DNA of 32,000 bases from Alkanindiges illinoisensis DSM 15370 (GTDB taxonomy: Bacteria > Pseudomonadota > Gammaproteobacteria > Pseudomonadales > Moraxellaceae). Under the pieces are notes generated by a model. That model was given only the letters and a program-made list of their open reading frames with translations, ran no database searches and had not been told where the DNA came from. The position numbers and the translations under genes were made by a program. The stretch lies in the NCBI RefSeq assembly GCF_000619845.1, contig NZ_JHUX01000003.1, forward strand, positions 370,064 to 402,063, written 5' to 3'. The first letter of the stretch is position 1, and each line of letters begins with the position of its first letter. This document shows positions 1 through 32,000 of this stretch, in pieces.

Positions 1-71
1 CGCTTCCTTTTTTAACGGACTACTTTTACCGGGCTGGTTTTACCGGGTTACTTTTACTAAGTTACATCAGC

Positions 72-1229
72 TTAATCCAGAGGATTCCCCACAATATTGC
101 TGATAATGCCCTGCATAATGTGTGAACCCTGCTCCTGATATAAATCTGCATACCATTGCCGGGTGGCCGTTTCATCTTTCATATGGGTAATGTCACAGCG
201 CTTGCGGGCACGGAGTACCATTTCCCGGGTACGTTCATTGCGTTTGTTCTGGTAGCGTTCCAGTGCATCTTCCAGGCCAAAGGTATTGATCTGGAGGGCG
301 CGTGCCAGATAAATAGCATCTTCCATGGCCTGACAGCCACCCTGACCGATATCAGGCGTGGTACTGTGCGCTGCATCACCCAGAATCACGACACGACCCT
401 TATAAAATTGCATAAACGGTTCGATGTCATGAATTTCAACCCGGTTGGTGGTTTGCGGATTCAGGCAGTCAATCAGGGCTTGTACCGGTGCGCACCAGCC
501 AGCAAAATGCGTTTTTAAATCCTGCTGGTACTGTGCTTTCTGGTTATCTAGGCCGGCCGGCAGGGGTACATCAAAAAAGAAGTAAAACTGGTTGTTGGCC
601 ACTGGCATCATGGACACCCGTTTTCCCTCTCCAACAAATGTAGTCCACTGGTTGGCAGGCGCCAGATCATCACTGATCTCAACCAGTCCATTCCAGTTCA
701 CATAACCGGCGTAGCGCCGCGCGACCTGTTCGCCCAGCACATGGGTGCGGGTGAGCGAGTGCGTACCATCGGCACCAATCAGCAGGTCTGCGCTGACGAT
801 GCTGCCGTCGCTAAACTGCGCACGGACACAACTGCCGTGGTCTTCAATTTTTTCCATACGCATGCCAAGCCGGATATTCTGGTGCCCGAATTCCTCCATC
901 AGCATGGCTTGCAGCGCAGCGCGTGATACCGGATAGGCGCGTTGCCCCACCTCCTGATATAAAGGCATCAGGCTAAACTGGGTCATGGTAGTATTGGAAA
1001 GGCCATCGATATAAGCCAGATCGTCCATCCGGCCGCCAAGCTGGGCGATTTGTTCTGTCAGGCCCAGATAGTTTAGGCACTTGACTCCATTGGACCACAG
1101 TGAGATGGCAGCGCCCACAGGAAGAATTTCAGCAGCCTGTTCATAAATGGTGACCTGATGGCCGAACTTTTGAAGTGCTATACCAGCGGTCAGACCGCCC
1201 ATACCAGCACCAATAATCATAATATTCAT
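72..1229 (-). CDS. hpxO: FAD-dependent urate hydroxylase (HpxO-type monooxygenase)
   Basis: 385-aa ORF. N-terminal Rossmann GxGxxG (IIGAGMGGL). Flavin monooxygenase motifs LIGADGTHS and [21 protein letters not shown] Shine-Dalgarno about 8 nt before ATG 1229. Sits in a cluster with hiuH and uraD and no cofactor-less uricase. Confidence 0.85.
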
Positions 1230-1275
1230 TGCAAAACCTTATCTGTAAACCGCAAGTCATAAATCTCCCTTAAAA

Positions 1276-1291
1276 AGCGAGAACTATGCCA
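1276..1291 (-). promoter_or_regulatory. weak sigma-54-like -24/-12 element upstream of hpxO
   Basis: Minus strand reads TGGCAT-agttc-TCGCT with correct GG-N10-GC spacing, about 47 bp upstream of the hpxO ATG. The -12 box has C instead of T. Confidence 0.3.
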
Positions 1292-1358
1292 AGCTACGGA
1301 AAGGACTGCTATAAAAAATTTTTATTGTTATAAATAAGTTACTTAACTAAAAATTTAG

Positions 1359-1367
1359 ATTATAGCA
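1359..1367 (-). promoter_or_regulatory. alternative extended -10 (TGcTATAAT) for hpxO
   Basis: Minus strand reads TGCTATAAT. No good -35 at 17 bp. Competes with the sigma-54-like element as the hpxO promoter. Confidence 0.25.
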
Positions 1368-1411
1368 AAACATGAAAAACCCGTTTTGCAAAAGCCGATA
1401 AGATTGTTATT

Positions 1412-1426
1412 ACTGGTCTGACCAGT
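1412..1426. promoter_or_regulatory. GntR/FadR-type operator palindrome, copy 1
   Basis: ACTGGTCTGACCAGT is a perfect 7-1-7 inverted repeat, extendable to TACTGGTCTGACCAGTA. The core TGGTnnnACCA matches the FadR-subfamily GntR operator pattern. Lies in the hpxO upstream region. Confidence 0.6.
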
Positions 1427-1576
1427 ATCTGGCCCACCATTAGTTGCAGCAAGCCTTAAAAGTACAGGCGAGACCACCAATGGAATAAATATGGGGCAAC
1501 TCTGCACGAGAATATGGCATAAGCGGCACCTAATGGTGCACTTGTTATTTTATGGCTTTTTGCAAAAAAATTGGAC

Positions 1577-2287
1577 TTAGGACTGATGGCTTAAAAAGTA
1601 AACACCGGCACGCTGGGCTGCGCAAATTACATGTTTTTTCATGGCCTGTTCAGCGGCCAGGCTATCCCTGGCGCATAGTGCGTCAAGAATATGCTGGTGC
1701 TCCAGAATGGTTTGATGGGCCAGACTGGGCTGGATAAAGGGTAGTACCTGACTTTGCTTTAACGCTTCTGTCTGGTTTTTTAAAATCTGGACCACTGAAG
1801 GATTATGGCTTAATTCAAGAATGCGCTGATGAAACTGATGATCATGCAGGGCGGCTTCCTGCCAGTTCTGCTGTTCAATGGCGGTTTTAAGCTGCTCAAA
1901 ATGACTTTTAAACAACTGCTGATCTTTTTCATTAAGATAATGACACGCCAGCATGGCGCAAAAGCTTTCCAGCACATAGCGTAACTGGTAAAAATCTTTT
2001 AATGACCCACTATGGGTCTGGTTCCATTGTTCCACCGGCTGGCTGTCCAGTGCAGTCACATAAACCCCTTTGCCAGCCAGAATCTTAAGTTGGCCAAGCG
2101 CTGCCAGCCGGGTCAGGGCTTCGCGTAATGAAGCGCGGCTAATCCCAAGCTGTAGCGCCAGTTCGCGCTGTGAAGGCAGGGCAGCACCAACCGGATAAAC
2201 TCCCTGCTGAATCCAGTCGTAAATGGTAATGACGGCTTGTTCAGTCACTTGTGAGGGCTGTCTGGTTATAATTGATTGAGGCTTCAT
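1577..2287 (-). CDS. GntR-family (FadR/FCD subfamily) transcriptional regulator
   Basis: N-terminal winged HTH (LPSQRELALQLGISRASLREALTRL) followed by an all-helical His-rich FCD-like domain. Start is ambiguous: ATG at 2287 or in-frame GTG at 2302, neither with a clear SD. Confidence 0.85.
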   Translation of the reverse strand: MKPQSIITRQPSQVTEQAVITIYDWIQQGVYPVGAALPSQRELALQLGISRASLREALTRLAALGQLKILAGKGVYVTALDSQPVEQWNQTHSGSLKDFYQLRYVLESFCAMLACHYLNEKDQQLFKSHFEQLKTAIEQQNWQEAALHDHQFHQRILELSHNPSVVQILKNQTEALKQSQVLPFIQPSLAHQTILEHQHILDALCARDSLAAEQAMKKHVICAAQRAGVYFLSHQS

Positions 2288-2436
2288 ATTGATCGGGTTC
2301 ACTACAGTGGCCTGTTTGCCACATTTAATTAAATACCGTGTATGTTTTACTGGATTTATAAAAAAATAACCAGCAACCGCTTTTAGAAAAATCTGGCCGA
2401 ATGACCACTATTCACGCTGATGATTAATTCATGCTA

Positions 2437-2451
2437 ACTGGTCTGACCAGT
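2437..2451. promoter_or_regulatory. GntR/FadR-type operator palindrome, copy 2
   Basis: Identical ACTGGTCTGACCAGT in the divergent gntR-alc intergenic region, with flanks A/T extending the palindrome to 17 bp. Ends 1 bp before the -24 TGG of the alc promoter candidate. Confidence 0.65.
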
Positions 2452-2467
2452 TGGATTGGTTTTTGCA
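2452..2467 (+). promoter_or_regulatory. sigma-54-like -24/-12 promoter for alc-allA
   Basis: TGGATT-ggttt-TTGCA with GG-N10-GC spacing, 46 bp upstream of the alc ATG. Confidence 0.55.
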
Positions 2468-2512
2468 TGATATTCACAGTCTCCAGACTATCAGGATTTA
2501 GGGTGTTATTTT

Positions 2513-3538
2513 ATGAGCATTAGTTATGCCAAGCCGGCTGATCTACCGGAACATTTCAAACGTTTGGTCAATCTGGCCGATGCACGGATTGGCACCACTA
2601 TCGTGGCGTGCTCCGATGAGTTTTTTGCCAAGGCCGAACGCATGTTACAAACAGCGCCTGCCATGTTTATCGCTGACAAGTTTGATGATCATGGCAAATG
2701 GATGGATGGCTGGGAAACCCGGCGCAAGCGTGAGGCTGGCTATGACTGGTGTATTGTTCGCCTGGGTGTTGCCGGGCAGATTACCGGCTTTGATGTGGAT
2801 ACGTCCTTTTTTACCGGCAACTACCCGGCTTCTGCATCCATAGAAGCCTGTTATGCACCGGATGACCAGCTGGATGAGCAGACAACATGGGTGGAGCTGG
2901 TTGCCAACCATATCCTGTCGCCGGATCATCATCATCTGATTGAAGCCAGCCAGCAGGGGCAGCCATTTACCCATATCCGCCTGAATATCTTTCCGGATGG
3001 CGGCATTGCACGCTTGCGGGTCTATGGCCAGGTGGTCTTGCAGTCACAGGCTGCTACAGACCCGCTTGATCTGGTGGCCCTGAAAAATGGGGGCAGGATA
3101 GTGGCGTTTAGTGATGCGCATTTTGGTCATCCCAACAATTTATTAAATCCGGGCCGTGGCATTAACATGGGTGATGGCTGGGAAACCAAGCGTCGCCGGG
3201 CACCCGGACACGACTGGTGCATTATTGCGCTGGGCCAGCCGGGTCAGGTTGAGCGGATTGAGGTGGATACTGCGCATTTTAAGGGCAACTATCCGGCTTT
3301 TTGCTCTATTCAGGCCGTCTATGTGGAAAATGCCACGGATGCACAGCTCATCCCGCAAAGTATGTTCTGGCCGTTTTTGTTAAATGACCAGCCATTAAGC
3401 ATGGATCACATCCATACCTATATTTCTGAAATTCTGCACGAGCAAAAAATTAGCCATATCCGCCTGAATATGATCCCTGATGGCGGCATCAGCCGTATCC
3501 GGTTATGGGGCAAGATAGCGCTTGAAGATGGCGTTTGA
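2513..3538 (+). CDS. alc: allantoicase
   Basis: 341 aa with the two tandem allantoicase repeats, each carrying the DGWET(R/K)R(K/R)R...DWCI motif (GWETRRKREAGYDWCIVRLG and GWETKRRRAPGHDWCIIALG). Confidence 0.9.
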   Translation: MSISYAKPADLPEHFKRLVNLADARIGTTIVACSDEFFAKAERMLQTAPAMFIADKFDDHGKWMDGWETRRKREAGYDWCIVRLGVAGQITGFDVDTSFFTGNYPASASIEACYAPDDQLDEQTTWVELVANHILSPDHHHLIEASQQGQPFTHIRLNIFPDGGIARLRVYGQVVLQSQAATDPLDLVALKNGGRIVAFSDAHFGHPNNLLNPGRGINMGDGWETKRRRAPGHDWCIIALGQPGQVERIEVDTAHFKGNYPAFCSIQAVYVENATDAQLIPQSMFWPFLLNDQPLSMDHIHTYISEILHEQKISHIRLNMIPDGGISRIRLWGKIALEDGV

Positions 3539-3638
3539 TTAACCACTTTAGTCTAAAACCGGGTGTTAGTTCTAGTCCGATTTTAACTTCGAGGTTTTAA
3601 GTTGAAGGTATTTATTTGGAATTTTTAGGATAACTATA

Positions 3639-4163
3639 ATGACCCTGACTGTCGCGTTACAACCACTGACTGCGGCATGCTTTGCCGCTTTTGGTGACGT
3701 GATTGAATGTGCTGGCCAGCCCTTATCCATTAATCAGGGCCAAACAGAACGTTACCATGCTTTGTCCTTGCCACAGGTTGCTGGTGAGGCCGCAAGCATT
3801 GGCCTGAGTATTTTCAGAAATTTACAGGCCAGTACGCTGCCGTTACAGATCGACATGCTGGAGCGCCATCCACAGGGGAGCCAGTCGTTTATTCCCATGG
3901 ATGGACAGGCCTTTGTCATTGTGGTGGCACTGCCGTTAGACGACCGGCAACCGGATGAAGCGCAGGTTTGTGCTTTTTTAAGTAACGGCCAGCAAGGGAT
4001 AACCTATGCCAGAGGCGTGTGGCACCATCCGCTGATTACGCTGGAAGCACCCAGTAATTTTCTGGTGGTGGACCGTATTGGCACAGGCCATAACTGTGAC
4101 ATTCATCAGTTGAGCCAGCCTTGTCTGATTAGGGTAGAAACTGCAGTGCCAGTGGCTAATTAG
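3639..4163 (+). CDS. allA: ureidoglycolate lyase
   Basis: 174-aa protein matching the AllA family along its length (FGDVIE..., LERHPQGSQSFIPM, GVWHHPLI). AGGA SD 8 nt upstream. Immediately downstream of alc. Confidence 0.88.
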   Translation: MTLTVALQPLTAACFAAFGDVIECAGQPLSINQGQTERYHALSLPQVAGEAASIGLSIFRNLQASTLPLQIDMLERHPQGSQSFIPMDGQAFVIVVALPLDDRQPDEAQVCAFLSNGQQGITYARGVWHHPLITLEAPSNFLVVDRIGTGHNCDIHQLSQPCLIRVETAVPVAN

Positions 4164-4190
4164 TCAACAGGTCACAATTGATAGTGAACA

Positions 4191-4229
4191 AAAAAAGCTG
4201 CTTTTGCATTGATCAAAAGCAGCTTTTTT
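4191..4229. terminator. bidirectional Rho-independent terminator
   Basis: AAAAAAGCTGCTTTTG - cattgat - CAAAAGCAGCTTTTTT is a 16-bp perfect stem flanked by an A-run and a T-run. It lies between the convergent allA and 2OG oxygenase genes. Confidence 0.8.
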
Positions 4230-4243
4230 ATTAACTGGAGTAA

Positions 4244-5260
4244 TTAATATTTGCCCTCAAAGTTGGCACTAATGCGTTGTTGCAAGTAATCCCGGGCGGT
4301 AATGGCCGGATATTTTTTGTTCGGCCCTTCAATGATGACATCTTCATTGGCCTGGCAGAAAAATGCCAGACTATAGCGGGCACCCTGATACTCATGCGCA
4401 GCCGGATTTTTGACCCGGTGAAAATTGGAAGGCAACTGGTCATCACTCCAGCGCGTGAGCATATCGCCAATATTACAGGTAATCACCTCATCGTGAGGCT
4501 GGATACTGGTCCATTCCTGGTCTTCCATATCCTTGCCCGGGCATACCTGCAAGCCGCCCTGTCCATTGCGCTGGAACAGTAAAGTCAGGCAGTCAAAATC
4601 GGTATGGGCACCAGCACGCCACAGGCCCAACTGGTCTTTTAGGGCTGGGTCAATGGCATAGTAATGCAGCATGCGCAGCGTACTTTGGTAGCTTTGCTTG
4701 GAGGGATCATGCGCCTGTGTGAAAAAATCATCACTAAAGCCCAGCTTATAGGCAAAGCAGGACAGGATTTTCATGCCAGTCTGCCAGCAGGCCTGTTCAA
4801 AGTTCAGCATGGTTTCCTGAAAGTCAGGCAATTCCTGCACGCTGGGCCATAAACCATCCATGCGGGGGCGGGTAATTTGATAGGATTCTTTCTGGTCTGG
4901 TGTATTGGTTGATGGCCTGATCTGTGCCTTGCTTTCCCAGCCTGCATTCCGCTTGAGTGGATACTGTGCCTTTACCTCAGCGGGTAGTGCAAAAAACTGT
5001 TCGGTGCTGGCAAAAGCCTGCTGAATCTGGCTTAAGGGAATGCCATGGTTGGCAACCTGAAAAAATCCAATGTCCACCGCAGCATTCCAGAGCTGGTCAG
5101 CAATCTCAAACTTGCGCTGTTCAAAGTCAGACAAGTCAATAATACGGATTTCTCGGGCAAAGGTTTCCTGTCCCATGGCACCCATGCGGGCTTCTTTTTT
5201 GAGTTCATCGAGGGAATAGGGCGTGGACAGGGTAGGATCAATGGTATTGGAGCCGTTCAT
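4244..5260 (-). CDS. 2-oxoglutarate/Fe(II)-dependent oxygenase (isopenicillin-N-synthase-like family), substrate unknown
   Basis: 338 aa. DIOX_N-like N-terminus (GFFQVANHGIP). HxD...H facial triad (GAHTDFD ... SNFHRV). 2OG-binding RxS (ARYSLAFF). AGGA SD 8 nt before the ATG. Confidence 0.8.
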   Translation of the reverse strand: MNGSNTIDPTLSTPYSLDELKKEARMGAMGQETFAREIRIIDLSDFEQRKFEIADQLWNAAVDIGFFQVANHGIPLSQIQQAFASTEQFFALPAEVKAQYPLKRNAGWESKAQIRPSTNTPDQKESYQITRPRMDGLWPSVQELPDFQETMLNFEQACWQTGMKILSCFAYKLGFSDDFFTQAHDPSKQSYQSTLRMLHYYAIDPALKDQLGLWRAGAHTDFDCLTLLFQRNGQGGLQVCPGKDMEDQEWTSIQPHDEVITCNIGDMLTRWSDDQLPSNFHRVKNPAAHEYQGARYSLAFFCQANEDVIIEGPNKKYPAITARDYLQQRISANFEGKY

Positions 5261-5480
5261 GTTAGTGTTCCTGCATTTACTGAAAAATCAAGGTGTGGCC
5301 CAATATATGCATGGTACTGCCATCGGGTCACGTCTCATGAAAAACACTGACCCTGCGATATTCCTGGAATAGGATCTATCAGGTGTCAGCTATTTTCCGA
5401 GCAATGACCCACATACGCATCATTTTAAATTCTGGCAAAATGACTGTATGTTGAACGCTTCTACTCTGGTGTAGTCAGTA

Positions 5481-5496
5481 AGCAATTGCTGTACCA
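5481..5496 (-). promoter_or_regulatory. sigma-54-like -24/-12 promoter for the 2OG oxygenase gene
   Basis: Minus strand reads TGGTAC-agcaa-TTGCT with correct spacing. It implies a leader of about 210 nt before the ATG at 5260. Confidence 0.5.
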
Positions 5497-5686
5497 TTCT
5501 GGCTTAAAATTTTTTTACTGAATTTTATTGTTTTATATTCAATGAATTAAGGTAATACATGTTCCAGGTAAAATAGACAACAGCACAGTCGCTTTTCCTG
5601 TATTTTCCTGTCTTTATTTAGGTCTGCACCATGATTGAGCAATTTGCCGGCTTATCACCATCGTGAACCACGATGGCGCAGATAAT

Positions 5687-5701
5687 ACTGGTCTGACCAG
5701 T
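5687..5701. promoter_or_regulatory. GntR/FadR-type operator palindrome, copy 3
   Basis: Third identical ACTGGTCTGACCAGT (17-bp version TACTGGTCTGACCAGTA). Lies between the divergent 2OG oxygenase and NMT1-type ABC promoters. Confidence 0.6.
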
Positions 5702-5790
5702 AAGCCACTTTTTTGCAGGGCTGCTTCCTGTTTAAATGATTTTTGGTTTTTGATTTATAAATCATTAGCTTAATTACAAGAAATACAATA

Positions 5791-5806
5791 TGGCATAGCC
5801 TTTGCA
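5791..5806 (+). promoter_or_regulatory. sigma-54-like -24/-12 promoter for the NMT1-type ABC transporter operon
   Basis: TGGCAT-agcct-TTGCA is a near-consensus match. It lies 189 bp upstream of ATG 5995, so the leader is about 175 nt. Confidence 0.6.
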
Positions 5807-5882
5807 AGTTTGTATTCTGAGTATAAGCGGTTAGTGCGTATCAACAACGCATGGGACATTGCTCTGCAGCGAAAGCTGCTCC

Positions 5883-5987
5883 TCAATAGAGGGCGGGTTC
5901 TGCCAGCAGTTCCCGAGAGTTGGCCTATACGACAAGTCCACCCTCTATTGAATAGCAAGTATGTATCGACATTATCTATTCTAGAGG
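5883..5987 (+). promoter_or_regulatory. structured 5' leader with SD / anti-SD / anti-anti-SD arrangement (riboswitch-like; class unassigned)
   Basis: TCAATAGAGGG (5883-5893) is the exact reverse complement of CCCTCTATTGA (5941-5951). The stem extends by GG/CC plus G-U to 5897/5937. CCTCTA (5942-5947) can instead pair with the SD TAGAGG (5982-5987). Two small hairpins lie upstream (5834-5852, and 5866-5879 with a GAAA loop). Confidence 0.35.
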
Positions 5988-5994
5988 TATAGCC

Positions 5995-6987
5995 ATGAAA
6001 AAGAATCATTCTATCCATATGCCACGTTTCGCACTGCTCACTGCGGCTGTCTTGTGCAGCACATTTACTCAAGCCAATGATAAACTGGTTTTACAAACCA
6101 CATGGTATGCCCAGGCAGAGCAGGGCGGTTATTATCAGGCTGTTGCGCAAGGCATTTATAAAAAATACGGACTGGACGTGACGGTAAAGGCAGGCGGCCC
6201 GCAGGTCAATAATATGACCTTACTGCTGGCCAAGCGTGCAGACGTTATTATTAATTATGACCTGCAAGTGCTCAAAGGTATTGAGCAAGGTTTTCCCATC
6301 AAGGCAATTGCAGCACCATTCCAGTTTGATCCGCAAGGCATGCTGACGCATGGTGATGTCAAAAACCTGGCCGGCCTTAAAGGCAAAACCATCCTGGTTT
6401 CTGCCAGTGGGCAAGCCAGCTGGTGGCCATGGTTAAAAGCCAAATATCATCTGGAAGAAAGTCAGGCCCGTCCATACACCTTCAACATGCAGCCATTTCT
6501 GGCCGGCAAGAATGTTGCACAACAAGCCTATGCCACCTCAGAAGTCTTACAGGCCAAAAAAGCAGATCCGGGCAGTAATTTCTTCCTGTTTGCCAATGAG
6601 GGCTATCCGTCCTATGGCGGTATCCTGGTTACCCGCAACGATGTTCTGCAAAGCAAGCCGGATGTCCTGCAGCGCTTTGTCAAGGCTTCCATGGAGGGCT
6701 GGAAAAGCTATCTGGCCAACCCGGCACTGGGTAATGCCCTGATTAAAAAAGAAAACCCGAACATGACTGACGACGTGCTGGCGTTTGGGGTGTCGCAAAT
6801 GAAAAAACTGCATTTGATTGATGGTGGCGATGCGGCAACCAAAGGTTATGGCGTGATGACCGATGCACGCTGGAAAGCCACACGGGATTTTATGGTAGAA
6901 ACCAAGTTACTTGATGCCAAAACCAACTGGTCCAGTGCCTACACCACCCAGTTTTTTGCACCTGCCAGCAAAAAGCCGGCAAAGTAA
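5995..6987 (+). CDS. ABC transporter periplasmic substrate-binding protein, NMT1/THI5-like (NitT/TauT family)
   Basis: 330 aa. Signal peptide ending TFTQA/ND. NMT1/THI5-like fold signature by overall resemblance. SD AGAGG 7 nt upstream. Followed by a cognate ATPase and permease. Confidence 0.85.
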   Translation: MKKNHSIHMPRFALLTAAVLCSTFTQANDKLVLQTTWYAQAEQGGYYQAVAQGIYKKYGLDVTVKAGGPQVNNMTLLLAKRADVIINYDLQVLKGIEQGFPIKAIAAPFQFDPQGMLTHGDVKNLAGLKGKTILVSASGQASWWPWLKAKYHLEESQARPYTFNMQPFLAGKNVAQQAYATSEVLQAKKADPGSNFFLFANEGYPSYGGILVTRNDVLQSKPDVLQRFVKASMEGWKSYLANPALGNALIKKENPNMTDDVLAFGVSQMKKLHLIDGGDAATKGYGVMTDARWKATRDFMVETKLLDAKTNWSSAYTTQFFAPASKKPAK

Positions 6988-7041
6988 TTTCATTTTTAGG
7001 TGAGTAAAGAGTCGCAATACGCAACAATGGGGGAACCTAAA

Positions 7042-7863
7042 ATGAATACTGCATTATCACTTGATTCAATGGTCGCAACGCCCAGGCCACAGGATATTCC
7101 CATGCTGATGGCAAACGGCGTTGAGAAAATCTATCCTAACGGCACACATGCGCTGGAGCGTCTGAACTTACACATTGCCCGTGGTGAAATCGTATCCCTG
7201 CTCGGCCCCTCAGGCTGTGGCAAAAGTACCTTGCTAAAGATGTTTGCTGATCTGGAGCAGCCCTCAGCAGGCCAGATTCGCTGGAATGGCAAAGGCGATA
7301 TCCAGTCGCAGTGCAACATGGCCATGGTATTTCAGGAAGCGACGTTAATGCCGTGGGCCACGATTGAAGACAATGTTCGCCTGCCACTGGATTTACAGGG
7401 TATTTCCAAAAATACCAGTACGGCTAAAGTCCATGCAGCCCTGGAAGCAGTAGGCCTGGGCAAGTTTACCAGGGCGTTTCCGCGTGAGCTGTCCGGTGGC
7501 ATGCAAATGCGTGCTTCGCTGGCGCGCGCGCTGGTGACCGAACCGGACTTGCTGCTGATGGATGAACCCTTTGGCGCGCTGGATGAGTTTACCCGGCAAA
7601 AACTGGACAGTGACATCCGGTCATTATGGGCGGAACAGGATCTAACCGTGGTGTTTGTCACCCACAGTATTTATGAGGCGGTGTATTTATCATCGCGCGT
7701 GATTGTCATGGGCGCACGGCCGGGCCGCGTGGTGGCTGATGTGGCGATTGAAGGCGCTGCCATTCGTGATGACCAATTCCGCACCTCGGAATCATTTATC
7801 AAGCAGTGTGCGCAATTGTCCTCAATTCTTGAGCAAGCCAGTGGAGGGACGCATCATGGCTAA
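7042..7863 (+). CDS. ABC transporter ATP-binding protein (NitT/TauT family)
   Basis: Walker A GPSGCGKST, signature LSGGMQMR, Walker B LLLMDEPFGALD. Start placed at ATG 7042 (GGGGGAA SD 6 nt upstream) rather than the ORF-track GTG at 7000. Confidence 0.85.
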   Translation: MNTALSLDSMVATPRPQDIPMLMANGVEKIYPNGTHALERLNLHIARGEIVSLLGPSGCGKSTLLKMFADLEQPSAGQIRWNGKGDIQSQCNMAMVFQEATLMPWATIEDNVRLPLDLQGISKNTSTAKVHAALEAVGLGKFTRAFPRELSGGMQMRASLARALVTEPDLLLMDEPFGALDEFTRQKLDSDIRSLWAEQDLTVVFVTHSIYEAVYLSSRVIVMGARPGRVVADVAIEGAAIRDDQFRTSESFIKQCAQLSSILEQASGGTHHG

Positions 7864-8650
7864 ACCGCTAATGAGTTATCCCGCGATCCAGCGGATTGTA
7901 GCGCCGCTCATTGTGGGGATTGTGCTGATCCTGAGCTGGCAAATCAGCTTTCAGCAGATGAATGTTCCTGTTTATATCGTGCCCAAGCCCAGTGATATCG
8001 CGCATACCATGGTCATACAGGCGCCGTTATTATTTGGCAGCTTACTGGTTACGCTTAAGATTACCCTGCTGGCATTTTTACTGGCGGTAGTCATTGGGGT
8101 AGTGGTTGCCTTTATTTTTGTGCAAAGCCGGGTGATTGAAGCCTGCGTGATGCCCTATGCCATTTTGTTTCAGGTCACGCCGGTGGTTGCCATTGCACCA
8201 TTAGTCATTATCTGGATTCAAAACACCACAATGGCACTGGTCGTATGTGCGATGCTGGTTGCCGTATTTCCGGTACTCACCAACACCACACTGGGTCTGC
8301 GCAGTGTCAATGCCGGGCTGCTCAATCTGTTTCGCATCAATAAAGCCAGTCGCTGGCAGGTACTGATGCGTTTGCGTGTCCCCAATGCCTTGCCGTATTT
8401 TTTTAGTGGTTTGCGTATTTCCTGCGGTCTGGCCCTGATTGGTGCTGTGGTTGCCGAGTTTGTGGCTGGTACTGGCGGAACCAGTGCTGGCCTGGCCTAC
8501 CAGATTTTGCAGGCAGGCTTTCAGCTGGATTTGCCACTCATGTTTGCTGCCTTAGTGTTGATTACCTGTACCGGCTTAACCCTGTTTATCATCATGTCCA
8601 TGATAAGCCAGTTCTTTTTACGCAAATGGCATGACAGTGAATTGGGCTAG
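7856..8650 (+). CDS. ABC transporter permease (BPD_transp_1 type)
   Basis: Polytopic hydrophobic 264-aa protein. Start ATG 7856 has a GGAGGGA SD and an 8-bp overlap with the ATPase stop. The ORF-track start at 7703 lies inside the ATPase gene. Confidence 0.85.
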   Translation: MAKPLMSYPAIQRIVAPLIVGIVLILSWQISFQQMNVPVYIVPKPSDIAHTMVIQAPLLFGSLLVTLKITLLAFLLAVVIGVVVAFIFVQSRVIEACVMPYAILFQVTPVVAIAPLVIIWIQNTTMALVVCAMLVAVFPVLTNTTLGLRSVNAGLLNLFRINKASRWQVLMRLRVPNALPYFFSGLRISCGLALIGAVVAEFVAGTGGTSAGLAYQILQAGFQLDLPLMFAALVLITCTGLTLFIIMSMISQFFLRKWHDSELG

Positions 8651-8662
8651 GGCATTTTGAGA

Positions 8663-10102
8663 ATGAGTCAAATGAATATCTTGATTAAAAACGCCTATGC
8701 CATCCTTACTGGACAGGCAGGGCATCAGGCCAGACATACCGCAACAGATATCCGCATTGTTAATGGCATCATTCAGGATATGGGCAGTCTTACCGCACAG
8801 CCTGATGAACAGGTGATTGATGCCCGGGACTGTGTGATTTATCCGGCCTGGGTCAACACCCATCATCACCTGTTCCAGTCTTTACTTAAAGGCGAACCAC
8901 AGGGCTTAAACCAGAGTTTAACACCGTGGCTGGCCGCAACACCTTATCGCTTCCGGGGATCATTTGATGAAGAAACCTTCAGGCTGGCGGCACGCATCGG
9001 CCTGATTGAACTGTTACGTTCCGGCTGCGCGACCGTGGCTGATCATCATTATTTATACTGGCCGGGCATGCCATTTGATGGCGCGGCTATTTTGTTTGAA
9101 GAAGCCACGCAACTGGGCATGCGCTTTGTGTTGTGCCGTGGCGGTGCGACGCAAACCCGCGGGCTGGAAGCCGACCTGCCACAGGCCATGCGACCGGAAA
9201 AATTTGATGCATTCATGCAGGATGTCGAGCGGCTGGTGGCCACATATCATGACCCATCCGCCAATGCCATGCGCCGGGTTGTCATGGCACCTACCACCAC
9301 GCTGCACTCCACCACGGCACCTGAGCTGCGTGAAACAGCCCGATTGGCCCGGCAACTTAATATTCGGATGCATAGCCATTTATCCGAAACCGTAGATTAT
9401 CTGGATGCCGCCAAAGCCAAGTTTGGCATGACCCCCATCCAGTTTTGTGCCGAACATGACTGGATTGGTGAAGATGTCTGGTTTGCCCATCTGGTCAAAT
9501 TATTGCCGGAAGAAATTGCACTGCTGGGCCAGACCAGAACCGGAATTGCCCATTGTCCGCAAAGCAATGCACGTTTGGGCAGTGGTATTGCTGATCTGGT
9601 TGCGCTTGAACATGCTGGTGTAAAGGTGTCTATCGGGGTTGATGGGGCAGCATCCAACGAGGCGGCGGATATGCTGTCAGAAACCCATGCTGCATGGCTC
9701 TTGCAACGGGCCCGTAAAGGCATGCTGGCACAGCCCCGCTATGAGGGTGGCCTGTTTGAAGGCGGTGCGGATGCGGCGAGTATTGAAGATGTGATTCGCT
9801 GGGGCACTGCTGGCGGCGCACAGGTATTGGGCCTGGATAATATCGGCACGCTTGAGATTGGCAAGGCAGCTGATCTGGTGGTGTACCAGCTTGATGATCC
9901 GCGCTATTTCGGCCTGCATGACATGGCAATTGGACCCGTGGCGAGTGGTGGGCGGGCGCACATTAAAATCATGCTGATTAATGGGAAAGTCGTGATGGAG
10001 CATGACCAGATACCCGGTATCAGTATGCCGGAACTGGCTTTTCAGGCCCAGCAGGCGGTCAGACAGTTACAACAGCGCGCTAGCCGGATTGCTGTTGCCT
10101 AA
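8663..10102 (+). CDS. amidohydrolase-superfamily deaminase (AtzB / 8-oxoguanine-deaminase-like group), substrate unknown
   Basis: Metal ligands WVNTHHHLFQS (HxH), HSHLSET, HCPQSN, GVDGAASN. Last gene of the NMT1-type ABC operon. Start could be TTG 8657, ATG 8663 or ATG 8672. Confidence 0.8.
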   Translation: MSQMNILIKNAYAILTGQAGHQARHTATDIRIVNGIIQDMGSLTAQPDEQVIDARDCVIYPAWVNTHHHLFQSLLKGEPQGLNQSLTPWLAATPYRFRGSFDEETFRLAARIGLIELLRSGCATVADHHYLYWPGMPFDGAAILFEEATQLGMRFVLCRGGATQTRGLEADLPQAMRPEKFDAFMQDVERLVATYHDPSANAMRRVVMAPTTTLHSTTAPELRETARLARQLNIRMHSHLSETVDYLDAAKAKFGMTPIQFCAEHDWIGEDVWFAHLVKLLPEEIALLGQTRTGIAHCPQSNARLGSGIADLVALEHAGVKVSIGVDGAASNEAADMLSETHAAWLLQRARKGMLAQPRYEGGLFEGGADAASIEDVIRWGTAGGAQVLGLDNIGTLEIGKAADLVVYQLDDPRYFGLHDMAIGPVASGGRAHIKIMLINGKVVMEHDQIPGISMPELAFQAQQAVRQLQQRASRIAVA

Positions 10103-10116
10103 TTGATCCGGTTTAC

Positions 10117-10182
10117 AGTATCCCTATAGTGAGGAGCCTGACTTGTATTGTGCATCAGTTTCAATGCACATTTAGGGATACT
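10117..10182 (+). repeat. nested inverted repeats in the amidohydrolase-puuE spacer
   Basis: AGTATCCCTA (10117-10126) pairs with TAGGGATACT (10173-10182). The inner pair is TGTGCAT (10149-10155) with ATGCACA (10164-10170). An adjacent hairpin is CGGATCA-cca-TGATCCG (10184-10200). No T-run follows. Confidence 0.45.
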
Positions 10183-10292
10183 ACGGATCACCATGATCCG
10201 CAACGTCCTGTAAGTAATGCAAGGCCTGTTTGGAACCGATTAAGCTTTAGACCGGATTGTTAAAGCATTTGTAAAAACTCAAAGGTAGAGCC

Positions 10293-11264
10293 GTGAATAG
10301 ACTTGATGTTGATGGTGCCGCACTGGTACAGGAAATCCAGGCTGGCGCTTATCCGCGTGATATGGTGGGTTATGGTGCCCATCCACCACAGGCAAACTGG
10401 CCTAATCAGGCGAGGGTGGCTGTGCAGTTTGTGCTGAATTATGAAGAGGGCGGCGAGAGTCATGTTGCCCATGGTGATGCCGGTTCAGAGCAATTCCTGT
10501 CAGAAATTAGTGGCGCTGCCAGTTATCCAGATCGGCATTTGTCGATGGATTCGATTTATGAATACGGTTCAAGGGCAGGGTTCTGGCGCATTCATCAGGA
10601 GTTTGCCCGCCGTGGTTTACCGCTGACCATATTTGGGGTTGCCATGGCACTGGCACGTAATCCTGATGTGGTCGAAGCCATCAGGCAGCAGCAGTATGAT
10701 GTGGTATCGCATGGCATGCGCTGGTTACATTACCAGAATGTGCCGGTTGAAACTGAACGGTTGCATATGGCGCAAGCATTGGCGGTATTACAGCACCTGT
10801 TTGGCAAGGCACCCATTGGCTGGTATACCGGCCGTGATAGCCCGCGCACACGGCAGCTGCTGGCAGAGTTCGATCATATTCAGTATGACAGCGATTATTA
10901 TGGCGATGATTTGCCATTCTGGACCACACTGACCAATGCGCAAGGAAACACCAGACCGCATCTCATTGTGCCTTATACCTTGGACACCAATGACATGAAG
11001 TTTGCTGCACCAGCAGGCTTTGATCATGCCGAGCCGTTTTATCAGTATCTAAAAGATGCGTTCGATGTGCTGTATGCTGAAGGTGAGACTTCACCCAAAA
11101 TGCTATCCATCGGGATGCACTGCCGCATTCTGGGGCGCCCTGCACGTTTTCGGGCATTACAGCGTTTTCTGGATTATATACAGGGCCACGATCAGGTCTG
11201 GATTTGCCGCCGGCATGATATAGCCATGCACTGGTATGCCCAGCATCCCTATAAAGAAAAGTAA
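10293..11264 (+). CDS. puuE: allantoinase, PuuE type (polysaccharide-deacetylase fold)
   Basis: YPRDMVGYG...PP..WP and FVLNYEEGGE motifs typical of PuuE, then the deacetylase-like core. GTG start with an AAAGG SD. The N-terminus is about 18 aa longer than the PuuE sequences I recall, so the start is uncertain. Confidence 0.88.
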   Translation: MNRLDVDGAALVQEIQAGAYPRDMVGYGAHPPQANWPNQARVAVQFVLNYEEGGESHVAHGDAGSEQFLSEISGAASYPDRHLSMDSIYEYGSRAGFWRIHQEFARRGLPLTIFGVAMALARNPDVVEAIRQQQYDVVSHGMRWLHYQNVPVETERLHMAQALAVLQHLFGKAPIGWYTGRDSPRTRQLLAEFDHIQYDSDYYGDDLPFWTTLTNAQGNTRPHLIVPYTLDTNDMKFAAPAGFDHAEPFYQYLKDAFDVLYAEGETSPKMLSIGMHCRILGRPARFRALQRFLDYIQGHDQVWICRRHDIAMHWYAQHPYKEK

Positions 11265-11374
11265 TTCATCATAAACGATGGACAGCAGAAAAATGAGTCT
11301 GGCAGGCTCAGGTATGACTATGCCTGCATGCTGACTATTGCTCAATCCATATAACGGTACAGTTCGGCTGGTAC

Positions 11375-11390
11375 TGGCATAAACCCTGCT
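11375..11390 (+). promoter_or_regulatory. sigma-54-like -24/-12 element upstream of guaD
   Basis: TGGCAT-aaacc-CTGCT with correct GG-N10-GC spacing, 118 bp upstream of ATG 11508. Confidence 0.4.
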
Positions 11391-11507
11391 GCTCCTTGGA
11401 ATGATAGGGGTCTATTTCAGTATGACACCTGCCAGAATTTATAGTAAAGCCCGCGTGATACATCAGTGAGTCATGCAGGCCGGTCTGCTGTTAGCTCAGG
11501 AATTGAT

Positions 11508-12845
11508 ATGTCTGCCCAGTTTGAAACAATAGATACGCCGTCACTTTGTGCCATACGCGCCAGCTTTCTGGATTTCAAACAGGTAGTCGGTCAGGCCAGT
11601 GATATTGTTTCACAGTTCCGTTTTATTCAGGATGGCTTGCTGGTTATTCAGCAAGGCAGGATTCTCTGGTTTGGTGAGTGGCAGCAAGGTCAGCATTTAT
11701 ATCCCGATTTAGCTGTTACCCATTATCCTGATCAATGGATTGTGCCGGGTTTTATTGATACCCATATTCATTATCCGCAAACGGAAATGATTGCAGCTTA
11801 CGGTGAGCAGTTACTGAGCTGGCTGGAGAAATACACGTTTCCGGTAGAAATGCAGTTTGCCGATAAACAGTATGCCAGCGAGATTTCCAGATTCTTTATT
11901 CAGCAACTTTTCAGTAATGGCACCACCACGGCCCTGGTATTTGGTTCAGCACATCCGCAGTCAGTCGATGCCCTGTTTGAGGTGGCTGAAGAAGTGAACA
12001 TGCGCTTAATTGCCGGCAAGGTGATGATGGATCGGCATGCCCCTGCTGAGTTATGTGACACGGTGGAATCGTCCTATACCGATAGCAAACGATTAATTGA
12101 AAAATGGCATGGCAAAGGCCGATTGCTGTATGCAATTACACCGCGCTTTGCCCCAACCTCTACGCCTGAGCAATTACAGGCTGCCCAGCGCTTGCGGGAA
12201 GAATTTCCTGACGTGTATGTACAAACCCATTTAAGTGAAAATCAGGCAGAAATTGAATGGGTAAAACAATTATTTCCTGAGCGGAAGAACTATCTGGATG
12301 TGTATCATCACTATGGTTTAACCGGTGAGCGCAGTGTATTTGCCCATGGTATTCACTTGTGTGAGGACGAATGGCAGTGTTTGAGTGAAACCCAATCCTC
12401 CATCGCGTTTTGTCCAACCTCCAACCTGTTTATCGGCAGTGGTCTGTTTAAGTTGACTGAGGCATGGAAGCATCAGGTCAGCGTAGGCATGGGAACGGAT
12501 GTTGGTGGTGGCACGTCATTTAACATACTGCAAACCTTAAATGAAGCCTATAAGGTGATGCAATTACAGGGTTATAGCCTGTCGGCCTGTGAAGCTTTAT
12601 ACCTTGCCACCTTAGGGGCCGCCCATGCGCTAAAACTGGACGATAAACTGGGGAATTTTGCCATTGGTAAAGAGGCTGATTTTGTGGTGCTGGATCTTGA
12701 GGCAACGCCATTGCAACGCCTCAGGCAACAGCATTCGGGAACTGTTGATGAGAAACTGTTTGCCCTGATCATGCTGGGGGATGACCGTAATATTTATTGT
12801 ACCTACGTCAATGGCGTATTGGTCCATCAACGCGATACCCGGTAA
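11508..12845 (+). CDS. guaD: guanine deaminase (amidohydrolase type)
   Basis: PGFIDTHIHYPQ (HxH), HLSEN, FCPTSN, GTDVGGG motifs. ATG 11508 with an AGGA SD 7 nt upstream gives 445 aa, the usual GuaD size. The ORF-track GTG 11466 is less likely. Confidence 0.9.
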   Translation: MSAQFETIDTPSLCAIRASFLDFKQVVGQASDIVSQFRFIQDGLLVIQQGRILWFGEWQQGQHLYPDLAVTHYPDQWIVPGFIDTHIHYPQTEMIAAYGEQLLSWLEKYTFPVEMQFADKQYASEISRFFIQQLFSNGTTTALVFGSAHPQSVDALFEVAEEVNMRLIAGKVMMDRHAPAELCDTVESSYTDSKRLIEKWHGKGRLLYAITPRFAPTSTPEQLQAAQRLREEFPDVYVQTHLSENQAEIEWVKQLFPERKNYLDVYHHYGLTGERSVFAHGIHLCEDEWQCLSETQSSIAFCPTSNLFIGSGLFKLTEAWKHQVSVGMGTDVGGGTSFNILQTLNEAYKVMQLQGYSLSACEALYLATLGAAHALKLDDKLGNFAIGKEADFVVLDLEATPLQRLRQQHSGTVDEKLFALIMLGDDRNIYCTYVNGVLVHQRDTR

Positions 12846-12995
12846 TCGCACAAAGGTTGGTCTTTAGGTCGGTGACACCAGGTTTAAGTGACGTATCCCA
12901 AATTGTCTGCTTAGTGAGGCACGGGTTTGATGTTTATTGCTATTAATACATAGACTTTATTTGCAAAATGCAAAATCCGGAACAAAAATAGTTTC

Positions 12996-13011
12996 TGGTA
13001 CTGGCTTTGCT
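12996..13011 (+). promoter_or_regulatory. sigma-54-like -24/-12 promoter for uraD-hiuH
   Basis: TGGTAC-tggct-TTGCT with correct spacing, 68-107 bp upstream of the candidate uraD starts. Confidence 0.5.
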
Positions 13012-13117
13012 GGGCATTGATAGAGCACTAAAAAAATGATGGGTGTGTTTGGCCTGACCCGGCTGGATTATTGGGGCGATGACTTTGGCGATCAATTGGA
13101 GAATTTTCTTGAAACTC

Positions 13118-13612
13118 ATGGAATTTAATCAGTGTACTGATGAGGCGGCAACAAAAGTGTTGCAGTCCTGCGCGCATATGCCCTCATGGATCAGGGCACT
13201 GGTTCAGCAAAGACCGTATACAACGGTTGAACAACTTTATGAACAGGCAAAACAGCAGGCTGGTGACTGGCAATGGATAGAGGTAGAGCAGGCTTTGGCG
13301 CAACACCCCCGGATTGGCCAGAAACAGGCCGCTGCAGTGCTGAGTGAGGAAGAGCAGCAGTTTTCTGCCAATGAACAGCGTGATGTACAAACCAGTCAAC
13401 ACATGGAGCAGGCACTACTACAGGCTAACCAGGACTATGAGCAGCAATTTGGCCACATCTTTTTGATCCGGGCAGCAGGACGTACCGGAGAAGATATTTT
13501 AAGTGAGTTGCAGCGTCGCCTGAACAATACCGTCATACAGGAGCAGCAGGAGGTCATACAACAGCTGGCAGAGATTGCAGTGCTGCGTTTACAGCAGGGA
13601 GTAATTGCATGA
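13118..13612 (+). CDS. uraD: 2-oxo-4-hydroxy-4-carboxy-5-ureidoimidazoline (OHCU) decarboxylase
   Basis: OHCU decarboxylase pattern (SCAHMPSWIRALVQQRPY ... LAQHPRIG ... FGHIFLI). The stop overlaps the hiuH ATG (ATGA). Start is either ATG 13118 (164 aa, typical size) or ATG 13079. Confidence 0.85.
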   Translation: MEFNQCTDEAATKVLQSCAHMPSWIRALVQQRPYTTVEQLYEQAKQQAGDWQWIEVEQALAQHPRIGQKQAAAVLSEEEQQFSANEQRDVQTSQHMEQALLQANQDYEQQFGHIFLIRAAGRTGEDILSELQRRLNNTVIQEQQEVIQQLAEIAVLRLQQGVIA

Positions 13613-13944
13613 GTATCATTACCACACATATTCTGGATGCAACTTTAGGGAAACCGGCCAGTGATGTTCTGGTACGGCTGTTCATATTGCAGGATGAACA
13701 CTATATTTTGCTGGATCAAAAAACAACTGACCAGGATGGGCGTGTGAAAAATTTTGATTTGCCCATCTGTATTGCAGGGACTTATCAAATTCAGTTTGAG
13801 ACATTGCCGTATTTTGCAGCACAACAACAGCAATGCTTTTATCCACGGGTTAGCATTGAGTTTATGGTCACAGCGCTGGACAGGCACTATCATGTCCCTT
13901 TACTGATTAGCCCATTTTCCTATTCGACCTATCGGGGCAGTTAA
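13609..13944 (+). CDS. hiuH: 5-hydroxyisourate hydrolase (transthyretin-like)
   Basis: 111 aa. N-terminal ITTHILD and the diagnostic C-terminal YSTYRGS tetrapeptide end. GGGAG SD. Translationally coupled to uraD. Confidence 0.92.
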   Translation: MSIITTHILDATLGKPASDVLVRLFILQDEHYILLDQKTTDQDGRVKNFDLPICIAGTYQIQFETLPYFAAQQQQCFYPRVSIEFMVTALDRHYHVPLLISPFSYSTYRGS

Positions 13945-14276
13945 AATAGCCAGTTATATGTGGTTTGACTTTGCATGGTTTAGCCTGAGTATTCCAGCTT
14001 GCATTAACCGGCTTTGAACGTCTTGAGGGGTGTACATTTTTGGGCAATAGCGGCATAGGTTATATCTATTTTGTGATACTCCTGTTTGCACTGAAATTGC
14101 CGGAAAATAAAACCACTTTAGTTAAAATTTAATAAAAATAATATAAATCAATTAGATATGAATTAATAGAAGTCCGTATGTTACTTAGGCCTGAAGCAGG
14201 AGAGCAATATACGGGCTTGGCATATGCTTTGCTTGAACCTGATTATCTGTTTTTGCATATAAGGTCAGAACACAAA

Positions 14277-15200
14277 ATGCGTCCATCCAGTAAGTGGGAA
14301 TCTTTGGATGTTCCTTTATTACAGGTGCTACATGCCTTGCTCATTGAAAAAAGTGTTTCCAATGCTGCCCGCCGTTTAAACCAGTCACAACCTGCGGTGA
14401 GTACCTCACTGCGTAAATTGCGTGAAATTACCGGTGATCAGTTGCTGGTACGCAGCCGTAATGGCATGACACCTACAGAGCGCGGGCTGGCGTTGCTGGA
14501 ACCTGTGACCCATGTGTTAAACCAGATTGAAAAAATTGGCGTGCAACAGGTGCATTTTGATCCTGCACAGTCCCGTCAGGTGTTTAATCTGGCAACGCCT
14601 GACTATTTAAGTGCCATTGATCTGGGCGAGGTGATTCGCCGTATTCGGGTAGAAGCCCCACATACCACCATCATGATTCATTCGCTGGGGCATGATTTTG
14701 ATTATGCCCAGGCGCTGGAAAGCGGCATGCTGGATGCGGTGATTGCCAACTGGCCACAGCCACCAGAGCATTTGCGTCTGGCGCCCTTATTTGATGATGA
14801 GGTGGTCTGCCTGATGCGCAAAAGTCATCCACTGGCCAATAAGCCACTGACACTGGATGATTATTTGTCTGCCGAGCATCTGGCACCTACCCCTTACACA
14901 GTGGGCCAGCGTGGCGTGATTGACCTGCATCTGGCTAAGGAACGCCTAAAGCGCAATATTGTGGCATACGTGCCCTATTTTAGTATGGTGCCGTATATGC
15001 TGCTGCAAATGAATGCCGTGTTTTCGCTACCGCGTTCTTTTGCCAAGCATTATTGCTCACTGATGCCATTAACCATTTCTGAAATTCCAATTGATTTTCC
15101 CAAAATTCCCTTTTATGTGCTGTGGCATGAGCGCTCGCACCATTCCGAGGAATATCGCTGGTTTCGCGAGTTACTGGTTTCGGTGTTTCGCCATCATTAG
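14277..15200 (+). CDS. LysR-family transcriptional regulator
   Basis: N-terminal HTH (SVSNAARRLNQSQPAVSTSLRKLRE) plus a LysR substrate-binding domain. ATG 14277 gives the canonical N-terminus. The ORF-track start 14178 adds an implausible extension. Confidence 0.85.
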   Translation: MRPSSKWESLDVPLLQVLHALLIEKSVSNAARRLNQSQPAVSTSLRKLREITGDQLLVRSRNGMTPTERGLALLEPVTHVLNQIEKIGVQQVHFDPAQSRQVFNLATPDYLSAIDLGEVIRRIRVEAPHTTIMIHSLGHDFDYAQALESGMLDAVIANWPQPPEHLRLAPLFDDEVVCLMRKSHPLANKPLTLDDYLSAEHLAPTPYTVGQRGVIDLHLAKERLKRNIVAYVPYFSMVPYMLLQMNAVFSLPRSFAKHYCSLMPLTISEIPIDFPKIPFYVLWHERSHHSEEYRWFRELLVSVFRHH

Positions 15201-15442
15201 GAGCAGGCTTAATTCATGGTGGCCATAAGAGGGATGGGTGAATCAGGTCTTAAAATTCCATAAAGATAAATTATTATCTCATTGATATAAATGGTTTTTG
15301 TTCTGATTTTTGTTGAGAGGCCGCCATCAGGTTTGATAGCTCATTTTCTATTATAGCGTCAACCGGTGTGCCAACAGGCTGATGCGCAAGTTATATGTTT
15401 TTCTTTATAGGATTAATGCACAACATCTTATATTTAAAAAGT

Positions 15443-15458
15443 TGGTAAGAAACTTGCC
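15443..15458 (+). promoter_or_regulatory. sigma-54-like -24/-12 element upstream of the porin gene
   Basis: TGGTAA-gaaac-TTGCC with correct spacing, 119 bp upstream of ATG 15577. Confidence 0.4.
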
Positions 15459-15576
15459 ATTTATTTAATGGTCAGCAGCAGTGCAATAAAGCCGTACTGT
15501 GTCAGGTTTTAGATCCTGCTGAACAGGTGAATGATAGACCTTAAGTCTTGGTTTTTTACAGTTTTGAAGGGCGAAT

Positions 15577-16464
15577 ATGATGGCAAATTTACGAGTGGCA
15601 AAAGCATTCAAGTATAAAGCAGCATGGTGTGGTTTACTGGCAATTATGGGTGGGCTGTCTGCATCGTATGCCAGTGCAGCAACCTGGAGCGACACGGCAT
15701 TAAGCTGGCGCTACGGCACGACCTTTGCCGAGCCTTTTGCCAATGATGCAGATGGCAGCCGTAAGGATATCAGCAAAAATATCATTGGGCTGACACATGC
15801 CAGTGGTTATCAGTATGGCAGCAACTTTTTTAATGCGGATATCCTGCTATCTGACTCCAATGATCCAGCGGGCGGTACAGCGGGTAAACCCGGTGCGCAG
15901 GAAGTTTATGTGGTATACCGTAATACCATTGATTTTGGTCTGGTGTCCAAAAAAGATTTGTCTTTGGGGCCTATTAAAAGCTTTGGACTAACGGGTGGTT
16001 TTGATTTAAATACCAAAAACGATTATTACGCTTCCAAAAAACGGATGCTGGTGCTTGGCCCAACCCTGATGCTGGATGTGCCGGGTTTTGCCAATTTTAG
16101 CGTATTGGGCCTGTATGAAAGCAATAGCCCAAACAGCATTGACAAGCGTTACACCTATGATTTTCATCCTGCGGCCCAGCTTACCTGGGGTATTCCAGTC
16201 AGTAAGCTGCCATTGTCTTTTGAGGGCTATGCGCTATGGATTGGCGATAAGGGGAAAAATGAATTTGGTGGTAAAACATCGCCAGAGTTTCATCTGGATA
16301 CCAAACTGATGTATGACCTTGGTACGAATATTGGCCTGGGTAAAAATTCTTTTAAGATAGGTGCTGAATACGAGTACTGGCATAACAAATTTGGCAATAC
16401 CGATAATGGCAATGAGGGCGCGACAGCCAGCACACCCATGATCCGCGCGGAATATCATTTTTAA
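15577..16464 (+). CDS. outer-membrane beta-barrel channel, Tsx/OmpK-like (putative nucleoside/purine channel)
   Basis: Signal peptide ending SYASA/A. Alternating beta-strand pattern with aromatic girdle residues. C-terminal AEYHF with terminal Phe. Segment KKDLSLGPIK resembles the Tsx TDLSFGPFK region. Confidence 0.7.
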   Translation: MMANLRVAKAFKYKAAWCGLLAIMGGLSASYASAATWSDTALSWRYGTTFAEPFANDADGSRKDISKNIIGLTHASGYQYGSNFFNADILLSDSNDPAGGTAGKPGAQEVYVVYRNTIDFGLVSKKDLSLGPIKSFGLTGGFDLNTKNDYYASKKRMLVLGPTLMLDVPGFANFSVLGLYESNSPNSIDKRYTYDFHPAAQLTWGIPVSKLPLSFEGYALWIGDKGKNEFGGKTSPEFHLDTKLMYDLGTNIGLGKNSFKIGAEYEYWHNKFGNTDNGNEGATASTPMIRAEYHF

Positions 16465-16523
16465 TGCAGGTGTGTAAGGCGCAGCACTGCGCTTGCCTAT
16501 GAGCCACAAGATGGCATAAAGCT

Positions 16524-16554
16524 AAAAAACCCCTAATACGTTTAGGGGTTTTTT
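16524..16554. terminator. bidirectional Rho-independent terminator
   Basis: AAAAAA-CCCCTAA-tacgt-TTAGGGG-TTTTTT between the convergent porin and amidohydrolase genes. Confidence 0.85.
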
Positions 16555-16626
16555 ATAGCTCAACTGATCTGATTTTGTTTTATAGATAGGGTGTTGCTTC
16601 TCGTTGTTTAGAGAGGCAATCTGATA

Positions 16627-18018
16627 TTAATGAAAAGCTGATGCACTGGAATACAGTATTTTTGCCAACCGGTTATGTTGTTCTATCACCACAGGCAGAT
16701 CAATGGTATTGAGCTGGCCCTCTTGTACAACTACGTTGCCATTAATAATGGAATAGTCCACCTGTTGCGGCGCACAAAACAGCAGTGCTGCCACCGGATC
16801 ATGAATAGCGGCGCCTGCCATAGCCAGGGTATCGGTTCTAAAAGCAATCACGTCTGCACTCATGCCAACCGCCAGTGCACCAATATCGTGACGACCCAAT
16901 ACCTTTGCACCACCCAAGGTTGCCATTTCCAGTGCCTGCCGCGCATTCAGTGCGGCCGGGCCATGTCCCACCCGTGCCAGTAACATGGCTTGCCTGGCTT
17001 CACCCAGCAGGTGTGCGCCATCGTTGGAAGCGGAGCCGTCCACACCCAGCCCAATATTTATACCGGCCTTGAGCATGGCTGGAATCGGTGCAATACCGGA
17101 AGCCAGCCGCATGTTGGAGCAGGGACAATGGGCAATGCCAGTCCCTGTACGTGCAAATAAATCAATGCCCTGATGATCCAGCTTGACACAATGGGCATGC
17201 CAGACATCAGCACCGACCCAGCCTAGCGATTCAGCATATTGCGCGGGGGTCATGCCAAATTTTTGCAGGCTATAGCTAATATCATTGTCGTTCTCGGCCA
17301 GATGGGTATGCAGGCCAACCCCATAACTGCGCGCCAGCAACGCTGATTCGCGCATTAAATCACGGCTGACTGAAAACGGTGAGCAGGGCGCAACCGCAAT
17401 GCGCAACATGGCATGCGGCTGTGGATCATGCCATTGCTCAATCAGGCGCATGCTGTCGTTTAAAATCGCCTGTTCCTGTTCCACCAAGGCATCCGGTGGC
17501 AGACCACCCTGACTTTCCCCCACGCTCATGCTGCCACGACAGGCATGAAAGCGCATGCCAATCTGTTGCGCTGCTTCAATGGAATCATCCAGACGACAAC
17601 CATTGGGATAAATATAAAGGTGATCACTGGAGGTGGTGCACCCAGATAAAATCAGTTCTGCCATGGCCGTTAAGGTAGACACCTGAATCATTTCAGGGGT
17701 CAGGCCCGCCCAGATGGGATATAGGCGTTGCAGCCAGCCAAACAGTTCGGCATCCTGTGCACCCGGAATGGCCCTGGTCAGGCTTTGGTACATATGGTGA
17801 TGGGTATTGACCAGACCTGGCAGCAACACCCGATGCTGCATGTTGATGATTTGGTCAGGATGAATCTGCTGGCTATTCACCAACTGCTGCACTTCATCCG
17901 TGGTGCCAACGGCGGCAATCACACCATCACAAATCAATAAGGCGCCATCGCTGATTTCGCGACGGCTACTATCCATGGTGACCAGTACATCGGCATGCTG
18001 TAAAAAAATCGTGCTCAC
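16627..18018 (-). CDS. amidohydrolase-superfamily deaminase, 8-oxoguanine-deaminase-like
   Basis: LVNTHHHMYQSLTRA (HxH), HTHLAEN, HCPCSN, GVDGSASN. Paralogous to the 8663-10102 product. Start reassigned to GTG 18018 (AGGA SD 6 nt upstream), giving MSTIFLQHADVLVTMD. The ORF-track extension to 18111 runs through a terminator hairpin. Confidence 0.8.
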   Translation of the reverse strand: MSTIFLQHADVLVTMDSSRREISDGALLICDGVIAAVGTTDEVQQLVNSQQIHPDQIINMQHRVLLPGLVNTHHHMYQSLTRAIPGAQDAELFGWLQRLYPIWAGLTPEMIQVSTLTAMAELILSGCTTSSDHLYIYPNGCRLDDSIEAAQQIGMRFHACRGSMSVGESQGGLPPDALVEQEQAILNDSMRLIEQWHDPQPHAMLRIAVAPCSPFSVSRDLMRESALLARSYGVGLHTHLAENDNDISYSLQKFGMTPAQYAESLGWVGADVWHAHCVKLDHQGIDLFARTGTGIAHCPCSNMRLASGIAPIPAMLKAGINIGLGVDGSASNDGAHLLGEARQAMLLARVGHGPAALNARQALEMATLGGAKVLGRHDIGALAVGMSADVIAFRTDTLAMAGAAIHDPVAALLFCAPQQVDYSIINGNVVVQEGQLNTIDLPVVIEQHNRLAKILYSSASAFH

Positions 18019-18071
18019 ATTGAGTCCTGCTGTGTGGTGACAAAATGGGGAAGGTGAAAGGTTTAAGCACC

Positions 18072-18109
18072 AAAAAAATATCGAAGCGGGCGGATGACCA
18101 CGCTTCGAC
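18072..18109 (-). terminator. Rho-independent terminator after the BMP substrate-binding gene
   Basis: Minus strand reads TCGAAGCG-tggtcatccgcc-CGCTTCGA followed by TATTTTTTT. Confidence 0.7.
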
Positions 18110-18164
18110 ATTTTTGGGATGTTGAGGAAAAATCCTCTGGTTTAGGCCTGAAAATTAAAAAGGT

Positions 18165-19295
18165 TTATTTAGGCAGTGAGCCAGTAACGCCCTGTACATA
18201 AAAGTTCATTTTGCTGAGTTCTGCATCAGAAAATACTTTGCCTTTGGCCACAATGACTTTGCCGCTCTGGTCAGCAATCGGGCCGGAAAACGGATGGAAT
18301 TTGCCGGTACGGATATTTTCACGCACTGCCAGCACGGCACTTTTAGCCTCTGGGGTGATATCCGGGCCAAAGTTTTCAATATCAATGGCACCATGGCTGA
18401 CACCCCACCAGATTTGACCGGGCTTCCAGGTTTTATTGAGCACATCACTCAACACTTTAGTATAAATGGTTTCCCAGTGAATCACCGAGGCCGCCAGTTG
18501 TGCTTTTGGCCCAAATTTATTCATGTTGGAATCCCAGCCAAAGGCATGCACACCCTTTTGTTCAGCGGCTTGTACCACTGCAGGCGAATCGGTATTTTGC
18601 ATCAGGGTATCGCTACCTTGTGAAATCAGCGCCAGTGCTGCGTCGCGTTCCTTGCCCGGATCAAACCATGAGTTGACCCAGATCACCTGTGTAGTCACCT
18701 TGGGATTGACACTACGCGCACCCAGTGTGTAGGCATTGATATTGCGCACTACTTCCGGAATCGGGAAGGAAGCAACCACACCGATTTTATTGGTTTTGGT
18801 GGTTTTGCCGGCAATTACGCCCAGCATGTAGGCGCCTTCATAGGTATGTACATCATAGGTTCCCATGTTTTTGCCAGTCTTATAGCCCGTGGCGTGCATA
18901 AAAATGGTATTGGGATAAATCTTGGCCACCTTGGCCATCTGGTTCATATAGCCAAATGAGGTGGCAAACACGACTTTATTGCCCTGTTGTGCCAGGTTGC
19001 GCATCACCCGTTCGGCATCTGCAGTTTCTGGTACATTCTCGATATAGCTTGTTTTCACAGCTCCTTTAAGTTTGCTTTCCACAGCAAGGCGGCCCTGATT
19101 ATGGGAGTATGTCCAGCCGTGGTCGCCTGTTGGCCCAATATAAATAAATGCAGCCTTGATCGGGTCGGCTGCTGAGGCAGGTGTCATTAAGCCAAGGCTT
19201 AACAAACTGCCCGTTAACAGTGCAATAGCGCCTTTTTTGAACTGATTAAACGCAAAAACGGTGGCAGGTTTGGTTTTATAAGGGTGTTGAAACAT
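18165..19295 (-). CDS. BMP-family (PnrA/Med-like) ABC transporter periplasmic substrate-binding protein
   Basis: Signal peptide ending TPASA/AD with no lipobox Cys. BMP-family core (IGPTGDHGWT, FATSFGY, NSWFDPGKE). ATG 19295 has a GGGAGA SD 7 nt upstream. The ORF-track start at 19370 is unlikely. Confidence 0.85.
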   Translation of the reverse strand: MFQHPYKTKPATVFAFNQFKKGAIALLTGSLLSLGLMTPASAADPIKAAFIYIGPTGDHGWTYSHNQGRLAVESKLKGAVKTSYIENVPETADAERVMRNLAQQGNKVVFATSFGYMNQMAKVAKIYPNTIFMHATGYKTGKNMGTYDVHTYEGAYMLGVIAGKTTKTNKIGVVASFPIPEVVRNINAYTLGARSVNPKVTTQVIWVNSWFDPGKERDAALALISQGSDTLMQNTDSPAVVQAAEQKGVHAFGWDSNMNKFGPKAQLAASVIHWETIYTKVLSDVLNKTWKPGQIWWGVSHGAIDIENFGPDITPEAKSAVLAVRENIRTGKFHPFSGPIADQSGKVIVAKGKVFSDAELSKMNFYVQGVTGSLPK

Positions 19296-19366
19296 GAGTG
19301 AGTCTCCCAGCAGCATTGACCATTCAGATGAATTGAAAAGAACGTCAAAGCAGTTTGTTATCAGGT

Positions 19367-19419
19367 ACACACCAGGCCAGTGCAGATCTTGGGGATTACA
19401 GCGAACTGGCCCGGTGTGT
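19367..19419 (-). repeat. 15-bp imperfect inverted repeat in the BMP gene leader
   Basis: ACACACCAGGCCAGT (19367-19381) pairs with ACTGGCCCGGTGTGT (19405-19419), 14 of 15 bp, with a 23-nt loop. It lies between the sigma-54-like promoter (19439-19454) and the start codon (19295). No T-run follows. Confidence 0.5.
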
Positions 19420-19438
19420 CATACGTCAGGGTTATCAA

Positions 19439-19454
19439 AGCAATTAATATTCCA
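19439..19454 (-). promoter_or_regulatory. sigma-54-like -24/-12 promoter for the BMP substrate-binding gene
   Basis: Minus strand reads TGGAAT-attaa-TTGCT with correct spacing, 144 bp upstream of the ATG. Confidence 0.5.
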
Positions 19455-19593
19455 TTAGTCATGGCATTTGAGGCATGATGACTATGCGTAAAACCGAATT
19501 TTGCAGCAGTTTTTTCCCTGTACACTGAAAATAACAACGGCTGGTGAGGTGTATCAGTCACGGCATGAATAATGAGTGTATGGGGAAAGGATA

Positions 19594-20115
19594 ATGAGCC
19601 AGCACAGTAGTGATCAGGTGTTATCAGACCAGATGCTATCAGCGCAGGATGCAGGATTTTTAAGACAATCCTTTGCGCTGGCTGCACAGACACGCCAGCA
19701 GGGTATGCACCCTTTTGCAGCAATTGTGGTGAACGAGCAGGGAGAGGTAGTGGCACAGGCGGGCAACAACTCTCTGCCACCAGCGGGTGATCCAACCCGC
19801 CATGCTGAAATTGTAGCCGCAGGGATGGCTGCCAAAATACTGACGCTGGCACAAATGAAACAATGCACGCTGTATACCAACGCAGAACCGTGCGCGATGT
19901 GTGCCGGAGCTATTTACTGGTCCGGCATTGGCAAAGTGGTTTACGGTATTTCTGAAACCCAGTTGCTGCAAATTACTGGTGATCATCCGGAAAATCCGAC
20001 CATGTCGCTGCCGTGCCGGCAGGTGTTTGCCAGCGGGCAGCGCAGCATTCAGGTGATCGGCCCCTGCCTGGAGCAGGAAGCCGCCGCAGTGCATGACGGC
20101 TTCTGGCAACACTGA
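19594..20115 (+). CDS. CDA-fold zinc deaminase (nucleoside/guanine deaminase-like, TadA/GuaD-Bsu type)
   Basis: Zinc motifs HAE (PTRHAEIVA) and PCxxC (EPCAMCAGA). ATG 19594 preferred over the ORF-track GTG 19576. Confidence 0.8.
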   Translation: MSQHSSDQVLSDQMLSAQDAGFLRQSFALAAQTRQQGMHPFAAIVVNEQGEVVAQAGNNSLPPAGDPTRHAEIVAAGMAAKILTLAQMKQCTLYTNAEPCAMCAGAIYWSGIGKVVYGISETQLLQITGDHPENPTMSLPCRQVFASGQRSIQVIGPCLEQEAAAVHDGFWQH

Positions 20116-20194
20116 ACGCTTAAACCTGACATCATGGGCAACGGCATATAAACCTAATACTAAAGTGGACATAGCGTTAAGGGACGATGCGCTA

Positions 20195-20210
20195 TGGAAT
20201 GGATGTTGCA
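20195..20210 (+). promoter_or_regulatory. sigma-54-like -24/-12 promoter for xdhABC
   Basis: TGGAAT-ggatg-TTGCA with correct spacing, 62 bp upstream of the xdhA ATG. Confidence 0.55.
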
Positions 20211-20271
20211 TTTATTGGTTATGAGGATGATTACTGTCATCCATGTGCTGATTTAATGGCTGGAAAGAAAA

Positions 20272-21930
20272 ATGTCTAAAGCTTTACGGGACAGTGGTAC
20301 AGAACGCCCAATACAATTTTATTTTCAGGGTAAGGTGCAGCAGGTTGACAACCCTGAGCCAACCCGCACTGTATTACAGTTTTTGCGTGAGGACTGCCGT
20401 GCAACTGGAACCAAGGAAGGCTGTGCCGAAGGCGACTGTGGTGCCTGTACGGTGGTGGTTGGCGAGCTAAAACCATCTGCGGATGGTGAGCAACACCTGC
20501 AACTGCGTGCCATTAATTCCTGTATCCAGTTTTTACCCACGCTGGATGGCAAGGCGCTGTTTAGTGTGGAAGACGTGGCACAGCTTGCTGTACAGGCCGA
20601 TGAAGCTAAAGCGGAGCATCAACCTCAGCATTTTTCTGTAGATACAGTATCGCTATTGCATCCGGTGCAGCAGGCCATGGTGGAGCAGCACGCCTCGCAG
20701 TGCGGGTTTTGTACGCCGGGCTTTGTGATGTCGCTATGGGCGATGTATGAACAGCATACCGAGTGTCCATCCACTGAACAAATTACCGAATATTTGTCGG
20801 GCAACCTGTGCCGCTGTACGGGGTATCGTCCCATTCTGGATGCAGCCAAAGCGGCTTATTTATTGCCACGCCAAACGCTGGAAACCCGAAAAATTATTGA
20901 TGCCTTAAATAGCCTGCAACAGCAGCACAGCCTTGGCTATAGCGCACATGGGCAACACTTTTTTGCGCCTAAAACTATTGAAGAACTGGCGCAGTTGCGT
21001 ATGCAGTATCCGCAGGCACGCTTGCTGGCTGGCAGTACTGATATTGGCCTTTGGGTGACCAAACAGGGGCGGGCGCTAGGCGATATGATTTATCTGGGAG
21101 GCGTCGCGGAGTTAAAAACCATCCGGCAAACCGGGGAATATCTGGAAATTGGCGCCATGGCTTCACTGACCGATGCCTTTGCTGCACTCACCAGCCTGCA
21201 TTACGGATGGACAGAGCTGGCACGGCGTTTTGCCTCCAGGCCGATTCAGAATGCAGGTACCCTGGGTGGTAATGTGGCAAATGGTTCACCCATTGGCGAT
21301 TCCATGCCTGCCTTGATTGCCTTAAATGCCCGGGTGGTATTACAGCAGGATGAGGCGCTGCGGGAATTACCACTGGATGAATTCTATCTGGATTACCAGA
21401 AAACCGCGCTGGCCAGTAGCGAGTTTGTGCGTTCGGTCAAAATTCCTTATCCGTCTACTTCACAGGATACGCACCATTTTAGTACTTATAAAATTGCCAA
21501 ACGCAATGAGCAGGACATTTCTGCGGTATGTGCAGCGTTTTCAGTTTATCTGGATAAACAAAACAGGGTGCAGCAAATCCGGATGGCCTATGGGGGCATG
21601 GCGGCCATTCCAAAGCGGGCACTACAGGCCGAGCAGGCCATGCTTGGGCAATTGTGGAATACACAAGTCATTCAATTGGCTCAACAGGCATTATGCAGTG
21701 ATTTTTCGCCTCTAAGTGATGGACGTGCCAGCCGCGAATATCGCCAGTGGATTGCTGCCAATCTGTTGCAGCGTTTTTATCTGGAAAGTCTGGATGTGCA
21801 AAGTCTGGATATACAAAGCCTGCCTGTAAACAACCCTGATCCGGATGTGGCAGCAACCCGGCCTCCCAGACGATTGAGTAACCTGATTGCCACCGTTGAT
21901 ATTAGCGCTGAACCGGGAGTGGCACCATGA
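20272..21930 (+). CDS. xdhA: xanthine dehydrogenase small subunit (2x[2Fe-2S] + FAD-binding)
   Basis: Cys clusters CAEGDCGACTV and CGFCTPGF...CRCTGY. FAD-binding domain (LLAGSTDIGLWVTK). ATGA overlap with xdhB. The C-terminus is extended relative to my expectation for XdhA. Confidence 0.9.
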   Translation: MSKALRDSGTERPIQFYFQGKVQQVDNPEPTRTVLQFLREDCRATGTKEGCAEGDCGACTVVVGELKPSADGEQHLQLRAINSCIQFLPTLDGKALFSVEDVAQLAVQADEAKAEHQPQHFSVDTVSLLHPVQQAMVEQHASQCGFCTPGFVMSLWAMYEQHTECPSTEQITEYLSGNLCRCTGYRPILDAAKAAYLLPRQTLETRKIIDALNSLQQQHSLGYSAHGQHFFAPKTIEELAQLRMQYPQARLLAGSTDIGLWVTKQGRALGDMIYLGGVAELKTIRQTGEYLEIGAMASLTDAFAALTSLHYGWTELARRFASRPIQNAGTLGGNVANGSPIGDSMPALIALNARVVLQQDEALRELPLDEFYLDYQKTALASSEFVRSVKIPYPSTSQDTHHFSTYKIAKRNEQDISAVCAAFSVYLDKQNRVQQIRMAYGGMAAIPKRALQAEQAMLGQLWNTQVIQLAQQALCSDFSPLSDGRASREYRQWIAANLLQRFYLESLDVQSLDIQSLPVNNPDPDVAATRPPRRLSNLIATVDISAEPGVAP

Positions 21931-24440
21931 ATCAAATTATTCCAGAGGGTATCAACCTACAGCGTGATACCTTAGGCGTGGAACATTTAACTGATAATCC
22001 TGCAAAACATTCCTTTATCGGCAAGTCCATTCCGCATGAAAGCGCGCATCTGCATGTCAGTGGCAAGGCAACCTATATTGATGACAGCGTAGAGCTGACG
22101 GGCACCTTGCATGCTGCTGTGGGTTTATCCACCTGTGCGCATGGCCGGATCAAGTCACTTGATTTATCCAGGGTATGGGCGGCGGCTGGTGTGCGTGATG
22201 TATTGCTGGCACAGGATATTCCACATAATAACTGTGGGCCAATGATTGCCGATGATCCGATTATTGCCGATGAGCTGGTCAGCTTTTATGGACAGGTCAT
22301 TTTTGTGGTGGCAGCGGATACCTATCAGCAGGCGCGTGCTGCGGTACGGCTGGCTGTGGTGGAATATGAGGTACTGGAACCCCTATTGAGCATTCAACAG
22401 GCGATCCAGGCAGAATCATGGGTGTTGCCTCCGGTTGAGCTGTCCCACAATAAGGCACAGGACAAACTGGCACAGGCACCCTATCGCTTGCAGGGCAGTG
22501 CCAGCGTGGGCGGACAGGAGCATTTTTATCTGGAAGGTCAGATCTCCTATGCCTGGCCCAGAGAAGACCACACGCTGCATGTATTGTGTTCTACCCAGCA
22601 TCCAACCGAAATGCAGTACCTGATTGGTCACGCGCTGGGTTACCGGGCGCATCAGGTCAGCATCGAAACCCGCCGGATGGGTGGTGGCTTTGGTGGCAAG
22701 GAGTCCCAGTCAGCACAGTGGGCCTGTATTGCAGCGTTGCTGGCGGTAAAAACCGGCAAGCCGGTCAAGTTGCGGCTGGATCGTGATGACGACATGGTGG
22801 CAACCGGCAAGCGTCACGGGTTTGATTATGAATGGGACGTTGGCTTTGATGCTGACGGGCGTATTGTGGGATTGTATATCCAGTTGGCCTCCAACTGCGG
22901 GTTTTCGGCAGATTTATCCGGGCCGGTGAATGACCGTGCCATTTGCCATGTGGATAATGGCTATTATCTGGATGCGGTGACTATTCGCAGTTTACGTTGT
23001 AAAACCAATACAGTATCCAACACGGCATTTCGTGGTTTTGGCGGGCCACAGGGCATGTTCCCGATTGAATATATTGTTGATGATATTGCCTATGCGCTGG
23101 ACAAGGATCCGCTGGACGTGCGCCTGCTGAATTTTTATGATGAGGCAAATTCAGAAGCAGCCACAAAAACAGGCACCGATACAGTTACAGGGATTCGTAA
23201 CACCACCCATTACGGCACTACCATTACCGATAATGTATTGCCTACGCTTGTTAATGAGTTGGCAGAAAGCTGCAATTACCACGCAAGGCGTGCCGACATT
23301 GCCCGCTTTAATGCGGATAGCCCGATCATCAAAAAAGGTCTGGCCTTAACGCCGGTCAAGTTTGGAATTTCCTTTAATGCTACCATGTACAATCAGGCGG
23401 GTGCGCTGATTCATGTGTATAGTGATGGCACAGTGCTGGTCAATCATGGTGGCACCGAAATGGGGCAGGGACTGTACAGCAAAATCCGCCAGATCGTCGC
23501 GCATGAGTTTAGCATTCCACTGGCTGATGTGCGGTTTTCTGCCACCGATACCAGCCGTGTCCCCAACACATCAGCTACCGCAGCATCCAGCGGTACAGAC
23601 TTAAATGGCAAGGCGGCTCAAGCAGCCTGTATTACCATTCGTACCCGCCTGGCAATTTTCGCCAGTGAAATGGCAAATACCGACATCAGCACGGTTTATT
23701 TTAAAGATGGATATGTCTATGCTGGCCAACAACACTGGACTTTTGCAGAACTGGTGCTATCGGCGTATTACTCAAGAATCCAGTTGTGGGATAGCGGTTT
23801 TTATAAAACCCCGGATATTCACTGGAATCCTGCCATTCGCTATGGCAGGCCGTTTTATTATTTTGCCTATGGCGCGGCGGCCACCGAGGTTGCCATTGAT
23901 ACCTTAACGGGTGAAACCCGGATATTACGTACTGATATTTTGCATGATGTCGGGCAATCGATTAATCCGGCCATTGATATTGGTCAAATTGAAGGCGGCT
24001 TTATTCAGGGTATGGGCTGGCTGACCAGCGAGGAATTATACTGGGTAACCAGTGGGCCGAAGGCCGGGCATTTGTTTACCCACGCGCCATCCACCTACAA
24101 GATTCCTACCGCTGCCGATATTCCTGCGATTTTTAACGTAAAACTGTTTAATAACCGCAATGTGGAAGACACCATTTATCGTTCCAAGGCCGTGGGTGAA
24201 CCGCCATTTATGCTGGCGTTATCGGTGTTTTCTGCCTTGCGTGATGCCGTCGCCGCCACCGTGCAAACCGATGTGCTGACGGCGCAGGGACTTAAGCAAA
24301 AACCATCATTACAGGCGCCAGCAACCCCGGAAAATATCCTGCGGGCAATTTATACGGCACAACAGCAGTCTTTAACTACAGACTTTTCAGCCACTGCCAT
24401 AGATGCAGCTAATCATGATGCTGCACCTGTTAGGACGTAA
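21927..24440 (+). CDS. xdhB: xanthine dehydrogenase large molybdopterin-binding subunit
   Basis: 837 aa. RRMGGGFGGKES, GGTEMGQGLYSK and KAVGEPPF motifs of the xanthine oxidase family. GGGAG SD. Confidence 0.92.
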   Translation: MNQIIPEGINLQRDTLGVEHLTDNPAKHSFIGKSIPHESAHLHVSGKATYIDDSVELTGTLHAAVGLSTCAHGRIKSLDLSRVWAAAGVRDVLLAQDIPHNNCGPMIADDPIIADELVSFYGQVIFVVAADTYQQARAAVRLAVVEYEVLEPLLSIQQAIQAESWVLPPVELSHNKAQDKLAQAPYRLQGSASVGGQEHFYLEGQISYAWPREDHTLHVLCSTQHPTEMQYLIGHALGYRAHQVSIETRRMGGGFGGKESQSAQWACIAALLAVKTGKPVKLRLDRDDDMVATGKRHGFDYEWDVGFDADGRIVGLYIQLASNCGFSADLSGPVNDRAICHVDNGYYLDAVTIRSLRCKTNTVSNTAFRGFGGPQGMFPIEYIVDDIAYALDKDPLDVRLLNFYDEANSEAATKTGTDTVTGIRNTTHYGTTITDNVLPTLVNELAESCNYHARRADIARFNADSPIIKKGLALTPVKFGISFNATMYNQAGALIHVYSDGTVLVNHGGTEMGQGLYSKIRQIVAHEFSIPLADVRFSATDTSRVPNTSATAASSGTDLNGKAAQAACITIRTRLAIFASEMANTDISTVYFKDGYVYAGQQHWTFAELVLSAYYSRIQLWDSGFYKTPDIHWNPAIRYGRPFYYFAYGAAATEVAIDTLTGETRILRTDILHDVGQSINPAIDIGQIEGGFIQGMGWLTSEELYWVTSGPKAGHLFTHAPSTYKIPTAADIPAIFNVKLFNNRNVEDTIYRSKAVGEPPFMLALSVFSALRDAVAATVQTDVLTAQGLKQKPSLQAPATPENILRAIYTAQQQSLTTDFSATAIDAANHDAAPVRT

Positions 24441-24443
24441 GCC

Positions 24444-25514
24444 ATGAAACTCTGGTTGTCCAGCTTGCCGTGCTGGTTGCAGCAGGGCAGTGATTGTGTG
24501 CTAGTCACAGTGGTACAGGTGCAGGGTTCTACGCCACGGGAAGCAGGTGCCAGTATGCTATTGCGCCTGGCTAATAATACTGGTGTGCAATCAGCCCAGC
24601 TAGCGGGTATGCAACAGGTCGACACCATCGGCGGCGGTCATCTGGAGTGGCAGGCCTGTCATATTGCGCAGCAAATGTTACAGGAATCCGGTGCGGTGCC
24701 CGTGCGGCTGGAGCGTTTTAATTTGGGGGCACGGCTAGGGCAGTGCTGTGGCGGACTGGCGCTATTGGTATTTGAAAAAATTTTGGCGAGTCAGTTGGAT
24801 AGCTGGCAGCAGCGTAGGGAGTGCCTGACCACGCCGCGGTCTGCTGGCAACACGCCATACAGCCTACAGCGCCAGTTACAGGCAGGCCATGCAACATCAC
24901 AATGGACATTCAGCGATCAAGATTCAGTCCAGACAGAAACAGCAGTTTTTTGCGTTCCCTCATCGGTAGATGCTCAGGACTGGTATTTTGAACAGACCTT
25001 GCTCAACCACCAGTTTCATGTGGTGGTGTTTGGTGCAGGTCATGTCGGGCAGGCTGTGGTACAGGCATTGTTACCGCTACAAGCCAGTATTTGCTGGGTG
25101 GATGTACGCGATCAGGTATTTCCAGCGTGGTCGCATCCTGATTTAAGCTGCATTTCAACCGATACGCCTGAATATGAAATTGAGCATGCACCCGCCAACA
25201 GTTATTTTTTGATCATGACCCATAATCATGCGCTGGATCTGGCTTTGTGCCACGCCTTATTCAAGCGGCATGACTATGCCTATTTTGGCCTGATTGGTTC
25301 TCACAGCAAGCGTGCGATATTTGAACGCCGTTTACGGCAACGTGGGGTCTTACAGACACAACTTGAACAAATGATCTGCCCGATCGGCGTGCAGGGCATT
25401 CACAGTAAGGAACCCGCAGCTATTGCCATTGCTGTCGTGGCACAGTTGTTACAGATGAAGTCATTATCCATGCAGACCGTTAAGGCTGAGGTTGCCGTAC
25501 CGGGACTGGCTTGA
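24444..25514 (+). CDS. xdhC: xanthine dehydrogenase accessory/maturation factor XdhC
   Basis: XdhC/CoxI N-terminal domain (VLVTVVQVQGSTPREAGASML) and a Rossmann-like domain (VVVFGAGHVGQAVV). Starts 3 nt after the xdhB stop. Confidence 0.85.
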   Translation: MKLWLSSLPCWLQQGSDCVLVTVVQVQGSTPREAGASMLLRLANNTGVQSAQLAGMQQVDTIGGGHLEWQACHIAQQMLQESGAVPVRLERFNLGARLGQCCGGLALLVFEKILASQLDSWQQRRECLTTPRSAGNTPYSLQRQLQAGHATSQWTFSDQDSVQTETAVFCVPSSVDAQDWYFEQTLLNHQFHVVVFGAGHVGQAVVQALLPLQASICWVDVRDQVFPAWSHPDLSCISTDTPEYEIEHAPANSYFLIMTHNHALDLALCHALFKRHDYAYFGLIGSHSKRAIFERRLRQRGVLQTQLEQMICPIGVQGIHSKEPAAIAIAVVAQLLQMKSLSMQTVKAEVAVPGLA

Positions 25515-25543
25515 TGCTGGTTTTGCCTCATCTTCAGTCAATT

Positions 25544-25573
25544 AACCTGCCTGAGAAGCTTGGGCAGGTTTGA
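25544..25573 (+). terminator. weak terminator-like hairpin after xdhC
   Basis: AACCTGCC-tgagaagcttg-GGCAGGTT followed by only TTT. The 3' arm is duplicated by the adjacent tandem repeat, so two alternative hairpins are possible. Confidence 0.3.
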
Positions 25574-25588
25574 AGCTTAGGCAGGTTT
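25555..25588. repeat. tandem 17-bp direct repeat (2 copies, 1 mismatch)
   Basis: GAAGCTTGGGCAGGTTT followed directly by GAAGCTTAGGCAGGTTT. Lies between the convergent xdhC and adenine deaminase genes. Confidence 0.7.
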
Positions 25589-25610
25589 GGATGATATCAA
25601 ATCAAAAAAA

Positions 25611-26660
25611 TTAATCCGCCAGTTTCCACGCTTGCCAGATCTGATCAATTTCTGCCAGTTGTCTGGCTTTTTCGGCATCACTTAACCAAGACGCGATAAA
25701 ACTGTTTTTGGCCAGTTGTACGATATCCTGATCGGACAGATTCAATGCAGTAGTGCAAGCTTTAAAGTTATCATTCACATAACCGCCAAAATAGGCTGGA
25801 TCATCCGAGTTAATCGTTACCAGCAAGCCCATATCCAGCATCTGTTTTAAGGGATGCTCCTGCATGGTAGTGAAAACCTTTAGGCGGATATTTGACAATG
25901 GGCAGACTGTCAAAGGTATCTGCTCAGCCACCAGTTGCCTGACCAGCTCAGCATTTTCAAGACTTCGTACGCCATGATCAATACGCTTTACATTCAACAA
26001 ATGCAGCGCATCCATTACATATGCAGCCGGGCCTTCTTCCCCGGCATGTGCCACACAGGGCAGGTTTAGCTCCTGACAGCGTTTAAATAACCGTTCAAAC
26101 TTGGCAGGCGGATGACCCTTTTCACTGGAATCCAGCCCGAAGCCATCAATGCCCTGCAAAAAAGGCATCGCCTGTTCCAGAACATCAAAGCCTTCCTGCT
26201 CGGTTAAGTGCCGTAAAAAACTGAATATCAGTCTGGATGATAGGCCCCACTGCGCCTGTGCCTCATCCAGTGCGCGGCGGATACCCTGATAAACAATGGC
26301 AAACGGCACGCCACGCAAGGTATGGGTTTGCGGATCAAAAAAGATTTCCGTGTGTACGATATTGTCGTCATGGGCTTTTTGCAGATAAGCCCACGTCAGG
26401 TCATAAAAATCCTGCTCGGTCAGCAACACGGCTGCACCGGCATAATACAGGTCTAAAAACGATTGCAGATTATGAAAATCATAGGCTGCACGTAGCTCGT
26501 CAATACTGGCATAAGGCAGGGTCACTTGATTACGCTGGGCCAGTGCAAACATCAGTTCGGGTTCAAGCGTGCCTTCAATATGCAGGTGCAGTTCGGTTTT
26601 GGGCAATTGTCCAATCAGTTGATACAGCCTGTGCTGCGTGTTAGTGCATTGCGTTGTCAT
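25611..26660 (-). CDS. adenosine-deaminase-family enzyme, probably adenine deaminase
   Basis: ELHLHIEG (HxH), VAHAGE, TINSDDPAYF motifs. 349 aa. Resembles the proteobacterial ADA-like subgroup reported to act on adenine. Confidence 0.85.
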   Translation of the reverse strand: MTTQCTNTQHRLYQLIGQLPKTELHLHIEGTLEPELMFALAQRNQVTLPYASIDELRAAYDFHNLQSFLDLYYAGAAVLLTEQDFYDLTWAYLQKAHDDNIVHTEIFFDPQTHTLRGVPFAIVYQGIRRALDEAQAQWGLSSRLIFSFLRHLTEQEGFDVLEQAMPFLQGIDGFGLDSSEKGHPPAKFERLFKRCQELNLPCVAHAGEEGPAAYVMDALHLLNVKRIDHGVRSLENAELVRQLVAEQIPLTVCPLSNIRLKVFTTMQEHPLKQMLDMGLLVTINSDDPAYFGGYVNDNFKACTTALNLSDQDIVQLAKNSFIASWLSDAEKARQLAEIDQIWQAWKLAD

Positions 26661-26724
26661 GATGCGCCTATCCTCAGTATTTGGTCTAAGTATTTAACCT
26701 GATCAAAGTGAATGCCTAACTGAT

Positions 26725-26740
26725 AGCCAGCATTGGGCCA
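26725..26740 (-). promoter_or_regulatory. weak sigma-54-like element upstream of the adenine deaminase gene
   Basis: Minus strand reads TGGCCC-aatgc-TGGCT with correct GG-N10-GC spacing but an imperfect -12 box. It lies 65 bp upstream of the ATG. Confidence 0.3.
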
Positions 26741-26812
26741 GTGCGATGTGGTTTTAGCCATTATGTGTGTTTCGCCATAACCACTATATCCATTGTAGCC
26801 AGTCTGGGGCAG

Positions 26813-26828
26813 TGGCATAGAGGTTGCT
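26813..26828 (+). promoter_or_regulatory. sigma-54-like -24/-12 promoter for the ABC ATPase-permease operon
   Basis: TGGCAT-agagg-TTGCT is a near-consensus match, 116 bp upstream of ATG 26944. Confidence 0.6.
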
Positions 26829-26943
26829 TCTTTATATTTCACATAAAACACGGTTTAGCAATGCAGATTTGATCCCTGTCTGGCAATGCCTTTACTGGTT
26901 ATTTAACGGCTCAAGAGCTGGTGAACGTTGGAGAGTTTTAAAC

Positions 26944-28566
26944 ATGAACAGCGCTGATTCCACTGAAAATCCGCTTGCAGATGGTATCGCCATAGCACAG
27001 GGGCCGGCCTCCGAAAACTCACCGCTACGTCTGGAGCTGGTCAATATTACCAAACGCTACAACGCGCTGGTTGCCAATGACCATGTCAGTTTAAAGGTGG
27101 GAGTGGGCGAAATTCATGCAGTGCTGGGTGAAAACGGAGCAGGTAAAAGTACTCTGATGAAAATTATCTATGGGGCAGTTAAAGCCAATGACGGTGAAAT
27201 CATCTGGAATGGCCGCTCAGTCAGCATTGATAGTCCGGCGGCAGCACGCCGTCTGGGCATTGGCATGGTGTACCAGCATTTTTCCCTGTTTGAAACCCTA
27301 ACGGTTGCCGAAAATATTGCGCTGGGACTGGAAGAAAAATTTGATCTGGCGGCACTGTCAGCCCGGGTGATTGAAGTCTCGGAAAAATATGGCTTGCCAC
27401 TTGACCCCAAGCGTACTGTTTATAGCTTGTCAGTCGGGGAGCGGCAACGGGTAGAAATTGTGCGTTGCCTGCTGCAAAACCCATCCCTGCTGATCCTGGA
27501 TGAACCCACGTCGGTGCTGACCCCGCAAGCGGTACAAAAGCTGTTTGAAACCCTGCGACGATTGGCCAGTGAAGGCGTGTCCATTTTATATATCAGCCAT
27601 AAGCTCAATGAAATCCAGAGTCTGTGTGACAAGGCGACCATTTTACGCGGTGGCAAAGTGACCGGGGTGGCAAATCCTAAACAGGAAACTACCAGCAGTC
27701 TGGCACGCATGATGATCGGACGTGACCTGCCTGCCTATGAACATCCTGCCTATCAGGGCGAAGTGAAACCGGTATTTTCAGTCAATCAGTTAAGCCTGAG
27801 ATCAAGTGATCCGTTTGGGACGTCCTTAAAAGATATTTCACTCACCCTGAATGCGGGTGAAATTCTTGGCATTGCGGGTATTTCCGGTAATGGTCAGGCA
27901 GAACTTCTGGCTGCCCTGTCTGGTGAGGCGCCCACTGCCAAAGACAGCATTAGCTTAAATGGCCAGCCTATTGGCCATTTGAATGCAGGCCAGCGCCGTG
28001 ATCTGGGTTTTGGCTTTGTGCCCGAAGAGCGGCTGGGTCGTGGTGCAGTGCCTGCCATGACATTGATCCAGAATGCGCTACTGACGGCATCACGGCAGGG
28101 TCTGGTGTGCATGGGACTAGTGAGTTATCACAAGGCGCGGGACTTTGCCAAACGCTGTATTGAACAGTTTGATGTGCGCACAGGTGGTACTGAGTCAGCA
28201 GCACGTTCGTTGTCTGGCGGTAACCTGCAAAAGTTTATTGTCGGCCGTGAAATCATGCAAAACCCGAAAGTAATGGTGGTGGCACAGCCAACCTGGGGTG
28301 TGGATGTCGGGGCATCAGCGTTTATTAGGCAGACCCTGATCGACCTGTCCCGGCAGGGTGTGGCCATTCTGGTAATTTCCGAGGAACTGGAAGAGCTGTT
28401 TGAAATCAGTGACCGTATTGCTGTGCTGGCAGCGGGACAGTTGTCTGACGCCCAGCCTGTTGACCAAACCAATGCCGAAGCCATAGGGCTGCTAATGTCA
28501 GGGTTACAGGCAGCAAACACCAGCCAGCCACAAACCGTTGTCAAGACGGCTGAAGGGATGGCCTAA
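26944..28566 (+). CDS. ABC transporter ATP-binding protein with two fused NBDs (CUT2 / BMP-associated type)
   Basis: NBD1: GENGAGKST, LSVGERQR, LLILDEPTS. NBD2: degenerate GISGNGQ, LSGGNLQK, VMVVAQPTWGVD. ATG 26944 with a GGAGAG SD. The ORF-track start 26824 is unlikely. Confidence 0.88.
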   Translation: MNSADSTENPLADGIAIAQGPASENSPLRLELVNITKRYNALVANDHVSLKVGVGEIHAVLGENGAGKSTLMKIIYGAVKANDGEIIWNGRSVSIDSPAAARRLGIGMVYQHFSLFETLTVAENIALGLEEKFDLAALSARVIEVSEKYGLPLDPKRTVYSLSVGERQRVEIVRCLLQNPSLLILDEPTSVLTPQAVQKLFETLRRLASEGVSILYISHKLNEIQSLCDKATILRGGKVTGVANPKQETTSSLARMMIGRDLPAYEHPAYQGEVKPVFSVNQLSLRSSDPFGTSLKDISLTLNAGEILGIAGISGNGQAELLAALSGEAPTAKDSISLNGQPIGHLNAGQRRDLGFGFVPEERLGRGAVPAMTLIQNALLTASRQGLVCMGLVSYHKARDFAKRCIEQFDVRTGGTESAARSLSGGNLQKFIVGREIMQNPKVMVVAQPTWGVDVGASAFIRQTLIDLSRQGVAILVISEELEELFEISDRIAVLAAGQLSDAQPVDQTNAEAIGLLMSGLQAANTSQPQTVVKTAEGMA

Positions 28567-28639
28567 GCAGACAAAATGTTGTTGATCACGTATCTGCTGG
28601 CAGCAGATCAATGATTGACCCGTAAGATAGAAGGGTTGA

Positions 28640-29764
28640 ATGATGCATTTATTAGAACCGCGTGCTAATCCATCGCAATTGATGAAGTGGTTATCTCCCG
28701 TGATTGCATTACTGGCCATGCTGATGGTGGGTAGCCTGTTATTTCTGGCACTGGGTAAAAACCCGCTGCATGCCTTTTATATATTCTTTATTGCGCCACT
28801 AACGACCATGTATGGCTGGAGTGAGTTGCTGATCAAGGCCAGTCCACTGATTCTGATTGCACAGGGGCTTGCGATTGGTTTTCGCGCGCGCCTGTTTAAT
28901 ATTGGCGCTGAAGGTCAGCTTACCATGGGTGCGCTATTTGGTGGAGGCATTGCCATTGCCTGTCAGGGAATGGATTCAATCTGGGTTTTGCCATTGATGG
29001 TGCTTTTCGGGGCAATCGGTGGCGCACTGTGGGGCGCTATTCCTGCCTTTTTAAAAGTCAGGTTTAACGCACAGGAAACCCTGACGACTTTAATGCTCAA
29101 CTATGTGGCTACCTTTATTTTGCTGTACCTGATCAATGGCCCGTGGCGTGATCCTTCTGGCATGAACTTTCCGCAATCCATCATGTTTGAAGGCAGCACG
29201 CTGTTTCCCATCATTATGGAAGGCACCCGGATTAATGCCTCAATCTTTATTACCATTTTTGCGGTACTGGCTTTCTGGCTGTTTGGTTCACGCAGCTTTC
29301 TGGCCTATTCGCTGGAAGTCGGTGGGCAGGCTCCTGATGCGGCGCGCTATGCCGGGTTTTCTGCCAAACGGGCGATCTGGTTTAGCCTGATTATCTCTGG
29401 AATGATGGCTGGTATTGCAGGAGTAGGCGAAATTGCCGGGCCAGTGGGCCAGCTCACTCCCAATATCTCTCCCGGGTATGGCTTTGCTGCCATTATTGTG
29501 GCGTATCTGGGTCGCTTAAATCCTGTTGGAATGGTGCTGTCCGGTTTTCTGATGGCCGTGCTGTATCTGGGTGGGGAAGCTGCACAAATGGAATTACAGC
29601 TACCCGCGGCAATTACTGGTTTGTTTCAGGGCATGCTGCTATTTTTCCTGCTGGCGGCTGATGCTTTTATTGATAACCGCTACCGCTTTGGCGCACGCCG
29701 TCACAAGGCTATGCCCAAGAAACCTGAAAATAAGAAGCCTGACAATGTACTGGCGGCCTCATGA
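28640..29764 (+). CDS. ABC transporter permease (BPD_transp_2 type), subunit 1
   Basis: 374-aa polytopic membrane protein following the dual-NBD ATPase. The basic C-terminal tail is atypical. Confidence 0.85.
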   Translation: MMHLLEPRANPSQLMKWLSPVIALLAMLMVGSLLFLALGKNPLHAFYIFFIAPLTTMYGWSELLIKASPLILIAQGLAIGFRARLFNIGAEGQLTMGALFGGGIAIACQGMDSIWVLPLMVLFGAIGGALWGAIPAFLKVRFNAQETLTTLMLNYVATFILLYLINGPWRDPSGMNFPQSIMFEGSTLFPIIMEGTRINASIFITIFAVLAFWLFGSRSFLAYSLEVGGQAPDAARYAGFSAKRAIWFSLIISGMMAGIAGVGEIAGPVGQLTPNISPGYGFAAIIVAYLGRLNPVGMVLSGFLMAVLYLGGEAAQMELQLPAAITGLFQGMLLFFLLAADAFIDNRYRFGARRHKAMPKKPENKKPDNVLAAS

Positions 29765-29842
29765 TGCTCTGTTTTTATGATTTGAGAAAAAACTTTTTGG
29801 CGCTGCAACCCGTAAGACCACCCGTAATAAAGGAAAATTAAT

Positions 29843-30760
29843 ATGCTTGATTTGGTGCCAATTCTGGCTGGTACGCTTGCTGCGGGTACGCCACTGATTT
29901 TTGCAGGCATTGGAGAGCTGGTTGCCGAGCGTACTGGTGTCATTAACCTGGGCGTGGAAGGCATGATGCTGATTGGTGCCATTGCTGGTTTTGCCTTTTC
30001 CACCCAGACGGGTCTGGGGGCCGGGGTAGGGTTAATGGCAGGTGCAGTGGCCGGGATGTTAACGGCACTGCTGTTTGCCATTCTTGCCCTGTCGCTGGCT
30101 GCCAATCAGGCCGCCTGTGGTTTGGCACTCACCATTTTTGGGGTAGGACTGTCGGCGTTTATCGGACAAAACTTTGTCAGTACCAGTTTACCCGGCTTAC
30201 AACCTTTAAGTATTCCCGGCCTGTCTGATATTCCCTTGATTGGCCCGATTCTATTTCATCAAACCTATGTGGTGTACCTGTCCATTATTACCTTGTTGCT
30301 GGTCTGGTGGGTATTGGCAAAAACCCGTTTGGGGCTGTTGCTCAAGGCAGTGGGCGAGTCACCTGAATCGGCGCATGCCATGGGCTATCATGTGCTGGCC
30401 ATCCGTTATGGCGCAGTGCTGTTTGGTGGTGCAATGGCCGGGATTGGTGGTGCATTTTTATCGACCGTCTATACACCGCTATGGGTAGAAAACATGGTGG
30501 CTGGCCGTGGCTGGATTGCCATTGCGCTGGTGGTATTTGCCACATGGAAACCGTTGCGCCTGATGCTGGGTGCTTATTTGTTTGGCGGGGTGACCATTCT
30601 GCAATTTCATGCACAGGCATTGGGCATTGAGGTCCCTGTCGAGGCACTGGCTGCACTGCCATATCTCGCCACTATTATTGTGCTGGTGATTATTTCCCGT
30701 GACCATAAATTACTGCGCATGAACCTGCCAGCGTCACTGGGTAAATCATTTTTGCCTTAA
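29843..30760 (+). CDS. ABC transporter permease (BPD_transp_2 type), subunit 2
   Basis: 305-aa polytopic membrane protein (GIGELVAERTGVINLGVEGMM motif). AAAGGAAA SD. Confidence 0.85.
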   Translation: MLDLVPILAGTLAAGTPLIFAGIGELVAERTGVINLGVEGMMLIGAIAGFAFSTQTGLGAGVGLMAGAVAGMLTALLFAILALSLAANQAACGLALTIFGVGLSAFIGQNFVSTSLPGLQPLSIPGLSDIPLIGPILFHQTYVVYLSIITLLLVWWVLAKTRLGLLLKAVGESPESAHAMGYHVLAIRYGAVLFGGAMAGIGGAFLSTVYTPLWVENMVAGRGWIAIALVVFATWKPLRLMLGAYLFGGVTILQFHAQALGIEVPVEALAALPYLATIIVLVIISRDHKLLRMNLPASLGKSFLP

Positions 30761-30844
30761 ACCGGTCGCAGCTCATCATTTAAATAATAACTTAATACAG
30801 TATTGCTGGCATCAAGTTCCGCTAAATAAAAAGGACAGTACTAA

Positions 30845-30883
30845 AGCCTGAAATCAAAATGTATGCTTATTGAATTTCAGGCT
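30845..30883. terminator. hairpin between the convergent permease and Fic genes
   Basis: AGCCTGAAAT ... ATTTCAGGCT is a 10-bp perfect stem with a 19-nt loop. There is no clear T-run, so its function as a terminator is uncertain. Confidence 0.3.
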
Positions 30884-30930
30884 ATTGATGAAATTTAATA
30901 AGCATTATTTTGTCTGTTTATTATTTCTTA

Positions 30931-31665
30931 TTATTTTAGTCCCAATACCTGCTGATAGGGCTTAAAGCCTTCCATCACAGCATTGGCAATCAGTTGAATA
31001 AAGGGTTTGATACTTTTAGAAGTTGTCCACTGATCCAAAGCCTCATAATAGGCTAACCGGTTTTCAACGGTAATCACACAAGGAGGATAACCGGCTTTCA
31101 TCAGTTCCAGATTCATCAGTAAACGGGATGTCCTGCCATTGCCATCAATAAAAGGATGAATGCCAACAAAATCTGCATGAACATAAGCAGCCCGTTCAAC
31201 CGGATGAAGATGAGCGGCCTGTTGATGATACCACTCAACAAACTGATTCATTTTGTCAGCAATCACTGTATGGTCGGGTGGCGTATGGGAGGCACCCGCA
31301 ATCAGTACATTGTTTTGCCGATAGCGACCAGCATTTTCATCATCAATATTTTTTAGGACTAACTGGTGAATATTACGGATTTGCCACTCTGAAAAAGTCT
31401 CATGCTTTTTAATAATATCCTCAACAAAAAAAATGGCATTACGATGGTTAATCGCTTCAAAGTGTTCACGGATTGCTTTACCACCCACCGTAATGCCTTC
31501 TAAGACAACCTTGGTCTCAAGCAAGGTAAGCGTATTGCCTTCAATGGCATTGGAGTGATAAGTCCAGCGTAACACCAAATCATCGTGCAGGTTCTTGACC
31601 ACCGCACCCGGCAGAGGACGGTGATTATCAAGCTGATGCTTTAACTGATCGATTCGTTCAAACAC
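30931..31665 (-). CDS. Fic-domain protein (putative AMP-transferase) with an N-terminal auto-inhibitory helix (class II)
   Basis: Canonical Fic motif HPFIDGNGRTSR. Inhibitory motif (S/T)xxxE(G/N) present as SNAIEG near the N-terminus. GTG start directly after an in-frame stop. The gene and its flanks are visibly more AT-rich than the catabolic cluster. Confidence 0.85.
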   Translation of the reverse strand: MFERIDQLKHQLDNHRPLPGAVVKNLHDDLVLRWTYHSNAIEGNTLTLLETKVVLEGITVGGKAIREHFEAINHRNAIFFVEDIIKKHETFSEWQIRNIHQLVLKNIDDENAGRYRQNNVLIAGASHTPPDHTVIADKMNQFVEWYHQQAAHLHPVERAAYVHADFVGIHPFIDGNGRTSRLLMNLELMKAGYPPCVITVENRLAYYEALDQWTTSKSIKPFIQLIANAVMEGFKPYQQVLGLK

Positions 31666-32000
31666 GCCACTGACCTAAAAAAATCATTCTCTTGATCATA
31701 CCTGATATGCCTAAAATGAAAAAATAAAGTTTTATGGTTAATATCAAAAAAACCTTAATTATCAAAGGACAAATATTGCTACTTTTGAAGAGTGTGTAAG
31801 AGCTTATAGTTTTGATAAAAAATAACTGATTTACGCTACTAAATTATAAAATAAGTAATTGATATTTAAAGTTAATTTTTCTTAAAACTGTGTTCTTGGG
31901 TGTTTCTAATAAAAGTGTACCTTGTAGTATACCTTATTAAGAAAATTATAGAAAAATTCAATGAAATCAGTAGTAAAATACTGCTGCATCGTGGGGAGGT

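Follow-up and report, generated by a model that had tools for sequence, protein, structure and literature searches.

Control of purine catabolism by sigma-54 and NtrC is already known in kind from Burkholderia and Klebsiella. In Burkholderia cenocepacia H111, xdhAB, the urate-oxidase cluster and allantoicase were found by RNA-seq to be sigma-54- and NtrC-dependent (PMC5491218); in Klebsiella oxytoca, nitrogen starvation raises expression of the HpxAB-HpxO-HpxWXYZ operons, and NtrC/sigma-54 control has been suggested (PMC8381380); and an ntrC mutant of P. stutzeri is impaired on uric acid (PMC8443478). The purine cluster of Alkanindiges illinoisensis was examined here within a 32,000-nt stretch of contig NZ_JHUX01000003.1 (the window). 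Because such control is documented in Burkholderia and suggested in Klebsiella, the architecture of this cluster is less unusual than the original prediction had it. Similar to NtrC/sigma-54 nitrogen-scavenging regulons of Proteobacteria (E. coli glnAp2, the rut pyrimidine operon and the regulon of B. cenocepacia H111), GG-N10-GC elements precede genes that release ammonium from organic nitrogen, and at least two promoters have NtrC-type dyads approximately 110 to 180 nt upstream. Unlike those regulons, the window has (i) about 11 separate predicted sigma-54 promoters in 27 kb; (ii) promoters for almost all of the pathway, transport and an outer-membrane channel among them; and (iii) canonical NtrC sites detectable at only one intergenic region. 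No report of sigma-54 control of a purine cluster in Moraxellaceae was found in the literature searched, and purines are not mentioned in the A. baumannii NtrC paper (PMC12829801). Judging from the DNA sequence, we consider it quite probable that eleven units of the cluster are transcribed from sigma-54 promoters with an external activator, likely NtrC, and with layered GntR, LysR and riboswitch control. These units are hpxO, alc-allA, the 2OG oxygenase, the NMT1-type ABC operon, guaD, uraD-hiuH, lysR, the outer-membrane channel, the BMP/8-oxoguanine-deaminase unit, xdhABC and the ABC ATPase-permease operon.

Sigma-54 promoter-like elements across the cluster

Both strands of the window were scanned for the core TGG-N8-TTGC, which was detected 20 times compared with 11.9 expected; the looser TGG-N9-TGC was not enriched (48 matches vs 41.7 expected). 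Of the core matches, nine were in intergenic sequence read toward a downstream gene (5,758 nt in total) and none in intergenic sequence of the wrong orientation (3,866 nt). These nine comprise the eight full-core sites of the original prediction, all of which were recovered, and an additional site at 14218-14232 upstream of lysR. When the upstream regions were shuffled with dinucleotides preserved (n = 2000), the mean was 0.70 core matches with a maximum of 4, and none of the 2000 shuffles reached nine (Poisson P ~6 × 10−8). Control spacings of N6, N7, N9 and N10 in the same regions gave 0, 1, 0 and 0 matches, respectively, and divergent intergenic regions were found to hold two separate sites each, both facing outward. 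A sigma-54 weight matrix, which is our approximation from the published consensus and was built without these sites, placed positions 5791, 26813, 14218, 20195, 11375, 5496 and 12996 as the top seven of approximately 64,000, and all seven are upstream sites in the correct orientation; the sites at 1291, 19454, 2452 and 15443 all ranked inside the top 19. Site variants departing from TGGCAC at −23 to −21 included TGGAAT, TGGATT and TGGTAA. Sigma-70-like matches were rarer than in shuffles (20 vs 26.5; 13 vs 21.0) and were present near puuE, lysR, the porin gene and gntR.

Conservation was examined in relatives (Acinetobacter, Aquirhabdus and Moraxellaceae-like contigs), including the loci L087-L092. 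A match of at least 12 bits within 250 nt upstream was detected for 257 of 347 orthologous first genes compared with 3 of 190 internal operon genes. Choosing the best match per region inflates apparent conservation; the low count for the internal genes argues against such an artefact here. The TGG and (T)TGC elements were at least 90% conserved, with variable spacers and flanks (GG-N10-GC being kept in relatives), and the sites of the 3′ half of the cluster were confirmed in L087-L092. Outside the purine genes, in the flanks of about 80 loci, only 48 of 607 upstream regions reached 13 bits, and the site sequences of nearly all of these 48 were upstream of a cluster LysR gene or ureE. Among the lower-scoring flanking matches were those at genes for permeases, amino-acid binding proteins, GGT and porins.

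The sequences of all 12 sites listed in the original prediction were confirmed in position and strand. The highest score in the window (17.4 bits) was that of the predicted promoter of the NMT1-type ABC operon (TGGCATAGCCTTTGCA, 5791..5806, + strand), for which 15/15 Acinetobacter orthologues reached at least 12 bits. The second was the ABC ATPase-permease operon (TGGCATAGAGGTTGCT, 26813..26828, + strand, 16.9 bits), the site of which is kept in L087, L091 and L092 and the true start codon of which is probably the ATG at 26944. The third, absent from the original prediction, was that of lysR (TGGCATATGCTTTGCT, 14218..14233, + strand, 16.1 bits); its distance from the ATG at 14277, which is likely the true lysR start, is 44 nt, and the site is kept at 44 to 45 nt in L087, L088 and L091. 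In Acinetobacter, a LysR gene that is linked to the cluster but distinct from this one is likewise preceded by a sigma-54-like site. The xdhABC site (TGGAATGGATGTTGCA, 20195..20210, + strand, 15.6 bits) was found as TGGAATAGAAGTTGCA, TGGAATAAGACTTGCT and TGGAACAGAACTTGCA in relatives and as TGGCACTAAATTTGCA in A. baylyi, and the guaD site (TGGCATAAACCCTGCT, 11375..11390, + strand, 15.1 bits) as TGGCATGGACAATGCT in L087 and as TGGCATGTTCTTTGCA, 80 nt upstream, in Pectobacterium. The 2OG/Fe(II) oxygenase site (TGGTACAGCAATTGCT, 5481..5496, − strand) also scored 15.1 bits. Upstream of uraD-hiuH (TGGTACTGGCTTTGCT, 12996..13011, + strand, 14.1 bits), 51/57 orthologues carried a match of at least 12 bits compared with 1/58 for the internal gene hiuH. 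The hpxO site (TGGCATAGTTCTCGCT, 1276..1291, − strand, 13.9 bits, 47 nt from the ATG) had been considered weaker, but ranks among the best supported because 53/53 orthologues keep a match of at least 12 bits at 40 to 58 nt from the start (consensus TGGCAcg.TTtT.GC).

Among the lower-scoring sites, that of the BMP-type binding protein and downstream 8-oxoguanine deaminase (TGGAATATTAATTGCT, 19439..19454, − strand, 13.0 bits) is kept as TGGAAT-N5-TTGCT in L087-L092 and A. lwoffii-group loci, with 25/25 at 10 bits or above. The alc-allA site (TGGATTGGTTTTTGCA, 2452..2467, + strand, 12.3 bits) adjoins a GntR-type operator, and the operator together with TGG(ATT/ACT/TAT)GG-N3-TTGC is kept at alc in all gntR-type Acinetobacter loci. 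The site of the putative outer-membrane channel (porin; TGGTAAGAAACTTGCC, 15443..15458, + strand, 11.3 bits) is kept as TGGTA(A/G)GAA-N2-TTGCC in L087, L088, L091 and L092, 95 to 137 nt upstream; since the same sequence is also a palindromic hairpin, followed by a T-rich tail, it is regarded as a sigma-54 promoter with only moderate confidence. The two remaining sites had been described as weaker, and their scores do fall within noise; neither is supported as a promoter. At puuE (TGGAACCGATTAAGCT, 10231..10246, + strand, ~6.6 bits), the weak or degenerate site is 47 nt from the start, many Acinetobacter puuE genes have good sites at 45 to 53 nt, and a sigma-70-like match is present at 10103-10130. 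At the adenosine/adenine deaminase gene (TGGCCCAATGCTGGCT, 26725..26740, − strand, 10.0 bits, rank ~33), 0/4 orthologues reached 12 bits, and a resembling sequence was detected only in L087 and, loosely, in L091. No good sigma-54 site was found upstream of gntR or the CDA-type deaminase gene. Thus, with lysR added, such elements are supported for about 11 of 15 transcription units, rather than for almost every unit as proposed; the units lacking a supported site are puuE, the adenine deaminase, gntR and the CDA-type deaminase.

Xanthine riboswitches at the predicted transcription start

Two aptamers of the xanthine (NMT1 motif) riboswitch class RF03054 (Yu and Breaker 2020, PMC7373994) were identified above the Rfam gathering score of 36. 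One is in the 5′ leader of the NMT1 operon (5814..5869, + strand, 52 bits, E-value 5.9 × 10−9) and the other in that of the 2OG oxygenase (5394..5471, − strand, 47.8 bits, E-value 8.2 × 10−8). They start 9 nt and 11 nt, respectively, past the C of the −12 element, so that both are predicted to begin at the +1 of the sigma-54 promoters. An offset of 8 to 13 nt from the −12 element to the aptamer was found for 24/24 riboswitches examined, representing at least eight lineages and taken from the genus of the window, seven Acinetobacter species, Klebsiella, Pseudomonas, Comamonas, Herbaspirillum and Pigmentiphaga; the promoter-aptamer geometry of the 2OG oxygenase recurs in Acinetobacter and five distant genera. 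As known for this class, the genes behind the aptamers encode an isopenicillin-N-synthase-like dioxygenase and, in the other case, an NMT1-like binding protein together with a PRK12393 amidohydrolase. What differs from the published descriptions is that the aptamer start coincides with a predicted sigma-54 +1, both in the window and in every one of the 24 instances. The riboswitch literature searched, including PMC7373994, makes no mention of sigma-54, and no mention of a promoter-riboswitch module was found in the literature searched; one of the two uses of the word promoter in PMC7373994 concerns T7 RNA polymerase. Overall, the enrichment by spacing and orientation, the conservation at first genes and the riboswitch starts at +1 support the reading of these motifs as −24/−12 elements.

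Local regulators and candidate activator sites

The gntR gene (1577..2302, − strand) encodes a GntR/FCD family regulator (Pfam GntR and FCD; NCBIfam FadR/LldR-type matches). Near this gene, a perfect palindrome of 15 bp, ACTGGTCTGACCAGT, with the exact core TGGTCTGACCA, is present at three positions: upstream of the hpxO promoter (1412..1426), immediately next to the alc promoter TGG at about −41 to −27 (2437..2451), and between an NtrC-like site (site 2, below) and the NMT1 promoter (5687..5701). CTGGT-NN-GACCAG was detected only in loci with a gntR orthologue, and the GntR/FCD regulator is presumed to bind the three candidate operators. These resemble the TGGT-N3-ACCA-like palindromic operators of FadR/FCD-type GntR repressors; unlike those, the operator at alc is set against a sigma-54 −24 element rather than over a sigma-70 −35/−10, and the NMT1 operator is located between the activator sites and the promoter. 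The second local regulator gene, lysR (14277..15200, + strand), encodes Pfam HTH_1 and LysR_substrate domains. In Klebsiella and E. coli, the LysR-family gene nac is transcribed from an NtrC-dependent sigma-54 promoter, and the cluster lysR similarly has a strong and conserved sigma-54 site 44 nt ahead of it. Identity of the window LysR with NAC was rejected (43 bits vs a model cutoff of 309); its best NCBIfam match is BsrA/LeuO-like and below cutoff.

Acinetobacter encodes RpoN (PMC5382811). Signatures of enhancer-binding proteins (GAFTGA, ESELFG and GESGTGKE) were encoded neither in the window, as originally predicted, nor in approximately 80 related loci, and no such gene was found within 10 kb of the cluster in the ~80 loci scanned; the need for an external activator thus holds. 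Between the divergent 2OG and NMT1 promoters, two NtrC-like sites were identified, each with 2 mismatches to TGCACCA-N3-TGGTGCA: site 1 (TGCACCATGATTGAGCA, 5625..5641), which the two promoters would share, and site 2 (TGAACCACGATGGCGCA, 5664..5680), which is 39 nt from site 1 and 111 to 127 nt upstream of the NMT1 promoter TGG. A site as good as site 1 occurred in only 0.3% of random 230-nt segments, and Acinetobacter keep GCACC-N5-AGTGCA or TGGTGCA at the aligned position. Similar evidence came from the Klebsiella NMT1 operon, which has a 1-mismatch NtrC site, the Pigmentiphaga region, which has NtrC-type sites, and A. baylyi glnA, the NtrC sites of which are of a quality similar to the two in the window. 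Most promoters, both in the window and in Acinetobacter, had no canonical NtrC site (≤3 mismatches) upstream, and half-sites were enriched only about two-fold. In the stretch from the activator sites to the NMT1 promoter is a candidate IHF-like site (AATCATTAGCTTA, 5760..5772, + strand); the pattern it fits, WATCAW-N4-TTR, has 5 matches in all on the two strands (64 kb). NtrC is the most likely activator of the cluster promoters.

Alternative explanations and a proposed regulatory scheme

Some other enhancer-binding protein encoded elsewhere, either purine-specific or driven by a different signal, may activate the cluster, or NtrC may act only at the 2OG and NMT1 promoters; we consider this possible but rather doubtful. 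The scarcity of NtrC dyads speaks for it, as do several intergenic regions too short for a classical upstream site (uraD alignment) and the E. coli precedent of ygeV, a sigma-54 activator gene beside the xdh/ygf purine genes. However, dedicated activators usually adjoin their targets, and none was found within 10 kb of the cluster in any of the ~80 loci; the sites also occur at urease genes and, with lower scores, at amino-acid transport and GGT genes, which has the look of a general nitrogen regulon; and NtrC-type sites are present in the NMT1/2OG, Klebsiella, Pigmentiphaga and A. baylyi glnA regions. That the motifs bind RpoN weakly or not at all in vivo, with most units transcribed mainly from unrecognized sigma-70 promoters under GntR or LysR and sigma-54 contributing only at the strongest sites, appears unlikely. 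The low scores of the alc, porin and bmp sites are in keeping with this explanation, as are the sigma-70-like matches near four genes and the local encoding of both regulators; yet the low-scoring sites keep their position and GG/GC across genera, sigma-70-like matches are below shuffle level, and the GntR operator is positioned to occlude the −24 element specifically.

The motif is still less probably, indeed very improbably, the operator of a conventional transcription factor, e.g., of the quasi-palindromic TGGCA-N6-TGCCA type. The sigma-54 consensus is itself quasi-palindromic, the porin site is palindromic, and the A. lwoffii-group alc site (TGGCACACGCTGTGCT) has a perfect GCACA-N3-TGTGC palindrome inside. 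Nonetheless, each site faces its downstream gene, with two outward-facing sites in divergent regions; conservation is asymmetric for the first base of TGG and the TT pair of TTGC; the L092 porin site retains GG and GC with the palindrome gone; and a fixed offset of 8 to 13 nt to riboswitch 5′ ends is predicted for a promoter, not an operator. A chance origin in AT-rich intergenic DNA would fit the modest enrichment of the core window-wide and the lack of enrichment of TGG-N9-TGC, but is already refuted by the shuffle test and orthologue conservation, and neighboring spacings gave only 0 to 1 matches.

According to the scheme of sigma-54 promoters under NtrC, RpoN-RNA polymerase would form a closed complex on GG(−24)/GC(−12), with transcription starting ~12 nt downstream once remodelled by the required AAA+ enhancer-binding protein encoded elsewhere. 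Under nitrogen limitation, phosphorylated NtrC would bind, for example, the two sites between the 2OG and NMT1 promoters, possibly assisted by IHF bending. The GntR/FCD repressor may add control through its operator, which abuts or flanks three promoters; the LysR regulator would have its own gene under sigma-54 control; and the two xanthine riboswitches, of a class reported as an OFF switch, would stand at the +1 of the 2OG and NMT1 transcripts. Because predicted sigma-54 promoters are found nearly throughout, with two fronting xanthine riboswitches, nitrogen starvation probably turns the purine pathway on, with purine levels adjusting it further.

Predicted sigma-54 promoter elements of the purine cluster

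The purine cluster in the window (48.8% G+C) contains, in its 5′ part, hpxO, gntR, alc-allA, a 2OG/Fe(II) oxygenase gene (2OG), an NMT1-type ABC operon with a PRK12393 amidohydrolase gene, puuE, guaD, and uraD-hiuH, and, in its 3′ part, lysR, a putative outer-membrane channel gene (the porin), the BMP-type binding-protein gene (bmp) with an 8-oxoguanine deaminase gene, cda, xdhABC, the adenosine/adenine deaminase gene (add), and the genes of an ABC ATPase and two permeases. The outer-membrane channel protein was assigned to no family by Pfam or NCBIfam searches. The cda gene (19594 to 20115, forward strand), which encodes a CDA/TadA-fold deaminase between bmp and xdhA, is kept in relatives and had its own sigma-54 site in none of six orthologues. 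A Fic-domain gene (30931 to 31665, reverse strand) forms the 3′ boundary of the cluster and is preceded by sigma-70-like matches and by no sigma-54 site. Several long ORFs carry spurious N-terminal extensions, the true starts likely being 14277 (lysR), 19295 (BMP protein), and 26944 (ABC ATPase).

Twelve −24/−12 elements had been predicted from the sequence alone, and the coordinates of all were verified in the sequence. The dinucleotide pair GG-N10-GC was present in all listed sites and in one further site at 14218. The core TGG-N8-TTGC occurred 20 times in the window, with nine matches in intergenic sequence facing a downstream gene (5,758 nt) and none in intergenic sequence of the opposite orientation (3,866 nt). 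Dinucleotide-preserving shuffles of the upstream regions gave a mean of 0.70 core matches, with nine or more in 0 of 2,000 shuffles, and sigma-70-like matches were rarer than in shuffles. The claim of strict spacing held, as half-motifs separated by N6, N7, N9, or N10 yielded 0, 1, 0, and 0 matches, respectively, with the 10-nt GG-GC spacing alone being enriched. An A at −22 was found in eight of the nine upstream core sites vs none of 10 coding matches.

The window was also scored with a sigma-54 weight matrix of 16 columns based on the published consensus YTGGCACGrNNNTTGCW, with frequencies that are our own approximation. The seven highest scores among about 64,000 positions all fell on correctly oriented upstream sites (14 to 17.4 bits; extended consensus TGGCAC-N5-TTGCW), namely 5791 (NMT1 operon), 26813 (ABC ATPase), 14218 (lysR), 20195 (xdhABC), 11375 (guaD), 5496 (2OG), and 12996 (uraD-hiuH), while 1291 (hpxO), 19454 (bmp), 2452 (alc), and 15443 (porin) ranked within the top 19. 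Agreement with the extended consensus was weaker at alc, porin, and bmp and lacking at puuE and add, where the sites at 10231 (about 6.6 bits) and 26740 (10.0 bits), respectively, were by score indistinguishable from noise. The lysR site, TGGCATATGCTTTGCT at 14218 to 14233 on the forward strand, had the third best score in the window and is separated by 44 nt from the probable start of lysR; it was concealed inside the spurious N-terminal extension of the ORF and is absent from the original prediction. Overall, the expectation that such elements precede almost every transcription unit is supported for 11 units, the sites of which we regard as putative sigma-54 promoters, but the elements are weak at puuE and add and absent at gntR and cda.

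Three further sequence features were noted near these sites. (i) On the reverse strand, TGGCATAACTAATGCT (2516 to 2531; 14 bits, the eighth highest score in the window) overlaps with the start codon of alc and faces gntR; because these codons have a similar sequence in Acinetobacter, a promoter function is inseparable here from coding constraint. (ii) The porin site (15443 to 15459, forward strand) is itself a hairpin of 7 bp with a T-rich tail behind it and was for this reason flagged by the terminator scan; in L092, a relative covering the 3′ half of the cluster, the hairpin is lost and GG and GC are retained. (iii) An inverted repeat, TGTGCAT-N8-ATGCACA (about 10173 to 10194, forward strand), precedes the weak site of puuE by about 40 to 60 nt and may represent NtrC-like half-sites or the site of a regulator.

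Conservation of the elements in related loci

Eighty loci, mostly from Acinetobacter, were collected by a PuuE scan of representative genomes, in which the nearest PuuE proteins were those of an Aquirhabdus MAG (83%) and then of Acinetobacter species (about 75%), which marks the source organism as a relative of the Moraxellaceae; six additional loci for the 3′ half of the cluster were obtained through XdhA homologues. In the best matrix match upstream of orthologous first genes of transcription units, GG and GC were constant, and the spacer and the bases at −23 to −21 were variable. The sites of the relatives read TGGCACG-N4-T(C/A/G)GC(T/A) for hpxO, at 40 to 58 nt from the ATG; TGGCA(C/T)-N5-TTGCT for NMT1; TGGCA(C/T)TG-N3-TTGC(A/T) for uraD; TGGAAT-N5-TTGCT for the BMP protein; TGGAA(T/C)-N5-TTGC(A/T) for xdhA, with TGGCACTAAATTTGCA in Acinetobacter baylyi; and TGG(C/T)ATAG-N3-TTGC(T/A) for the ABC ATPase. 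For lysR, the distance to the start was steady at 44 to 45 nt. The 250 nt upstream of the gene contained a match scoring 12 bits or more for 257 of 347 first genes vs 3 of 190 genes internal to operons (allA, abcA/P, amh1, hiuH, amh3, xdhB/C, and the permeases), which served as the control. Column conservation was highest at TGG and TGC, and the elements are under purifying selection across species. Among the orthologues examined, cda and gntR had no conserved sigma-54 site, and the add site was present in the nearest relative only.

In the flanking DNA, 48 of 607 other upstream regions reached 13 bits. In nearly all of these, the site sequence precedes ureE or a LysR gene linked to the cluster; matches with lower scores were found in front of genes for an NCS1 permease, an amino-acid binding protein, a gamma-glutamyltransferase, and porins. 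The genes with further matches in the flanks are other nitrogen-scavenging genes. Distant xdh clusters from a metagenome XdhA scan (49 to 50% XdhA identity; used as an outgroup only) were devoid of sigma-54 sites, and therefore the feature is lineage-restricted for xdh. Two further Rfam hits in related loci have no connection with these results: a 5′ ureB sRNA antisense to the urease genes adjoining the xdh cluster of L088 (18004 to 18287, reverse strand) and, in L007 (13684 to 13800, reverse strand), an ALIL pseudoknot typical of an IS element.

Xanthine riboswitches at the predicted transcription start

Rfam detected two xanthine riboswitch aptamers (RF03054, formerly the NMT1 motif) in the window, one in the leader of the NMT1 operon (5814 to 5869, forward strand) and one in the leader of the 2OG gene (5471 to 5394, reverse strand). 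They scored 52 and 47.8 bits vs the Rfam gathering threshold of 36, and the downstream genes encode an NMT1 protein and a DIOX_N/2OG-FeII_Oxy protein, types tied to this riboswitch class. Measured from the C of the predicted −12 GC, the aptamers begin at distances of 9 and 11 nt, at the predicted transcription start, sigma-54 transcripts being expected to start about 12 nt downstream of this GC, such that the P1 stem would begin a few nucleotides into the transcript. A relaxed Rfam search of the other long leaders gave no additional riboswitches.

This arrangement was examined at 22 aptamers outside the window (loci L003, L006, L007, L009, L020, L023, L028, and L093 to L097). In all 14 aptamers of seven Acinetobacter species, the best upstream sigma-54 match was at an offset of 8 to 13 nt, and the same promoter-aptamer geometry was found for all eight aptamers of five distant genera, the loci of which were identified via oxygenase homologues (Herbaspirillum, Klebsiella, Pseudomonas chengduensis, Comamonas, and Pigmentiphaga; e.g., sites TGGCACGGCGTTTGCT and TGGCACGAAGCCTGCT). 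The best match would fall by chance in a given 6-nt range of a 120- to 150-nt segment with a probability of about 4 to 6%; therefore, an offset of 8 to 13 nt in 24 of 24 aptamers from at least eight lineages is not a matter of chance. We consider this geometry the strongest sequence-level argument that the sigma-54 elements are promoters actually used, and it may be a class-wide feature of xanthine riboswitches. Sigma-54 is unmentioned in the two riboswitch papers searched (PMC7373994 and PMC5737381). Of our results, it is the constant pairing of sigma-54 promoter and xanthine riboswitch in one module that appears new and is directly testable.

We find it somewhat more likely than not that the NMT1 riboswitch class is fused by rule to sigma-54 promoters, with the aptamer running from +1, to form a composite switch that extends across beta- and gamma-Proteobacteria. 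Nitrogen limitation would be required for transcription, by way of an enhancer-binding protein that is probably NtrC, and accumulating xanthine or urate would shut translation off again. In this Moraxellaceae lineage, the sigma-54 logic would have spread to about 11 promoters that cover the entire purine-to-glyoxylate pathway. Such a set would be among the densest sigma-54 promoter arrays known to us.

Candidate activator, local regulators, and proposed nitrogen control

As originally noted, no AAA+ enhancer-binding protein is encoded in the window, and the same was found for the approximately 80 related loci. Putative NtrC sites were searched with the enteric dyad consensus TGCACCA-N3-TGGTGCA, which is expected in pairs about 100 to 150 nt upstream of the promoter. 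Two such sites, each with two mismatches, are located between the divergent 2OG and NMT1 promoters: TGCACCATGATTGAGCA (5625 to 5641) and TGAACCACGATGGCGCA (5664 to 5680), 150 and 111 nt upstream of the TGG of the NMT1 promoter, respectively. One site of this quality occurs in 0.3% of random 230-nt segments. At the aligned position, Acinetobacter has kept GCACC-N5-AGTGCA or TGGTGCA; elsewhere, a one-mismatch site was found at the Klebsiella NMT1 operon and a two-mismatch site in Pigmentiphaga. The upstream region of A. baylyi glnA (L090, 19740 to 19925) provides a useful calibration for Acinetobacter, where a textbook sigma-54 promoter, TGGTACGAGATTTGCT, is preceded at distances of about 100 and 157 nt by NtrC-like sites (TGCACCAATATGATGCT and, as a half-site, TGGTGCA) of the same quality as those of the window. 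An IHF-like sequence is present at 5760 to 5772. An inverted repeat, CCATCGTG-N5-CACGATGG (about 5657 to 5677), overlaps the second NtrC-like site and may either belong to the activator site or be bound by another protein.

When the upstream regions of all promoters were scanned for canonical NtrC sites (up to three mismatches), only 5625 and 5664 were significant; the other promoters had only GTGCA/TGCAC half-sites, which were about two-fold enriched. No clear common dyad emerged as a shared activator motif from searches of perfect 5-mer dyads, 6-mer enrichment, k-mer occupancy across gene families, and GCAC-Nx-GTGC spacing, the yield of the de novo search being limited to enrichment of GTGCA/ATGCAC half-sites. 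A GCACA-N3-TGTGC sequence upstream of hpxO in the Acinetobacter lwoffii group was considered as a separate operator and rejected, as it is the divergent alc sigma-54 site on the other strand. Since the loci encode no enhancer-binding protein, two two-mismatch sites are present, and parallels exist in Acinetobacter, Klebsiella, Pigmentiphaga, and glnA, NtrC is the best candidate activator. We place its likelihood modestly above even for the whole cluster; for the 2OG and NMT1 promoters, we rate it higher.

Local regulation may be superimposed on these promoters. A perfect palindrome, ACTGGTCTGACCAGT, occurs in three exact copies in the window (1412 to 1426, 2437 to 2451, and 5687 to 5701), and the sequence CTGGT-NN-GACCAG is confined to the nine loci with a gntR orthologue. 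Its position near the regulator gene and this phylogenetic co-occurrence identify a putative GntR/FCD repressor-operator pair. In the window and in all gntR-type Acinetobacter loci, the last base of the operator at the alc promoter directly precedes TGG, and a repressor bound there would occlude the −24 element; the bases at −23 to −21 vary (ATT, ACT, or TAT), which argues for selection on TGG...TTGC itself. The operator of the NMT1 operon has the NtrC-like sites on one side and the promoter on the other. Outside the window, about 1.8 kb before its first base, another sigma-54 site, TGGCATTTGTTTTGCT (15 bits; L001, 2178 to 2193), precedes a xanthine/uracil permease gene and is followed after 18 nt by a one-mismatch operator copy, AACTGGTCTGACCTGT; therefore, the regulon extends past the window. 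In its position behind a putative sigma-54 promoter, the lysR gene resembles nac, although the LysR protein itself is not NAC.

Control of nitrogen-scavenging catabolism by sigma-54 and NtrC is a classical, established principle. In Burkholderia cenocepacia, xdhAB, a urate-oxidase cluster, and allantoicase all depend on sigma-54 and NtrC (PMC5491218); the Hpx operons of Klebsiella oxytoca are upregulated under nitrogen starvation, with NtrC/sigma-54 suggested by promoter inspection (PMC8381380); and uric acid use is impaired in an ntrC mutant of Pseudomonas stutzeri (PMC8443478). Given these precedents, the original description of the architecture as unusual is fair in degree, with about 11 sigma-54 promoters in 27 kb, but overstated in kind. 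RpoN is encoded in Acinetobacter, together with an RpoN box (PMC5382811). Literature searches combining sigma-54 with xanthine dehydrogenase/allantoin, and Acinetobacter with RpoN/NtrC and purine, returned no direct report, and none was found of sigma-54/NtrC purine control in Moraxellaceae; a 2026 paper on NtrC of Acinetobacter baumannii does not mention purines, and the main text of a 2025 cross-phylum survey of sigma-54 regulons mentions neither purines nor Acinetobacter.

The promoter/riboswitch module supplies a predicted native start site and a physiological context for this riboswitch class, and its combination of an OFF riboswitch with a promoter that is tightly off is a compact natural design that may be of use in synthetic biology. 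If the prediction holds, purine nitrogen use in Moraxellaceae, including Acinetobacter, would be hard-wired to RpoN and a nitrogen-status activator. In that case, rpoN or ntrC mutants would be expected not to grow on purines, xanthine, urate, or allantoin, and it would be explained how substrate specificity comes from the local GntR and LysR regulators and the riboswitches.

Follow-up and report, generated by a model that had tools for sequence, protein, structure and literature searches.

A predicted GntR/FCD operator at the purine-catabolism promoters of Alkanindiges illinoisensis

Described GntR-family systems and the purine locus

UgmR (PA1520) of Pseudomonas aeruginosa is presented in a secondary account (PMC12694930, citing Xu et al. 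2022, Environ Microbiol 24:3242) as a GntR-type repressor acting on the pathway considered here and released by uric acid. Its box, TTGTATACAA, comes from HT-SELEX of PA1520 (PMC8041468 supplement) and is matched by HpxS sites; because both use the same box type, we grouped UgmR with the RegPrecise HpxS regulog. HutC of Pseudomonas fluorescens, a pathway-specific GntR-family repressor of nitrogen-source catabolism layered on NtrC nitrogen control, acts on the hut genes jointly with NtrC (PMC8034625). GlcC and FadR, which share the GntR winged-helix fold, GlcC also having an FCD domain, use boxes (TACTGGTMGGACCAGTT and AACTGGTCNGACCTGTT, respectively) that are nearly the same as the 17-bp box of this study (PMC4494728 supplement).

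The window analyzed here, 32,000 nucleotides of the A. illinoisensis DSM 15370 genome, resembles the UgmR system in that a local GntR-family protein, a predicted repressor, is encoded in a purine-catabolism cluster with short promoter palindromes at urate/allantoin genes (Table 1). The predicted targets overlap with those of UgmR at hpxO, alc, and allA, plus uraD-uraH in Acinetobacter; UgmR differs in also controlling the gcl glyoxylate genes, where the present analysis saw no site. As a stand-in for PA1520 we took a syntenic UgmR-like protein of a Pseudomonas-like genome, picked for its boxes and its place beside guaD, and the regulator is 22% identical to it (E=3e-7). No P. aeruginosa protein occurs among the best 120 of the 130 matches to the regulator at E<=1e-20, and no TTGTATACAA-type box was found in the window at up to one mismatch. 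Orthology with UgmR/HpxS was rejected on the low identity and the different box, and the regulator is therefore a non-orthologous counterpart of UgmR. HutC belongs to the HutC/UTRA subfamily, with another box and urocanate as effector, whereas the promoters considered here are predicted only; unlike GlcC and FadR, the regulator has purine-catabolism genes, not glc or fad, as its neighbors and targets. The regulator and its operator very probably form a familiar kind of gene switch, in an example that has so far gone undescribed.

Table 1. Features of the purine-catabolism locus (window coordinates)
Feature	Position	Strand	Details
hpxO, FAD-dependent urate hydroxylase; predicted site 1 target	72..1229	-	NF033623, 625.8 bits (cut-off 500)
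hpxO sigma-54-like promoter	1276..1291	-	TGGCATAGTTCTCGCT; consensus match, kept as TGGCAC-N5-TCGCT in Acinetobacter
Operator site 1 (predicted)	1411..1427	.	TACTGGTCTGACCAGTA; between gntR stop and hpxO; 27.5 bits
GntR/FCD regulator gene	1577..2287	-	GntR winged helix-turn-helix and FCD effector domain
Operator site 2 (predicted)	2436..2452	.	AACTGGTCTGACCAGTT; divergent gntR/alc region; 28.4 bits
alc sigma-54-like promoter	2452..2467	+	TGGATTGGTTTTTGCA; consensus match, conserved in Acinetobacter
alc (allantoicase); predicted site 2 target	2513-3538	+	within 2513..4163 unit
allA (ureidoglycolate lyase); predicted site 2 target	3639-4163	+	within 2513..4163 unit
2OG-Fe(II) oxygenase gene, IPNS-like DIOX_N type; putative site 3 target	4244..5260	-	
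Xanthine (NMT1-motif) riboswitch, 2OG oxygenase leader	5394..5471	-	RF03054, 47.8 bits (gathering score 36)
2OG oxygenase sigma-54-like promoter	5481..5496	-	TGGTACAGCAATTGCT; consensus match
Operator site 3 (predicted)	5686..5702	.	TACTGGTCTGACCAGTA; between divergent 2OG oxygenase gene and NMT1-ABC operon; 27.5 bits
NMT1 operon sigma-54-like promoter	5791..5806	+	TGGCATAGCCTTTGCA; consensus match
Xanthine (NMT1-motif) riboswitch, NMT1-ABC leader	5814..5869	+	RF03054, 52 bits (gathering score 36)
NMT1-type ABC importer operon and amidohydrolase; putative site 3 target	5995..10102	+	binding protein 5995-6987, ATPase, permease, then PRK12393 amidohydrolase 8657-10102
LysR regulator	14178-15200		in cluster

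Rarity and conservation of the palindrome

The preliminary description reported three identical 15-mers, and a window search recovered them at 1412-1426, 2437-2451, and 5687-5701, each widening into a perfect 17-bp palindrome (TACTGGTCTGACCAGTA at sites 1 and 3, AACTGGTCTGACCAGTT at site 2). Gene assignments agree with the placement given there, upstream of hpxO, between gntR and alc, and between the 2OG oxygenase gene and the NMT1 operon. In the 3.3-Mb genome ACTGGTCTGACCAGT has exactly three copies, all inside a 4.3-kb part of the window. A chance origin, already dismissed in the preliminary description, is ruled out by the counts: with up to three mismatches the window holds 7 strand-matches of the palindrome against 0.5 expected, and none of 100 shuffles reaches 7. 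Six 7-1-7 palindromes have at least three perfect copies genome-wide, including the Fur-box-like TGATAATNATTATCA, and only the ACTGGTCTGACCAGT palindrome is clustered. The genome search with mismatches added a fourth site that had been missed, ACTGGTCTGACCTGT (one mismatch; C3:368266-368280), which lies outside the window, 1.8 kb before its start, with a pbuX-type gene for a xanthine permease ~235 bp downstream of the site. A scoring matrix built from Acinetobacter sites only, with none from the host genome, ranks these four sites at the top genome-wide (28.4 bits for site 2, 27.5 for sites 1 and 3, 23.5 for the fourth); the following matches score at most 20.3 bits and lie in long open frames, save one in an apparent gene fragment, and no high-scoring match but these four falls in noncoding DNA. 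The rest of the window has no further site of at least 12 bits, in agreement with the earlier observation that the motif is missing before xdhABC, guaD, uraD, the BMP transporter, and the porin.

Could the copies be non-regulatory, having arisen as palindromes by chance, as a small repeat of mobile or REP-like type, or as hairpins or terminators in RNA? A terminator scan does report site 2, with a stem of 9 pairs and then a T-rich run, but no gene on the plus strand ends upstream of this site, and the scans of their regions do not list sites 1 and 3. With chance excluded by the shuffles and the palindrome census, with flanks that are unrelated among the three copies, and with DNA-level conservation in promoters of different genes and genera, such an origin is hardly credible.

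That conservation follows the regulator. Of 197 Acinetobacter species genomes, 28 encode orthologous regulators, 57 to 65% identical, and at 25 of the 28 loci the box lies on both sides of gntR in an hpxO-gntR-alc layout. Three regulator-bearing species have no box adjoining the regulator gene, two of them having just one perfect site, located elsewhere at a transporter gene. In 20 Acinetobacter species without the regulator, no site was found upstream of alc (best score <=11.8 bits), and when 24 alc upstream regions are aligned, strong conservation is confined to one block, the operator with the adjoining promoter. The position of site 1 is orthologous in the Acinetobacter loci and likewise in a near relative whose regulator is 93% identical and in which the alc, hpxO, and pbuX sites are kept in diverged flanks. 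Paraburkholderia has a 44%-identical homologue, and the same 17-mer lies there between gntR and an SDF-alc-allA operon.

The regulator and its proposed action at sigma-54-type promoters

The regulator has 236 amino acids counted from ATG 2287, which is likely its true start because homologues begin there, as in the span first proposed; the frame is open up to GTG 2302. It combines a GntR winged helix-turn-helix (PF00392, residues 21-82, E=2e-15) with a C-terminal all-helical FCD domain (PF07729, residues 103-225, E=4.9e-24). The recognition helix ISRASLREAL and the wing GKGVYV are near-invariant across Acinetobacter and Paraburkholderia homologues. In the alignment, D154 is nearly invariant and H158, H202, and H224 are invariant; these residues may correspond to the Asp and three His of the metal/effector site of many FCD domains. 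An assignment as GlcC was rejected, since the score against the NCBIfam equivalog model is 86.9 bits (cut-off 301) and the neighbors are hpxO and alc, not glcDEF. The gamma-proteobacterial FadR was likewise rejected, at 46.9 bits against TIGR02812 (cut-off 249.2) and with Pfam giving FCD, not the acyl-CoA-binding FadR_C.

FadR-subfamily operators have a TKGT-N3-ACMA geometry (PMC4494728), and the box here, CTGGT-CTG-ACCAG, with TKGT/ACMA boxes and 3 nucleotides between GT and AC, fits that definition. A box alone cannot name its protein, because GlcC and FadR elsewhere use the same box type, almost identical in their regulogs (PMC4494728 supplement). The palindromes might thus be bound by a GlcC/FadR paralogue, by NtrC, or by the LysR regulator encoded within the cluster, with the gntR gene as a bystander, but a search of the host genome with the GlcC and FadR models found no other such protein at E<=1e-10, and the box tracks the regulator across Acinetobacter and into Paraburkholderia. 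LysR and NtrC boxes, moreover, differ in form from the palindrome, and we regard binding by another protein as very improbable. The geometry, the co-occurrence of box and regulator, and the lack of such a paralogue all support the initial reading of a FadR/FCD-type GntR operator. On the sequence evidence, then, palindrome WACTGGTCWGACCAGTW is probably the operator of the GntR/FCD regulator, which would bind as a dimer at four sites of the purine-catabolism locus and most likely repress.

Sigma-54-type promoters, identified as consensus matches only, precede most operons of the cluster, and both rpoN and ntrC are present in the genome. All regulon units appear to be driven by promoters of this type, and NtrC nitrogen control is therefore a likely activating input. 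Site 2 is immediately next to the -24 element of the alc promoter, the pbuX box lies at about +5 to +19, and in some Acinetobacter species box and -12 element overlap at the promoter of a transporter gene. Since boxes abut, overlap, or follow sigma-54-type promoters, repression is the most likely mode: without inducer, the regulator would most likely repress alc-allA, hpxO, and pbuX, and in the host lineage also the divergent 2OG oxygenase gene and the NMT1-ABC/amidohydrolase operon. At alc, at pbuX, and where the -12 element is overlapped, the box positions would exclude or block polymerase.

Site 1 is separated by 183 bp from the hpxO ATG and by ~120 bp from the -24 element of the hpxO promoter, and site 3 by 90 bp and ~190 bp from the -24 elements of the NMT1 and 2OG oxygenase promoters, respectively, the site being upstream in each case. 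A sigma-54 promoter can be repressed by quenching when a protein is bound between it and an enhancer (PMC4740811), and the boxes at hpxO and 2OG/NMT1, lying between a presumed enhancer and the promoter, would more likely hinder activation by looping. Repression at sites 1 and 3 is less certain, because neither overlaps a core promoter in this genome, and both may have an activating or purely architectural role. These distances, together with a perfect extended -10 (TGCTATAAT) on the coding strand between site 1 and hpxO, would suit a regulator that activates or acts dually at hpxO and 2OG/NMT1, like FadR at fabA. Against this, a sigma-70 scan gave no canonical promoter at the right distance, the hpxO box of Acinetobacter, with an extra half-site, is only 9-18 bp from the -24 element, and at alc, pbuX, uraD, and the SDF gene the box is in contact with the core promoter or downstream of it. 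A GntR protein is also not known to stand in for the ATPase activator that sigma-54 promoters require. We consider activation improbable and favor repression, to be relieved when an inducer, probably a pathway intermediate, binds the FCD domain and the regulator is released. By family resemblance, a small carboxylate such as allantoate, ureidoglycolate, or glyoxylate would be the favored inducer; urate, by analogy with UgmR, is the alternative.

The two operons flanking site 3 have a second connection. The predicted start of the 2OG oxygenase promoter is the 5' end of a xanthine riboswitch at 5471, that of the NMT1 promoter coincides with the riboswitch start at 5814, and these predicted RF03054 elements independently tie both operons to purines. 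They are RNA elements acting after initiation, not parts of the protein-operator system, and are kept in Acinetobacter, whereas the operator is not: the site 3 box is absent in four Acinetobacter species that retain the same intergenic region and riboswitches. Of the earlier proposal that both operons belong to the regulon, the perfect site stands, but in this genome only, so that the link is best called putative. The suggestion of at least two regulatory tiers fares well, with a LysR gene, sigma-54-type promoters, and the two riboswitches in the same cluster.

Implications for purine control in Moraxellaceae

The regulator group, which roughly one in seven of the sampled Acinetobacter species genomes encodes and which also occurs in Paraburkholderia and Burkholderia, was unstudied and now has a concrete predicted regulon and operator. 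The regulon leaves general principles unchanged; it joins a xanthine permease gene to the urate/allantoin switch and, in the host lineage, would also link an uncharacterized oxygenase gene and an ABC-importer/amidohydrolase operon to it. Unrelated GntR proteins with different boxes would then control the same pathway in different bacteria, pointing to independent origins. The operator placements form a natural set for studying ordinary repressors on enhancer-dependent sigma-54 promoters.

It is possible, if somewhat doubtful in its full form, that a second, non-orthologous GntR lineage has come to run urate-to-glyoxylate catabolism locally in Acinetobacter-like Moraxellaceae and in Burkholderiaceae, with GlcC/FadR-type DNA specificity, a late carboxylate (allantoate, ureidoglycolate, or glyoxylate) rather than urate as signal, and direct repression of sigma-54 promoters in three geometries. 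If so, the purine genes would integrate nitrogen status through NtrC/sigma-54, a pathway intermediate through the GntR regulator, and xanthine/urate through the twin riboswitches.

Copies of the palindrome in the window and the genome

The repeat is real. The 15-mer ACTGGTCTGACCAGT was found by pattern search in three exact copies in the window, exactly where the preliminary description had placed them, and with its flanking bases each forms a perfect palindrome of 17 bp. Allowing up to 3 mismatches, 7 strand-matches occur in the window versus 0.5 expected, and 0 of 100 shuffles reached 7, which bears out the earlier assertion that the copies could not be due to chance. The window spans C3:370064-402063 of a genome of 3.3 Mb, 46% G+C, and 11 contigs, in which no further exact copy occurs. 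Of the 7-1-7 palindromes, just six have at least 3 perfect copies genome-wide, and ACTGGTCTGACCAGT is the only one whose copies are clustered.

The genome search at 1 to 2 mismatches that the preliminary description had proposed adds one site. One mismatch yields three further copies, of which the only intergenic one, ACTGGTCTGACCTGT, precedes the window by 1.8 kb; a pbuX-type xanthine permease gene, which adjoins hpxO, starts ~235 bp downstream of it. The other two lie inside coding sequences, one in rsfS (about C4:76022-76023, on another contig) and one in an FKBP isomerase gene (C5:15138), and for that reason probably arose by chance. Matches with two mismatches stay at control level (26 for the pattern versus 37 for the reversed control), and the three-mismatch match at 11230 of the window is no more than expected by chance. 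Reading site 2 as a terminator was rejected.

The genes around these sites and the predicted promoter elements are listed in the table. The rest of the window encodes further purine genes, including guaD, uraD, uraH, a second amidohydrolase, a Bmp-type binding protein, a CDA-fold deaminase, xdhABC, adenosine deaminase, and further ABC components. The genomes of three species of the same genus yielded no match for the regulator or for the NMT1 operon; therefore, the purine cluster is accessory within the genus as sampled. The nearest regulator orthologues are found in Acinetobacter rather than in the same genus, and the cluster was possibly acquired.

Genes, boxes, riboswitches and predicted sigma-54-like promoters of the purine cluster (window positions unless a contig, C, or extracted locus, L, is named)
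Feature	Position	Strand	Remark
HpxO urate hydroxylase	72-1229	-	
GntR wHTH + FCD regulator	1577-2302	-	homologues begin at ATG 2287; 236 aa from there
Allantoicase (alc)	2513-3538	+	
Ureidoglycolate lyase (allA)	3639-4163	+	
2OG-Fe(II) oxygenase	4244-5260	-	
NMT1-type ABC importer	5995-8650	+	
Amidohydrolase	8657-10102	+	
PuuE	10293-11264	+	
LysR regulator	14178-15200		
Box at hpxO promoter (site 1)	1412-1426		~120 bp upstream of -24 here; 18 bp in Acinetobacter
Box at alc promoter (site 2)	2437-2451		stops one base short of -24 TGG; conserved throughout Acinetobacter
Site 3 box	5687-5701		90 bp (NMT1) and ~190 bp (2OG oxygenase) upstream of two divergent promoters
Box at pbuX promoter	C3:368266-368280		15 nt past -12 element, about +5 to +19
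Box at SDF transporter gene promoter (two Acinetobacter species)	L048 1486-1515 (G207); L051 (G077)		overlaps -12 element
Xanthine (NMT1-motif) riboswitch, 2OG oxygenase	5394-5471	-	
Xanthine (NMT1-motif) riboswitch, NMT1-ABC	5814-5869	+	
Sigma-54-like promoter, 2OG oxygenase	5481-5496	-	perfect match
Sigma-54-like promoter, NMT1-ABC	5791-5806	+	perfect match
Sigma-54-like promoter, guaD	11375-11390	+	consensus match
Sigma-54-like promoter, uraD	12996-13011	+	consensus match
Sigma-54-like promoter, LysR gene	14218-14233	+	consensus match
Sigma-54-like promoter, xdhA	20195-20210	+	consensus match
Sigma-54-like promoter, ABC operon	26813-26828	+	consensus match
Sigma-54-like promoter, pbuX	L011 10236-10251		consensus match

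Pairing of the box with the GntR/FCD regulator

A scan of the genome collection with the single regulator sequence yielded distant homologues only. In Acinetobacter, chosen as the genus of the nearest named homologues, 28 of 197 species genomes encode regulator orthologues (57 to 65% identical). Of these 28 loci, 25 retain the layout hpxO-gntR-alc-allA with a box on both sides of the regulator gene. The boxes, ACTGGT[C/A][A/T][G/T]ACC[A/T]GT, vary mostly in their three middle bases and at one position of a flank. A scoring matrix built from these foreign sites only puts the four local sites on top in the source genome (28.4, 27.5, 27.5, and 23.5 bits), and the matches below them reach at most 20.3 bits and lie in long open frames, except for one in an apparent gene fragment (C3:423551, 17.7 bits), dismissed for that reason. 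The best boxes away from the locus, C4:75443 at the 3' end of pta (18.1 bits) and C4:76022 in rsfS (20.3 bits), are 580 bp apart, a moderately scoring pair that is probably a chance occurrence.

Presence of the box follows presence of the regulator. When 24 alc upstream regions are aligned, a single strongly conserved block stands out, formed by the box and the promoter element after it. The alc gene itself is present in 119 of the 197 species, and no site was found in the 600 bp upstream of alc in 20 Acinetobacter species without the regulator (best score, 11.8 bits; 19 of the 20 at or below 9 bits). In another class, a Paraburkholderia homologue, 44% identical, is transcribed divergently from an SDF-transporter-alc-allA operon, and the spacer between them has TACTGGTCTGACCAGTA, the same 17-mer as sites 1 and 3. 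On a metagenomic contig whose regulator is 93% identical, the sites of alc, hpxO, and pbuX have been preserved amid diverged flanking sequence. Among the homologues aligned, ISRASLREAL of the recognition helix and GKGVYV of the wing are nearly invariant. The absence of competing regulators also matters, because the GlcC and FadR boxes of other bacteria are nearly identical to this one (PMC4494728 supplement): no further protein of the source genome matches either the GlcC or the FadR model at an E value of ≤1e-10. Thus the palindrome is well supported as the operator of the neighbouring GntR/FCD regulator, as first proposed from the window alone, and it is this comparative evidence that strongly supports the operator reading.

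Two Acinetobacter species (G207, locus L048; G077, locus L051) have the regulator gene beside the NMT1 operon without a local box, and the sole perfect box of each genome is the one at the sigma-54-like promoter of a gene of the sodium:dicarboxylate symporter family (SDF). In Paraburkholderia, the SDF gene is the first gene of the regulated alc-allA operon, so the substrate of this transporter may be a late purine-breakdown carboxylate. Candidate members of a core regulon are the SDF transporter, alc-allA, hpxO, and uraD-uraH-pbuX. A match to C4 antisense RNA of the phage P1/P7 type (RF01695; L114 3789-3877) near the 2OG oxygenase locus of G207 suggests an adjacent prophage.

Sigma-54-like promoters, riboswitches and operator placement

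Consensus scans predict sigma-54-type promoters (TGG-N9-TGC), in the correct place and orientation, before most operons of the cluster. The relaxed consensus is matched perfectly by five of them within the window and by a sixth a short way beyond it, compared to an estimated ~0.1 expected by chance, and rpoN and a full-scoring ntrC are present in the genome. The entire purine supercluster looks nitrogen-controlled. The predicted promoter of the LysR gene falls inside its longest open reading frame, so the true start is probably later. At site 1, a sigma-70 promoter with its -35 element beside the box was rejected because its spacer would be 21 nt. Upstream of site 1, at 1526-1539, GCACC-TAAT-GGTGC forms an NtrC-like palindrome, and the hpxO regions of Acinetobacter (L022-L043) have conserved GCACCA...GCACC motifs at the equivalent position, consistent with an enhancer.

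On these predicted promoters, the boxes at alc, pbuX, and the SDF gene would be repressor placements. Two Acinetobacter species have the promoter-N15-box module of pbuX in front of uraD-uraH(-pbuX) as well. At hpxO and site 3, a regulator bound between enhancer and promoter could repress by hindering looping, a type of repression shown with synthetic enhancers (PMC4740811). Acinetobacter hpxO has an extra ACCAGT half-site between the box and the -24 element, following the operator after 4 nt (ACTGGTATGACCAGTAAAACCAGT; e.g., L024, L025, and L038), which hints that more than one dimer may be bound there.

Both operons flanking site 3 are led by xanthine riboswitches whose 5' ends coincide with the predicted sigma-54 starts. 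The divergent riboswitch pair is conserved in Acinetobacter, and it gives these operons a purine link independently of the GntR regulator. The preliminary description had tied the 2OG oxygenase, the NMT1 transporter, and the amidohydrolase to the regulator. Site 3 is perfect here, but the box is missing in four Acinetobacter species retaining the divergent region and both riboswitches, so the tie, resting on one perfect site, appears to be a lineage-specific addition. A perfect 8-3-8 inverted repeat, CCATCGTG-AAC-CACGATGG, at 5658-5676, 10 bp before site 3, may be a site of another regulator, e.g., the LysR protein of the cluster.

Relation to known regulators and candidate effectors

According to PMC12694930, which cites Xu et al. 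2022, UgmR (PA1520) of P. aeruginosa is a GntR repressor of urate/allantoin and gcl genes that is released by uric acid. HT-SELEX gave TTGTATACAAT as its motif (PMC8041468 supplement), and the box of the RegPrecise HpxS regulog shares its TGTATACA core (PMC4494728 supplement). Several genomes from the same order have UgmR-type boxes at puuE/uraH, and none was found in the window at up to 1 mismatch. A scan of 151 genomes of the order with the pattern AATTGTATACAATT gave three matches, with no purine-catabolism genes detectable there, and no allantoicase was found in the control genomes. A Pseudomonas-like genome has a GntR gene beside guaD with a UgmR-type box upstream; its protein, a UgmR-like stand-in picked by synteny and boxes and not PA1520 itself, is 22% identical to the regulator. 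Given this low identity and a different box, the regulator falls outside the UgmR/HpxS group and is instead its functional counterpart. Although the box matches the GlcC/FadR type, the protein scores below both curated cutoffs. For a GntR repressor acting locally under NtrC control, HutC provides a precedent (PMC8034625), whereas the NtrC input here is predicted.

Pseudomonas homologues ~40% identical to the regulator still have ACTGGTCTGAACAGT in the divergent spacer beside their genes (L046 7840-7854 and L076 2839-2853). They were rejected as purine regulators given their non-purine context: their neighbours are an amino-acid-type ABC transporter, an Asp/Glu-racemase-family gene, and an SDF gene. 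Retention of the box in such a context suggests that the DNA specificity predates the purine role.

The curated families nearest to the regulator are LldR, GlcC, NanR, and PdhR, whose known effectors are carboxylic acids. The homologue alignment has a conserved Asp and three conserved His that may correspond to the metal site typical of FCD domains, and alc-allA and the SDF carboxylate-type transporter are the targets with the widest distribution. We therefore lean, by inference, to allantoate, ureidoglycolate, or glyoxylate as the effector, the main alternative being urate, the inducer of UgmR.

Overall, the regulon prediction is of a routine type and concerns a hitherto undescribed orthologous group. 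It is lifted slightly above the ordinary by the non-orthologous replacement of UgmR/HpxS and by the range of operator placements on sigma-54-like promoters layered with riboswitches.

Follow-up and report, generated by a model that had tools for sequence, protein, structure and literature searches.

The leader that precedes the NMT1/THI5-type periplasmic binding protein gene of Alkanindiges illinoisensis DSM 15370 begins with an aptamer of the known xanthine riboswitch class (the NMT1 motif) and continues, over positions 5870-5994, in a conserved group of alternative hairpins, not described before, through which the ribosome binding site can be masked or freed. Positions are those of the whole 32,000-nt stretch of DNA that we analyzed, hereafter the window, and all elements of the leader lie on its plus strand. 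Our best model, to which we give about an even chance of being right, is that a four-way junction formed in the absence of ligand shuts the ribosome binding site and that ligand reverses this, which would make the leader an ON switch.

The class was described by Yu & Breaker (2020; PMC7373994), and a crystal structure is available (Xu et al. 2021; PMC8266621). Using cmscan, we found that Rfam family RF03054 matched positions 5814-5869 at 52.0 bits, where the gathering score is 36 (E-value 5.9e-09), covering the model from position 1 to 56 of 56, and it was also the top match in a permissive Rfam scan of 5200-6100. The original prediction had raised membership in the NMT1 motif (xanthine/urate) and had proposed a covariance-model search as the check, and the search bore it out. 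P1 is a helix of GAGUA and UGCUC (5819-5823/5860-5864), J1 reads UAAGCG (5824-5829), P2a occupies 5831-5832/5855-5856, P2b (GTGCGT/ACGCAT) occupies 5834-5839/5847-5852, J2 is GG (5853-5854), and the 3' strand of J1 is CAU (5857-5859). The hairpin noticed earlier at 5834-5852 is real and lies where it had been placed, but it is stem P2 of the aptamer. P1 and P2 were 100% paired across 33 orthologous leaders, with double changes in 4 P2 pairs.

The pocket nucleotides AAGCG (5825-5829), GG (5853-5854) and CAU (5857-5859) are identical to the Rfam consensus, and the G (5827) and U (5859) that clamp the ligand are both present; in crystal numbering the pocket comprises A8, A9, G10, C11, G12, the J2 purines, A39 and U40 (PMC8266621). 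The sole departure from the conserved junction is U5824 at the first J1 position (crystal G7), where most members have G. It is a natural variant, with U in 65 of the ∼567 rows of the published alignment. The S. plymuthica construct that was tested for binding has G at this position, and we know of no binding assay for an aptamer with U in place of G7. All 16 relatives tested scored above the RF03054 gathering score, no other Rfam family matched at the aptamer, and the published seed alignment already holds the orthologous Acinetobacter and Franconibacter aptamers as rows. The aptamer belongs to the already described xanthine/uric-acid class, and the sensor is not new; the suggestion of a candidate new ligand-sensing leader falls because the class is known and the orthologous Acinetobacter loci had already been aligned. 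Nor is the region enclosed by the long stem the sensor, since the sensor is the 5' part of the leader, 5814-5869. Class membership points to xanthine or uric acid as the probable ligand; selective binding of xanthine, uric acid or 8-azaxanthine is a mark of the class.

The binding protein gene (5995-6987; Pfam PF09084 at 4.8e-25) is the first of an operon that continues with an ABC ATPase (PF00005), a permease (PF00528) and a PRK12393-type amidohydrolase (PF01979; NCBIfam NF009059). The Rfam search returned a second RF03054 aptamer on the minus strand (5394-5471), which precedes the divergent gene, a 2OG-Fe(II) dioxygenase. In H. intermedia, an NMT1/tauA-type binding protein gene and a divergent pcbC-like dioxygenase gene each have an aptamer (PMC7373994), and the genomic association of the NMT1 motif was found again here, in a member of the Proteobacteria with binding-protein, dioxygenase and amidohydrolase genes. 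The window has in common with the described motif the full-length aptamer, the junction nucleotides, a proteobacterial host, the gene arrangement and the lack of a terminator. The relatives are Acinetobacter and other Proteobacteria, and in the literature we found no paper on a xanthine riboswitch in Acinetobacter or on its platform. The two regulatory RNAs of this purine-catabolic island are now correctly annotated, which spares the pursuit of a "new" sensor.

A sigma-54-type -24/-12 box, TGGCATAGCCTTTGCA, lies upstream of the aptamer at 5791-5806, with GG at -24, GC at -12 and the exact spacing TGGCAC-N5-TTGCW. We found TGGCAY-N5-YTTGCW in 33/33 orthologous leaders at a fixed distance, 27-28 nt 5' of the G of GAGUA, which upholds the earlier call of a sigma-54-like promoter. 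A second sigma-54 box, kept in 22/22 relatives, stands upstream of the divergent aptamer, and both boxes are predicted to depend on RpoN. Transcription from sigma-54 promoters starts about 12 nt past the -12 GC. By this spacing rule the transcript is predicted to start at about 5817, so that the aptamer would open the mRNA and be the first RNA made.

No Rfam family, ykkC included, matched the downstream part of the leader, 5870-5994. When we re-read the sequence, the features listed in the original prediction were all found exactly where it had put them. The 3' half of the aptamer is X (5851-5865), in which the sequence GGGACAUUGCUCU is invariant across the 33 leaders. The CUCU of X (5862-5865) takes in the 3' strand of P1, and in constrained folds X can alternatively pair with Y (5916-5928), which consists of AGAG (5916-5919) and an extension complementary to X. 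The P3 hairpin, GCAGC-GAAA-GCUGC (5866-5879), directly adjoins the aptamer and was 100% paired in the 33 leaders, its closing pair being mostly A-U, G-U in 4 and G-C in the window; beta-proteobacterial relatives carry a hairpin at the same place. Next to it, the RNAalifold consensus has a hairpin of segments a and b, UCCUC-AAUA-GAGGG (5880-5893), which was 97% paired with changes on one side only. HP1, CGGGUUCUG-CCAG-CAGUUCCCG (5894-5915), covaries, with changes on both sides in 8/8 pairs and 92% of cells paired. Y adjoins HP1 with a gap of 0-1 nt in 33/33 leaders, and G5917, A5918 and G5919 are invariant across them. Segment a (UCCUC, 5880-5884) resembles an anti-SD (Shine-Dalgarno) sequence.

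The 5' arm of the long stem, TCAATAGAGGG (5883-5893; b), is the anti-anti-SD and contains UAGAGG (5887-5892), the same hexamer as the SD. It is the perfect reverse complement of CCCTCTATTGA (5941-5951), and the pairing extends to 5895-5897/5937-5939 over one C.A mismatch. The 3' arm, or anti-SD, is CCCUCUAUUGA, which with a conserved GAAUAGC makes up segment c (5941-5956), and c can pair either with b over 11 bp or with segment e over 6+6 bp. Segment e (5976-5987) is CUAUUC followed by the SD UAGAGG (TAGAGG, 5982-5987), 7 nt upstream of the ATG at 5995, and the minimum-energy fold of the window leader pairs it with c. In a repeat search the long stem appeared as a repeat of 20 nt with 85% complementarity (5877-5896/5938-5957), and the anti-SD/SD pair (5945-5955/5976-5986) was returned as well. 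Perfect 11-nt inverted repeats with a loop of ≤100 nt occur at 4 places in the 32-kb window, where ∼1.3 would be expected by chance, and, folded on its own, the single sequence is no more than moderately unusual (fold z-score -2.65). The real support for the structure is comparative, more than the single-sequence fold. We looked for an intrinsic terminator in the leader and found none, so control is presumably translational, which agrees with the published view (PMC7373994).

Comparison of orthologous leaders, the other check that had been proposed, revealed the same architecture with covariation in all 33, from Acinetobacter spp. and Franconibacter. X, P3, the a:b hairpin, HP1 and Y abut with 0-1 unpaired nt in 33/33 leaders, and a single nucleotide separates P3 from the last P1 pair (C5864) in every one of them. 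In MAFFT columns b:c was 72.6% paired and c:e 82% paired, values that are blurred by register shifts, and because of this blurring we relied on comparing cognate with non-cognate duplexes. Among 13 lineage representatives, cognate b:c arms had a mean of -15.3 kcal/mol versus -11.5 kcal/mol for non-cognate arms; individual values were -21.2 kcal/mol in the window, -18.5 in leader L026, -19.5 in L028 and -16.3 in L030, whereas foreign arms gave roughly -9 to -12. The c:e duplex, at -13.1 kcal/mol versus -5.5±2.1 for shuffled c, is weak in L028-L030. The three partners change together, reading UAGAGG/CCUCUA/UAGAGG for b, c and the SD in the window and UUAGGGG/CCCCUAA/UUAGGGG in L001, so that the anti-anti-SD/anti-SD/SD platform recognized from the single sequence is a conserved one. 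These comparisons show that P3, a:b, HP1, AGAG, b:c, c:e and the promoter box are conserved.

In our best model the platform, 125 nt long and 3' of the aptamer, would act on translation through a two-fold relay. In the ligand-free state, CUCU (5862-5865) of the P1 3' strand would pair with the invariant AGAG (5916-5919), and the resulting helix, with P3, the hairpin of UCCUC and GAGGG, and HP1 as the other three arms, would close a four-way junction that has no unpaired linkers. Segment b would then be locked in the junction and the long stem blocked; c (5941-5956) would be available to CUAUUC-UAGAGG (5976-5987), and the ribosome binding site would be shut. Xanthine or urate, once bound, would hold P1 so that AGAG remained single-stranded; c would displace UCCUC from b to form the 11-bp long stem as part of a three-way junction, the SD would be exposed, and the operon would be translated. 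Sigma-54 promoter and riboswitch would together form an AND gate whose two inputs are the presence of an oxidized purine and an activator signal that is probably nitrogen limitation.

We infer the X:Y pairing and the direction of the switch from folding calculations and from the pattern of conserved bases. In transcripts cut at Y+10, the X:Y-paired state lay 1.9±1.2 kcal/mol below the aptamer state, a gap small enough that ligand binding could tip it. When folding of the window leader was followed in order of synthesis, the aptamer formed first, the anti-aptamer fold appeared once Y had been made, b:c came after c, and c:e came after the SD. The four-way junction would account for all of the conserved bases that otherwise look unpaired, namely UCCUC, GGGGA, the closing C-G of HP1 and AGAG. 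Since X is invariant, X:Y is unable to covary among the 33 leaders, and the short X:Y duplex of the window was no better than shuffles (-9.1 versus -7.1±2.4). A longer anti-aptamer helix, imperfect and of ∼37 bp in the minimum-energy fold of the window, was rejected; longer complementarity of this kind reached significance in no more than about half of the lineages, with no cognate specificity (-18.1 versus -16.5). Of the anti-aptamer pairing, only the short CUCU:AGAG core is general. In the beta-proteobacterial relatives, complementarity between X and the SD was only marginal (permutation p = 0.056 overall), and we did not retain the idea that the 3' flank of P1 covaries with the SD there, although it looked suggestive in Herbaspirillum (CUCGUG:CACGAG) and Cupriavidus (GCUCUC:GAGAGC). 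The H. intermedia leader lacks such complementarity of the P1 3' flank to the SD.

The same aptamer and platform could also work with reversed logic, as an OFF switch, and we regard this as a possible but clearly less probable reading. The only reporter test of the class used the H. intermedia leader in an E. coli host, and its outcome was interpreted as OFF (PMC7373994). P1 stabilized by ligand would here stack on P3, which is set off from C5864 by a single nucleotide in 33/33 leaders, and would favor P3, UCCUC/GAGGG and c:e, hiding the site; most relatives do adopt a:b plus c:e when P1 is enforced. P3 would be weaker without ligand, and b:c would form and open the site, lengthened by a helix between GAAUAGC and the 3' arm of P3. 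A pairing of the conserved GAAUAGC with GCUGUUC, which comprises the 3' arm of P3 and segment a, is possible and occurs in the minimum-energy fold of L007, and the regulated functions (transport, deaminase, dioxygenase) lie upstream of xanthine, following the rationale given in PMC7373994. The extension is possible in most leaders, but we rejected it because the window's C in place of U on the 3' side of P3, the one informative change, is not compensated in GAAUAGC. Reversed logic also leaves no role for the invariant AGAG or for the gap-free four-way junction, and we saw nothing in its ligand-free state that would keep c off the SD.

Thermodynamic calculations gave a sign of the ON type, in that opening the SD cost less with P1 formed in 29/33 leaders (mean -1.4 kcal/mol, window -1.7), but the same calculation gave an ON-type sign for the H. 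intermedia leader, which is reported as OFF, and so does not discriminate between the two directions. When P1 was enforced, the window leader had three sub-states within 1.6 kcal/mol of one another, and the SD was still hidden in two of them; we set aside this route to the direction. Our structural reading, as modeled, favors ON, while the tested member was reported as OFF. Activation by ligand is what the architecture suggests, and the catabolic context and the sigma-54 promoters point the same way.

We consider it unlikely that the aptamer is real and regulation nevertheless bypasses the ribosome binding site, for example through Rho-dependent termination or mRNA decay, with the downstream hairpins serving mainly as stabilizing or processing structures. 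The SD is mostly paired in every state of the thermodynamic models, the leader is long (125 nt), and direct control of transcription is rare in Proteobacteria (PMC7373994), which leaves room for indirect routes. Against these points, b and c vary jointly with the SD region, a specific sign of SD occlusion, the leader has no terminator, and a C-rich unstructured stretch for Rho loading was not evident in a leader that is AU-rich and highly paired.

Still less probable is a second, undescribed ligand-binding aptamer, placed in the three-way junction inside the long stem (5883-5951) and in tandem with the xanthine aptamer. That junction is conserved, matches no Rfam family, has a covarying stem and contains the invariant triplet GAG, and the reference list of PMC7373994 includes tandem purine-related riboswitches. 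We rejected the idea because the junction strands are unconserved except for (G)AGAG ("GAC" is GGC in the window and GAU/GAA in L028/L030), the second hairpin is variable, missing in Franconibacter and dispensable, and alternative pairing accounts for each conserved nucleotide; moreover, the domain follows an NMT1 aptamer in 33/33 leaders. A ykkC (guanidine-I) core, raised in the original prediction solely from a resemblance of GGGUUC...CCCGAGAG to its consensus, can be dismissed, as no ykkC/guanidine family was among the Rfam matches to 5200-6100 under permissive filters at E≤10 or to the whole window at the gathering score, the gene context is different, GGGUUC sits in HP1, whose sequence varies among relatives, and the one short string that is alike, containing GAGAG, is explained by pairing to the aptamer strand.

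The two-fold relay would set the window apart from the NMT1 motif as published, whose model ends at the aptamer. The window adds the 125-nt undescribed platform, with P3, a:b, HP1, AGAG and a long stem that alternates with the anti-SD:SD helix, and our reading of this platform predicts ON where the tested member was reported as OFF. The "OFF" label of the class rests on a single heterologous reporter.

Occlusion of the SD through a choice among three partners is known from the E. coli thiM TPP riboswitch, with its anti-SD and anti-anti-SD, and from the add adenine riboswitch of Vibrio vulnificus, which works as an ON switch. As in these, a strand of the helix that closes the aptamer would pick between two partners, and the choice would be relayed to a segment by which the SD is covered or released. 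The window differs in its aptamer class and ligand, in the proposed double relay (X:Y versus P1, then a:b versus b:c, then c:e) and in its proposed ligand-free state, a gap-free four-way junction.

Short-platform relatives from beta-proteobacteria and pseudomonads (L032-L078) share the aptamer, carry a hairpin where P3 would be and then 1-2 more hairpins, and continue with a purine-rich element, GAGAG or AAGGAG, where the window has AGAG. In these relatives the element is a real SD, with an ATG 1-9 nt on that opens an upstream reading frame. The Acinetobacter type, in contrast, has no start codon after AGAG and has a second module added (c, a linker and the true SD). The binding-protein-linked xanthine riboswitches of Acinetobacter and some Enterobacteriaceae may be two-step-relay ON switches in which AGAG is a former SD, a generalization that we think could equally well prove right or wrong. 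If it is true, the position of the riboswitch at the 5' end of a sigma-54 transcript would make an AND gate of nitrogen status and oxidized-purine availability over a purine-scavenging operon. It would also supply the activating member on which the discoverers of the class speculated and cast doubt on the "OFF" label given to the whole class. The expression platforms of these riboswitches had never been dissected before, and the conserved relay offers a concrete model open to mutational tests. Should ON hold, it would change how xanthine riboswitches are read in genome annotation and would provide a natural ON-type part, responsive to xanthine or oxypurinol, for engineering.

We also considered a small upstream open reading frame after GAGAG in the Acinetobacter-type leaders and rejected it, as an AUG is found in only some lineages, is only 2 nt from GAGAG, and opens frames that are unconserved. 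Where such an AUG occurs, its source is AAAUGU, a string complementary to the ACAUU in the aptamer.

Searched with Rfam 15 at gathering thresholds, the whole window yielded two hits, each to the xanthine riboswitch aptamer RF03054 (NMT1 RNA). The forward-strand match (5814-5869) was full length and scored 52.0 bits against a gathering threshold of 36 (E = 5.9e-09), in agreement with the original prediction that the leader might belong to the NMT1 class. Its suggested likeness to ykkC (guanidine-I) fell away, as neither it nor any guanidine family appeared even when 5200-6100 was scanned permissively (E≤10), which added only noise. The listed leader features were all present as described when the sequence was read directly; the hairpin GTGCGT/ACGCAT (5834-5839/5847-5852, forward strand) is a real pairing and corresponds to aptamer stem P2b. 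P1 lies at 5819-5823/5860-5864, and the junction strands UAAGCG (5824-5829), GG (5853-5854) and CAU (5857-5859), also on the forward strand, match the consensus except at U5824. Xanthine is clamped in the crystal structure (PMC8266621) by a G and a U, and both are present in these strands.

Column 5824 (crystal G7) is U, or A in one case, throughout the binding-protein-associated aptamers of the Acinetobacter/Franconibacter type, and G in most class members (GAGUAUAAGCG vs GAGUAGAAGCG). The U-type variant occupies 65 of the approximately 567 rows of the published seed alignment, and the biochemically assayed constructs of the class carry G at this position, not U. Divergent dioxygenase-associated aptamers mostly retain G, with exceptions in loci L028 and L029 (GAGUAUAA). 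The seed alignment already has orthologous aptamers from the contigs that carry our loci L023 (Acinetobacter sp. ANC 3929), L020 (Acinetobacter genomosp. 15BJ) and L027 ('Enterobacter' pulveris). Judged by its sequence, the window aptamer is an ordinary representative of a known class, in a known gene context and with its genus already in the published alignment, which leaves no place for the fallback idea of a new ligand-sensing leader.

By its gene content the window is a purine-catabolic island, encoding HpxO urate hydroxylase, a GntR regulator, allantoicase, ureidoglycolate lyase, PuuE allantoinase, guanine deaminase, OHCU decarboxylase, a LysR regulator, XdhABC and adenosine deaminase. 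The genes after that of the NMT1-type binding protein (5995-6987) encode an ABC ATPase, a permease and, at 8657-10102, an amidohydrolase of the PRK12393 type, a relative of 8-oxoguanine deaminase. The second aptamer (5394-5471, reverse strand, 47.8 bits) precedes a divergent 2OG-Fe(II) dioxygenase gene (4244-5260, reverse strand), so that two aptamers face each other ahead of dioxygenase and NMT1 genes, as reported for Hydrogenophaga intermedia (PMC7373994). It has a long P2 insertion, and its leader of approximately 133 nt to the ATG at 5260 is laid out differently, without the P3/UCCUC/AGAG series, and contains CAGGGUCAGUG...GUGACCCG, mimicking the aptamer's GUGGGUCAUUG. A divergent copy is also found in many Acinetobacter relatives.

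A genome scan queried with the binding protein returned 80 loci from Acinetobacter spp. (77-80% identity), Franconibacter, and more distant pseudomonads and beta-proteobacteria; because the Acinetobacter identity was just 77-80%, these loci do not include the species of the window. Nearly all 80 have the upstream aptamer. RF03054 exceeded gathering in all 16 representatives tested, in which no further Rfam family matched.

The sigma-54 consensus is TGGCAC-N5-TTGCW, and a -24/-12 box fitting it (TGGCATAGCCTTTGCA, 5791-5806, forward strand) precedes the leader. The form TGGCAY-N5-YTTGCW was kept in 33 of 33 orthologous leaders at a fixed 27-28 nt 5′ of the G of GAGUA, which strengthens the sigma-54-like promoter proposed originally. 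By the usual 12-nt rule, transcription would start at approximately 5817, two bases 5′ of P1. Another sigma-54-type box (TGGTACAGCAATTGCT, 5496-5481, reverse strand) stands before the divergent aptamer and was kept in 22 of 22 relatives. Since conserved boxes precede both aptamers, both riboswitches probably form the extreme 5′ ends of divergent sigma-54 transcripts, and activator (enhancer) sites should lie within 5497-5790. This AT-rich stretch of approximately 290 nt between the boxes holds an 8-bp perfect inverted repeat (AATGATTT/AAATCATT) at 5735-5766.

The published RF03054 model stops at the last P1 base, and the window leader and its relatives continue beyond it into a platform (5866-5994) that has not been described; a literature search found no paper on it. 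We compared the 33 leaders by MAFFT alignment, RNAalifold and pair counts. The order of elements after the aptamer was the same in all of them: P3, UCCUC (a), a G-rich 5′ arm (b), HP1, Y, hairpin 2, a C-rich 3′ arm (c), GAAUAGC, a linker, and the Shine-Dalgarno (SD) region (e). RNAalifold recovered P1, P2, P3, the a:b hairpin (UCCUC/GGGGA) and HP1, and the pair counts agreed. P3, the GAAA hairpin noticed originally (GCAGC-GAAA-GCTGC, 5866-5879, forward strand), was 100% paired, with A-U, G-U or G-C as closing pair. HP1 varied in sequence, with double changes at 8 of 8 pairs; Y was (G)AGAG with GAG invariant; and hairpin 2 was variable and missing in Franconibacter. The GAAUAGC motif (5950-5956 in the window) recurs in 28 leaders with a partner that varies between clades: in the window and the L003 clade it is the CUAUUC that precedes the SD, elsewhere maybe GCUGUUC (P3 3′ arm plus a). 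It sits within an A-rich run (AAAAAGAAUAGCAAG in many relatives) resembling repeated A-R-N triplets, a possible protein or Hfq site.

The whole-leader fold was 2.65 sd better than shuffles. A repeat search recovered the long stem (5877-5896/5938-5957, 85% across 20 nt) and an anti-SD/SD pair (5945-5955/5976-5986), and perfect 11-nt inverted repeats with loops of up to 100 nt occurred at four sites in the window vs approximately 1.3 by chance. Taken alone, the leader structure is only moderately unusual; it is mainly comparison with relatives that carries the case.

The long-stem arms TCAATAGAGGG (5883-5893) and CCCTCTATTGA (5941-5951) are exact reverse complements on the forward strand, and the hexamer of the SD (TAGAGG, 5982-5987, forward strand, 7 nt 5′ of the ATG at 5995) also occurs within the 5′ arm. 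A column-wise count gave 72.6% paired for b:c, blurred by register shifts, so we tested the stem without alignment by comparing arms between lineages. Cognate duplexes averaged -15.3 kcal/mol vs -11.5 for non-cognate ones, and reached -21.2 in the window, -18.5 in L026, -19.5 in L028 and -16.3 in L030 vs approximately -9 to -12 with foreign partners. The outer base pairs differed completely among lineages (UCAAUAGAGGG/CCCUCUAUUGA in the window, UUUAGGGG/CCCCUAAA in L001, GUCAGGGG/CCCCUGAU in L026, CAAUGGGGAA/UUCCCCAUUG in L030). This cognate preference, together with the lineage-specific outer pairs, indicates that the long stem first seen in one sequence is real and under selection. The c:e pairing reached -13.1 in the window vs -5.5±2.1 for shuffled c, and in L001 UACCCCUAA pairs with UUAGGGGUA over 9 bp; it was supported in the main clades and weaker in L028-L030. 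All three partners covary (UAGAGG/CCUCUA/UAGAGG in the window vs UUAGGGG/CCCCUAA/UUAGGGG in L001), which lends comparative support to the anti-anti-SD/anti-SD/SD scheme of the original prediction. We looked for a terminator-like site in the leader and none was present.

How the aptamer might address this platform is suggested by the invariant AGAG of Y, which is complementary to CUCU at the end of the P1 3′ strand (X). In 33 of 33 leaders X, P3, the a:b hairpin, HP1 and Y are consecutive with 0-1 unpaired nt (5862-5865, 5866-5879, 5880-5893, 5894-5915 and 5916-5919, forward strand, in the window), so X:Y pairing would close a perfect four-way junction. Such a junction explains all conserved bases outside the covarying helices, namely UCCUC/GGGGA, the HP1-closing C and G, and AGAG. 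Without ligand, CUCU would pair with AGAG, and because the junction encloses b, b:c would be topologically excluded while X:Y stands, leaving c for the SD. Once ligand holds the aptamer together, Y would be free, and c could displace the 5-bp a:b hairpin, forming the 8-11-bp long stem and freeing the SD. In transcripts cut at Y+10 nt the X:Y state lay only 1.9±1.2 kcal/mol below the aptamer state (range -4.6 to +0.9), a balance that ligand binding could tip. Folds predicted for transcripts of the window leader of increasing length follow the proposed order: the aptamer comes first and P3, a:b and HP1 next; transcription of Y brings an anti-aptamer fold, that of c the aptamer together with b:c, and that of the SD the anti-aptamer fold together with c:e. 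By partition function, SD opening was cheaper with P1 formed in 29 of 33 leaders (mean difference -1.4 kcal/mol; -1.7 in the window, roughly tenfold). In the translational riboswitches thiM and add a closing-helix strand likewise chooses between two partners; unlike them, the window leader would add a further relay and a four-way junction free of gaps.

We give an ON switch working through this relay an even chance or marginally better. If it is correct, the sigma-54 promoter and riboswitch together would restrict the purine-scavenging transporter to nitrogen shortage with oxidised purine present; biology and structure then favour the same direction. The discoverers of the class expected activating members to exist. 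Their own experiment, an E. coli test of the H. intermedia leader with a single mutant that cannot bind ligand, led them to conclude that ligand shuts expression (PMC7373994). An OFF switch of that kind is the chief competitor, and we hold it to be rather doubtful here. The coupling calculation does not discriminate, because the H. intermedia leader gave the ON-type sign too, although reported OFF. X is invariant, so X:Y is unable to covary in the 33 leaders, and the short X:Y duplex of the window was no better than shuffles. The long anti-aptamer helix of the window's minimum-energy fold was significant in only about half of the lineages and was not cognate-specific. With P1 enforced, the window had three sub-states within 1.6 kcal/mol, two of which still cover the SD, one by pairing UCCUC itself with GAGG. 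Regulation by a route other than the SD seems quite improbable. We think it unlikely that the three-way junction holds a second aptamer, as the junction strands are not conserved except AGAG, hairpin 2 is dispensable, and the NMT1 aptamer precedes the domain in every leader compared. A leader peptide after GAGAG was rejected, not being conserved among Acinetobacter-type leaders.

In the distant relatives, a real SD (AAGGAG, GAGAGAG, AAGAGAGAA) with an ATG occupies the position where the window type has the AGAG of Y, and in most of these lineages that SD was the best partner within 115 nt for the P1 3′ strand and its flank. Some of these pairs show matching differences on the two sides (CUCGUG:CACGAG in Herbaspirillum, GCUCUC:GAGAGC in Cupriavidus, CUCUUG:CAAGAG in others), and the cognate vs non-cognate test was marginal (p = 0.056). 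By position and complementarity, these SDs may aid the relay reading a little. X:SD complementarity was not significant in the H. intermedia leader, which may therefore simply work differently.

In the pseudomonad and beta-proteobacterial loci L032-L078 (e.g. L033:2165-2500) this strong SD and ATG lie 60-95 nt 3′ of the aptamer and 150-300 nt 5′ of the binding protein's signal-peptide ATG. The upstream frame is stop-free into the binding-protein frame at 12 of the 16 loci examined and ends after 19-67 codons at the other 4; its peptide is poorly conserved (MQLPQ... in Paraburkholderia). The frame may be an upstream ORF, serve translational coupling, or be an annotation trap.

Elsewhere in the window, gaps of 190-230 nt (10103-10292, 11265-11465 and 12846-13078) separate the amidohydrolase, PuuE, guanine deaminase and OHCU decarboxylase genes, and none matched an Rfam family in the window scan at gathering thresholds. 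One of the four perfect 11-nt inverted repeats (8807-8875, 47-nt loop) lies within the amidohydrolase gene, and two others of the four, at approximately 4191-4230 and 16523-16556, lie just past convergent gene ends and are terminator-like. In L020 (Acinetobacter genomosp. 15BJ; region 1160-2500), an insertion of approximately 1.3 kb breaks the binding-protein gene after about 30 codons; it resembles an IS element and carries a transposase-like frame on the opposite strand, and the riboswitch leader upstream of the interrupted gene is intact.
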